From Octopus sinensis (lineage: Eukaryota), in NCBI RefSeq assembly GCF_006345805.1, contig NC_042999.1:120094001-120158000 (forward strand): a stretch of DNA of 64,000 nucleotides, written 5' to 3'. The notes below the pieces were generated by a model. The model was not told the DNA's origin. It did no database searches and saw only the letters and a list, made by a program, of their open reading frames with translations. The position numbers were made by a program, and so were the translations under genes. Below, in pieces: positions 1 to 64,000 of the stretch. Position 1 is the stretch's first letter; the number at the start of each line of letters is the position of its first letter.

Positions 1-9
1 AGAGAGTGA

Positions 10-43
10 TGTGTGTGTGTGTGTGTGTGTGAGTGTGTGTATG

Positions 44-88
<45 letters not shown>
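10..88. repeat. (TG)n/(TA)n microsatellite
   Basis: Direct reading. Confidence 0.95.
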
Positions 89-90
<2 letters not shown>

Positions 91-459
91 CAAGAAAGTT
101 AGAGGTTGTGAATTCGACCAACTAAAGGATAATATCTATCCAATATACTGCTGGTAGAACACACAATTATTAATACACAATTGTTTTTCCATTGCATGGC
201 AATTACATTAGCGCGTGTAATAAATGGGTGAGGGTAAAGAGTTAATTAGTTATTTAATTATATGTAAACGTATGTATATGTGTGTGTTTATAACTTAACA
301 TTATGTACTTTCTGAAATCTTTGACGAAGCCTAGAGAAACACCCAAGTTAACTCAATTGCATCTACTAATTACTTCAACCACTGGAGGGATAAAGTTGGA
401 ATAGGTATACCACTTATTGATCCCCTCCAATTTCTTATTGCTCTCCCTTTCTCTCCCTA

Positions 460-505
460 AATATATATATATATAAATATAAATATAAAAATATATATAT
501 ATTTA

Positions 506-580
<75 letters not shown>

Positions 581-592
581 ATATATATATTA
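460..592. repeat. (TA)n + (TCTA)n microsatellite
   Basis: Direct reading. Confidence 0.95.
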
Positions 593-725
593 TATTAAAT
601 TAGAGATAAAACCACTATTAGGCAAAGCATACAATGAAAAACTTAAGCCAATACATAAGATTAATTAATTTATATTATTTTAAATATATTTCAAAATTAT
701 TTAAAAAAGATAATGAGTATAACAC

Positions 726-782
726 TACGATCGTTTCATGGCTGTCCAATTCGTAAAAATTCGAGTTACAGTCAATCTTCAG
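726..782 (-). ncRNA. minimal type-I hammerhead ribozyme-like motif (Penelope-associated)
   Basis: CTGAAGA-t-TGACTGT...ACAGCCA-t-GAAAC-GATC-GTA: intact core, stem II with one mismatch, palindromic stem III (CGATCG), GUA cleavage triplet. Stem I pairing is not evident. Confidence 0.55.
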
Positions 783-3700
783 TTAATTGAAATATTTATC
801 TTAGCGAGGTTTAACAATGAACTCATATATATATAATACACACACATATACTTCATATATGAGATCTAGATGTCCTCCGTATAAAATACACTTTGCAGTG
901 CTCAAAATATTCAAACTTGAGCTAATGTGGGGATAAGCAAATTAGACAGATCAGTATATAAAGATATTAAATATATGAAATATAAAATATGTATACACAT
1001 AAAAAACATCTAGCTTGCACAGAGTACAAATGATATAGAAAATTAAAGATGTGGATGAAAGGTATTACTCGGTGATCCATTACTCGGTGTAAATTAATTC
1101 CATCAAAAAATGCGGCCGTATGCATGCATGTAGCATAGGATGAGACGCACCTCCATCTACAGGTAAGTGATCTTAAATTTGAGATCTTAACGTAGATCTT
1201 TGAACTTTACTATAAGATCTCAAATGTAAGGTTTCTGCCCTGAAAACAGAGGCTTGTCTCATCCTATGCTAAATGCATCCATAACGCCGCATTCTCTAAT
1301 ACAATAAGTCTACAGACTTTATTATGGATTACCGATCTCCCAGAAACAGTTGTTGAATTTTTAATACCATTCGCATACTAACTGACCATGATCATCATGT
1401 ACAATTTATAACTCTGCTTAATGATTCTTTCACCCATACTGCAGTGAATATTGCAATATATGCATGTTTGGTAAGGTCTAATAATGCTGGAAAGTTTCAT
1501 GATTTTTCTTCCATACATGACGAAAGAATTAAAATATTGTTCATTGAGTTAACCCTGCTCTTTACTCTATAAGTATTTCTAATTAGTTTTGCTGCTTCTT
1601 ATATCAAGTCTCTAAGCATTCACTAATTATGTATACTGTTTTGCACCACTGCTGACTGAAACATTCCGAAATTGTCTGAGATATATGAAGCACAGTATTA
1701 CATTGTTCGTGCTCTTAAATAAAATACACAACTGAAGTGGTGGTATTGTACCTATGTATGTTCAAATATATCAGCCTTTGCTTACTCTGCAAAAAAAATA
1801 TGAGTTGGAAACATGGCTGCACTTTTGAAGTGCAGGATACGTACTGTATCTGGAAATTCCCTTAACTGTGAATTTTTTGCATAACTTATATTGAGACTTA
1901 GGGACTTTGGTCTCCTTATTCTCGTGGTTGTTAATTCAGATATGTCTAGATATCCTGAGAAAGAACTTTAATATCTTTTTACTCTCATTACAAATCCTGC
2001 TGAATTCAAGTTTAACATTAAATTCTAAATAGTCTATAAAATATGAACTAATATCTTACATTAAAATAGACGTCAATGTTTGAAGAAAATAGCAAAACAA
2101 ATTTCTCCCAGGCCTGTTTGCAAAATATAATGGATGTTTACCTAATGTATTACGTGTGGTAAATTTGTTTGAAATGATTTTGTTAATCATTAATTGGTTA
2201 ATCAATTTTGATATTGAGAGTTATTGGATTTGTAATAGAACGTTTTGGACCAAATGCTACAAGATGAACCATTATCTCATTAGATGAATAAATCATGACT
2301 ACCTCTAGCACATATTATGTTTATCCATTGTCATCATATCTTCAGATAACTGTATAATTTTCTAATATATTGTTATCAGACTATGGCGTAGGCTAACCAT
2401 TTTAATATAAAAACTGCATTTTGTCTACTTACATTATTTACAAACTTTATACATTTCCTAAACTATATTGTTGGCAAATTATATCAATTTATAGATATAT
2501 TCCATAAATATATTCCATGCTGTCGATGTATTCAATGCATATATTCTATAATAACGACATCATTAGCTAATTATATTATTGACAAACTGCTGGATGCAAT
2601 TATCGCTTGCTAAGCATATCACTTTCGAACGGTGCCTAGCAGTATTATTCATTGCCGAATTTCCTTATTAGTTAATACTACCTTTGTCTAAATTTATTGT
2701 AAACTAATTAGTGATTGATAAACTGTTCTCTTTCATATAACAAGACCGAGGCAACAGCGCACCCAACACTGCAGATACATGCAGATGTGTCTATTTCTGG
2801 TTTCATCTCGGGATACACACACGCAAAGAACAATTTATCTTATTCTGATGATAAACTAGAGGGGAAAAGTACATACTTCCCTTTTTATATATAATGTGTC
2901 ATATTTCAACATGGTACGGTTGGATACTAAAATATTGCTCTCATTAACCTATCTGCTATAGTTAATTTTAATATTTTTAACATTAAGCTTATAGACTCGA
3001 GATATCGAAATGTAGGAATGCGTGAGAAATATTCTATGCAGTGGTCACGCCCTTCATATGAGTTAATTAAAAGAGACACGCTGCACACTTTCTAAAAGCA
3101 ATTACTTCCAAATAAAAATACGTAAACTGTAAATCTAATGAAAGTGTGTGATTCGCGAATATATGTGTTTATATTCTCAGAAATGATATCGAATTTTTGT
3201 ATTTTTATTGTCATACATCGGATATACTTTAACTGTAACTATCTGCTCAAACTTAAATTTATGTATTTGTTTTTCACTTCTGCTCTATTATTATTCTTAT
3301 TTTAGTGTCCTTTGTCCTAATTTTAGTGTCGTTTATCTGAACATGGACTAAACAGAACAGAAGTAACATGGGATGAAGAGTTACTGAAGAGGTCGCAGAA
3401 TATTGTGATTTCAGACAAAATACACTAGAATAAGAATAATAATGAAGTGAAGTGGCGAACGAGTATACAGCGCGTGTGGTTATTTGGCAAAAACAAAAAA
3501 TAAGCATCCTCAAATATAAGAATATCTACACAAATATATTTAGCAATTTCTTTCATATATTTCATTTTAAAGAAGTTCTTCATATGTAAGGGCACACAAT
3601 AATTTGAAGAAACCTGTTAAAGAAAAGGAAACAAAGTCAAATAACAGTATTTTCATTTAAACATTCTATTTTGAAAAATACCCAGACTAACATCGTTTAT

Positions 3701-4704
3701 CATTTAATCTGAAGGAGAATGACATTATCGCAAGGGGCTGCATTTTAAGATTAGTTCTGAAAATAATGAATTGCACATCCTGTTATAGACGGCCGGAGAA
3801 GAGAAGAGGCAGATATGCGTTGTAGATTGGAAATGGGTCATTTAATGAATGCTTTCCACCAAAAAGAGTGTATCGATTGAAAAGAATGAATTTACGATGT
3901 AGTGTTTGTATTTACAATAGAGTGTTTGGATGAATAACAACTTCCCATATACGAACATTCGAACTGCTAGCATTGACCTAACATATTTCTCCTTTTCTAG
4001 AAAAGAGCAGAGAACATGACGATATGCATTACCGGCATATATATACGAGCATTAAAGTCATGCAATTTGACTATCCTCAAACCTCACAAAATTTACCTTT
4101 ATATTAAAAATATCATTTTCATTAATGATACACTTGCAAAGTAATTACCATGCCAAAAGATGTATAGCGTATTAAAAGCAATAATAGTAATCATAACAAA
4201 GAACAGGCTCAGTAATATTTTATTTTATTGTTTAATTATAACACACACAAAGTTAATCTTCGCAGCAAGATATTGTATTGGCCAAAAAAAAAAAGGAAAA
4301 TATTACAGTAAATAAAAATATTATAGGTGAATAAACAAGTAAAGTTGGGGGTGAGTGAAACTCATTCAATATTGATACTATACTGAATAATATAAAACAT
4401 CTTGCCTTGTGCTTTTAGATTTATACTGTCCCAACTTCGATATCATTTCATTTATTTTAACGCGTTGCAGAGAATTTTACGTAAGATTATAATAATGCTA
4501 GGATGAGTCGATTATATCTGAGTTAACAAATATCGTAAGCTCTTCCTTAGCTTAACAGATCAGTGGCTCGTCTTTCATTTTGCTCCTCTTGGAATGCATG
4601 TGTATAGTGATATCTGGAAAAGAAATATCCAATAGTTATATACAGTTATGCGCCTAATATAAATGTAGGATCCAGGGACATAAATGTAAATTCCCTTCCG
4701 CACA

Positions 4705-5906
4705 CACAAGCATATCCCATAAATAATGCGGTTTTTTATACATCTTTTATTTTTCAAAATTTAAAGGAACACAGTTCTGTTTTAATCTAGAATATATTCT
4801 CCATTTTCTACAATACTCTTCCATCTATCTGGTTGCTATGCACGGCCCCTCCACCAGTACTGTTCTAACCTCGTCATCAGAATTCATATTTCTTCCGTCC
4901 AAATGATTTTGAGCACTGCGGAATAAATAATAATCAGATTGGACAATGTCCAACGAATATGGACGATGGAGCATCGTTTCCCATTCAGACTACTCCAGCC
5001 TTTGGAACTTCATCTTCGATGTATGTGGACGAGCATTATCCTGATGGATGAATACCTTTGGTCTTTACACCAACAATGGTCGTTTTTCTTCTAGCTTTGA
5101 TTTAAGCCGCTCAAGCTGCTCGCACAAGGTCTCCTGTGTTATCGTTTAGTTTGGGTTTAAAAGTGAACCCACCAAACAGGTAGCAACAAACTACGTGGGT
5201 GAAGACCTTCTCTAGCCTCGGGTGCCGGGGTTTCTCCTTTCCCTACCTACTGTCATCGTCGCTAGAGATTTTTATACAGAACCCATTTTTCGTCACCATT
5301 TACTATTCCTGAGATGTGACAAAAAAGAAGAGCACACATTCACTCTCTGCGCGATTAGGTTCCGGAAGTTGTGAGAAACTCATTGACCCAATTTGCTGAC
5401 CTTTCCGATGGCACGTAGGTTGCAATGAATGTTAGAATGAATAAAACATAGCTTCACTTCTAATTCCTCAACAGTTACGATGGGATTTTGTTCCATCATG
5501 TTTTGCAGGACGTCTTCGTCGAGCTCTATAGATTTTCTATGACGAGGCTCGTTTTCTAGGCTGTAGTTTCCGGTTCGGAATTTCCTAAACCAACGTTGAC
5601 TCTGGCTTACGTTTATAGTCCGATCCCCATATACGACATTAATATTCTTCGCAATTTCTGTAGTATTGTTTCGTTTATTGAACTCATAAAATGAAATATA
5701 CCGAACATGCTACTTTGTCACTTCCATTATAGCTTTGAAAAAATAAGTGTTAAAATCGAAGTGCATTCTTCAAAAATTGCACTAAGAATAAGTACAAAGC
5801 AAAATTACTACCTGTTTTAATAGCAAGTTGGTGCAGGTAGCTTATCCTGTTCCCCTCCGACTTTTAGTTCATGCAATTTCAAGACCGCCTTAGTTATGAG
5901 ATGACT

Positions 5907-5911
<5 letters not shown>
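4705..5911 (-). mobile_element. mariner (Tc1/mariner, DD34D-type) transposon, near full length, inactivated
   Basis: Minus-strand translation gives VYGDRTINVSQSQRWFRKFRTGNYSLENEPR, GQ*VSHN (WVPHEL), GDEKWVLY, HQDNARPH, YSLDIVQSDYYLF (YSPDLAPSDY) and GEYILD*. TIR remnants 4714-4732 and 5884-5902 match at 16/19 as inverted repeats; the right end runs into TA. Confidence 0.92.
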
Positions 5912-5938
<27 letters not shown>

Positions 5939-6257
5939 TTAAATAGAGTCTAAAAAAACGCCTAAAGGTTTGTCACATATTATTTTGCTGTGAATAGTAA
6001 TGTTTTTAAAATAATAATACAAATCTTGGTTTATAAGTATTTAGATTAAGATCCAGAAAATATAATTTATTAACAGCAATAATATGTAATAACCTAACGA
6101 TATGTCTTTTTACTCTTCTAACGAGATTTTGCCCGAAAAAATATTTCAATTACTGGAATCTTTGGGGCAAGACCGAAAGAGCTGCAAATGAACGAGTTGA
6201 ATTTTTGCAGATAATAAATTATATTAACACTACTTCTCCATTGTCTCGATTGTAATT

Positions 6258-6302
<45 letters not shown>

Positions 6303-6418
6303 AATTGCAAGGTGGAAGTTGTTTCTAAAATGGCTTAGAAACACCTTCCATGCTGCCATTGCTTTCGTTCTAGCACACAATCTAAGATCAGGTCACTTGC
6401 TATGCAAGTTCATCTCCG

Positions 6419-6479
<61 letters not shown>

Positions 6480-7508
6480 GAACTGATTAATCCGTTAGGT
6501 ACAAGATCACTCACGCAAATATTAGGATCACTATAAATGCATTGATAAATATAGAGAATGAACGTAGAACAATAATAATGTGCGAAAATTAGCGATCTTT
6601 AGTTGGGATATAAACTGTATATTTGCACGAGAAGAAAGAAGCATTGCACAGGTGTCGTTTTGAAGGTACAGGTTGGAAAGTGGTCATTGTTAGGAAAGTA
6701 TATGTATGTTGCATTCTCAGTTCTGGGGACCATAGATGCTAATGTACTTTCTAACATACAAATATATTCAGTTCTTTCCATGGGACGAAGTCACGAATTA
6801 TAATTGATGGATATGATATTGCGTGACACCCGCTTCTGTTTTAAAGTCCTTAATAATGTGTGTGAAGAGAATGAATTTTTGTTGTGGAATTATATTGATG
6901 CCATAGACTTTGTTTAACGTCACGCACAATAATAGATACATAGTGACATGCCTTTAACTACTCTTGTATTGGTTTCTGCCTATTACTCAAAAAATGTAAC
7001 AGAAAAAAGTCTTCAATGTGAATTGAAGCATCTTCGTAGACCAGGAATACTAATTAATTTTTTGATCCTAGATAGGCGAATACACACGCAAGCATATACA
7101 CACATATACACACTCATATCACATTGTCATATGAAGAGAATTTTATTCGGAACGGGAGAACACTAGTTGCACCTCTTTCAATATCAATTACTGGATTACG
7201 TGAAATGACCACAACGAATTGTATAGAGTGCTCCGCTAGTATACATATATTAAGTATTAATGCTTGTGTTCTGAATCTAATTTCGCTTTTATTCCACCAT
7301 AGCAAAAACTGTTAGATACCAAAATAAATATACAACATATTTTCTCATCATTAATAAGCGAAACTGTTTTTGCAGAGAACTGATAGTAATTCTCCAATAA
7401 TTGATGTATGCAGCAGTTATGTGAAATAGAAAAATCGTACGAGTTTAAAAACTACAACATATTGCTAAAATGGAAGTTATATATGATTGAATAGCTTTAT
7501 AATTGTTA

Positions 7509-7565
7509 TTATGATGCGTTAATGTCATAACAAATATTTGACGGGATACATAAATACAATAAATT
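7509..7565 (-). CDS. candidate terminal exon B of the Pif-like gene
   Basis: Phase-0 frame NLLYLCIPSNICYDINAS* has the expected Y-x-C-x-P, but the acceptor (atatgaaacag) has a poor pyrimidine tract. Confidence 0.25.
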   Translation of the reverse strand, partial: NLLYLCIPSNICYDINAS

Positions 7566-7636
7566 CTGTTTCATATTTACTACCAACAAGAAAATATACT
7601 TTACTACAAATACAGCTATTACTACTCATAAGAGAT

Positions 7637-7754
7637 TAATAACAATAACAATAACAATAACAATAACAATAACAATAACAATGATGATGATCATGATAGA
7701 TGATGATGATGGTGATGATGATGATGGTGATGATGATGATGATGATGTTGTTGT

Positions 7755-7798
<44 letters not shown>

Positions 7799-7800
7799 GT
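7637..7800. repeat. (AACAAT)n + (GAT)n compound microsatellite
   Basis: Direct reading; explains the poly-I/poly-S track ORFs at 7626-7841. Confidence 0.95.
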
Positions 7801-8180
7801 GAAAATAATAATTGCCTCATATTCAGGCACAAATCCAACAATTTTTAGATGAAAGGGTAAATTAATGTCATCAACAGTAGTACGACTGATGTTTTAGTTT
7901 ATTGACTCTGGAAGCCTAAATTGCAAAGATGAACTCCAAACATACAATTAAAAGAAGTGCCTTGCGGCTCTTTATCACTTTAACTATTCCACCTGCTTCA
8001 GTAGCGGTTTCTAACCGAGGCACAAGGCTGTCATGCCTTCGACTCTAGACTTGATTTGTACTTTATTTGATCCACCTCGAATCCAAGGAAGCCAAGTTGC
8101 ACTTCAATGACTTTTGAATCCAAAACATAAAGAAAGCTGAACGTAGGTATGCTTTCTTTACTCTAAAGATTCTGCCAACT
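7800..8180 (-). mobile_element. decayed tRNA-derived SINE fragments
   Basis: ggcacaaatcc/ggcacaagg tails and gtactttatttgatcc...gaacgtag body shared with other SINE copies in the window. Confidence 0.5.
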
Positions 8181-8539
8181 CCTTACTCTGTAACGTCACT
8201 TATTTTAGATGCGAAGCCAGCAATTTTGTATAAACGAAATTAATCGTTATTACAGTACTTGACCAGTTGACCGTACTTAGAAAGTTGAAAGACAGAAAAT
8301 GATTTCAAATCAGAATACAAATTCAGAATATAAATGACTGGGTCAGGGATGTCCAAACATTTTCACCGACGTTCTAACGTTTTTCGCAACTCCGTGTTCT
8401 AATAACTATTGTTTCTAACACAAGAATGAAACTAAAGCTCTGTCATATAATCAAGACATGCACAGACCCAAAACATCTACTGGCTAACATATTATATAGA
8501 TAGGATTGGATGCTCTACTGTAGTTTACCCATTTTTCCA

Positions 8540-10350
8540 TAGGCACATTTGTGAAATGCATTCGGTAAATGGCAGAAAGTTGGAAACTTCTGAGCGTTTT
8601 TGCGAGGTTTTTGTACCGAACTCTGCACAATCCAAGCCTGTGCCCAAGATAGCATTCCAGCCGCCCACTATTACTAAAGCGCAGAATGTTTCGAGTGAAA
8701 CCTCCAGACGACTAAAGAATTCTAGCTGTCCTGCCCTGCCAGAGAATAAACATATACTAATAAGAAGGCGCTTCCTTAACTACTGTTCACCTTCAGAACC
8801 ACTAACTTTTCTTCACGTCCGTATCGTTAGATCTAAACCTGATACGTATCGTGAGATGTAAATCTTTCGAAAAGCACAGTTTTTCCAATCCCGATCGACA
8901 AGTTGAACTTGTAGATCAGAAATTCTTGCTTCGTGTTGGTCACAGAATCTACACAGAAGGATCCGAGGACGTTGAGCAGCTAGTCCTCCTTCCAAGATAA
9001 CGTTCGGCAATGGGGGAAAAGTGAGAAGGATCACTTACTTTAGCCCTATTGAGTCACCAGTGCTTAGGCTGTCCGGTTGACTACGGCTGTTTCCATAAAA
9101 TTTTCGTTGTATAGCATTTTCCTAATATTAAATCATAAAACTTCTATTCCAATTGGGCATTTATTTTTCAAGATGTTGTATTGGGTTGTGGTATGTTGAT
9201 GATTTTTATGTATGCTGGAATTCAAAAAGTTAATGTGATGTACTTATTGTGTGCTATGCTTGTATATTTGTGTGCATGACCCACTTGTCACTATTGCGTG
9301 TGTTTGTCGCTGTGTAGTTAATATCTTTCTGCTCGAGTTGGTGAGTGATTTGACAGTTGCTGTGTGTATGAGTTAGGTCGTAGTTAGTGGTAGTGTCTGC
9401 AATAGTAATTATTGTGGTAATGAAGATGATGGTGCTCGCAACACGCGTTAGCTTCCATTACCGTTGACGTTGGTGCTTTGTCACTCAAGGGCATGTCCCA
9501 AACCACCTATTTGGTAGTCAGTTTTTGCTTTCGCGCTCTTTTGTTTCTTTTTCCTCTGTTTTGCTTTGGTCTCTTCTCGATATTTAGGTTCAGTATCGTC
9601 CCCTTCTTCACAAAACATATCTGAATGATTCTAAGGAGCAAGGCCATGTCGTATGGATCATTGTTTTGTATTTGCTATTGTTGTTTGGGGACATTCATTT
9701 GCTGTTGTTGTTTGTGATGTGGTATCTATTGCGAACGATGTTTCTTATATTCTTTCTGTTACTGACCACTCCGCACTTAGTGTTATTCTTTCTGCATTGC
9801 TGCTTACAGCCATGTAGATGGTGATACAACCACTGTTGATGCACACATTTGCATGCTGCTGATGTAATTACTGTGGCTTTTCCTCTTTTTGCTTGCTGTA
9901 GCTGTTCCTGGTGTTTAAGCTGTGGTGTTGGTAGTAGTGGAGGCCTTCTTTCAGTTATGATTTTGCGTCCTTATCAAGGACGAAACGCCTTGGTTAGTCT
10001 TCCTCATCGAGATTTCCCAGATTCCATTACCACCTGAACTTGCTACCATCTTGGAACCTCTGTTAGGTTGGGTATTTTGTCATGTTTCACGTAAGTTAAC
10101 TATCTCCAGCGCAATCCCATCCCAATGTTTTTCGGAACCATTTTGTTTCTAGCAGCATACTGGGATCTTATAAGATCACATATTTCACCTATCCACTGGT
10201 GTTATATATTAGAATTTTACTAGTGTCAATCTCCGTATGTCTCTACAAGTGTCGACGTTTCAGTATTTGTGAGAGAGTGAAGTGTATTTGTGTTAATGTT
10301 TCCGAGTTGAGTATAACGCTGATGTATCCGAATCTATGAGCATATCCCTC
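8540..10350 (-). mobile_element. L1/Tx1-like LINE remnant (ORF1 fragment plus APE endonuclease of ORF2)
   Basis: 8540-9060 minus: SGLDLTIRT...GQLEFFSRLEVSLETFCALVIVGGWNAILG (APE GDWNA motif region). 9200-10350 minus: IPNL...QVQVVMESG..GRLTKAFRP resembles the ORF1 zinc-knuckle region. Heavily decayed. Confidence 0.65.
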
Positions 10351-10419
10351 AAAATTGATATTTCAGTGAAATAAAGAAAATGGATTGAAAAATTCATTAG
10401 CATTTGGCGCTTATAATAA

Positions 10420-11200
10420 GATGATCCATCTAAAGGAAGACGTAGATCGTTTCTAACTTTTCAGAGCCCATGGACTGATCCTGTTTGAACTTTCATACAA
10501 GTTCAGCGCAATTGGACTGGCCTAATATCTTGAAACAACTAATTACTTGATGTAAACTCACTGAAAATTCCGAAACGGGTAAGTTGCTTCAGTCTGACGT
10601 AGATGGAGAGCAAACGATATGCTACTAATGTCGTACTAATCAGCCTGGAGGAAATATGACAACTGTTGTTCCAAAGAAAAGAAAATTAAAAGAAAAAAAT
10701 ATAACGCCAAACAGTTAGCTAGTAGTTGGAAGCAGAAAACTTTGCATGACAAATATAAGTGCCGTAGCAAGCAGCCTGACCAGAAGCACATCATTAGTTT
10801 TTACAAAGCTCAGTGCTAAAGGCAAAGAGTGAAGGCTTCATCTTACCTGCACGAGATCAAATCATATTGACCCTAAACTACCAAACTGATGTGACGAAAA
10901 ATAGAGTAGATCGAAAATGCCGATTGTACAATGATGATATTGAAGCTGTGCACCACCTAATCTCTGAGTATAAGGTTTTAGTTCCAGAAGAGCAAAAATA
11001 AAGACGTAACAGATTCAGCAAATATCTACATATTTAATGCATCGAGAAACCACATTTAAAATATTTTGTCTAGAACTAAAAAAACAACAACTAGATATAA
11101 ACACCTTAAAATTGAAAATGAATATTTACTAAACACAAACAAAATAGTGTTCTATAACTTTATGGAAAAATAGAAACAACCAGAGGAGACAAGCAGCAAC
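10420..11200 (+). mobile_element. R4/Dong-like (restriction-like endonuclease clade) LINE 3' fragment
   Basis: WKQKTLH, then LKAKSEGFILPARDQIILTLNYQ...KCRLYNDDIEAVHHLIS (track ORF 10813-11001). This matches the LKxETEGFIxAAQDQxLxTRNY...CRxC...ETIxHLxSGC region of R2/R4-type elements. Confidence 0.75.
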
Positions 11201-12739
11201 ATCATGGGGAAAGGAATGGAACTAAAGAAGTTTTGTAAATGCTGAAAGCTAAATCAAAACTGGGCTAAATTTGGGTTAAGTGATACCATATCAAGGAAAC
11301 ATGTTATGTGGAAAATACTTTAAAATACTGAACATAGATAAAAGAAAAATATAAGAAATGTGAAACACAGGCATTAAAACCGACATTGAATGTTTCATAA
11401 TTTACGCACAGAATTTAAGCTTGCACCTAGAAGCACAAGTATATACGAAGTAAAAATACATAGTCTGTTGCATGTAGATTTGGGAAGAAAGAATTAGCGG
11501 CATTATCTCTGATATAATGATCTAAAAGTGAATTAATTTACATGATCACCGAAGGTTGTGCATTCATACATTGAAATTTATGTGAATATTTTTGAAATAC
11601 CGACGGAGAATAGGTAACATATATGCACACCGGTATATGAGAGACCGACGAAGCATTTTTCATGGTGAGGGAAAAAATGTAAGCATGAATGTGTTGTCCC
11701 CTACCGGATAGTTATTACAAGAGAGTTGATAATTTATTTATATTTGTAATGTCAAGATGTTGAATTTGAAATTAAGGAATGAGGGGAAGTGATGCATAGA
11801 ATACACACATATGCATAAGTAATTTTCGTTTATATATTCTTCAAATTTCTTCTGAGTGGTAATCATGTATAACACAATGTCATTCGCTTTGGAAATCGAC
11901 AGCATGATATAAACAGATTTATTATTTAAGCATTTTTTGAAGCGATATTTTTCTTATAGATGGAAAATAATTATATTCTGGAATAAATGTATGGAAAGCA
12001 TATTTTTCTTTGCTTTCTCGCCGAAGGTTAGCAAGAGTCATGGGAGAGAATGTTCTTTGTATCCATACAGAGGGTAAGTGTTTTCATGGAATTCTACCTT
12101 GTAAATTGTGCGTTATAGTAGCCAATATTTTAGTTTTATCAAGAAGCAAAATGTACAAAGCGTTTTCCAAATAGTTTTCTATCATCTAGATATTGGTTTC
12201 AAGCTGCTATTGCCAAGCAATAATGTTTCCTTGCATTGAAAGAGAAGCATCTCTTCGTAAACATAATGCTCTCACGTTTAAATTGGCTCATCTTAAATTG
12301 GATCATTATATATATACATGAAATTAGTAGAAGTGGCTTTTCCGGTGGTTTTCCCACGTAATACGCAGTTTATGAATTATGGGTTGCTTACAAATCCTAA
12401 CGTCAAAGGTCCAGGAGGCCTGAGGTTCTTCTCCGCACAATTCGGTTTTAGGATTAGATTTAATATTTCTATAAATCACCCATGATGTGAGTAATTATTC
12501 ACATAGCGTATGGTTTATAGGAACATTGAATTTAATCCTAAAAGCAAAGTGATAGGGGGAAAATATAAACTCTTGCAGATATTCCAAATTACAATTTGTA
12601 AACACCTCATATCTTATAGACAACTAATTACTAAACTGGAAAAATAAATTGGTAAAACCAATTCTAATATTTTCAAAATTTATAATACTATACAAAGGAC
12701 TTTCTATTTCTAATTCTACCATATATATATATATATGCG

Positions 12740-12985
12740 CCCTTTTAAAGCCTAGCCAGGCTCATGGGCCCGGTTTCCCGGTTTCTATGGCGCATGTGTT
12801 TCTCAGCTGGACTGGACGCCAGTCCATCACAGCGTTACTCATTTTTGTCAGCTGAGTGGACTGGAGCAACGTGAAATAAAGTGTTTTCCTCAAGAACACA
12901 ACGCGTCGCTCGGTCCAGGAATCGAAGCCACAATCTTACGATCATGATGCTGACACCCTAACCACTAATCCACGCGGCTCCACAC
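12740..12985 (-). mobile_element. tRNA-derived SINE
   Basis: Reverse tRNA-like head (ggaatcgaagcc...cctaaccactaatccacgcggctccac) abutting (CA)n, with a central gctgagtggactggagcaacgtgaaat domain. Confidence 0.8.
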
Positions 12986-13004
12986 ACACACACACACACA
13001 CACA

Positions 13005-13050
<46 letters not shown>

Positions 13051-13657
13051 TAAATATAAACACGCATTCACATATATACACATATGTCTATATATACTCA
13101 AGCGCAAGTCTCCTCTGTTGATTCAAGAGACGAAACTTCATGATCGACTAATTTAACATAGACATTTTTGACATAGCGTCAAACTGTCACTCACATCACT
13201 TTACTTTTACACTTGTCATTAAATAACACTTGATGAAGTTGGATCTCTCGAGGAGAATGTCTTACTTACGTCTAGACTGCCTTAAAGATCGAACACATTT
13301 GAGGATTCTATAAAAGTGTTATTAACCCTTGAACTACGATCATAATTCAAGTATGTTGCACAGAATACCGGGTTCCAAATATACGCACTTTGAGCTCAAA
13401 TTTACCTAAAGATTTAGATTAGCATTTCGTGGCTGACAATTTCAATATTTGGTAGCATTACTCTGTCATTATGAAACTTGATAACATTTTCGCACTTTTT
13501 AAGTATACTGACAAGTACATTTAACTATCTTTCAGTAACTCTTTGTCATGAGCAGTTAGACAAGCTATTGAAAACGTTGACCAGAAAGTGAGTAACATGA
13601 TGTTAGACGTACATGATGTTGTGCATCCGCTAAATTTGTAAACGACAAAAAACTAAC

Positions 13658-13737
13658 TCACTGCTCTTGCTGAGCGTTTTTCTTTGTTTTGAAGAATTCA
13701 AAATATTTTCCTATATAGCAGAAATAGGCTTCAAATT
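13658..13737 (-). CDS. candidate terminal exon A of the Pif-like gene
   Basis: Strong acceptor aatttctgcag| 95 nt below exon 5. One frame reads FEAYFCYIGKYFEFFKTKKNAQQEQ* (x-x-x-Y-x-C as expected) but needs a phase-1 donor (GTATCA, 4 nt into the intron). With the canonical phase-0 donor the frame is NLKPISAI*. Confidence 0.3.
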
Positions 13738-13832
13738 CTGCAGAAATTGGATGTAATATGCGAAATAAAATGAGTAAATTAAATATTCATAACAATTAAA
13801 TCTGCGTATAATAAGAAAATAATGATACTTAC

Positions 13833-13915
13833 ATCATCCATATATCCTATAAACGGTTTCAGTGGTGCACATGCCCCAAAGAGTATATTATATCCTCCAG
13901 TTTGCATGTTATATT
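13833..13915 (-). CDS. Pif/BMSP-like protein, coding exon 5 (LamG C-terminal strands)
   Basis: gttttctacag|AA...GATGAT|GTAAGT, 83 nt, phase 1-0. Encodes (E)YNMQTGGYNILFGACAPLKPFIGYMDD, containing the LamG hallmark G-x-C...F-x-G-Y-M-D-D. Confidence 0.9.
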
Positions 13916-14714
13916 CTGTAGAAAACATGTGACGTTTAAATATCATTATTTACGTTGAAGAGGATTGTTTTTTCTTCAAAATGTCAAACGCATTGTTATT
14001 GTTGTTATTAAATCAAAGTTATCTCACATAAAATTGTTCTGTGATCAAATGTGCCGTCCCAAGTTAGCTTTGATCGAGAACATTAAGTTTTACCTATTGT
14101 TAGAGTGTGTTTAAAAGTGTACTATGCAATGTGCCATATTTCTTTAATGGCGGTTATACTTGATTGGAGTGAGATATGGCTCCTATTTGTAAAAGATTAA
14201 AGGATTGCATAGAAATATATTATAGACTTTTACAGAATAATTAGGCACCTGTCGACATGGCGGTCTTTTTAGCACCGTTATCATTATTATGCAGGTAGAC
14301 GACTAGCATTGACTATATTAATCGCTAATCAGCAATGCCGCAGTAGCAAGTGATCGGACCCACAAACGACTATAGAACAGGAATGTAACAGTTGCAGGTG
14401 CACTAAATATTGGTGCTGCGTAACGCAGAGAACCGAAACATTGAAGCTGAAGAAGTTACCACTAGATGGACTATGATACATGCTTAAAAATGCCAGAAAT
14501 CAAATGCATTTCCAAAACTTAAAAACATGCATGTAGAATTTCTTCATTTAAAACGAATGGTGAACTTCTGTCTCAGGCCACATACATATACTTGTGACAG
14601 TGCCCTTGACTGCATTTCAGTTAAAGTTAGAGGGGTAAATTTATTATCTAAGGTAACTTTCAGACTTGCAGACACATGAAAACAAATCCACTATGAAGCA
14701 TGTAGCAGATGGGA

Positions 14715-14753
<39 letters not shown>

Positions 14754-15499
14754 GAAAGCCTGACAGAGGGAGAGGAAGTGAAGGACAGAAGGAAAAAAGA
14801 AATAAACAAAGGAAAGAGAGAGAAAGAGAAACTGATACACATAAAAGTTCGTTAGATTTTCACCAATGAGTTTATATTGTTTTATTTTGAAGGTGTACAC
14901 ACCGTAGTGTTTACGTTGGTCTCTTAAGTTTCGCGTAAAACATCGTATGACATTTGTCATAAATTTCAAGACGCTAAAGTAACTACTGCAACCTTAATGT
15001 GTGTGTGTACGTATATGTGAGTATGTATACATGTATGAGTGAGTATGTATACGTTATGCATGCTTCAATGTACGTATATCTATCCACATAGGCTTCTAAT
15101 AATTGGCGGTATTAAGAATTAAAATATTGCATATAAACTATATAAATACTTTTGCCACAGACGCTGGATTGTCACATTTCAAACATAAAGTCATTTTTCT
15201 GATATGGATATAAACAAAGTTATTCGAGACTGTCTGTAAAGTGTCTGCATTTTCAAACGTCAATATCAGTCTAAATTATGATCTCTTTCCCATTTAAAGT
15301 AGCACATAAATATATACAAAATGTATGGTGGTGTCTGCTGAAGAGCACCTGTTATCTGAACAGTAATTAACTTGTTCCCACATCTTAAATAATTAAAATA
15401 TCTTAATATATTGAAAATGGAATATCAATCAAGATGAACACGAAAAATAGGAATCGAATACAACTTAAATGGTCATATCTGAAGTCTAGAGGCGGTAGT

Positions 15500-16170
15500 A
15501 GGAAAATGAAATATTTAGTTTTGACTCTATGCGCTCTAACTTTAAAAGCTGGCAGGTTTCTTGGTTGCAATGTGGCAGGCTTCAATGTAAAGTCACATTC
15601 TAAATCGAATACCCACCGCTCCACCTAACTTCACGAGATATGTTACTTATAATCTGGAAGATTAAAATGCTAAGGGGCAATTCGAGATATCATTCTTCCA
15701 CATGAACTTTATTGCAATATTGCACCACCAGCGAGGCGAACACTGCTATAACTTTCGTCAGCCCAGACACATCACAGTTGCTCAAATTAAATATTGGTGT
15801 CTCTGTTTTTTATTGAGTAGTACGTGTGTTTTCGTATGCCTGTGTTTAATCAATGATATATCTTCGTTTGTGAATAGCGTAGTATTAGGAACTTGAGGTG
15901 GGCCTTCAAACCTTATTTTCATTGCAAAAATGTACTGGAGTTCAAACTTGTGATAATGTAAAATAGGCAACGTTGTATACTTGTGCCTCAGAAAATAAAC
16001 AGCAGATGTGTTTCGATAGAGTTATTTACACGTAAGGGATTGTGGGCTAAAATTAGTAAATAGTCTTTCTCGTGTCATTGAAGTGATCTGGCGAATGCTG
16101 CAGAGCAGTGAATTAAATTTGGTACAGAAGGACGTTTCCTGCATCTAGGTTTCAAGACCAAGGGTTGGTA
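15500..16170 (-). pseudogene. decayed intronless CBM+LamG (Pif-like) paralog nested in intron 4
   Basis: cgtccttctg-taccaaatttaattcactgctctgcagc restores (C)PSGTKFNSLLCS with one base. The same frame then gives RERLFTNF, SAVYF, LPILHYHKFELQYIFAMKIRF, TTLFTNED and later WWCNIAIKF, in LamG3 motif order. Multiple stops and frameshifts. Confidence 0.45.
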
Positions 16171-16776
16171 GCTTTGTCGTTCACTTAAAGACATTTATTA
16201 TCGACAAATACAATAACCGTAATATAGTGGTTGCATTTAAATTCAGTCAAATATATTTGAATCCTGAGAGCATTTATTCTGAGATTAAAAATAAGTAACA
16301 TTCGATTACAAAAGATCTCATTAGTAAAGAAAAGGTATATAATTTATTATTATATCAGCTAATGATTGCTTTATTTGTTGATTAAGATTACTGGTGAATT
16401 AAATGTGGCAACGAGAGATTTCTCTATATTTAATAGATTTTTCACTCAAGAGACTCGGCTTTCAGCAAGATATGTCGAAACATCTAATGATTGTGAGGTA
16501 CATATGCCAACCCTTTGTGTACAAATATATCAATTAAGTAAGAAAGAACGCAATGAAGCAAGCTTCTGCGTCAGGTACTTTTTTTTAGCACTGAAAGAAT
16601 TGTACACAAAAGTTATTTCATGAGTTGAATAAATTGTAGAGTCAGATAAATAGAAATTACATATATGATGTTGCGTGCACTATCTAAAAACTTAGGCTAT
16701 GTAGTACACATGGATAATTATTGTAAAATACAAATAATCACGGATAATTTCTTTTGAAAGATAAAGTTAAATTTAC

Positions 16777-16867
16777 CTGAAACTTTAATAGATTTTGTCT
16801 CATGATTTACAGTTGCATTCAAGTTATGTTTGTTGAACAAGAAATATACATCATTCCAGTCGGATTT
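16777..16867 (-). CDS. Pif/BMSP-like protein, coding exon 4 (LamG domain, W-containing strand)
   Basis: attatttacag|AAA...TCAG|GTAAAT, 91 nt, phase 0-1. Encodes KSDWNDVYFLFNKHNLNATVNHETKSIKVS(E), which fits the LamG W-x-x-V-x-(L/F)-x-(Y/F)...L...V segment expected after exon 3. Confidence 0.88.
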
Positions 16868-17249
16868 CTGTAAATAATTATGAGAATATCATAAACAAAA
16901 CGTGTGCTTATTTAATACAAATAACACTGGTCTACATTTTGGAATTTTTAAATTTTTATTTTTATTCAAGGATGTGATCTTACATATACTTGGGTTGTTG
17001 ATTTTAAATATCTAAACCATTTTGCTTTATCACATATGGATATTCAATAACACATACATTAATCATAATAAAAACTGTGAATTTTTAATAAATTGCTACT
17101 TTATTACAATGAAGCAAGTAATCATGGAAAAAGCATATTCTGTTATTTTTAAGAACATATGTGTTCCAAATCAGCATGAATTGAATCATCAATCATCAAC
17201 ATTGAATCAAATGAATGCAAAAATATATGCTCCTAATGGTTAGCCTACA

Positions 17250-18860
17250 TATCGATTAAAATGAAGGAGTACTGCTTCGAATTCCGCTTGTGCTGTGCAT
17301 CCGGACCCTCACGTTTCAATGGCTAGTAGCAATCTTCCCTCACGCTGACATTCCAATTGCCCTTGTATTGAGCTTCCATCGTGCAAATATTCTGATGGAA
17401 GTGCTGTCCTTGTTCCACACAGTAGTGCCCACAATTCTTGGGAAAATCTAACATCTTAACTAAGATGTGAGTGCAGAAAGTGCAACTTGACACTCACTCC
17501 AGACCCAAACTGTTTGAAACTTGGATATATTTTTTCATATTCTGGGGAGCGGCTGTTTCCCAAAAGGTTTTGGATAATCTACTTGAAGGAAAAACCATGC
17601 ATTCACCTCGACACCTGCTAATACATCCTTAAAATGCTTGCCTTCACTTATTGATACAGTATTATTCTCCAAGTTATAGAAGGTCACTTTTACTCCAGGT
17701 ACATGAAAGCAACTCCTTGTATGTTCAGGGCCTTCATAAAAGTTTTCATAAGCCCTAATTCGATGTGGAATGGTACTAGCATACTTTTCTTGGGTTCATC
17801 TAGTGGCACATCTTTTACGTTGTGATTTCCGGATAAGAAGCTGGTAGCCAATCTTTTTGCTCATAGAGCTGGCTGTCTGCCTTACTATCTCAAAGACAAA
17901 TGAAACGCGGATACTTAGTGTATGTCCCTTGAAGACCTTGTAGGAAAACAATAACTTTCAAATCACCAGAAATGAGAAGCTTGTGATTATGGTACTTGAT
18001 GGCAGTTAATAGTGTCTTCATATTTTCATAAGTTTCTGACATTTAGACACTATGACCAATTAGTACAGATGCAGTTGTATTACCATTGTAGAGAAGAATA
18101 GTCTTTAGACTTCTGTTAAACGAATCAGCGAAGGGTCACCATTCGTCTGCTTTCTATGACATCCCCATGAGTCGAATAGGGTCAGAAATATTTGAAAAGA
18201 AATGCAATGAATCATGTTTCTCAAAGATCTGAGTGAATTCTACTTCCGATGTCGGTACCAAGCAAATGTTTCAGATGCTAAAAACTTCAGTCTAGAGCCA
18301 AGTAACTATGCACTTTCTTTTGGTCTCTCAGCAAGACATTGAACTGAGCTTGGTTGAAGAGTGTGGGATCGTCATTTCTTGATGGTTCAAAGTCTGCTTC
18401 TATCTCATTAGTATCACAAGTATCAGACTCTGATGAAATTTCCTGTCTCAAGTGACAGAGATACAGGAGCAACATCTGAGTGCGGAACAGGCCTAATTGG
18501 TGACGGAATATTTGGGTATATTATGCGATCCTTAGTCTTCTTATTGAATCCAACTACTTTAGTGATACAGAAGTAGCAGTCATCGTGATGGTCCATCTGC
18601 TCCTACCATAACATTGGTACTCCAACGGGCATGCACTTCAGTTTTTCAAGTGACCACATTTTGAGCAAACTAACGTGACTCTTGCAAGCTCTGTGAGGTA
18701 CAAATGGCTTGTCTTGTTCTTCTAGTTTGCAACCAAAATAAAGTAAATACCAGCGCTTCAACAAAGGAGTAATAGTGTTCCAAGAGTATGAAGGGGTGAA
18801 TTGCTCGCAGACATAGAAAATTATGAATATGTCTGGTGAATTTGTGCAGCCTCTAGACAT
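17250..18860 (-). mobile_element. CMC/Chapaev3-like DNA transposon transposase remnant (in intron 3)
   Basis: Minus strand: MSRGCTNSPDIF..FYVC..YFGCKLEEQDKPFVPHRAC...GVPMLW*EQMDHHDDCYFC, FNQAQFNVLLRD, PFHIELGLMKTFMKAL, NLLGNSRSPEY. The superfamily assignment is from recalled similarity and needs a Dfam/Repbase check. Confidence 0.75.
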
Positions 18861-20059
18861 ATTCGCAATCAGATATGAAAGAAAATATATTAGATTTAAT
18901 ATTCAAATCAATATAATGTAAGCATTTCCATTGGTAGTATATATTATCATTTATACAGAGAAATGTAACGTTTCTGTATAAATTGAAAACTTGATGTGAT
19001 ATAGAGGAATAAAAAACACCATGAATCGCTATGTATCATATGTATTTCAAAAAAAGATACTTTAAAAATATTATGCAGACCATTGTATTCTAACATAAAC
19101 TTATGTGGCTAATGTACATACTAACTGTCAGATGAACTTAGTCATTGCAACCTTTTTATTAGCATCGGTTTATGGATTTATTACAGAGTTTTTGATAATC
19201 CGAGAAGAAATCGTAGAAATATTATTTCATGGATGTCGAGTATTAGATACCTACATCTAGGTATTGTTGCTTTTAGCACACATCATACGACTTATTATTC
19301 ATTGCTATCATCACTCCACCTTTTATAGTCATTATTATTTTGTTATTACAGTTTTATTAAAGATTTTAACAATGTTCTGGAGAGTCGCTGAATATGTTGA
19401 TATGATCAAAAACATATACATGGAGAAGGACGAATGTTGTAAATTTCATTCTTTTTACAAGGCTAATTATAAATGAGCGGTAGAGTAAATCGAATGAAAA
19501 ATCAACTATAGACAGCAGGTTTTAAATTGAAGTATATGTGCCATATAAAATCTGATATAAGGATAAAACTAGAATCGATAATAAACTGTGTAAAACTTCG
19601 GTTTTAAACTATTCGAATTATACGGCTATGAAAGAGTAGGTTTACATCCTCAAGTTAAATCCACACTCCAAGTTGCATAGACAAAATTTAAGAACTTTTT
19701 TGGAATTTAAATAGTGGAACTTAAAGTGTTCCTAATAATATACTATATGGCATTTGGTTGCATTTCTTTAAATTCTAGTTCCTTTGTTAACAATTTGATT
19801 TGGTATTATCTTTCTTAAGCCGATAAAATAAATACTAGCCATGTGCCGGGGAGACGATGTAAATAACTATGCACTTGATTACATCGATGACAGTGGTTCG
19901 TGAGCATGACTAGAATTCGAGGACTTAAATCACTAAAAGAACCTGGTAAATGTTTATGAATCAGTTTGATACATAACACAAGTCTTCCACTTGGTTCGTG
20001 ATATTTTTATATCATTATAATTCATTATAATTCAACGTCAGAGAGTACTGCACTAAGCC

Positions 20060-20300
20060 GGGTCAAGTATTAATATCAGTTTCAAATTTTGGCCCAAGGA
20101 TAATGATTTCGGGGAAAGGGGATGATAAGTCAATTACATCGACCCGAGTGCTTAACTTGTACTTACTTCATCGAACCTGGAAGGATGAAATTTAAAGTTA
20201 ACCTCAGTAGAATTCGAACTGAGAACGTAAAGACGGGCGTAATGCTCCGTTAAACATTTCGTTCGGCGTGCTAAAAATTCTGCCAGGTCGCCGCCTTAAG
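20060..20300 (-). mobile_element. tRNA-derived SINE (ggcggcgagctggcagaa family)
   Basis: ttttggcccaagg tail...attcgaactgagaacgtaaagacgg...tctgccaggtcgccgcc head; same family as 32246, 32490, 49940, 52150, 53095 and 53655. Confidence 0.8.
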
Positions 20301-22878
20301 GGTAAGTATTCATTTTGCAACTAATATCAAAACTCATGGCTGGCAATTAATTACATTGAAGGTGTCATCAATTTATTTTTCATTTCTCTCATTTCACTGT
20401 ATATATTAATTGTCTTCGTTATTTAAATCAAGTTTGTAGAAATAGTGTTAGTCTTAAAATGCTCAAAAAAATTTTAGCCACATGATTTGATTAGTCTTAT
20501 CAAAATATACCACATATTAATAATTGCATGGCAACAGATGACACTTTCGGCAATATCCTTTAAATTATGAACTTATTGATTAGTTTAGATTATATTATAC
20601 AGAATTGATTTTAAAACTGGGAATCACGTTCACTATTTTTTTTTTTTTTTACATTTTTTCAGGTTTGTAAAAGGAAGGGCAGAAAATTGCTCTTCTTTAT
20701 AATTTCTCGGACAAGTGATGGAATGGGAGATTAAAAACCTTTATCAATAGAACAGTAATTGGTTGCGAATGCTTGCAAAACCTAAGCATTATTAAAAACA
20801 CCTGAGATCGATTTCAGCATCAAAATACGATACTAATTAAGTATGAAACACCAAAACATATACATTTGATATTCGCAGTTTTCGTCGAGAGTGACTCGTT
20901 CCTTGCTACAGACAGTTGTTTAAACTTTCAACATCTTGGGAAGCATGTAACTGTGAAACAAATGTAGTGATTATAAGGTTATATTTATGTAATAATGTGA
21001 ACAGCTGTTACCTAGTTAATCAATATCAATTTTAGAAACTCATTCCCTATGTGAGATCGACAAACAACACTAAGTGAAACAAACTTCAAAAATGTATTCA
21101 ATTTCAGGAAAATCCTGTATTAAAACTGATGACGCATATTATATAAAACGGAATGTGATATGATTTCGTGTTAACTGAGTCCGCACAAAATCACACGTAT
21201 CAGTGTGTGAGCCAATGTCTGTGTATGTATGCCTATGACTGACTGTCTTCGTGTTCACTTATATTCGATGGTTTTGTAACTTATGACTTACGCTTGACTA
21301 GTTTTGAAAGTAAGAAGGCTAAGGCCTGATTATTATAACATATGCTTATTTAAATGCTTTTTATTTTAACCACAGTAAAGCGTGCAAGACTCTACAGGAT
21401 GTCAATTCTGAAACAACATGAAAAAATCAAGCCAAGTATTATAAATTACAAGGCAATTATAAATATTTTGATGTTAAACAGGAGAACAAAATTCTGTGAG
21501 TATCAATGTTAATTTAATTTTTGTAATTATGACCATACTTAATTATTTATGACCTTTAGAAATAAGCTAATATTTGAAGAGTAATTATGAAAGTAATCAC
21601 TCTATAATGTATATTATTACTTATGGAAAAATCTGTATTTCCTTCGTTTCCAATTACAGTATACGTCGATATTTAGAGATATATATAACTATTAATATAG
21701 TGAAAGAAATGACTGAATTCTATAATGACAGTGTAATTTAAATACATACATTGAAGTAAGTGGGACTTTGATATTTACTATTAGAACGCGTCACTGGGGA
21801 CAAAATTTATTAATACATAGGATGATAAATTATTATGAATTAATGAAATGTTTCATTAGGAGTTGTTTAAGAGCATATACAAATAATTTCCGATGAATGC
21901 TGTAGTTTCTATTAAATTATTACTTTACGCCTGAATGAATGTATTTTATATATATTTGTGGTCTCATATGGTTTTAAGAATCAGCCAGGTTTATTACCTC
22001 TGTTATTAAGGGTATGTGCTTTGACTTATTGAGAAGGAATAGTAACCGAAATTAATAGGAAAATTAAATTCTTGCAAAGTTGATCAAAAATTGGAAATTA
22101 ACTTAATTTCGGTCTAACTCTCCTTAGAAGGTGAGCCTGTTAAATTCAAGTATTGAAATGTAATAATGCGTTGCTTAAAGTTTGCATGAAATGATTAACT
22201 TTAATTCCATTTTATATTTGGTAACTAATCAACATACCGAAAACTTTGTTCTCTTATTATATTTCTGAATTGATATATTTAGTATATCACCAACTGATGC
22301 TGACACTCAGTTGTTATGGTTAATAATCCGCGCAATTTCTCATTGATTAAAGGACTAAATATGGTATCTCATATATTTGGCTTTTTTTTCTCTTTTAACG
22401 TTTGTTACAACAAAATTGAAATATATTAAACTGCGCATCTCATAAATTTGTGTGCTTCTAAGGTCGTGTAAATTCTAAATAACTCCCAAAGGACAAATTA
22501 TATATTATGTCTTTGTGATTAAATGAGTAATCCACCATTAAGTGATTAAATACATTTAAATACATACATGGGAGAAATATAATGGTTAAATAAGCTTAAT
22601 ATTTGTGTTTACCGTACAAACCTCGGTATCACATTTTATTTCTGTAACAAGTGTGTCGAACCATACTGAAAATCAAACTATAAACTTTTGATCAATCTTC
22701 AGAAGCCATAATTCTACTGTATGTAGAAGCTTTAAATTCTATTTAGACAATACACACATACACACATATGTATATATATATATTACAGAAATAGGGTGAA
22801 AGATAATTAATTTAATAAAATCAACAAATTTCACTTGTAGTATTTCCGTATGGAAAAGGACCATATTGGGTAAAAACT

Positions 22879-23186
22879 TATATATTTATAACAATAAGGG
22901 TTTTGCAACAACTTGCTTGACCACATACCGAAAATTTTAGAAATAGCAGCCAAAGGACTACTGTTTCTTTTTCTACAAAAATCTGTCTCCACAGACAACA
23001 ATATTTGTAACAACAGTTCTTTTTCTACAAAAATATGTCTCCACAGACAACAATAATTGTAACAACAGTTACAAATATTGTTGTCTGGGGAGACATTTTT
23101 GTAGAAAAAGAAATAGTAGTCCTTTGGCTGCTATTTCTAAAATTTTCGGTATGTGGTCAAGCAACTTGTTGCAAAACCCTTATTGT

Positions 23187-23197
<11 letters not shown>
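22879..23197. repeat. inverted repeat (about 130-bp arms) enclosing a 52-bp tandem duplication
   Basis: 22881-23011 vs 23068-23196 show 3 substitutions and a 2-nt indel as reverse complements; 22965-23016 is repeated directly at 23017-23068. Confidence 0.92.
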
Positions 23198-23219
<22 letters not shown>

Positions 23220-23225
<6 letters not shown>

Positions 23226-23495
23226 ATCACGTGACCGACCAGGCCATCAGATGTAGTTACACATCGTTGGTCACAATGCGTTCGCATTGTTTTAGCCTTC
23301 GAATGACGCCACCCCGCTGGCTAAGCGAGCAGGCCGACAGAAGAAAGAGTGGTGCAAGAGTACAGCATGGATTACCACCCCCTGCCGGAGCCACGTGGAG
23401 CTTTTAGGTGTTTTCGCTCAATAAACAGTCACAACGCCCGGTCTGGGAATCGAAACCGCTAGTCCGCTGCCCTAACCACAAGGCCATTGCGCCTC

Positions 23496-23497
<2 letters not shown>
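23220..23497 (-). mobile_element. tRNA-derived SINE (cacgtgatcacgtg-tailed family)
   Basis: High identity to the copies at 56205-56490 and 56537-56798; head ...ccattgcgcctccac next to (CA)n. Confidence 0.88.
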
Positions 23498-23580
<83 letters not shown>

Positions 23581-23716
23581 TATATATATATGTATGTATA
23601 TATATATGTGTGTGTGTGTGTATCATATCTTCAGTCAGTCAGTGATACACGCTTCCCTGTAACATATCTTGATACACATAAGCACAACACGCACATTTAC
23701 GAACATTAATATATAC

Positions 23717-24075
23717 CTTCGATGCAAAAACCAATTCCGTGTTGTGTCTATGTGGACGAACAAAGATATGCACTTTGTCTTCTGCAGCAGAGGTAGCGTT
23801 CAGCATAATGCCAAGATTGGCTTTGTGATTATTTTCATCGCAGCTCATGAAAATTGCCTGCAATCCCTCTGTGAAGTCAGTTCTTTTGTAGGATAAATGA
23901 AACGTGATTCCATTAGGAAATGAATATCCATTATATCTCCAAAGTGTCAATTTTCCACCATTAAATATTCCTTTACCATCTTCTGTATTTACATTCATAA
24001 TTGCAATTGTCTGAAGGGAAGACGAAATATCTCTTATACCATTGTCAAAATTGATATGCAGTTCTTTAACACAAT
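23717..24075 (-). CDS. Pif/BMSP-like protein, coding exon 3 (N-terminal two thirds of laminin-G/LamG3 domain)
   Basis: tctgtttcag|AT...TCGAAG|GTATAT, 359 nt, phase 1-0. Encodes (D)CVKELHINFDNGIRDISSSLQTIAIMNVNTEDGKGIFNGGKLTLWRYNGYSFPNGITFHLSYKRTDFTEGLQAIFMSCDENNHKANLGIMLNATSAAEDKVHIFVRPHRHNTELVFASK. Matches the C-x-x-EL-x-x-x-FD...NV...G-x-x-x-FNG-x-x-L motif series of molluscan LamG3. Overlaps track ORF 23639-23998. Confidence 0.9.
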
Positions 24076-24774
24076 CTGAAACAGATAATTGAAAGAAGCT
24101 ATCAAGCTTTTGATTTTTATATATTAAGAACTGTCAATGAACGGAAAACTCAGAGTAAAAACAGGGGAGAGAGTTTTAGCATGTGATATATTAATAAAAT
24201 CTAATATAAGATTCAACACTTTCCCACTCGAATGTAAAACTAAACAGCTACGATTATGTTTATATAATATGAGTTCTTAACCATACGGCCTTGCTTGCGC
24301 GTTTCCCTATATTTTCTCTCATTATTTACAGTATATATACGCACTGGAATGTACGACACATAACCATATGTTAGGGCCCAGTAATAAGTTCCACATTAGA
24401 CTCTTGCGTCCATTGCTGTTAGAATTTTGGCATCAAACCTCGGGATAGACTAGTGTGCAGAATAATTGTTTCAGTAACTCAATTGGCAAGATTATGCAGC
24501 TGTTTGGCGAAATTTTATTCTCATCGAAACTCGGCACTAGCGTTTTCTACACAAGATACAAAGTACATTATTAGATTGTTTCAATATAAACCTCCGTTAC
24601 TAAAATTACTCATAACGCCCATGTAGTGGAATACTGGGGGACAAAATGCCCAGGATGACAAATGGAAAATAGACATGGTCAATGCAAAGAGGATAGTGGA
24701 TCAGTGGATGCTACGCCGTCTCTTATATCTTTAGACAGACGCTTATGCACATTCACAATTGTGCACATAGATAT

Positions 24775-24867
24775 ACAAGAGAGACAGAGAAAGAGAGAGA
24801 GATGGGGAAGAGAGGGGAAAAGAAGAAGGAGGAGGGGAAGAAGAAGAAGAAGGAGAAGAAGAAGAAG

Positions 24868-24899
<32 letters not shown>

Positions 24900-24955
24900 G
24901 AAGAAGAGAAGAAGAGAAGAAGAAGAAGAAGAAAGAAGAAGAAGAAGAAGAAACT
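24775..24955. repeat. purine-only (AG)n/(AGA)n tract
   Basis: Direct reading; explains the poly-R/poly-S/poly-F ORFs. Confidence 0.95.
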
Positions 24956-26049
24956 CAGAAGCAATGCTAACATAATGGAAAAGGCAATGCAAACGTCAGT
25001 CGCAGCGGCAACAACGTGACAACAATAGCGAAAATATCAATTACTCTACGATCAGCTACTGACATATATGAGGGATGGAGAGAGAGATAGTGGTCACTAC
25101 AGATGACCACAGGTTCATAAACTTAGCTTCAAGGAACCAGCTTTATGGTAGACGAAGCGAGTATTTGTAAATATTTCCGTAACCTCTAGAGAGTGAAATG
25201 TGGTGTAACGTCCAATCACGTATGCAACCACTCCCAAGTGTTCATCATCGTACGTATACAATCATATGCACATAACTCACATACTCTGCCGGACACATAC
25301 GAGAAATTATTCACAGATGCAAGTTCACACATGCATACACATACATAAACATGCGAGCGTTCACGATGCACTGGTACGTATATATGCATACATATACTCG
25401 TGCATGAATGTCCTCTTTAATATCATACCGATACCGTACAGCAACCAAACTTAAGTTACTACTACCCTTCTCGATCGCGCACCTATTCACTGTCAGTTGC
25501 CATTATCCATATTTGTTTGTATTCACATAAGCAATGTTTTTTTTTTCTCGAGACTTTTATGTGCATTTGTCTGGTTTACTCAGTTGAAAGTTGTACGAAA
25601 TGCGTAAGTGCAATCCACAAAAAGGCGTTATATTACAATTATTCTCCGTCATCTTTTAGGTCATTGTACATTCTTGATCTGACAAAGTCAGGTCGATTAG
25701 AGCACGAAGTTATCCATTGTCATGTATTTTATTGCATTTAGTAGTGTAATAATCGGTAATCTATAAAAGTGTTTTCGATACAAGCACGGGTAGGATATAT
25801 ACTCAGAATGAGAAAGAGGTTCGTACAGGGAGAGTGAGTTAGCTAATTCAATCTTCAACCCCTGTTTGGTATGCAATCCGCAGAGATGTCAACTTCACTG
25901 TTACATTAATTGCATGTATCTTTACCAGACATTTTAAAATAAAACTTGCCTTATTATCATATTAACTACGGATATGTTCAGTGAATGAAGTAGAGCTATA
26001 TTTTCTGGTTACAGAGTTGTGCTTATGCATAGAAATGTGTTGTTTCACG

Positions 26050-26650
26050 GGATTTAACCGTAGCGCCAATGTAATATTTTCTACTACTGTGTCTAAACAT
26101 CACACATTTATATACTACGTTTGTATGTGTCTACTGCATATTCAAGGGGATATTCACGGGAGTTCTGAAGTTATAACCAGGAAGTGCTGGACGGCACTAA
26201 AGTGAACAGGTCAGCCAATCATTCTATGTACAGTAGCATGGGGTGAAATGCAAAACTGATTGGTATAACCTAGTGTATCCTGTTCACATTCGCTTATGTC
26301 TTTGGTGTTCCCGAGAAATCATTTCTTCTCTTGGTAGTTCTCCTCGCGACGTGTTCCCTTGGAGGAAACACTGCAATGTGCATGATTTGATTGAGCCTAA
26401 GTCGTTGTGTGCCAACCAGTGTCATCTGCTATGACGTAATGACTTCTGGCAATATATTTAGCGAGTTTCAACCTATTAGATGTGGCTGCAATGTTAGTCA
26501 CATTGGGTACGGAAGAGTAGAATACCTTTATATTCTTTCTGTCGAAAATGGTATGGTACCTATGATGCAAGGGAAGAGAATCTCTCTTGGGTGTGAAAAA
26601 ATATTCTGGGAACATTAATTTTCACAATAGATTAGAAGAGCTGGCCGTAC
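26050..26650 (-). mobile_element. Penelope-like element fragment (post-RT/linker region)
   Basis: LPLHHRYHTIFDRKNIKVFYSSVPNVTNIAATSNR (track ORF 26397-26615) resembles the PLE motif FPxxHxxHKIFNRNxxKxSYSCMPN. Confidence 0.55.
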
Positions 26651-27158
26651 CGTACCATCTCTTTCCTCCTACTCTTCTTTCTGCCATAGCGGTGGGTGTT
26701 CACCGCTGTTAAATGTCTAGGACTAATTGATTTCAGGGTTTCGTTTTGTTCTTCGTTGTAGCCTATCTGCCCAAATCACCGATAATCTTCCTGCCTCTCG
26801 TAAGGTTCGGGTTATTTCCGAATGAAATGGTGCCCTACTCGGCTTGAAAGGATCAGCGAAGAGTTTCAGGGTCACCGGACTTATATTGAGGAGGTAAGCG
26901 CTCAGCGAGTTCTATCACCGCTCTCTGTAGCTAGGCAACCCACAAGGCCAGCGTCTGAAATGAAATTTAATCTGTCATACTCACTTTACCTAGTATTCTG
27001 CATTATTATTGAAAGTCCTTTCCTTTCCTAAATATTAATAATATATGCGCATTATTCCAGAACATTCACTAACATACCTTGGAGGAAGAGACAATTTATG
27101 ACATAAAGGAATTTTTCGTTTGGTTTATGTTAAGAATAATGTAATTCTACACATGTTT

Positions 27159-27189
<31 letters not shown>

Positions 27190-27218
27190 CCCCCCCCACA
27201 CACACATACACCCCCCCC

Positions 27219-27265
<47 letters not shown>

Positions 27266-27289
27266 TATATGCATATATGGGTAAAGCAC

Positions 27290-27770
27290 GTCACAAACCT
27301 TAAACAACATAAAATACGAAAATGAATGTGTTGAATACGCAAACGAGAGAAACAAATGGAAAACAAGACAAGTAACATGAAGAACAACGTTCATCAGTTG
27401 TCGGATGTCTTACAGCTATTTCTGGGATATCTCAAGCGATAGATTAGCATCTCCATACACTGGATATTTTGTCATCAGACACAGGGTGAGTATGTATGAA
27501 CGTTCTAGACAGGGAATTCACAGTTTATAATGGAATAAAATAGTAGAGAGAAGAATAAAGTGTAAGACAATAGGTAATAGTATGAAGTACCCAGCTCATC
27601 GTCTTCAAGAAGATTTGGAGGCTGGTCTGTACTTCTGTGAGGCTATAGATCCTTAAGCATAATCCCAGGTAAATCCAGGTAGTATTTTGACAGTATTTTG
27701 AATGTTGCGTTCATGTTGAAGGCATCGATTAAGTGGCTAGCTTCTCTGAAAATGGCTCACATGGGTATAT
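27290..27770 (-). mobile_element. Penelope-like 3' end/pLTR remnant
   Basis: FREASHLI (end of GIY-YIG-like region), followed by a hammerhead-like motif and a CT-rich tail typical of PLE termini. Confidence 0.45.
27411..27478 (-). ncRNA. hammerhead ribozyme-like motif, partly decayed
   Basis: CTGATGA-caaaATATC...GATATccca-GAAAT-AGCT-GTA-agaca: core intact, palindromic AGCT in stem III, base of stem II disrupted. Confidence 0.5.
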
Positions 27771-27874
27771 AGAGTGAGAAATACAGACATCATGAAAAAT
27801 ATTCCTGGTCTGGGAATCGCACCCATTATCAAGCGGCCGTACCAATGATCAAGCGATCGTAACCACTCACCTGT

Positions 27875-27887
27875 CTATCTATCTATC

Positions 27888-27985
<98 letters not shown>

Positions 27986-28090
27986 ATATCTGACTGTCTG
28001 TCTGTCTGTCCGTCTATCTATCTGTATTTATTTATTTCTATCCATGTATTTTCTATATATCTGTAGATAGATAGATAGATAGATAGATAT
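27875..28090. repeat. (TCTA)n/(TCTG)n and (GATA)n microsatellites
   Basis: Direct reading. Confidence 0.9.
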
Positions 28091-31000
28091 CTTTTTATAC
28101 AAAACGCACTATATCCCAAATATATCTATGCGAATACTTATTTCACATTCTAGCTCTACAAACTGTGCAATGCCTTGGAAAGTCATTTGACTTTAGGTTG
28201 CCTTAGATATGCACGCTTTGTTTATTGTCAATGAAAGTAAACTCTACAATCTATAGGAGAGAGCTACGCTGATATGTCTGAACTCTATAAAATATCTTTA
28301 TAGATGCAAACCATGCCTGAGCTTTTGTGATAATTTTCGTTAGTTTTCGTTGTATTGTGCACATCAATTGGTAAAGTATTCCAATAAACTTTGAAATTGC
28401 ATAGCGAATTACAAATGGCCGATGTATTAATTTTAAACTATATATTTATCGAAATATAGTGAATTTAAGAAACATACATGATGTTGTAAAGCAATCTCAC
28501 TAGACAGCTTACAGTCAGTAAAGATAATACATCAACCAAAACAGCAAGTGACTTATTCAAAGGTGCAACCGGAATCAGCAATTATTAAAGTGGTTTGCAT
28601 CTTAACATTACCACTGCTTCTTTCGTCTATTGCAACATATCTTTATTACCACCAGGGAAGAAGATAAGCAGTGACAGTTGGATGAGTATTTCTTTGGATT
28701 TCAGGGTTCATTTTCATTGTGTTATTGCTAAATGAGCACTTGCTCTAACTTGTCTTATCTGAAGGTCAGGCGTTAACATTGAAATCTGAAGCATCCATAA
28801 GATGGAAGTCTAGGATTTCATTGTATTAAATACAGTATTTTAATTTAAGTTTGAATAACTCTGAAAAATAGTTTTGCGAAAATAATAACAACTACTTTCA
28901 AATAATTGTATGTAACAATTTTATAAATTTAAAATTACACAGCATTTAGAACAGGTAAGAAATATGAACTGCAAATGTACATACCTACAGTTTGCCATGG
29001 AACAGAATATCGATAATGCTCATCAGTTTTACATTACTTGAATATTGTATAAAAAGCAATTGAATTTATTTTGAGGTATGCGGGGTTGTAATTTATGTTC
29101 TCTTTAACACGTTCTACGCCTTAGGAAAAACAAATTAGTTTTCTTTTCGTTTTGGACTTGTCAAGCAAATACAGAAAGCATTATTAATCTGCATACGCTC
29201 GAAGCAGGTGAATGTAGTTTCACTTTGTATAGATTTCCTTAATTTAGAAAAAATACTGTAAATAAAATATTGTTACAAGATTTAGCATCTTATATGAAAT
29301 AGGATCATTGATTCAATATCAAAGGCAGCTCCGATTATTAATATATATGTTGATGCATTGTATTATGTGCAGTATATGCAAATATACTTTAAAATGTTTA
29401 ACTGCTAATAAGTAGACACATCTCACAAAATTGTCCTAGACGGCATCGTACAGACGGAAGCTCAGTTGAATGATTGACTTTCTTCATGCTTCTAATCGTT
29501 TATGTGAAATTATAAATACAACAGTAAGGTTTTTATGATTTATCAAAAACAAGTCAATATTTCGTAATTTGCGGAAAATGCAAGACAACAAATATTTAAA
29601 TCCTTGCGTGATGGGTCTAGAATCAAGTTATAATTTTCAGCTTATACAAGTTCCCTGACGTAAATTATAATTACATTAGGTAAGACATAGAACATTATAT
29701 TCCTGAATGATAATAAAACATTGTAATATATGTTACCCGTACCATCGTACATGATAAAACTGGTGACGTTAATATACTTTGCTACATTCGACATACCACT
29801 TATTTTGTCTAACGTATGAAGGATTATTTAGAGAGAAATTTAGGTTTAAATATTGAACATGGTAAGTTGTTTAGACCACTACATAAAATACTAGAGCTGT
29901 GGAGTAATTGAATTTATGTCTCAGACGTCTTTGCTGAATATGCACTGATGTACAACAGTACCAGTCTAGAAAAGAAAAATCGATTTTCACTGATGGATGA
30001 AGACAGGATACAGAAGATTTTTGAAGGAAATAAGTTAATTGAAATGGTTCTAAACGCGAGTTGAAAATATATCAGAAATTCGCTAATCAGAATATTCTTA
30101 TTCGGCCGTGATTACCTCCTGAAGAAGATATATAGACTTTTCACGTAGGTACAAGTGGAGTTGATATGTTATCACAAAATACTAAAGCAAATGGCAAAAG
30201 TACTAAAGATGTAATTAAACTGGGATAAGAGAAAACATTTAGCTGTGTCGATAGGTATGAGACAGGCAATTATGTTGGCTCCGGGGTTCATATCTTGTTG
30301 TCAACAATGCTCTGCACATAAGGCTTAAATTTTTAATTTACAAATGCATAACGTGTTTGCATGAGTGTAAATACCCCGTTGAGAAATTACTCAACATTAA
30401 AAGCTGCAGCATCAACACTATAAAATTATCAATACTTCACTTACTAATTTACTGTGTTCTAAGCTCTACTGTGGAGAGTATAGCATGATGGATCCTGTAT
30501 ATATGCATGTCTACTTTCCAGTGCCATCGCAATAGAAATTGGGTTCTAACTAGTGGAGCCAAAACCAGAAATAGGTCATTAGAGTCAGCTCACAAAACAC
30601 TTAACTCTTCTTTTCCTTTAAAGGATAAATAAATCTTGACTCAGGTAATTCGGCATGCCGATATCTTCCAAAATAATATAACAGTTGCCTCAAAATTTTC
30701 AGTCACTATTTTAATTTTAAATATCGATCAACAGATAACAGTTTAGTCAGGTTGAGGAGGCAACATTCATGATCTCTTATTTTTTAAAAGCATTTGATTC
30801 TAATGGGAATGATAAAGGAAGTTACCTTTAAATTGGAAACTCGACTCGAATATTTGTCACAAAGTAACCCAGGGACCACATAGTGGTATTAAAAAGAGAA
30901 ATGGATTGAGTCTACTACACAAGCACTTAGGCTGCAAGAAGCTAAAGCAACTCATCTCATTCAACATACTGACAATTTCGCCAAACTACTACTCTGGGCT

Positions 31001-31269
31001 AGCAAGTTATTTTATCCAGCTCCGAAAAGATGAACGGCAAATTTGATTTTAAATTGCTAGGAGGGAACTGATTCGATGTTCCATACAAAATTTAATGAGA
31101 ACAATATAAAAAGAAATAAGATATATTTTGCAAATAGGGATACGTTAAGCATTTATTAATTGAAATAATACCATCACACACTTATTGAGGCAACCGAAAT
31201 GTACAGTAATAAACTAAGAATAAAGCATATAAAAGCATAGAGTAAATACTGTAGAGAGTCACTGCAACC

Positions 31270-31437
31270 GTTATTTACATTATTTATATTTGACGGGTAT
31301 TTGTCCTCATCTTGTTTCTTGTTAACACAATGTTTCGGCTGATATACCCTCCAGCCTTCACCAGGTGTGTTGGGGGAAATTTCGAACGTGGGTTATCATT
31401 CGTACGGTATTTTTCGATGTTGTCGTTGTTGTTGTTG

Positions 31438-31476
<39 letters not shown>

Positions 31477-31562
31477 TATTATTATTCATGTCAAGCTTGG
31501 AATCGAACTAGGAATCTTGGGGTTAGTAGCCCGCGCTCTTAACTACTACACCATATGCACGT
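31270..31562 (-). mobile_element. tRNA-headed SINE with internal (AAT)n and Penelope/hammerhead-type tail
   Basis: Minus-strand head atggtgtagtagttaagagcgcgggctactaaccccaagattcctagttcgattcc (A and B boxes), a microsatellite, then a tail with a hammerhead-like motif. Confidence 0.8.
31323..31371 (-). ncRNA. hammerhead-like motif in SINE tail (core mutated)
   Basis: AACACAC-CTGGTGA-a-GGCTG-gagggtatat-CAGCC-GAAAC-ATT-GTGTT: perfect 5-bp stem II and AACAC/GTGTT stem I; A6 changed to G. Confidence 0.55.
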
Positions 31563-31568
31563 GAGTAA

Positions 31569-31571
<3 letters not shown>

Positions 31572-31645
<74 letters not shown>

Positions 31646-31824
31646 TAATAATAACATCGAAAAATACCTTAGGAATGAGAACCCAGGTTTGACATTTCCC
31701 CAACACACTTGATGAAGGCTGGAGGGTACATCAGCCGAAACGTGTTAACAAAAAACAAGATGAGGAGAAATAACCCTCAAATGTCAATAATGTAGATAAT
31801 TCCTCATCTCTTAAATATAGAACT
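31572..31824 (+). mobile_element. headless copy of the same SINE, inverted relative to 31270-31562
   Basis: (TAA)n then acatcgaaaaataccttaggaatgagaacccagg...cctcatctcttaaatatagaact; reverse-complement match to 31270-31420. Confidence 0.8.
31702..31747 (+). ncRNA. hammerhead-like motif in SINE tail (core mutated)
   Basis: AACACAC-TTGATGA-a-GGCTG-gagggtacat-CAGCC-GAAAC-GTGTT: C3 changed to T and a short deletion at the cleavage site. Confidence 0.55.
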
Positions 31825-32064
31825 TTATCACGGCAACCGTTTACAAAAACAATTAATTGAAACAATTAAACATTGCTTTTAATAACCAATTGCTTCTTTT
31901 AGTTTCGTACAAAATCATGAACTATACACTATTAGCAAAATTATACAATTTATGTTTTGGGGGGGAGAAGTAATCACATTTTTTATACCATATTCAGTTG
32001 ATGAATATTTTAAAATAGGCATTGAGATGCTGCTTTCTTATAAGCGTCAACTTAAAGAACTTAC

Positions 32065-32214
32065 CAGTTTTACTTTTCGTAAAAGAAGAACATGAGCACA
32101 GAGACTGATTGAACTGGGAACCTAATGCACAACGTCTGGTCATCCAAATTCCGTTCACGTAGACCTCGTATAGTATTGGGTTAGTTAAGTTAGCTTTATA
32201 GTTCGGACACCCAC
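32065..32214 (-). CDS. Pif/BMSP-like protein, coding exon 2 (4-Cys chitin-binding/peritrophin-A-like module)
   Basis: ttttcttacttgaacag|GT...ACTG|GTAAGT, 150 nt, phase 1-1. Encodes (S)GCPNYKANLTNPILYEVYVNGIWMTRRCALGSQFNQSLCSCSSFTKSKT; pattern C-x25-C-x10-C-x-C with W and CxxGxxF, as in the short CBM that precedes LamG in Pif-family proteins. Confidence 0.88.
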
Positions 32215-32245
32215 CTGTTCAAGTAAGAAAACTAGAGATGTGATA

Positions 32246-32645
32246 TTGGTCTCAAATTTTGGCACAAGGACAGTTAGTTCGGAGGAGGAAGTAAGTCGAT
32301 TATATCGCTCCAAGACGTCGATTGATAACTATTTTATTGATTCCGATGGACGAAAGGTAAAGTCGACCTCGGCGGAATTTGAACTCAGAAAGCAAAAACC
32401 GGACGAATGCCGTTAACTATTTTTACCCGGGATGCTAATGATTCATCTGGCTCACCGCCTTCGCTAAATATCATATTAAACGTAATATTAGCGTCCGTCT
32501 TCATGTTTTAAGTTCAGAATCCCACGAAGTCAAATTTGCCTATCATACCTTTCAGGGTCGATAAAATAAGTACTACTTTATCACTGGGATCAATGTAATC
32601 GACTTATCCTCTCCCACGAAACTGCTGGCCTTGTGCGGAAACGTG
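32246..32645. mobile_element. head-to-head pair of SINEs (minus 32246-32462, plus about 32490-32645)
   Basis: Both belong to the ggcggcgagctggcagaa family; the tails (ggcacaagg / ccttgtgc) point outward. Confidence 0.75.
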
Positions 32646-34571
32646 AATTCAAAGTTTACCATTAGTATTACTGACATATGCATTAGCTTACTAGCGTACA
32701 AAACACATATTAAAATATGTATACTATTATATGCCTATAATTAACAAGAACAATGAAATGCATTCTTAAAAACGACCAGGAAATATTATAAAATAGATTT
32801 TTCTTGATATTAATAATCAAACAAGAAACATTACAAAGGCAAAGAATATTCGAAATAAACATTTATACGAAAATAAATCAGTCTTTATTTCCTGTGAAAA
32901 TTGTTGTGAATTGTTTCATATTACAAAGGTCTTTATCTCAACTTAATGAATTGTTATTGTTGGTATTGTAAGACAATAACAACATTCAAAATACATATCT
33001 AATTTAATTTTACCATAGTATGCTAAAGATCATGTTTATCTACGGGAAGGCCTATTCTGCAAGAATGCAAAATAGTAAATTAAATAATATTCAGCATATC
33101 TTCGCTAGCTATATATTTAATGATAATATGAAAAGGAAATGACAATTCTGAAAGAATTGAATTCAAAGTTCGAGAAAGTGGAATGAAATTCGCTGTGGTT
33201 AAACACACTAATTATACAAAATTCCATGATATTTGAACTGATGATAATATTTGTAAAAAATCAGATTAAATTAAAATGTATGATGCTGAATTTCAAAACT
33301 GCAACTAGGATCAGCACTGACAATGTTGAGTGTAGGCATCAGAAACTTGTTCAGTAAACGTAAAAATACTAAACATCAAACATTCGCTTAACTCACACAA
33401 TACCATATCAAATCTAGAAAAGAATACAGTTGAAGAGAGAGCTTTCTACTTAACTATATAATTAATATATATAAACTTTTACCTAATACCACTGTAATGA
33501 AGTAATTGTAACGCAGCTGACTGAAAATTATGATCTATGCTTGAAAAAGTCTTTTGTGTTTTGAACTCTCACTCTCTACATCCTCAGGCTCTTATTGCTA
33601 GGTCTCTTTGATCGAGTTAGAATGTGTCATACTTTGCTTTTCTGTTCGTGATTGTTTTAATTCTTTCAGGATATGAGTATAAAAGAAGATTTATGACAAG
33701 TCAGAATGAGAAATAGGTAATTAAAATACAGGAAGTAGCTGGTGAAACGTTTCGAGATGTGTCTGCAGGCATGCTGATATATTAGTATTTACTGACCACT
33801 AGAAACAGGTAATATTGAACATTGTGAAGTAAATCAACAACAAAGTAAATGGATATCCGTCAGTTTTAGTGATGAGTATTCTGCAGTTTGAATGACAGAA
33901 ATAACTTCTCATTAAACTAGCAAATAAAATAGCCTAGTATTCTACGGATATTCGTATTGTTTTTACTTATCCCTCTAAAGAGTAATACAGTGTTAAAAGG
34001 TTGGGTATTTAAATTATAGTTACAAACCGTCTGGGGTGCGCCTTTGCAATTTCCGTCTCCACATTTCTCCTCTATGGTTATGAAATAGGTTTAAAGAAAC
34101 TTGATTCAGACGCCACACAGTGCGATTGATTTTGGAACGGTATCGTGATTGCGAATCGAACCGATTAATCGGCCTGCCATAGAACTGCTGGATAAAGTAC
34201 ACGCGACCACACACACACACACACACACACACATACAGACACACACACACACTCACACACACACACACACACACGCACGCACACGCACACGTGAAACTAA
34301 ATTGCTGTAAGCTGATTTCTGTTTTGTTTTTGAACAGTCATAACACGAAACTGGCTGGAATAAGTTGGAATAAATATATATTCTACCGTGTCTTACGTGT
34401 TTTTTTTAATTTAAATGCTATATTTTCATTCTAGCTAGAATACATTCTAGCTAGAATTGTGCTGAAAGTACTGCAAAACTGGGACTAACATTTTAAATGA
34501 ATTGGTATAAGTCGTTTAAATTGCTTATGCTAGTACAGTAACGCTTTCTCTATTGTTCTTCTTTGTTGCAG

Positions 34572-34700
34572 ACATATAACGGGTTCCAAGCAGAAACAAT
34601 GTGATGTCATTGAGATTGTGACGAATGAGACATGTAAGCTGCCTTACATTCACAGAATGCTACAGGTTGTTTCCAGAGATGACAAGAGCAATATGTACAG
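34572..34700 (+). CDS. candidate antisense exon (unknown product)
   Basis: Excellent acceptor tttctctattgttcttctttgttgcag| and donor ACAG|GTGAAT, 129 nt, a single open frame (phase 2-2): HITGSKQKQCDVIEIVTNETCKLPYIHRMLQVVSRDDKSNMY. No family recognised. Confidence 0.3.
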
Positions 34701-34949
34701 GTGAATAAAAGATACAAAGGAGGGGAACCAGCATAGAATTCAAATAATGCAACTAGAAGCCGTTAATATCGAACACTGACATGTATCACCAGTGAGTGGT
34801 TGAACTGAATCGAGTGGGCAACGGAGTTATAATACGTGAGCTGGTTGTAGGACATGCATGACAGAATGGTTTGGTGATTATAAAATGGAAGCAAAGCTAA
34901 TAGCTCGTTAATCGATATCTGCTTTAAGGGAGATAGATTTGTGGGACCC

Positions 34950-35530
34950 TACTCTTATCTCTTGAAAGCCAAAGATATATTTTTTGTTACACACAGTGAC
35001 AGATATGTATCTTATACTTCCGAACCTGAAGAGTCATTTCAAGGAATAGAGTCACACTTCTAAAAGCTCAAGAGCGAGCGATCGGCAAAGAAAGTAATGG
35101 TTTCTTTATTGGAATATGATAAGGATGTCACTCTTCATTTCCTGGAATGTGGCTGTATCATATACAGCTAGCAGAACATTCACTGGAAACGTTGAAAATG
35201 GTAAAATAGTGCTTTAGTAAGACGAAACTAAACAAATAACTTAAAATGATGCAATTAAACCATGACAATGTGTCATCATACGAACCTTCAACAACAGACA
35301 AATCAATCAACAAATTCAGCGGATTAGTTGCACATCTCGGGTCTGGGTCACCTCAGATTTTGCACTCTCTGAGCTGTTCAGTCTAAGGAAAAGACTTTCA
35401 GGAACAACTATTCAATAACTGAGATGATGTGAAGGAGTGGGCACAACAGTGCAAAGCACAAAGGGTTCCTAGTGTCTGGTTCGACAATGGTGAAAATGCA
35501 TCGCTTTTGATGGAAACTATATTGCGTAGT
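34950..35530 (+). mobile_element. mariner transposase remnant
   Basis: Degenerate motifs in order: VT-S-D..(TGDETW), AKKVM, HDN, and RQW*KCIAFDGNYIA* (RWxKCIxxxGxYVE). Confidence 0.55.
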
Positions 35531-36414
35531 ATCTTTTAATAGACAAAATGTTACTCTAACAACATATGTAATTTGAACGACCTCTCTCGGTTAATATACA
35601 TTTATATTTATTTTTGCATTACATTTGATAGCACCTGTCCGCGCTACCTGTCCGCGCGTACATATATGAATGTGATTTTATATGTTTCACGATGAGTCTG
35701 ACGTGAAATAAGAATTAACTTGAACGTTTTTTTATCACTACCTTTTTATCCCCAGATTTGACATTCAAAGAGCTGAGAATCGCCAAGTGAAACAATATTT
35801 TTTCCTGTACTGTTTTGTCCTCTCAGTGTAGCGTTTCAGATAAAATGATTTTCGCGGAACCAATACCCACACAGACATACACGCACACACATACACACAC
35901 ACTTATGCCGTTCAGAATGAATTTATAGTTATCTTGTATACAGACATACCTAACCAATATTGAATTAAGATAATTCATATAATATTTCGGCAGGCGAACT
36001 AATTGACACAACAAATCCTCTACGAGATTATTGTTGCAGACGAAGGTCTCCACCAGTTTTCTTAGATTCCCAATTGAAGACTTTATTCGATATTGAACTA
36101 AATTATCATCTCTGCGTAATATAAAACGTCTGGAAATATCCTAAACTTGAAATATTAAAATTATTTTAAGTATCACACTGTCTGTGTCAGAGGTGTTGTC
36201 ATATACATTAAGAGCATAAATGATAGATGGTGTGAAACCATAATTATCAAACCAGCAGGAAGTTCTCTCTCTCTATGTATCTATCTATCTATCTATCTAT
36301 TTATCTATTTATCTATCTGTCTACCTTTATCTCTCTGTTGCGTTATATCAGTCATGTAATCACACGCGTGTTGTTCGGGAAATTTTTCCTTGCCGGACGT
36401 TTTTGTTTTACTTT

Positions 36415-36446
36415 TTGACGAAGAGCTATGGTCGAAACGCTAAAAA
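36415..36446 (+). ncRNA. decayed hammerhead-like motif (PLE terminus)
   Basis: tttt-TTGACGA-agagc-tatg-gtc-GAAAC-gct-aaaaa; same layout as the motif at 45727. Confidence 0.35.
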
Positions 36447-37929
36447 CCACCCCCTTTTGCTTTTTGTTCGGCTTTTATCAAACGTCAAACTACGACATTC
36501 CTTGCGTACGTCCCCACGTTATTTTCATATCGTTATTTTTAATGTTCATCTTTTAAAATTCGATTCGACTATACGCACTCCCCTAGACCCTCTCTTCACT
36601 ATAAAATCTTTAACAGACACAATAAAAATTACCTTTACTTGTTATATATCAATAAGCAAAAGACAAATCAAGCCTGCCTTGGATGCACATGCAAATACAA
36701 ATTCAAATGTCCTCTACGACACACGTGCGATATCTTACGTTGTTAATGAAGCGCAGATTTCAGCGAACTACGACAATAGTCATACAGTGAACAAATGTTA
36801 TATCAGGGACGTAGAATGAAAATTTAGATCCGCATATAACAACCATCTTTCGAGTTTTAGGTTTTAATCTGGAAACGTAAACGCGAAGGGATCAGTTTCA
36901 AATGAAATATTTACTCTAAAGCCAGATCTTATGTTAACGGGTCCAAAAAAAGTTCAGCATGTTCTCTTGAAAATCTTTATCGCTTAAAGAACTTGAGAAA
37001 CTTCAACAGATGCATAAATGTCAAGGATGAGGTATTTTGTTTGTCTGCATTTCAAAAAATACATTTTGTCGGAATTTAGAAATAGAGAAGATAAGGATAG
37101 AAGTCACAAGACAAATGGATAGGATAAAAAAATATAATAGAAATATCAAAAGATAAACGAACAATAAAAATGAGGTAAAGAAGAATATAAAGAGATACTG
37201 AGTAACTGACTAAACAAGAAACAATAAAAAAGCAGTGGAAGAAAGAGAATTGTGCTTGCTGAGCTATAAATAAATTTAGAAGAAAATTTAGAAAATGAGA
37301 ATATTGTACCAGGGTCGATCTTTATGGGAGAACAATCAACAGCATTGTGGAGAAACAGTATTGTAGGGCAATAATCGTCACCATTTGATTATAGAAAGAA
37401 AAAGAAAGGCGTATGTGATGAGAAAAGATTAAGAGGGTGTGTCATAAAAGCATTACATTAATATTTTAAACAGCTGAACGCAAAATGACAACACCTTTCG
37501 CACCAATCCATCCAGCCTTGATTCTACGTGGTAGTCGAGAATCTCAGCAGCAAATTACAGTTTATGTAATTGTAATTTATATTTTAAAGTTCATTTTATA
37601 TTTGGGAAATAAATTACTAATGGTTGAATTTCGAAAGCGCCAGTTGAAATCTGACATAGATTTACGAGGAATACAAAATGGTAGGAACATTGTGCAGATA
37701 GAAAATTATTTTAAAATATCTATTGTAGGAATTCATAAATAGCGATTAAAATACAATGGATAGCTACAAACCATGAAGATTACATAAACCATTTTCTGTT
37801 TTCAAATAAAGCCAACAAGTAGAAAGCAGGTAGTCGTGAAAATACGGATGAAACAACAATAAATAATGTAAAATGGCTAAAATCTAGGGGTGCAGAATGT
37901 CTCTCCATTCAGGATAGAGTCTGTACGAG

Positions 37930-39160
37930 TTGAAAGTAAATAAGCAACACTGATAGAGGCACCGAGGTTTTATGCTAAGTTTAAATGGTTCTCGACTACA
38001 CCACTGGATCATGCTCACACTTCAGAACTCATTTAGTGTAACAATTAGGAGAGAAAACGGTACTGGAAGGGAAACAGGTAGTACTACCGTTACTGCTGTC
38101 TTTGGAACTGTTTTCCGTCGCCGACCCTCCACCATACTTCTCCAGCCCTTTATGATTATGTGCCCTCAAGAGGATTTTGATATTACAGCTACAGCAAATG
38201 CTACTTTTTGTCCTACATATTCAGAATACAACTCTTCTTACCGCCTTTCTAAATTGGGCCGATTTGGGATTTTCGTGGCTCATTAGAGTTATAAATCTAT
38301 CCAGGTCCCTGCGGATGTATGCCTTCTTCTATTATATCTACAGGGATTACCAGTCAATACTGCGATACAACGATGACAATAATCCAAGAGCGAATGTCCT
38401 AACCACCTTTCTCTCGCGCTTATGACTCTTTAGCCCAAATACTGAGGATACTTATATAGTAACGGGTGCGTGCCTTACAAGTTTAGCTTTAATATTAGCC
38501 TTTTTCTAACTGGTCTCTGTTTCTGTTGAGACGTAATCTGAAAACGAAATGTCCACTCAATAAAAAGTGTATTTACCCACATTAGATCGATAGTGATGGA
38601 AAACTGGAAACTGAATTGGATGATAAAATCGCAGGTGCTGCACAGTAATGTTCCAGCTCCAACATTCAACCTGCAGAAGAAAGATACCCGCTATCGTCAA
38701 TTCGATTTTTCACGTCGATTCTCACTTATCGTCATGGATGACAAAGAGTACGATCGTAAATACACGCAGTCTAAATGGGATTCCCCGCAAAAAAGATTTA
38801 GAATAATGTTACGGGATAGGTGCGTAGCTCGGAGATCAAGACTTCTCTCTTTGTCGAGCTCCTATTTCTCCGCATTCAGATATCATCGTTCCAGTGCTGC
38901 CAACACATGACTGGAATGCTACAGAAAAGTATTGTAATGCAGCCTTTTCAAGCTGAGCCCTCCGGCAGGAAGCCTACGGGTAGACTAAGAACGAGATTAC
39001 TGGATCATATCTATAGTCTCAGCTGGGCATGTTAAGTAATCCAGCAGGTAAATGTAATGTGGATTACTTTTAATGGGACCTTACTGAGGGGATGCCTGTG
39101 GTTTCTACCACCATAGCTCTCCCAGGAATCGTAAGTGGAGAAGCCGGAGGGATGTATGAA
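37930..39160 (+). mobile_element. RTE-clade (Rex3/Expander-like) LINE remnant
   Basis: LRxxCVxSP-like RT segment near 38310, DGKLETELDD(K)I near 38595, and LRDRxRSSEIKTSLFVELLFLRIQ...GRKPTGRLRTRLLDHI (track ORF 38820-39035). Confidence 0.85.
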
Positions 39161-40345
39161 ATATGTGAACACAGCAATATTTGGCAATCAGGAAAAGATA
39201 ATTAGCTAAGATTATATTTTGTGGCTGTTGTCGTTGTTATTATATTTTGTTGCAAAATACAAAATATACAATATCATATTCTTAATGATTTTTCTTCTTA
39301 ACGTTAACTGCAGATCATTAACAAAAAGGCCCCAAGTAGAAAATATATTTCTATGAATAAGAACTGCTTCAAAAATGACTAATATTTTGAGCCCTCGCAT
39401 ATGTTACTTGATGTCCAACCCTCATTTCATAGTTGTTAAGAGATCGGACTCAATGATTAATTGGCACTAATTTCACTTTTAAATCTGGGCAGTCTTATAT
39501 TCTCGATATTCTCATATAATGTTTGGTTTACAGGGATCATTTAGAGTCGCTCTTCATTCAGCAATATTAGCAAAACGTAAATATTAGTGTGATATAATTA
39601 CATATAGTTTAGATTAATCTGTTCGTTAAAATTAAATGAAATGAAAAAAAAATAATAATAAAATGAGAATTTAAAGCGTTGTTTGCACTATTTACGGCGT
39701 GATCAGGAATGATTATTTGCATATTTATTCTTAACACGACTAAGCAGGCAGATTCACGCAAAATGTTCTGAATGCTATAGTATATGTTTTATGATGAATA
39801 ACGTCTCTGTTTTAGACATCAGTGCGTTCAACAAAATGGTCTCATTGACGCACTGCATCACGGGATACCGTTGCTTTGACATGATGTGTCACGTCAACCA
39901 AAAGTAGTCGGAAGGATGGGAAATCTCATCTTAGCAACAGTGGACTTTTACTCAAGAACCACTCGTTCCTTATCCTGCTCGAAGAGACATATTACTCCAT
40001 CTGGGCTTCACTGCCGATATAGACTTTATTTATGAAGTTGTGCTGATATCAAAAATCGTTATTGTAATGTATGAAAGAATATTTCGTCGGTTTAACAAAA
40101 TGTCTTCATGTATTTACTTATTAGTTTCTAATTTCTGAGAGTGAATTTAGCAAATGTCGAATCCTTCGCATTCAAATAGGTCAATATATGGTGTTATGTA
40201 TATATAATGTGTAACCAGTCAGTAGATAATTTGAATCCTATTCTTGAGTTCCAGTAGGTGTCACCCAATTTAAATATGACACTTATGCGCTTTTGAAAAG
40301 CATAGTCATCACTATGCCATTCTAATAGTTGTTGGAGCACGAAGC

Positions 40346-40415
<70 letters not shown>

Positions 40416-40756
40416 TGTGTGTGTGTGGAGTGAGAGAGTGAGAAATATATTGTAATCTATCTGTATGTCAAGTGATAGTTAGATTGCTAGATATATACAT
40501 GCATACACACAGTATTGTCTTTTTCACTTGTTTAATATCAACGTTTGTCGGTAATCTTACGATTCAGAATATATAACAGTAAAAAGGTCACTTATAATGT
40601 TGAACTTTTGAATAAGTTCTTGAAATAAGAATTGTATGAAAACTCGTGTCTACACATGTATTCTATGTGTGTATTCTTGCATGTTAACATTACAGTTATT
40701 TGAAAATATACACATAACCTCTTGAAAAGAAGAAAAATAATATCACGATAGCTTAC

Positions 40757-40925
40757 TGTATGTAGTTGTTTTCATTGGAGTAGAATCTCCGGACATTACT
40801 TCGGGTAGTTTTGCCTCCAATTGAAGTGTGTTCGTGTTGTTCAACGGAAAATTTCTACCAAATGAAACCTCAATCACCATGCTCATTAATAGACATGTCT
40901 CCAATAATTTTTGGATATGTGCCAT
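40757..40925 (-). CDS. Pif/BMSP-like (CBM + LamG) secreted protein, coding exon 1 (signal peptide + Thr/Ser-containing linker)
   Basis: Acceptor cttcaacacag|ATTGCACT (exon starts 40933), ATG at 40925, MAHIQKLLETCLLMSMVIEVSFG-RNFPLNNTNTLQLEAKLPEVMSGDSTPMKTTTY, then A|GTAAGC phase-1 donor after 40757. The phase matches the acceptor at 32214. The N-terminus is signal-peptide-like. Confidence 0.7.
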
Positions 40926-41519
40926 AGTGCAATCTGTGTTGAAGTTAAAGATATTTAGACATATAAAAACACTTCAAATAATAAAAATAACCATATCTAA
41001 ATATCAATTACGTCTATGCTATCAGTTCACTTTTAATTTAATAAAAATCTCCTGTTTCCAAATTTTATTACAAGTTTTGACTCTTCACAAAATCACTGCA
41101 AATATAAAACATCGAAAGAAATCACAAATGTACGCTTGGTGACATAAATCTTTAGATTTGTCAAACTACTTTTCAAAGCGAATAACTGTCTGCATTCAAA
41201 TTTATATAGGATATATCTGTTTCGATATATACAAAATGAATCATTCAAACAAATATTTCCTTCAAAATGCTTGATTATTTTTGTTTTGAACATTTTCAAC
41301 AATATCATTCAAATTAAGATTTTAACCAAATGTATTTAAATGGAAACATCCGTCCTCATCTATTATTTATTTTCATTTGTGAAGTTTAGAGGTACAGGAA
41401 AACAAAATAGAATGACAGATCAATAATGTACTTCAAAATAAAACAATCTATTATGTTCCCTTTTACACTACTACTTCTGCTAAAACAACAATGACAATAA
41501 CAGTAACTACTACTACTAC

Positions 41520-41556
<37 letters not shown>

Positions 41557-42404
41557 GCTATTATCACTACTGCTGCTGTTGTTTGAATTATCATTATAAC
41601 ATTATATCAACTGGAACAAGTCTCTCCGTTGTTTTCTTTTTTACAATAGTAAAGTGGAATATGAAAATATAATTTCAGTGCTTCTAATTATTCAGCAACG
41701 TACCAGCCACATAGGTAATTTTCTGTTAGACACCATTTGAGATGTGTTTTGCAGAGCCGATATTTAACGTGTGAAGGTTTGCTTTACCACACATACTTTT
41801 GGTGTAGCTTTATAAAACTTACATTTTTGCAATTTAATAACAAACGAATAACCATTTTGAAGTTACATGATCGATTTTGCTATTTTTCCTATTTGTATTT
41901 AGCATTTTTTCTATTTAATATGTTTTCCATTGTTCAGATATAAAACAATGACAATTTCAGTGCAGTATACTGTGGGACACTGCTATCTCAACTTACTTCA
42001 ACACAGCTAATCTTAATCAAAATGAATTTCGCAATTTGAACATATTTTCTGATATCCAGCAATGCCATGATTGAAATCTCATGACGAAAATGTACCATTA
42101 TTTTACACTGCAGGTGTGTAATAGAATTATCATAAGTGATTTCGAAATTTAAGTTGGTTTAGTTGCAACGATTTTCTTACGCCATGTTCTAATGTTTGTG
42201 AAGTATATTAGTATAAGCCGGGCATTTCAATCATCATAACCACATAATTACATTGATGATGAATTGCCTTCATTTCCAGTTTATACATCAAATAATTTCC
42301 AAACGATGTGATAAAAATATCTAACTCAAACTAGCAAAAGTTTTTAGTATAACAAATTATTTATTGTGAAAATTCTCCTGAATCATTTATAAAATTTCTC
42401 TTAC

Positions 42405-42442
42405 CAGCAAAGTTAATCGTTTCAAATCTTTGTAGAATTTAT
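42405..42442 (-). other. candidate upstream (5' UTR) exon of the Pif-like gene
   Basis: Strong acceptor tttttttcattgtttag| and donor CTG|GTAAGA, 38 nt, 1.5 kb upstream of the ATG exon, which itself begins with an acceptor and so needs an upstream exon. Confidence 0.3.
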
Positions 42443-43849
42443 CTAAACAATGAAAAAAAGGTGGTATGTTTTATGATACATGTTATTAGTTTATTCTGCA
42501 CTTCTAAACTTAATTGTTGGCACAAATGGTTCTACAGCGAGTCGAAATTGCAGCATCGCAAATACGTTTCTCCGGAATCTTAAACATAAACTGCTCTAAA
42601 TGTGTTGTTTAAATAATTATGTTGTATTTCGTATCTATAGGGAAATCTAAAAGCCGTGTCATATTTGCTCGTACGTTTTTAGGAGAGGTGGACATAATTG
42701 ATTATCATATTATGCAATTTAACTTTGCCAAACTGTTATGATACGGGTGTCTAATCCTCAGGAAATAAATACTATTTATTTACGTGTGTCAATTTAATAA
42801 CTTGCCTCACAACTACATCAACAAGAAATAGACTAAAGTTTAAATATGTGATGTAGAATCAAGTAGAATAATGAAAGTTTTATTGAAACAATAAAACACC
42901 AAGGAGCTAAAATTAGGATATTGTTAAATTATAGACGTATTCATAACCTAATATTCAGTTTATAATTTCGTTCTGAAATGACGTTCAAGTCATTTCCGCA
43001 CAATTATGTGCCACAGGGGACAAGTAAGTGCACCGTTCTATAGGCTCTGGTTGAACAATAGCATCTCAGTGAAATTTGTCCGCTAGAAGATGTACGGAGG
43101 TTTATCTATATGTGTGTGCATGTGCGCACATGTGTGTGTGTGAGTGAATGTGTGTATTATATTAAGAAAAACGACTATGTTCAATCTTAATTTGATATTA
43201 TTAAGGATATTTCATATCTCGTTTTTAGACTTTTACGTTTCCTTAGGAACAAATACTTTTCCTAATTCAATTAGCTTCACATTTCAAAACTTTCACCATC
43301 TTATTTTTTAATTGAACTGAATGATTTGGTGCCCACGCATGCTGTGTTTAATTCTTAAGCGTGTTGAGAACAATTATATAACACATAAAATAAATACTCA
43401 AGATTGCATTTAAAATCATATAATACTCAATCCTGAGGGATTTCATGTTATGATTTATTTTTGATAATACATCATAGTGATCTATCACTGTGTGTATAAT
43501 CTACATTTGTATTTCGCTATTACTGTAGAATAATTCTAATTTAAAGTAGGAAATATGTACTATACATGGCTTTATATTGAAAATGACATTGTAAACATTC
43601 CAAATGTCAGACTAATGGATTTGGGAACATTATCTTTCCAAACCAAACATAAAGGATAAATTAAGAAATATAAAAAGGAACAATAGATCGCACTTGAAGA
43701 TACACGTGATAGTAATATATGTTTGAAAGAAAAGACTGAGCTTACTGCTTCGTAATTCCTTTTCTTTCATTCATTTTGACAAATAATTATCATATGTATG
43801 TATTTGTGAAATCGTGTGTTGAAACAGATATTGCTATACACCTCTTTCT

Positions 43850-45860
43850 ATTGCCCTCTGCCCGCTGTCCTCCAACCTCATGCCTAACTACCAACAGATA
43901 GTTGGTCCTCCATTATCCATGACCTCATTTCTTCCTCCCCTCTCCCTCCCACTACCACCAACCTCCATTTCCGTACTCCACTATCTATTTCTTTCCTAAC
44001 ATCAAAAACAAACCAACAACCCTTGCAGCCCCATTGTTTCCACCTGCATCTTCCCCACGGAATTGATCTCTAAATACTTGCACCCTGTCCTTACTACCCC
44101 AGTCGCTTCCCTCCCCTCCAACATCCACGACACTACCATGCTCTCCGTGTCTTTAACTCTTTCTTTTTCCCTTCTGGCTCTTCTAAACTTCTCTTGAGTC
44201 TTGCTATCTTCACTCTTGATAAGAGTTTATATATGGTGATGCCACACAACGAAGGACTTCTTGCACTAAAATACTTTCTGGACCTTCGACCTAACCCCAA
44301 CCTGACACCTCCACAGTTCATTGTCTGGCCGAACTTGTTCTCTCCTTCAAGTGCTTCTCGATTGTGGGTGATTTTTACCAATAATTCTCGGGAGTGGTCA
44401 TGGGAACGAGAATGGGTGCCAACTACGCGAGCATGTTCGTTGGCTACGTTGAGGCCCAAATATTCTCATGATTCACTGGTCCCTCTCCCAAACTATACGG
44501 TCGTTATATCGATGACTGTATCTGTACGACCTCGTTCTCCCGCAAACAACTAGACACCTTCCTCTCTTTTGTCCAATCCTTCCTTCCTGCCCTCGAATTC
44601 TCCTGCACTATTTCTAACTCTGCTGTTGAATTTCTCGACATTTGTGTCACTATATGCCACTCCGTTCTCACTACTTCCATCCACTACAAACAGACTGACT
44701 CACACTTCTACCTTAATTTCACCTTCTACACTCACACACCAAGCTCTCCATCCCCTACTCCAATTTCTCCATCTCCGGAGGCTCTGCAGTGACGACCATG
44801 GCTTAGAGTCTCAGTCTCAACTCGTGTCTCGCCACTTCATCCTTCGTGGATACCCACTCACGACTAATCACACTGCTCTTGCCAGGGCAGGTTCTGTGAA
44901 CCATGCCAGTGCTTTTTCTCCCCCACACCCACCCCACCACTGCCCGTCTCGCGTTTCTTCTCACCTACTACCCCTCCACCTTCCCCCCTAACGCACCATT
45001 CTCCGAACCTTGCGGCAACTCCAGTCTGGCCCCTCCACCTCCCACTTCTTCCGCAACCTACCCCCTTCCGGCCTTCAAACGAGTCCATAACCTACGTGAT
45101 CACCTGGTCCATAGTTTCTTCCTTAACGACACCTCCCATTCATTTCCCTGCTCCCGCCCACGCTTACGTACATGTCCCTAACTCTCTAACAATACTATCC
45201 TCACAGGCACCCATTATCGTCCCTATCATAACACCGATTCCTTTACCTGCTCTTCTCGCAACGTCATATACAGCATCTCCTGCACTTTCTGCCCTTCCCA
45301 ATACATAGAGGAAAAGGGACGCCGTTTGGCTGACTGGTTCGCGGTGCACGTTCGAGACATCAGACTGAGCAATGACTCTCCAGTCTTGCGACATGTCTTC
45401 TCTACCGGTCATTCACTATAACATTTGTCTGTTTTCCGATTGTCTTTGCACAGGGGAAATCCGGACTCCCGCGTTCACCTGAATATGATTTAATCTTCCC
45501 TCTTCGCTCCTTTGCTGTTCCGTCGAATTTCTCGGCATTTCTGTTACTATACACCACTCAGCTCTCTCTACCTCTATACATTACAAACAGACTGACTCAC
45601 ATTTCTACCTTAACACTCCTTTCGTTCGACATTTTCTTTCAAACTTTTTTGTAATCATTCGCGTTGCTTGACCGCTAAATCTACAAACTTCTCATTCGCT
45701 CTCCGTTCATTTTCTCTTATTTATTTCTGTTGAAGGGCGTAGGCTCAAAATGTAAAAGACTTCTTCATTTCCCCGACAGTCAAACTAATACACCCGCTTG
45801 TTGTTCATACACTTGTCTTCGTTTTTCTTTTTCTTCTATATATTCCAACTATATATATAT
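43850..45860 (+). mobile_element. Penelope-like retroelement (RT + GIY-YIG endonuclease), frameshifted
   Basis: FTLDKSLYMVMPHNEGLLALKYFL, GVVMGTRMGANYASMF, RYIDD (about 44505-44516), VEFLD, SIPYSQFLHLRRLCS, NVIYSISCTFCPSQYIEEKGRRLAD (about 45260-45335), then a pLTR-like tail with a hammerhead relic at 45727. Confidence 0.93.
45727..45758 (+). ncRNA. decayed hammerhead-like motif at the 3' end of the Penelope element
   Basis: CTGTTGA-a-GGGC-gtag-GCTC-AAAA-tgta: two core mutations, located downstream of the GIY-YIG domain where PLE hammerheads occur. Confidence 0.4.
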
Positions 45861-45934
45861 GCTCAACTATATATTAGTGTGGAGCGTTTTTTTCATGATT
45901 TTTGATTTGGTGATGGGGATAGTGCATCAAATTT

Positions 45935-46491
45935 GTGAACGGCCATCGAAATAAGTGGTGTAAAATCTTAGAACTCTGTGACAATATCTTCTGTGAAAAA
46001 AGATCGCCCCTACTTATTTATTGGCTATAAAATATAATTTTCATTGCATCTTCTTCGAGTAGCTTTGAAATGACTGTGATGAAATTACTCTGAAATACGA
46101 CTTCAACATGTTTGTTTTTTTCTTTGACTTCATCTTCTGCATCTACAATTGCCTAAAAATATACAAAAATTCGTAAATATTGTAATTTAACGAATTCAGA
46201 AACTTTTTCATGTAGATGTAAATTGCAATACATCCTCCACCTTCTTTGTTGGGGCAGAAGATAAAGTCAGAAAGAAAAAGATACATGGTAAAGTCTATTT
46301 TAAAGTAATTTCATCACGGTCATTTAAAAGCCCCCCGAAGAAGATGCAATGGAAACTGTATTTTATAGTTACTAAATTAATAGAAGCGTTTTTTCCCCAC
46401 TTTTTCCATTTTCGATACATTTGGGGAGACAGAGGTTATTGGGGAGACAGAGCTCTAAAATTTTACACGGGTTATTTCGATGTCCGTTCAC
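45935..46491. mobile_element. MITE/fold-back element with long imperfect terminal inverted repeats
   Basis: gtgaacggccatcgaaataagtggtgtaaaatcttagaactctgt (from 45935) is an inverted match to 46447-46491. An inner pair, about 46025-46140 vs 46254-46368, is also inverted at roughly 75-80% by eye. Confidence 0.7.
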
Positions 46492-47188
46492 GAATACACG
46501 TAAGGGTATACATATTTGCGTGCTTTTCATATAAATATATGTATGTATTTATATATGAATGTGCGTATGTACACACAATATTAGGTAAGAGAAATAACTC
46601 AGGCTGACCAGTGGTATGTATATTTCTAACAGATAGGGGTATATGTATTAACATTCTGTATCGTATTCCTTATAGGCGTGTCAAATTTGAAGGATTCTGG
46701 AATCCTGAGGCAATTTTCCCTACCTATGCGGAGCTCATTTCAATTGCCTTCTCGTAACACTGATACATCAATTAGAGGTGTAAATGGATTCTATAAATCA
46801 AGAAATTTTTTGCATCATAAATTATTTCATACCTGCATTTCTCTATGCTGTTTACGTACATGATATTGACTCCTCTGAGTTATATCCCTTAGCTCATTTT
46901 CCTTTGAATAATGAAAATTAGCCAATCGATAAATATGCTGTACACACATATCTATATAGGTCCTTTGTCAACTGGAGATAAATCACGTAACCATCATGAC
47001 TTTTTCTTATCTCTAGACAATAAACCTCTCCTTTTCATTAATGTTATGTCAGCTTTAGAGGGTTCTTGATTCACGAGATTTCCCTTTCTCATATGGTGCT
47101 TGTCTCAATTGCAATTATCTCCTCTAGAAGTAAAGATAATTTTAAGAAACAAAAAGGTATTTGTTGCCTGTTAAGACATATACTGCCC

Positions 47189-47241
<53 letters not shown>

Positions 47242-47719
47242 GTACATACATTGGTGACATATGCCCATATATGAATATATGCGTGCTTTTGTGTACGTGT
47301 ATATATTCGCATAAATATATGAACACTTTCCATTTACTATTATCATACTATTTAAGAAATATGATGCAACCGTTCTTTCACTTCCAAGACCTCACATAGT
47401 TTACAGACTGCACCCTCGGTTACGGGTGACAAGACTATCTTAAAGGCTCGGAATGTTTCCTCATTGAAAGAGGACGGAAGACTAAGACGAGATCATGGGC
47501 GTTTTAGCATGTATGATACTACTTGTTTATACGTTCATCAGAAATCATAAATGTTTATAAGAATATATCCAGAAAGAATTTGTAGACAGTATTTGATATG
47601 AGAAAGCATGTATTGCTTTGTCAAAAGTTCATCAGAAATTATAATTGTTTATAAGGAGTTAAGAGGAACGACCAAACTTTTTTCTTCATCTCCAGTATTG
47701 TATATGCCTCCAGTATTAT

Positions 47720-47813
47720 ATATACATATATGTGTGTGTGTGTGTATCTATATCTCTCTCTCTATATATATATGTGTATGTATTATATATATATATGTAT
47801 ATATATGTATATG

Positions 47814-47849
<36 letters not shown>

Positions 47850-47857
47850 GTACGTAT

Positions 47858-47890
<33 letters not shown>

Positions 47891-47906
47891 ATACATATAT
47901 GTACAT

Positions 47907-47973
<67 letters not shown>

Positions 47974-47980
47974 TATATAC
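47720..47980. repeat. long imperfect (TA)n tract
   Basis: Direct reading. Confidence 0.95.
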
Positions 47981-48205
47981 GACGAGTTGCTAAAAGCTTT
48001 TTGCCTTTAAGGACATCACGAAAGGCCTGAGTAAGGCTCCAGCCTTCGAAGTCCTTTCACAAGGCTTAGAAAATCTGAAGGACCGTTGCAATAAGCGTGT
48101 GAAGCTGAGAGGGGAATATGTTGAATGAAATCACAATTAACTGATCCTTCTGTATCTTCTTTTACCTAAAGCCAGGAACTTCTTAACACCTCATGTATAT
48201 ATGTG

Positions 48206-48246
<41 letters not shown>

Positions 48247-48794
48247 ATGCGCGCGTGTGTGTGTGCGTGTGAATGTGTGGATGTGTTTGTGTATGTGTGT
48301 GTGTTTGTATAATTATATGCTCTCGTTTCAAACATGTATTATTGTAAATGGTTGTAAGTAAAGAACCGTTTATACCAGTCTTTTTATCGATAAAATTGCT
48401 CTCTTGGTATTTATTGTTTTAGTATTTTTGTAAATTCTTCCCATTTAGTTTAAAGTAAACAGCCGATAAACTTCGTACGATTGCTGTTAGTATGTTACAT
48501 CTCTCTTACCAAAGGAGGCAATTTTATTCTTACGATTTACTTCAACTTCAAGAACCAGCCTTCATTTTGGCAAATAGTCAATTCGCTTCCTTTGGATTTC
48601 GGAAAGACCAATGATTGAATATACTTTTAAGCAATACATCGGTCGCCTTGCTAATCGAACAATCCTATAAATCAACATTTATTGACATTATAGTCAAGAG
48701 TGCCCCGAAGCATCTTAAACAATGTTGTGAATACTTCTACCTATTTATTAGTTCTTCAGACATATATACTCTCTTTACTCTTTTTACTCTTTTG

Positions 48795-49193
48795 CTCGCT
48801 TCAGTCATTTGAATGCGGCCATGCTGGAGCACCGCCTTTCGTCGAGCAAATCGACACCCCGGACTTATTCTTTGTAAGCCTAGTACTTATTCTATCGGTC
48901 TCTTTTGCGGAACCGCTAAGTTACGGGGACGTAAACACACCAGCATCAGTTGTCAAGTGATCTTGGGGGTACAAATACAGACACACATACGTATATATAT
49001 ATATATATATATACACATACGACGGGCTTCTTTCAGTTTCCATCTACCAATTCCGCTCACAAGGCTTTGGTCGGCCCGAGGTTCCACGCACTGGGACTGA
49101 ACCCGTAACCATGTGGCTGGTAAGCAAGTTACCTACCAAACAGCACCTATATATATATATAAGAGACCAAAGAGTACGTACGCGGCTATATAC

Positions 49194-49224
<31 letters not shown>

Positions 49225-49650
49225 TATCTATATATGTATATATAGTAGATGACACTTGCCTAAGATACCACGCAGCGGGACTGAACTCGGAACCATGTGG
49301 TTGGTAAGCAAGCTACTTACCACACAGCCAGCAAGACCAATCGAATCGAGTACTTGTTTTTCTAGAGCCTGCTAATTGCTCTCTTTTTGCCGAACTGCTA
49401 GCTTACAGGGAGGGTAACAAACATCCATCGATTACCATATACTCGGGAGAAACACAGCATCAAGACACACGCACATACATACATGTCTGATGGGATGTCT
49501 TTCAGTTTTCATTTGCCAAGTTCCTTCATAATGCTTTGGTCAACCTGGGGCTATGAAAGTCATTTGCCGAACGTACGACGCAGCGGAACTGGACCCGGAA
49601 TCATGCGGTTGGGGCGCAAATATTTACTACACAGCCGTTACTCTGCCTAT
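48795..49650 (-). mobile_element. cluster of SINE copies/fragments (gcggccatgctgg-tailed family) with three tandem heads
   Basis: gggactgaacccg/gggactgaactcg/ggaactggacccg followed by accatgtgg or atcatgcgg recurs at about 49092, 49278 and 49585. Confidence 0.8.
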
Positions 49651-49939
49651 TTATATATGCTTCTAAGTTCATATGTATGTATACATTTATAATTTAAATA
49701 TTATTTGTATCATGCACGAATATATGCACATGCACATATGTGCATATAATATTGTTTGCACATATATATATGCATAGCTACAATTATATATTCGTACGTG
49801 CTAAAAATTGTTTATTGAAAAGAGAATATCAACGGAATATCAAAGGAAAGGCTCTTCGCGTCATGGAATTGTACGTTTATTTTACCATGAGGACAAAACA
49901 AAAAGACACCTAAAGTACAAGTATGTGCGAATAATCCTT

Positions 49940-50075
49940 TCTGCTATAGGCACAAGGCCTGAGATTTGGGGGGAGCGGTTAGTCAATTACATTGACCCCT
50001 GTACGCAAGTGGTACTTGTTTAATTGACCACTAAAGAACGGAAGACAAATTCGACCTGGGCGGAATTTTTACTCA
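49940..50075 (-). mobile_element. SINE fragment
   Basis: ggcacaaggcctgagatttggg...ttcgacctgggcggaatt; same family as 20060. Confidence 0.65.
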
Positions 50076-50110
50076 GAGTATGTGCGAATAATGCGAACAC
50101 ATTTTATACA

Positions 50111-50450
50111 TAACAAGAGCACTCAGAGAGCGGAAACTTACGCAAGGCAACACCAACATCCTCTCAACGATTACCCAGAGATGATTTTTAAAATGGAAAT
50201 ATCTGAAATAAACTCGACTTCTCTCACAATCTAAAATATTAGAAACGAACCCAACTGCTAATAAAAATTAGGTAAAAAAAAAAAACAGGAAAAATAATCC
50301 AGAATCCTTGTCTGGTCTCAGATCTATCCCCAAATCTACTCAGTTCGTGCCAGTCACAAGGCCAAGGGTTCTTGAGAGATCTCCACGGACAAACAGAAAA
50401 ATACACTACTGAAAACAGTATCTCCGCCTTAGCAAAGCCGGGGGTAGCAA
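50111..50450 (+). mobile_element. probable non-autonomous Helitron2/Helentron-like element
   Basis: Starts aacaagagcactcagagagc...cgcaaggc and ends aaaacagtatctccgccttagcaaagccgggggtag, a degenerate subterminal GC hairpin. Recognised as a recurrent octopus-type repeat. Confidence 0.4.
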
Positions 50451-51051
50451 GTATTCAGATCTATTGACTTGACAAATATACCAGGGGAAATATATTTCAT
50501 TGGTTGAAATAAACAGAAGCAGTAAAATATTTACTACACAAGCAGTGAAGTAAACTTGACAGTAAAATAGAAATTGCGCTCTTAGATAAAAGGAAAAATA
50601 TTTAAATTCATGCACGGCCCTTCATCAGAAAGAGACAAAGGAGATAAAGCGAAGATCAAAAACACTTGCCGGCCAATGACCTCTGCTTTTGAAGACCACG
50701 AGAAGCGATCGATCAGATGGGCATGTAAATCGAAGTTATTGCCCAGCATGGAAGATTTTCTTCAAGGATACTTGGAACTTGAAGTAAAGATGAAGAGCAT
50801 TAATCAAGTAGTCGAATGAATATAATTATACTTTATCTTATATATTGAGTTCATTCTCTCTTGCATGTTATAAAGAACGCACGCACGCACGCACGAACAC
50901 ACGCACACAGATATATGTGTGTATATGTGTGTGTGTATATATATATATGTGACTATATATATGTATATATATTTATGCATATATATATATATATCTGTAT
51001 CTATCTATCAGTCTCACTTTCTCTCTCTCTTCGTATATATGTGTGTGTGTG

Positions 51052-51385
51052 TGTGGAGGATCAAAGGCCCAGTGGTTAGGACAGTGGACTCGCGGTCGTG
51101 GGATAGCTGTTTCGATTCACAGACCGGGCGTTGTGAGTCTTTAATGAGCGAAAACACCTAAAGCTACACAACCTTCTCTCACTCTTCCTTTCTGTTTCTG
51201 TTGTACCTGTTTTTCAAAGGGCCAGCCTTGTCACACACTGTGTCACGCTGAATCTCTTCGAGAACTACGTTAAGAGTACACGTGTCTGTGGAGTGCTCAG
51301 CCACTTACACGTTCATTTCACAAGCAGGGTGTCCCGTTGATCGTATCAACTGGAACCTTCGTCGTCGTAACCGACGGAGTGCCAC
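51052..51385 (+). mobile_element. tRNA-derived SINE
   Basis: gtggaggatcaaaggcccagtggttaggacagtggactcgcggtcg...tttcgattc head after (TG)n; the body diverges from the 56537 family after about 110 nt. Confidence 0.8.
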
Positions 51386-51387
51386 CA

Positions 51388-51439
<52 letters not shown>

Positions 51440-51461
51440 TATATATATATACAAATACACC

Positions 51462-51501
<40 letters not shown>

Positions 51502-52149
51502 GGGGGGTTATTTGCACATACATTCCTCTACATACACACTACAGACCATTAGAGTCAGGGGCCCAGACCGCAACACCTTTTCTCTGTTCATTTTCTGAAA
51601 TATTGAATTGCCAAGTGATAATACTAGCTATCTACCTGCATTATTTTTTTTTATAACTAGCATGCTTTCGACATGAATCTCAAAATTTAAAACATTTAAA
51701 ACAAATCTTCGTGAAAACTGTACTACTCTAATATGTATTTTATACATGTATGTACATATATATCAATATATGCTAAAGTATTTATATATCGATGTATATA
51801 TAGGAATATCTATGTATATGAATATACATCTATATATACAGGTGTCTAAACAAAGCAAAACGCACGCATGTGTAATGTATGAAGTCAAATATACATGCCC
51901 GATTTGAAATTTTGGAAATTAATCGATTGTCATAGTTTATATTATGAACCATATGAAATGAATTTTATGCTCGAATTCTACCGTTTAAAGTAAATAATCT
52001 ATGAAATATGGACAATTTCCAGTATAAATTTTGGTTTTTTTCTTTTGTAAACACAACTCAAAGTTACGCTAACAGTAGTCATGTGCATGTATTACATCTA
52101 GATCTGTAAAGGTAAATATATATGAACTTCCGTCGGTCATTAATAAAGG

Positions 52150-52360
52150 CTTCACATTTTGGCACGGAACCAGCAGATTTAGGGCTGTAGAGATGTCAAG
52201 TATATCGACCATTAGTGTTCGACTGGTATTTATTTAGGGACCCGAAAGGATGAAAAACAAAATCGATCATGACAGCATTACAACTCAGGACGTAAATGCG
52301 TTCGATAGGCCGACAAGCGCTTTGTCTAGCGTGTTAATGATCCTGCCAACTAGCCGTATT
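52150..52360 (-). mobile_element. decayed SINE
   Basis: ttttggcacgga tail...gaaaggatgaaa...aactcaggacgtaa...ctgccaactagccg head. Confidence 0.6.
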
Positions 52361-52816
52361 TCATCAGTCATTAATAATTCTACTGTTACTCCTAGCGGCA
52401 ACACTGACTTTTAATATTAAAAGACTTGATCCTTTACTTGTAATATATGATCAATATTTATGTTGTTCTTGTCAGCACTGATAACGTTTCTTTTTATAAG
52501 CGTCTTTCCTTTAATCACTTGTTCAAGTTTTGTAATATCAGGGTGGATTAAATATTGGATTTCTGACTAAAGCATTTCAATTAATTTTCCGCCATTTTTC
52601 ACGTTTTATTCTGCTATTCAAACCCTGAATCGTGTTTCTTGTAACTCAGCAGATAAGATTATTAAAGTAAACAGGTTGATGGTGCTTCGGATTTATTAGA
52701 AACTGCTGGAAATGTTAATGTTGTATAGTCTTACTATTATACAATTTGTATCGACAATAATCAAAGCAGTATAAATAATGTTGAAATTTTCAAAGCTGCA
52801 GAAGTTATGTACTTAC

Positions 52817-52932
52817 GTTAGTTGATAACCCCAAGTTGTTCAATCAGTTCGCACTTGTATAACGTTAACCAACAAAGTGACTGATTAACATAGTCGACAA
52901 TCAGCCGTCGTGAAAATATAGGGTTACAATGC
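52817..52932 (-). other. candidate non-coding/UTR exon
   Basis: Strong acceptor tttttctgtcccgcctacag| and donor AAC|GTAAGT, 116 nt, with stops in all three frames. Confidence 0.3.
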
Positions 52933-53094
52933 CTGTAGGCGGGACAGAAAAATCAGGCTTGATTACTGTTGGCCTTAACTACAATAAGCATAAAATAAAT
53001 TTTCTATTACTCTTTTAAATTGTTCGAAATTTAAATGTGCAAATGTTACGCCCATCTTCGTATATTTCTAATATTTAATATTTTACTGCACTCT

Positions 53095-53250
53095 CAAGGC
53101 GGCAAGCTGGTAGAATCGTTAGCATCCAGGGCAAAATGCTTAGCGGCATTCCGTCCGTCTTTACGTTCTGAGTTCAAATTCCCCCGACGTCGACTTTTTC
53201 TTTAGTGGGGTCGATAAAATAGATACCAGAATTGTTGCCACGTGCCAACA
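53095..53250 (+). mobile_element. SINE
   Basis: aaggcggcaagctggtagaatcgttagc...ttacgttctgagttcaaatt...ggggtcgataaaat. Confidence 0.75.
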
Positions 53251-53654
53251 TTTTACTGATCACTAAAAGTGCAGAAGCATCAGAGAACATATTAAATAAT
53301 TTGGGGTATTTTATTCAAATTATGAATTCCAAACCCGATAAAGCCTAATTTTGCTTTTGTAAAATCAATTTCACTCCTTCTAATATATATATATCTAGCA
53401 CCCATGGGAGAAATCTATTTTTATATGTTTTGGCAACCTGTTTGACCACCAGAATTAACGCTTAATATTTTGTTGTTTATTTCCAGCATTCATATTCAAC
53501 TTTAAATAATGTTAACTTTTGAAATCTTTTATCTAGAGTCAATAAAAGAAGTTTTAATATATGTATGGTAAGATTGTTTTCGATTATATTTGCCATTATT
53601 TATATATAATATAAACGATTATTAGTTGAAATAAATTAATATAGTAATTTACGT

Positions 53655-53860
53655 TAGACGGCGTGCTAGCAACATATTTACAACACCGGGCAACCTACTT
53701 AGCGGTATTGTGCCTATCTTTCCATTCGGAGTTCAGATTCTGCCGGAGTTGATTTTTTGCCTTTCAAGGGTCTATAAAATATATACCAGTCTAGTACTGG
53801 GACCGCTGTAATTGACATACCCTCTGAAATTGCTGGTCTTGTGCAAAATTGGAAACCAAT
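53655..53860 (+). mobile_element. decayed SINE
   Basis: gacggcgtgctagc...ggagttcagattctgcc...ccttgtgc-like tail (tcttgtgcaaaattggaaacc). Confidence 0.55.
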
Positions 53861-55885
53861 ATATTGAATTACGTAATACATTTTATTCCATAATACTCTC
53901 CAGAAAATTTCTGGATTTTTACCATAAATTTTCGTACTGACATTTTATTTTAATATTTGATGAGTATTTAAAAACATTTAGTATATAATTTTCAAAATTG
54001 TCAGAAAAAATTTTATTCAAAAAGATAGACATGATGAATGCTTTTATCCTGTGTTATTTGATAAAGAAGAGCAACATTTTGTTGACGTGGTGGATTAGCT
54101 CAATGTTAATCGTAATCGAACAGACCTACAATCACAAACAACCTGTGTCTATCTTGTTCATCTTTCTGTCATAGAACTGCATTATCTAAAATATTTTCAA
54201 ATTACTAGGATATAATTGAAGAGGTCTTCGGCTGCTATTTCTAGCAAGTTGTATGATCACGTTGAGGTATCCTGACTCACTTGCTTTTCGCCGGTCGAGC
54301 AAACGTTAACACTTTTGGAAAGAAATAATAGAAAAAGTAGTAAGATGAAGAAGGCGATGGCGATTAAAATATTTAAAAAGCAGAGGTCATTTTGTTTACT
54401 TACACATGGTACAAACAAAGAAAATACTTGCAAATTATAACTCTATTGTCTTAACTATATCGCTAGAGGCAGTACGAATTGTTAAAATCACATGTTTTAA
54501 CGTGGTTTGACACCTCACTTAGCCTTAGAAAAAATATAAAGAACAATTTTAGCTTTTGTTTTATAAAATAAGTATGTGGATATGGAGAAATATACAAATA
54601 AACATTTATGATATTGTTTCGAAAATTAAATAATGTTTTGTTTGACTGAGAATAATTATAAATTTATTGTTTGTAGTCATATTATACCTATCAGGAAATT
54701 CAATTATAGATGAAGAAAAATTATAACAGTTACAATATTTAATAGCTGATAACTACTTCTCAACGTCTGATATTGGTTATTCACATTGTTAGTCCATCTG
54801 ACTGGCAGTGCCCCTCCCATTCTTTTCCATCTTTGTCATTTTCATACATATTAATGTCTCTGTCCAGTCCGCAGCTACCTTTATCTGTGTTCGACCTTCA
54901 TGGTCAATTCGATGAAATAATGAGATGAAATGAAATAAAATGTAAAACATTTGTTTAAAAGAAGGTTCAATTTTAAAATATCCGGAAGAAAAGTGTTGGC
55001 ATTGCGTTTATTGGAAATAAGTATATAATATAGATTACTCATGCTACGGTGATTTGTGATTAGTAATAAGAAAATTGTAATGAAGGAAGAGACAGCGTAC
55101 GGCGTAGGTGAGGAAGACAGACTTCAAAGCGAGGACGTTGACAACAATAATCGATATTTATTTGATTAATGAGATAACAGTATATAGAATACATAATGAT
55201 GATGTACTTAGATTCAAGAAACAATATTTAAATTCATACTCAGGAACGTATACAAAATATTCTGACTGCATATGATTCACTCCTATTTTCTTAATCTGGT
55301 TAGTTGTCACATACCTGATTCGATAATTTGTTTCCTAGTACTAAATATAACTACTGAAAATAATACAAGTACACCATGCTTTTGTTAGGCGATAAGTTAT
55401 TCGTAGCTTAACTCCGATGTTGTTATAAATAAAATGCATGTCACGAGGAAATCATATGTTAATCTAGGCGAGTATGTATATTAGATTTAAATCCAATTAT
55501 ATTAGGATATTTCAGAATATAAATATATACTTTAAAAGACCATATTGTACACATATCCATCGATCCATTCATCCATCCATTCATCCATCCATCCAGACAT
55601 ACATACATGCTTGCATACCATGCATACATATATACATACACACATACATGCAAGCACAAATACACAGTAAGACGCATGCATATATTTATACACACATATG
55701 TGTGTGTGTTTGCATATGCGCGTCCATATGTGCGCGTGCATATACGTGCGCACAGGGGACATCTAATCAATAAGACACGTGACGTCATGTTTATGAGATT
55801 CCGTTAAAACCATCATTAGTAAAATAAATTATTAGATTATTCAGAGATCTTATGTTACTGCACGCAGCTGAGTTATATTTGAAAA

Positions 55886-55929
<44 letters not shown>

Positions 55930-56163
55930 TAGACACCTATGTACATATATAGTTGTGTATATGTTAAATAAAAATGAGACAACAAAACCAAGCCTGTGTG
56001 GAAATTATGGGACATTCATGAAGAGAAACGTAATCTTACAGCTGTTTCTGGAATATTAGGGATATCTCTTCAATAGAAACGATGTAAGAGAGTTAACCAG
56101 AAGAAAATAGTAGAGTTCAGTATAAGGAGTTATTTTGGAAATTGACGGATATAGGACATAGCA

Positions 56164-56204
<41 letters not shown>

Positions 56205-56207
<3 letters not shown>

Positions 56208-56489
56208 ACGTGATCACGTGACCGACCAGACCATGTTGTTACACATCGCTGGTCACAATGCCTTCCATTGTTTTAGCGTTCGAATGACGCCACCCCGCTG
56301 GCTAAGCGAGCAGGCCAACAGAGGAAAGAGTGGTGAAAGGGTACAGCAGGGATCACCACCCCCTGCCGGAGCCTCGTGGAGCTTTCAGGTGTTTTCGCTC
56401 AATAAACACTCACAACGCCCGGCCTGGGAATCGAAACCGCGATCCTACGACCGCGAGTCCACGGCCCTAACCACTGGGCCATTGCGCCT

Positions 56490-56531
<42 letters not shown>

Positions 56532-56798
56532 GTGTGGAGGCGCAATGGCCCAGTGGTTAGGGCCGTGGACTCGCGGTCGTAGGATCGCGGTTTCGATTCC
56601 CAGGCCGGGCGTTGTGAGTGTTTATTGAGCGAAAACACCTGAAAGCTCCACGAGGCTCCGGCAGGGGGTGGTGATCCCTGCTGTACCCTTTCACCACTCT
56701 TTCCTCTGTTGGCCTGCTCGTTTAGCCAGCGGGGTGGCGTCATTCGAACGCTAAAACAATGCGAAGGCATTGTGACCAGCGATGTGTAACAACATGGT
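56205..56798. mobile_element. two near-identical SINE copies forming a 569-bp palindrome (56230-56798)
   Basis: Arms 56230-56490 and 56537-56798 differ by one substitution and one indel by my reading. Intact A box tggcccagtgg and B box ggtttcgattcc. The centre is (CA)n|(TG)n with no spacer. Confidence 0.92.
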
Positions 56799-56831
<33 letters not shown>

Positions 56832-56904
56832 CATACATACACGCGCATATATACTGTCTATATACATACATGTGTGTGTATGCACATACATGTACTATGT
56901 ACAA

Positions 56905-57235
56905 AGCCAGCAAGCCTGTGGCATGTGGTCAGCAGCCGGCCTGCAGACTTTTATCTTGCGGTCCGCTTGATATTCTCTTGAAGTATTGTGTTTAATTTCA
57001 AAATAAAATTGTTTGTGTAAAGCATTTGTTTCAAGACAAATTTTTAATTTATAAGTAGTAATAAAGCAATAGCCTACTATTTTATAATTTTAAACGAACG
57101 AAAAATATGAAAAGTTCTCAATTATGTCATTTGATTATTTGGCTATTAATGAATAAAGTATATTAGAGTGGCCCTCAAAAGAGTTGCTGTGTTTAACGTG
57201 GCCCGCAATGTAATTCGAGTTGGCCAGACTTGCGT
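56905..57235. mobile_element. probable hAT/Charlie-type MITE
   Basis: GC-rich ends (gcagccggcctgcag...gcggtccgc; gtggccctc...gtggcccgc...gttggccagacttg) around an AT-rich core, like ggcccgc-type hAT MITEs. Confidence 0.4.
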
Positions 57236-57649
57236 TTGTATTATTGTATGTATGTATATATTACACACTCATACATACATGAAACCTATAACAAATTAAT
57301 AGAATCCCGTTATAAGTAAGTTTGCTTCTGCATTATAATAAAGAATATCGTGAGATGTGTTACTAACACATATATTCGTAAGTGTGCATTGTCGTTTGCA
57401 TTTCGCAATGGTTGTGTATTTGATTATAGAAACGGACATGTACGATGTATGTATAGTATATATGTGTGTATATGAGTGTGTGTATGCCTGCTGTACTAAG
57501 GCTTCCAGATTCACTCTCCACATGCAAAAGAATCGCCAGTAGTAATGGCAAGTACATGAAAGACTACGGGACTGCAAAAGACTGTTGCCACTCATACAAA
57601 ATTGCAAAAGATTACTTGTAAACTTTGGAACTATCATCATCTAGCTTTC

Positions 57650-58400
57650 ACTACTGTCAGCAGAGCACTGGAATTGCTACCAGAAATGAGAAACAAGACC
57701 TCTTTAACTTTGACTTCCACCGAAAAGGTAGAACGTGTCAGGAGACATTTTAAGAAAGCAATGTAAAAATATGAATCTAGTACCACTAGGATTGCTAAAG
57801 CGAACCTTAACTAAAGCCGCACTTTATGACGTACTTAAGAACGATGCATCAAAAGTCGGCCAGATTCTCTATGCCAAATAGATTGGATATATGACTATCA
57901 ATAATAGCGAAAGCCAACTTCCAGCTTATTCCAGGGATGAAACACATCTCAAGGAGGCATATAACATCAAGAACCTTGGGCCCTATGTTGGTGACTGTAA
58001 GAAAGACATGATATGCAAGGAGTGCCTACGGTAATCGTTAAAGCTTTTCAAGGTGTTTCAAAGTGAAGAATACTGATCGTCAGGATGTGTGTAGAGAACA
58101 TCCATCTCCATATAGCTGAAGCCTCGCCTATGGAGAAGGAAGTTCTTGAAGATAACATTGGTAATGCATGCACTAGCTTCCTCGTGATGACTTAAAACTC
58201 GCATGGCTTGAGTACAATATTAAAGAGATGTACAAAACATCTCACTCTTCTCTACTATTATCGTTCAACGTAGAGTAGACATTGCTAGCCATGTTGTCAT
58301 GCTAAACAACAGACCATACCAGATATTCTATCTGGGAAAGACACGCACCCTAATAGAGAAAGAAGACCACTTAACTATATTGATGCTAAGAAGACCACTT
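57650..58400 (+). mobile_element. RTE-clade LINE 3' remnant
   Basis: KVGQILYAK*IGYMT...HLKEAYNIKNLGPYVGDCKKD aligns to the RTE KVGLxLNxKKTExM...LxxVxxFKYLGSxI region; decayed. Confidence 0.6.
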
Positions 58401-58522
58401 AACAGGAAATGTAAGTCTTAATCGAGACTAATGAGGAATAAAGATTTTTGATGTAGCATTGTAAGACGCATCTTGGTTGCGGCAACATGAAAAAGCTACA
58501 TACTTGTATATGCGGAAATATT

Positions 58523-58633
58523 ATGTATGTACGTATGTATGTATGTATGTATGTATGTATGTATGTATGTATGTATGTATGTATGTATGTATGTATGTAT
58601 GTATGTATGTATGTATGTATGTATGTATGTATG
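58523..58633. repeat. (TATG)n microsatellite
   Basis: Direct reading. Confidence 0.95.
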
Positions 58634-59574
58634 TTAGTTTTGTGAGTAAGTGCATCTGTGCATTTCCTCTTTTGACTGAACACGGTGTCATGAACTATGA
58701 ACACAACTGTAGTTACATATTAGTGAACGTGGCGAGAGGTGATTGAAATAAATATAGGTTTAGTTAATTGTAATAGCCGTGAAATATAAATATGAAACGA
58801 GCGGTGTATTTATTCAGTAGAAGTGGCTGTAAAAAGAGACTGTTAGCGCTTTAAGAATACCAACATGTTGGAAAAGATTTTAAGAGCAATAACAAAATAA
58901 AAATTTTAAATTCCATATCATGATAATATGCAAGAGATGTAGTAGTGCAAACGATTGGAACAGTAATTTGAATTTTAAATATGTATGATGAGCAAAGGTT
59001 CAGATTTTTTATGCATTTTCTACAGAATTTTATTATTATGTAAGTTACGCACTCACCCTCCACACACACACACACACATTCACACAGATACACAGACACA
59101 CACACATAAATATACATATACACATGCATGCAGTTACTTCGATTTTGAAATTAATGAAAACGCTTCTATGTTTACTCAGTATTTTGATATAGATATGCAT
59201 TTATTTATTCTTATATATTGTACCCATTTAAAATCAATGACTTTCTACACCGAAGCTGTGTTTCAATACATAGTATTTCGATTTAATATCTACATCAGGA
59301 ATCCTCCGATGAGTTTAAACGCTTTCAATATCGCTTTACATATCCACTCTCAGCTAAAAGAATATTGGTTTCCTAATGATACATAATAACATAAAATTAC
59401 AATAGAATTGGCCTTAGATATTTGTTTAAACATTTACTAATCATACATATTCAAATTTCGATTTACTGCATTAACCGTTATAGAAATTGCTTCCCTTGTA
59501 TGTTCACACAATATACGCAAAAACTAAGCAGAAATGCTTTCATTTACTCATTCGTCTATGTATGTAAATACATA

Positions 59575-59612
59575 CACACACACAACCCTTCCTCTCTCTC
59601 TACACACACACA

Positions 59613-59645
<33 letters not shown>

Positions 59646-59658
59646 ATATATATATATA

Positions 59659-59722
<64 letters not shown>

Positions 59723-59730
59723 ATATATTC
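59575..59730. repeat. (CT)n/(CA)n/(TATG)n/(TA)n compound microsatellite
   Basis: Direct reading. Confidence 0.95.
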
Positions 59731-59740
59731 CGACAAAGTT

Positions 59741-59971
59741 TCATCTTAAAGCGATAAGCAAGTAACAGAACAATCCATTAAGGCAGCAATACTGGCGTTT
59801 CAACCCAGAAATCAGAATTATAATAACGTACATTAAAAAAGTGTATAAATTTAGTGCTCTTTTGAATGCAGTCAAAGAATTCATTGACGGAAAACGGTTT
59901 ACTGTAATAAATATGCAGACTTCAGAATCGACCTTTGAATATTTCTTTGGTAAAATCAATCCATAATGCAA
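59741..59971 (-). mobile_element. CR1/L2-like LINE extreme 3' fragment
   Basis: NRFPSMNSLTAFKRALNLY resembles the terminal WNxLP...SLxxFKxxL motif. Confidence 0.35.
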
Positions 59972-62900
59972 GCAAAAAATTCTTTTAATATCTAATAAAA
60001 CAATAAATTTAATAAAACAATAAATATCTACTTTATGTTTTCATTTTAAGAAGAAGATTAAATATATTCTTAAAAAGTTATTTTAATTCTTATTCCTAAC
60101 GTATTTTTGACGCAAGCGCTCAGTAGTAGTTTTCAGTCAACAGAGTATTTTTTTAAAAATCTTAACGATATTTGCTTGTTCTAAGGTAAGCTCGTTTGGA
60201 ATATCAATTTTTGTTATCCATATCTTTTTTTGGAATCAGAGATAAGTGCATTCCGTACTGATTTCCGTTAAAGAGATCTCCCACGATAGGGAAGGAAAAA
60301 GTTTTAAAGGAAAACGCATTATGGCCTGAAACTTACCTTTTTTAAGCTTAAGAACTTGATTTAATATATTGCGAAAGGGTAATTTTTTTAATTGAATCCA
60401 TCCCTCCTTTTCCTGTTAGATATGCAAGTTGCAAATTGAAACAAAACATATGATTAATGGTGGTTTGTTGTTTTATTCTTTTTACAAGGTGTATTTCTCC
60501 CTGAATTCATTGGGTTCATGTTTCAGAGGTATATATTTATCATCACATAATTGTAGTTTTATATTTTTACATAGTTTTTCTTAATATTTAGTGTGTAAAA
60601 AGCGTACACATGATATCTTAATGTCCAAATCAATAGCGCTGAAATTTAACATATTATTGTTGTTTTGCTATCCATTATGCCTGATGTGTATTGTTTTAGA
60701 GAATTTTGTGATGGTTTTGATTGCTTAACATGTGATATCACTTCTGTTCTTTTGATATTTGGTGATATATTCTTTAATAGCTTCAGCATAATAGTAGTTG
60801 GCTTTCTCCCTATCTTATTCAAGCTGGAATTGCATTCCAATTGACATTTTCAATAATTTTGAAAACGTGTTCAGAAATGACTCACAGTTTTTAAATCCTT
60901 TTTATTAAAAAATAGTCTTACTAAAACCGTTTATATTTGAACATACGTGTTTGATAAGCAATTGGAGAGTTCATAAACGGACAATCATAATTGTGATGAA
61001 GACAGTTTGTTGATTTTTGTCGTTTACTGTTGTGTTTGCTTTTGACTAATTCTGAGTAACGTTTGAATATCGATTACTATTACAGTTGTAGAGTTTCCAT
61101 AATTGCAGTAATTTCATCAAAACTTAGAAGTTTGATGGTTCATGTTGGACTGGGCTTGCTAATAAGAAATCTTTAGAGTAAATATATATTGTAATTTTAT
61201 ACACTGCATTAGTTTTCGTTATTTTAGATTCTAATATTGGCACAAGACTAGAACGCGATTGGCGTGTATGGGTAATGTAATCGATCTCTCTACATTACTG
61301 GTACACATTTCATATATTCTCAAAAATATGAAATACAAAATTGACCTTAACGGAGTTTAAAATCTGCTCTGAAAAAGGCGAATATTTATGCAAATAAGCA
61401 TTCCAGTATGGAATGCTTATTATTTTTATTTTTATTATTCTGATGTCTTCGTTTTAAATATCATCAACCTTTAAAGCATATTAAAATCACATAAATTCGT
61501 GCGATCAAATAATTGTTACATTCAATCCACTAAAACAACATGCAAAGAATTAGTTATTTTGTACTAATTTGTTTTTGTTTCAATATTTCATTCTTAGTTA
61601 TTGGTTAACGAAATTTTCAATATCCCGTCCAACTTTAAAATGATTTCACTGAAATTTACATTTCCGTAATGTTGTATTTCATATATCTGTCGTATCTCAC
61701 AGGCATGAACGCATTTTCTCACTCACAAACGTGGGCATACATACAAACCACATATATGTGTGTGTTTCTGCGTGTATGCATATGTGTGTGTGTCAGTATG
61801 TGCGCATGCACACGTTAGAGATAAGATGTACTTTCTAACTATATATAGAGAAAAACTGATAAAAATTTAGTAGATTACCACACTGAGATACGTATTATTA
61901 CTCATACCAGATTTATTACCGAAACACAAAATCTATACGTATTTGTCAAATTCCATTTAGAATATTTATATGATATTAATCTGCTTTTACCATGAGCACC
62001 AGAAACAAAGCTCTTCAAATTGAGTTTAAAACTTTCCACAGTTTTCGTGCAACGTTCTGTTTACATATATACTATTCCATTAATTTTACATTATCTTAAC
62101 TCATTCCCATATGCAGTCTAACTCAATATTATGTGTCTGTTTATGAAGAACATATAAAAGGTCTTAACTTGTTCAATTTTAACTATTTTGAGTTCGTAAA
62201 GATCAATATGAAGGATAGTTTTAATAAAACTGATGTCCGCAATTGAATCGTACGTTAACAATTATGCTTCCTTTTTACCAGTTTTCATATTTATTTCAGT
62301 TTTCATGAACGTCTCCTTCTCTCTACCTTGTATTTCGCTCACTCTATCTTTCTCTTTTTGCACACACGCAAATAGACACACACACAAACTCACACTTACG
62401 CACAACCCCCCCCCACACACACACACACACAATCACACGCACGCTCACAACACATACATACACATACACGCAAGGCACATACTCTTACTCACAGGCTGCG
62501 TGAGTGACTGCATGTCTGCTTAAAGTGAAAAACTGCAAACTCTATTAACCAATTATTAGAGACTGATCGATAATCATATTAGATTATTCAGAGATAAACA
62601 TCACAAATTTACTCTTATTCATACAATATCAATAGCTACAATAATATTCGTACCCATAATGTAAACATGACCAATAACCATAACACCATCAACGGCAACA
62701 ACGGTAGCGAAATTCTATATTAGATATCACTGAAATCAAATACATTCATTAGATATTGTAAATTTATGAAATATTATAAATCTAGTCACCTTAAGTATAA
62801 ATTATATGTTGTAAATGAGAAATGACTTGTTTATTGAACAAACATTCCAGGTTGTGAAGCATAATCTCACATTAAGTTAGTATGAATGCATCTTATGAGA

Positions 62901-64000
62901 TTCCATGTTCCCATGATTTGACAACTCTATGAATCTGTCGGGAGGATATACCCCTTCCAAAATAAATCTTAAATTATACACATAAAAATACATTAGAAAC
63001 AAACCATAAAATAGTGCTGAGCTTATGACACTACAGTGTTCATATTACTGTTTTCATGTTTAATCAAACTATAAGTTTGCGCTTTAATATGTCATTATCT
63101 AGTTTCTATATAATATTTTGTCCACATTACGTAATTTACTTCATATTTAATTCCAGTAATTTAGTTTTTAGTTTCTCTGGTAACTAAACGCTAGTCTGAA
63201 TTTAGATGCTTTCTTAGTCAATCACCAAATATTATTCCCTGTCTGTTTTTCATGATCGCATAACCAAACTATTTGACTATAAATTCGTTACTTCTATCTC
63301 GAAAGTAAATTATTAATAAAAGTAAATATTAATAAAAAAAAATAACTGAAAACTGGAGGGATATAGTTCCTCCACCAGCAACGTTGTATGTGAACATGGT
63401 AATGAACCCTTTACACCTAGGATCATTATATGTAGTATTAGTTCATTATTAAAACTAATACTGGAAGCATAAAATTTGAGGACTATTTTGTTCTTTATCA
63501 GTAATGAGTTTGTCGTGGAAATACAATTACAGGAAAAGCTGCAATTTATGGATTAACCTATAGATTGGTTATCCTAATGATGAAAAACTATTTAATGAGA
63601 TCATTTGACTAACTAGATCAATGCAGATGTATATTAGTTTCGTATATCACACGAATGATATCTTTCGGAAAGGCATATGACTGTTTTATAAAAGTATCCA
63701 TTTTAGTTCTTCCATTTTGATATTCTGTTACAAACGAAGTTGTGTACAGGTATAAAGATAATTCCAACTGATATGGTTACTAAATTACGAAAACGTTTGT
63801 CTGAGAGGATTAGCATTCCCAATATTCCGTAATTTATCATTAAGAACATTGAAATGTTGCGTAAAAACACACTTCCCTAGTTCATACTGAACTTGTTTGT
63901 ACTTTCGAATTCCTTCATATGGTGCCTGAATAAGTTGCTTACACAGAAACATTGCACTTACGCTATGTTGTGTGTTATATGAATCGCATGCAATTACTAC

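Follow-up and report, generated by a model that had tools for sequence, protein, structure and literature searches.

A six-exon octopus gene for a predicted secreted protein made almost solely of the C-terminal cassette of the molluscan BMSP/LamG3/Pif/NRP superfamily

Main finding

The protein described here, encoded by a six-exon gene of Octopus sinensis, is the C-terminal cassette of the molluscan BMSP/LamG3/Pif/NRP superfamily almost alone. The locus, from the Octopus sinensis/vulgaris group, is a genuine protein-coding gene and lies in a stretch of 64,000 nucleotides, hereafter called the window, to which all positions refer. Its product is best explained as a secreted CBM14-like plus LamG matrix protein, which probably serves as a small adaptor or cross-linker in a chitin-containing extracellular matrix.

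LamG3/Pif-like genes without VWA have already been published for shell-less octopuses in the Argonauta papers, where their function is unknown. The same papers explicitly raise, as a question, the retention of shell-matrix homologues by octopods without a shell. An earlier note on this DNA had proposed a VWA-less member of the Pif/BMSP family in an animal probably without a mineralised shell, an idea that the literature already contained. Current understanding is unchanged; the gene, the family and the puzzle were all known before.

Gene structure and annotation

The earlier note had proposed a 27-kb gene of five minus-strand exons, joined by four GT-AG introns and giving a product of 284 aa. 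When all GT...AG pairs were searched by brute force for intron lengths of 8542, 7989, 6849 and 2861 bp, a single combination was found to be free of stops, and it yields this very product. Further, the four junctions agree with the independently annotated O. bimaculoides protein (alignment without gaps) and with the O. sinensis RefSeq protein (identity). The five exons are correct, but the model ends one exon early. At the 3' end of exon 5 there is a donor (GATGAT/gtaagt) and no stop codon, and an intron of 9219 bp leads to the acceptor of exon 6 (ttttccag/ATA). Since this sixth exon lies 9.2 kb beyond the earlier model, the full gene is about 36.4 kb long and its product has 296 aa (Table 1). 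Each of the five donors has gtaag, gtaaa or gtata, that of exon 1 being CATACA/gtaagc, and all acceptors end in cag, each behind a pyrimidine-rich tract. The nearest in-frame stop upstream of the ATG in exon 1 is 17 codons away.

Table 1. Features of the gene, in window positions
Feature	Position	Strand	Content
Exon 1	40757..40933	-	ATG at 40925; aa 1-56 and first base of codon 57; hydrophobic N-terminus, putatively a signal peptide (aa 1-23, 40925-40857), then a disordered linker carrying sequon N29
Exon 2	32065..32214	-	aa 57-106; 4-Cys CBM14-like module (C59, C85, C96, C98); sequons N65, N92
Exon 3	23717..24075	-	aa 107-226; first two thirds of LamG/ConA-like domain; invariant C108, F116; sequon N199
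Exon 4	16777..16867	-	aa 226-256; LamG strands; W230, sequon N243
Exon 5	13833..13915	-	aa 257-284; LamG strands, GAC...FIGYMDD
Exon 6, coding part	4575..4613	-	ISLYTCIPRGAK and TGA; last LamG strand, Cys290
AATAAA, candidate polyadenylation signal	4451..4456	-	118 nt past the stop codon; motif only

The translation of the six-exon CDS is exactly XP_036357582.1 (RefSeq 'asparagine-rich protein-like', Octopus sinensis, 296 aa). The gene had been called hidden; under the name 'asparagine-rich protein(-like)', RefSeq already has an entry for it in each of O. sinensis and O. bimaculoides. Its octopus accession numbers are cited in no paper of the searchable literature. The description of the DNA as an octopus-like genome was borne out, as the protein matches that of O. 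sinensis at 100% identity and the window aligns colinearly with O. bimaculoides at ~87% DNA identity. The O. bimaculoides locus has the same six exons, including a homologue of exon 6, over a gene span of 36,155 bp, and the two proteins are 95% identical. The only fragmentary octopus annotation is that of O. vulgaris, with 111 aa; its sequence points to a gene model that is truncated and fused to a spurious exon.

Conservation and constraint

Between O. sinensis and O. bimaculoides, the DNA identity is 98.3% in exon 3 and ~96% across the CDS (32 differences in 888 nt), as against 86.7% when the whole gene region, made up largely of intron, is aligned colinearly. The 16 synonymous and 16 non-synonymous changes give a dN/dS of 0.25, below neutrality at a binomial p of 2.5e-4. 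Both species have an unbroken ORF of 296 codons with every one of the ten splice sites intact, and exon 3 is also present in a third Octopus-like sequence at 93% identity. Judged from these comparisons, the gene is under purifying selection.

These observations bear on the idea that the locus is a decaying remnant, a truncated relic of a shell-matrix gene that, though transcribed or annotated, has been functionless since the loss of the shell. Longer relatives do have VWA and canonical CBM14 domains that are missing here, the branch is very long, and Pfam models fail to recognise the protein. A relic is nevertheless highly improbable in view of the intact frame and splice sites, a dN/dS significantly below 1 and the persistence of exon 3 in the third sequence, as well as the retained family-invariant cysteines and glycines and the confident AlphaFold (AF2) model described below.

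Architecture of the protein

The protein consists of a hydrophobic N-terminus, a disordered linker of ~34 residues, a 4-Cys module and a ConA/LamG-type beta-sandwich. The AF2 model has a pLDDT of 81 overall and >85 for most of residues 60-296; at the N-terminus, a helix is predicted for residues 2-13, and from there up to residue 56 the pLDDT is <50. Two glutamates within the N-terminal hydrophobic stretch count against a signal peptide. The hydrophobic N-terminus noted earlier is present, with a hydropathy peak of ~2.0 over residues 7-22; relatives of the protein have clear signal peptides, and this segment most likely acts as one. All five sequons proposed in the earlier note were located (Table 1), and all five are conserved in O. 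bimaculoides.

The mature protein contains 23 Asp+Glu and 27 Lys+Arg, has a pI of 8.55 and is free of repeats, in line with its earlier description as non-acidic. A composition check revealed no acidic or low-complexity carbonate-binding region of the Pif80 type. The overall Asn content is 9.5%, as compared with 13.1% in residues 1-420 of the Pinctada protein NRP_PINMG; the long Asn-rich N-terminal region is missing and a linker of 34 residues stands in its place. Only 57 residues precede the CBM-like module. The absence of VWA, as previously claimed, holds by Pfam at E<=10 and also by a jackhmmer VWA profile built from relatives.

The spacing C-x25-C-x10-C-x-C and all the LamG motifs listed in the earlier note are present in the spliced product. 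According to that note, the lack of any LamG or CBM match for this product would refute its reading. In direct Pfam/HMMER searches this outcome did occur, as no Pfam family matches the octopus protein itself; both domains emerge only through its relatives and the predicted structure.

Pfam CBM_14 does not match the whole protein, nor the isolated module even at E<=10, and an HMM of canonical CBM14 built from relatives finds no match in the octopus protein. The hhalign comparison with the canonical CBM_14 domains of relatives gives a probability of 86% (E 4.6e-6). The AF2 model of the module has a pLDDT of 88. When its 49 residues were searched with Foldseek, the top 12 PDB matches were all CBM14-type chitin-binding domains (TM 0.6-0.76, probability 0.97-1.0); the E-values are weak (0.02-0.6), the list being specific nonetheless. 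The best match is EHEP of Aplysia, a digestive-fluid protein built of CBM14-like domains; the matches also include the antimicrobial chitin binder tachycitin. An alignment of 47 family sequences has two invariant cysteines within the module, C85 and C98, and two that are nearly so, C59 and C96. The module keeps four of the six canonical CBM14 cysteines, the positions of the second and third being occupied by other residues. On the modelled structure, exon 2 encodes a CBM14/peritrophin-A fold, a derivative that has lost the second and third canonical cysteines. The same structural evidence indicates that, throughout the family, the module adjoining LamG and unrecognised by Pfam derives from CBM14. 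The chitin-binding-type module of the earlier note is supported as regards its fold, with chitin binding itself only predicted; as the module lacks two of the six cysteines of CBM14, this binding may be lost or altered.

Residues 108-296 are modelled as a ConA/LamG-type beta-sandwich, and the part encoded by exon 3 is all-beta with a pLDDT of 85-98. Foldseek matches of the AF2 model are all ConA/LamG-type jelly rolls, which agrees with the LamG domain of the earlier note. The family alignment has only six invariant columns, Cys290 of exon 6 being one of them; G280 is likewise invariant, and all family-invariant cysteines and glycines are kept in the octopus protein. The invariant C108 and C290 lie in the first and last segments of the sandwich and may form a disulfide.

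The best LamG matches include carbohydrate-binding ConA-like folds, namely domain 4 of a GH43 arabinanase and the lectin domain of a trans-sialidase. Together with the resemblance of the module to Aplysia EHEP and tachycitin, they would suit a soluble secreted lectin of mucus, digestive fluid or immune recognition, which would recognise dissolved glycans, or those carried by microbes or prey, and build no matrix; the small size and the want of repeats and of a multimerising VWA would suit it as well. Such a lectin is unlikely, as all the named sequence relatives are of the matrix type, with no characterised soluble lectin among them, and the fold matches, only 10-20% identical, are uninformative on the ligand.

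Relatives and placement in the family

A phmmer search of 1.84 billion representative sequences gave 99 matches, and the aligned part nearly always reaches the C-terminus of the match. Every cluster that was checked and bears a name (20/20) is molluscan. In Pfam, relatives among them carry VWA, CBM_14 and Laminin_G_3, and octopus residues ~60-293 align to the C-terminal end of proteins with these three domains. Named relatives include NRP_PINMG of Pinctada (E 1.3e-15), a 'sushi-like' protein of Mytilus coruscus with VWA and CBM_14, a 'protein PIF-like' of Mya and a 'Shell matrix protein' of Mizuhopecten. By these alignments, molluscan VWA/CBM_14/Laminin_G_3 shell-matrix proteins have, as their C-terminal unit, a homologue of the whole CBM-like plus LamG unit; the latter is the conserved C-terminal cassette of the BMSP/LamG3/Pif/NRP superfamily.

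The top full-length matches are the NRP-like proteins (E from 1.3e-15 for Pinctada NRP to 2.8e-22 for Mytilus), all without VWA and without canonical CBM14. In the best tree, the octopus pair is nearest to them with weak support (18.8), on a long branch of 1.77 substitutions per site. It falls outside a clade of 63 rows (SH-aLRT 86) that holds nearly all the VWA- or CBM14-bearing members and includes PIF-like proteins of ~400 aa; a forced grouping with the Mya PIF-like group (~400 aa) was not rejected by the AU test (p-AU 0.10). Because AlphaFold gives a ConA/LamG sandwich and a CBM14/peritrophin-A fold, the architecture and superfamily proposed in the earlier note are right. Its label 'Pif/BMSP-like' needs correction, the nearest relatives being NRP-like and not Pif or BMSP proper.

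Among relatives that bear a name, the nearest is a Pinctada protein of the prism layer of the shell, others are named shell-matrix proteins, and a LamG3/Pif-like protein is present in the calcified Argonauta hians eggcase as well as the Nautilus shell. The octopus protein could in this way have kept an ancestral biomineral role, as a matrix protein of one of the remaining (semi-)mineralised structures, such as aragonitic statoliths or stylets, instead of shifting to a wholly organic matrix. It is, however, basic and lacks the acidic or repetitive low-complexity region tied to carbonate binding in Pif80, and a mineral role is considered quite improbable.

Proposed role and significance

For the preferred account, that of a chitin-matrix adaptor, the following sequence of events is envisaged. 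The protein would be secreted and N-glycosylated, and would then join a chitin-containing extracellular matrix. There, the aromatic-rich CBM14-like hairpin may touch chitin, while the LamG sandwich may bind something else, be it a glycan or a further matrix protein; the protein would thus be a small adaptor or cross-linker. The role in a non-mineralised chitinous matrix that the earlier note proposed is plausible.

A more specific evolutionary reading is offered tentatively and is rather doubtful: the gene may be distinct from the published cephalopod LamG3 gene, a strongly reduced and fast-evolving octopod offshoot of the NRP-like shell-protein lineage. Pared down to the CBM14-like plus LamG cassette alone, it would then have found a new use in some chitinous structure other than a shell, for instance the stylet, beak, radula, sucker lining or gut cuticle. 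If true, it would provide a compact and tractable handle on the retention of shell-matrix genes in shell-less cephalopods. The presence of shell-matrix homologues in shell-less octopods is an open though niche question. Among the genes compared here, that of the octopus is the smallest natural version of a cassette which ends nearly all BMSP/LamG3/Pif/NRP proteins, and it would therefore be convenient for testing the binding partner and site of action of the cassette. The practical yield is the corrected six-exon model, the evidence of an annotation error in O. vulgaris and the structural evidence for the module as a CBM14 derivative family-wide.

Comparison with known systems

Pif (Pif97/Pif80, Pinctada fucata) and BMSP (Mytilus galloprovincialis) belong to the same superfamily as the octopus protein, and relatives bearing VWA and CBM_14 align with it over the juxta-LamG module and LamG. 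In the classification of PMC11291548, Pif/BMSP members are shell-matrix proteins with VWA, chitin-binding and LamG domains. The octopus protein has the homologous C-terminal LamG/ConA-like domain, and differs from Pif and BMSP in having no VWA, no canonical CBM_14/ChtBD2 and no acidic carbonate-binding region. According to the published phylogeny, Pif proper is confined to some bivalves, and the BMSP of O. bimaculoides bears a VWA domain.

The LamG3/Pif-like proteins (one to three ChtBD2 plus Laminin_G_3, without VWA) of the Argonauta hians eggcase, the Nautilus shell and O. bimaculoides (Ocbimv22010162m) have in common with the octopus protein the order of signal peptide, chitin-binding module(s) and C-terminal LamG3, with no VWA. 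This architecture (Setiamarga et al.) is matched here by fold and remote homology, below Pfam thresholds, with the signal peptide suggested by hydropathy and by relatives. In the members described so far, as many as three ChtBD2 can be recognised, whereas the octopus protein has one degenerate module undetected by Pfam.

As for CBM14 domains, the predicted fold of the exon 2 module specifically matches those of human chitotriosidase, tachycitin, Avr4 of Cladosporium, Der p 23 and Aplysia EHEP; it differs from them in its 4/6 cysteines, an unusual C-x-C and a sequence identity of 16-22%.

The NRP of Pinctada margaritifera (NRP_PINMG, UniProt H2A0M0, 'Prism uncharacterized shell protein') is homologous over its C-terminal ~260 residues (query 36-293 against NRP 420-680); it is named as a shell-prism protein, whereas the octopus has no shell. 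NRP and the NRP-like proteins ('asparagine-rich protein-like': Mytilus, Dreissena, Argopecten) are only 24-33% identical to the octopus protein. At 458-2320 aa they exceed it in length 2-8 times and have extended N-terminal regions, for which it has no counterpart. Like the octopus protein, they are devoid of VWA and of the canonical 6-Cys CBM14. Common to both are the 4-Cys module, LamG and a cysteine at the C-terminus, and it is from these proteins that the RefSeq name of the octopus gene is taken.

Gene structure and annotation

The gene under study is a minus-strand locus that the earlier note had described as a hidden 27-kb gene of five exons. When all GT...AG combinations with the four intron lengths proposed there were enumerated between 40933 and 13833, a single stop-free solution was obtained. 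The five exons, the four introns and the 284-aa product were thus borne out, with good splice sites (donors gtaag, gtaaa or gtata; acceptors ending in cag after pyrimidine-rich tracts). The sequence likewise contains the proposed C-x25-C-x10-C-x-C spacing, the LamG motifs and all five N-x-S/T sequons. The model is incomplete at its 3' end, as it misses a sixth exon, which lies beyond an intron of 9219 bp (intron 5) and encodes 12 further C-terminal residues. An AATAAA is found 118 nt downstream of the stop codon. Because the six-exon CDS translates exactly to the O. sinensis RefSeq protein XP_036357582.1, the gene spans ~36.4 kb and not 27 kb. This matches the 36,155 bp spanned in O. bimaculoides, and the six exons are common to both species. 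A tblastn search of the 64-kb window found no second copy or paralogue.

Coordinates of the exons and of other features in the window
Feature	Position	Strand	Remark
Exon 1	40933-40757	minus	splice search; ATG at 40925
Exon 2	32214-32065	minus	splice search
Exon 3	24075-23717	minus	splice search
Exon 4	16867-16777	minus	splice search
Exon 5	13915-13833	minus	splice search
Exon 6, coding part	4613-4575	minus	ttttccag (acceptor) ATA...AAA TGA
C-terminus of CAI9719900.1	14182-14144	minus	within intron 4
ORF fragments	~17300-18900	minus	intron 3; 50-99 aa
Interspersed element copy	23251-23459		intron 3; 93-94% identical
Composition anomaly	44001-46000		GC skew -0.37, AT skew -0.18
Interspersed element copy	51033-51162 (~51.1 kb)		88% identical
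Inverted repeat	56266-56498 and 56529-56761		perfect, 233 nt; 30-nt spacer

In a single-sequence, word-index search of 5.8 billion proteins, the sole close match was a three-member orthologue cluster. It comprises XP_036357582.1 (296 aa, 'asparagine-rich protein-like'), XP_014778743.1 of O. bimaculoides (296 aa, 'asparagine-rich protein'; 95% identical and gap-free) and CAI9719900.1, a 111-aa fragment of O. vulgaris. Both full-length RefSeq proteins are 12 C-terminal residues longer than the 284-aa model. The gene is therefore not hidden in O. sinensis or O. bimaculoides, where it is already annotated; the word holds partly, and for O. vulgaris only. The window itself belongs to the O. sinensis/vulgaris group. 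The O. vulgaris fragment ends in an aberrant stretch (EPYLTPIKYNRH-stop) that the window encodes within intron 4. CAI9719900.1 is a truncated annotation in which exon 3 is spliced to a spurious terminal exon, and exons 1, 2, 4, 5 and 6 are missing. Exon 3 also occurs at 93% identity in a third Octopus-like sequence. Among the papers that could be searched, none cites the accession numbers of the gene, and no expression or functional data for it were found.

Evolutionary constraint

The window CDS is ~96% identical to that of O. bimaculoides. Of the differences, 16 are synonymous and 16 non-synonymous, from which dS is 0.092, dN 0.023 and dN/dS 0.25 (binomial p against neutrality, 2.5e-4). The colinear alignment of the gene region, which is mostly intron, has a mean identity of 86.7%. 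Every cysteine and every sequon is kept between the two species. This substitution pattern argues that the gene is functional and constrained. A prediction artefact or a pseudogene was rejected on the conservation and the dN/dS, and the same constraint speaks against a relic gene, which is disfavoured.

Other features of the window

The inverted repeat is built from an interspersed element of ~210 nt, of which two further copies are present; the copies of the element adjoin TA/CA microsatellites or sit within a few hundred bases of them. ARAGORN detected no tRNA-like gene in the window. A pair of SINEs or an artefact of the assembly might account for the repeat. The ORF fragments in intron 3 lie in shifting frames, include an HDDCYFC motif and match no Pfam family; the region looks like the decayed coding region of a mobile element or a retrocopy. 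The composition anomaly has a GC content of 0.46 vs ~0.33 elsewhere, and two ORFs on the plus strand, 119 and 140 aa long and rich in Pro, Ser and Leu, overlap it.

Sequence relatives

Direct searches were of little help. The Pfam scan of the spliced product gave only a chance match to Pch2_N (E 0.12), the sequence search of the PDB returned nothing meaningful, and a word-index search with a 47-sequence profile recovered three proteins only and no names for distant relatives. The earlier note had held that a spliced product without a LamG/ConA-fold or CBM match would tell against its reading, and the failure of the Pfam and PDB searches would count against it on those terms. It was through relatives and predicted folds that such matches were obtained. 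A phmmer search, run exhaustively over 1.84 billion cluster representatives, yielded 99 matches at E<=1e-3, 23 of them at E<=1e-10. For nearly all matches, query residues ~60-293 align to the extreme C-terminus of the matched protein. Among the clusters looked up that carry names, 20 of 20 are molluscan. They include H2A0M0, the Asparagine-rich protein of Pinctada margaritifera or 'Prism uncharacterized shell protein' (E 1.3e-15), 'Asparagine-rich protein-like' sequences of Mytilus, Dreissena and Argopecten, a 'sushi-like' protein of Mytilus coruscus with VWA and CBM_14, a 'Protein PIF-like' of Mya arenaria and a 'Shell matrix protein' of Mizuhopecten. Among these relatives, Pfam detects VWA, CBM_14 and Laminin_G_3.

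Six columns of the 47-sequence alignment are invariant (C85, C98, C108, F116, G280 and C290), and C59, G88 and C96 are nearly so. The invariant C290 is encoded by exon 6 and is thus absent from the five-exon model.

A search for cephalopod orthologues outside Octopus led to short matches (P0054 and P0068) on unlabelled ENA metagenome contigs, which are uninformative as to taxon. Two eukaryotic contigs from such metagenomes, ctg73038l and ctg212751 (L002/L003), carry exon-sized pieces of homologous CBM-like plus LamG genes, and a VWA-encoding ORF lies ~5 kb upstream of the L003 match. On one ENA contig, the 4-Cys module and the LamG start were matched separately, ~360 bp apart; this gap may mark an intron placed where exons 2 and 3 meet in octopus.

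Predicted folds

The full protein was modelled by AlphaFold2 with the 47-sequence alignment (mean pLDDT 81). Residues 60-296 form a confident, all-beta model, and residues 1-56 are disordered except for an N-terminal helix (2-13). Foldseek comparison of the full model with the PDB gave only ConA/LamG-type jelly rolls (E ~1e-7, identity 10-15%), namely clostridial neurotoxin binding domains (lectin-like N-subdomain), collagen IX NC4, NEL, PAPP-A and trans-sialidase lectin domains, along with domain 4 of a GH43 arabinanase (TM 0.60 normalised to target). This amounts to assigning a generic fold, no more. The top-ranked neurotoxin matches are no evidence of a relationship to toxins, and were taken as generic ConA-like jelly rolls at that identity and a TM normalised to target of ~0.35.

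The exon-2 module was modelled separately with 24 homologous modules (pLDDT 88). Each of the 12 best PDB matches to this model is a CBM14/peritrophin-A chitin-binding domain (TM 0.6-0.76, probability 0.97-1.0), among them Aplysia EHEP, Der p 23, Der f 23, the CBM14 of human chitotriosidase, Blo t 12, Avr4 and tachycitin. When the module profile was aligned by hhalign with canonical CBM_14 domains found in the relatives (86% probability, E 4.6e-6), canonical cysteines 2 and 3 were seen to be replaced. Pfam gave a sub-threshold CBM_14 in two of ten isolated juxta-LamG modules of relatives and none, even sub-threshold, in that of octopus. The 4-Cys module is the family-wide form directly preceding LamG and no octopus peculiarity. 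The domain and superfamily calls of the earlier note are upheld as far as remote homology and predicted structure go.

Proposed role

In the predicted models, a LamG-type sandwich follows a CBM14-like fold, and the alignments show, by remote sequence similarity, homology to the terminal cassette (the two domains together) of shell-matrix proteins. The N-terminal hydropathy, which reaches ~2.0, suggests that the protein is secreted, as do the signal peptides clearly present in relatives. It would be N-glycosylated at the five conserved sequons, a C108-C290 disulfide would close the sandwich, and an aromatic-rich hairpin (Y72, Y75, W80, F91) may bind chitin. Such a protein could act as a small adaptor within a chitin-containing extracellular matrix. 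Three rivals to the adaptor remain, a role in a still-mineralised structure (statolith or stylet), a soluble lectin and the relic gene disfavoured above.

Place in the family

VWA and canonical CBM14 were scored in every match with profiles built from the relatives, and both are absent from the octopus protein. The protein is basic (pI 8.55) and contains neither an acidic nor a repetitive region, and its description as VWA-less and non-acidic is confirmed. The top-scoring relatives, an NRP-like group named after the Pinctada asparagine-rich prism shell protein, also lack both domains. A canonical CBM14 is present in most of the lower-ranking whole-cassette matches, with VWA in addition in about a quarter. 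A maximum-likelihood tree of the cassette with 76 rows places the octopus pair on a long branch (1.77), in a poorly resolved basal part shared with NRP-like proteins. The pair falls outside a 63-row clade (SH-aLRT 86) to which nearly all members with VWA or CBM14 belong. In the best tree, a branch separates octopus plus NRP-like proteins from the other rows with a support of only 18.8, and the test does not reject forcing octopus into a group with the PIF-like proteins of ~400 aa (p-AU 0.10). Membership of the superfamily is therefore firm, and the subfamily is only probably NRP-like. The label Pif/BMSP-like holds for the superfamily, the nearest named relatives being neither Pif nor BMSP.

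In studies of Argonauta, the family is divided into BMSP, LamG3 and Pif, and the LamG3/Pif-like proteins are described as having ChtBD2 plus Laminin_G3 but no VWA. These studies report such genes from all cephalopods, O. bimaculoides included. Another study reported a BMSP of O. bimaculoides that has one VWA domain. A link between the present gene and Ocbimv22010162m, the published LamG3/Pif-like protein of O. bimaculoides, was not found in the paper supplement or in the Nautilus paper. According to the Argonauta studies, shell-less octopods retain LamG3/Pif-like genes for unknown reasons. The puzzle of shell-matrix-type genes in shell-less octopods is thus already in the literature, and the gene is an uncharacterised member of this known family.
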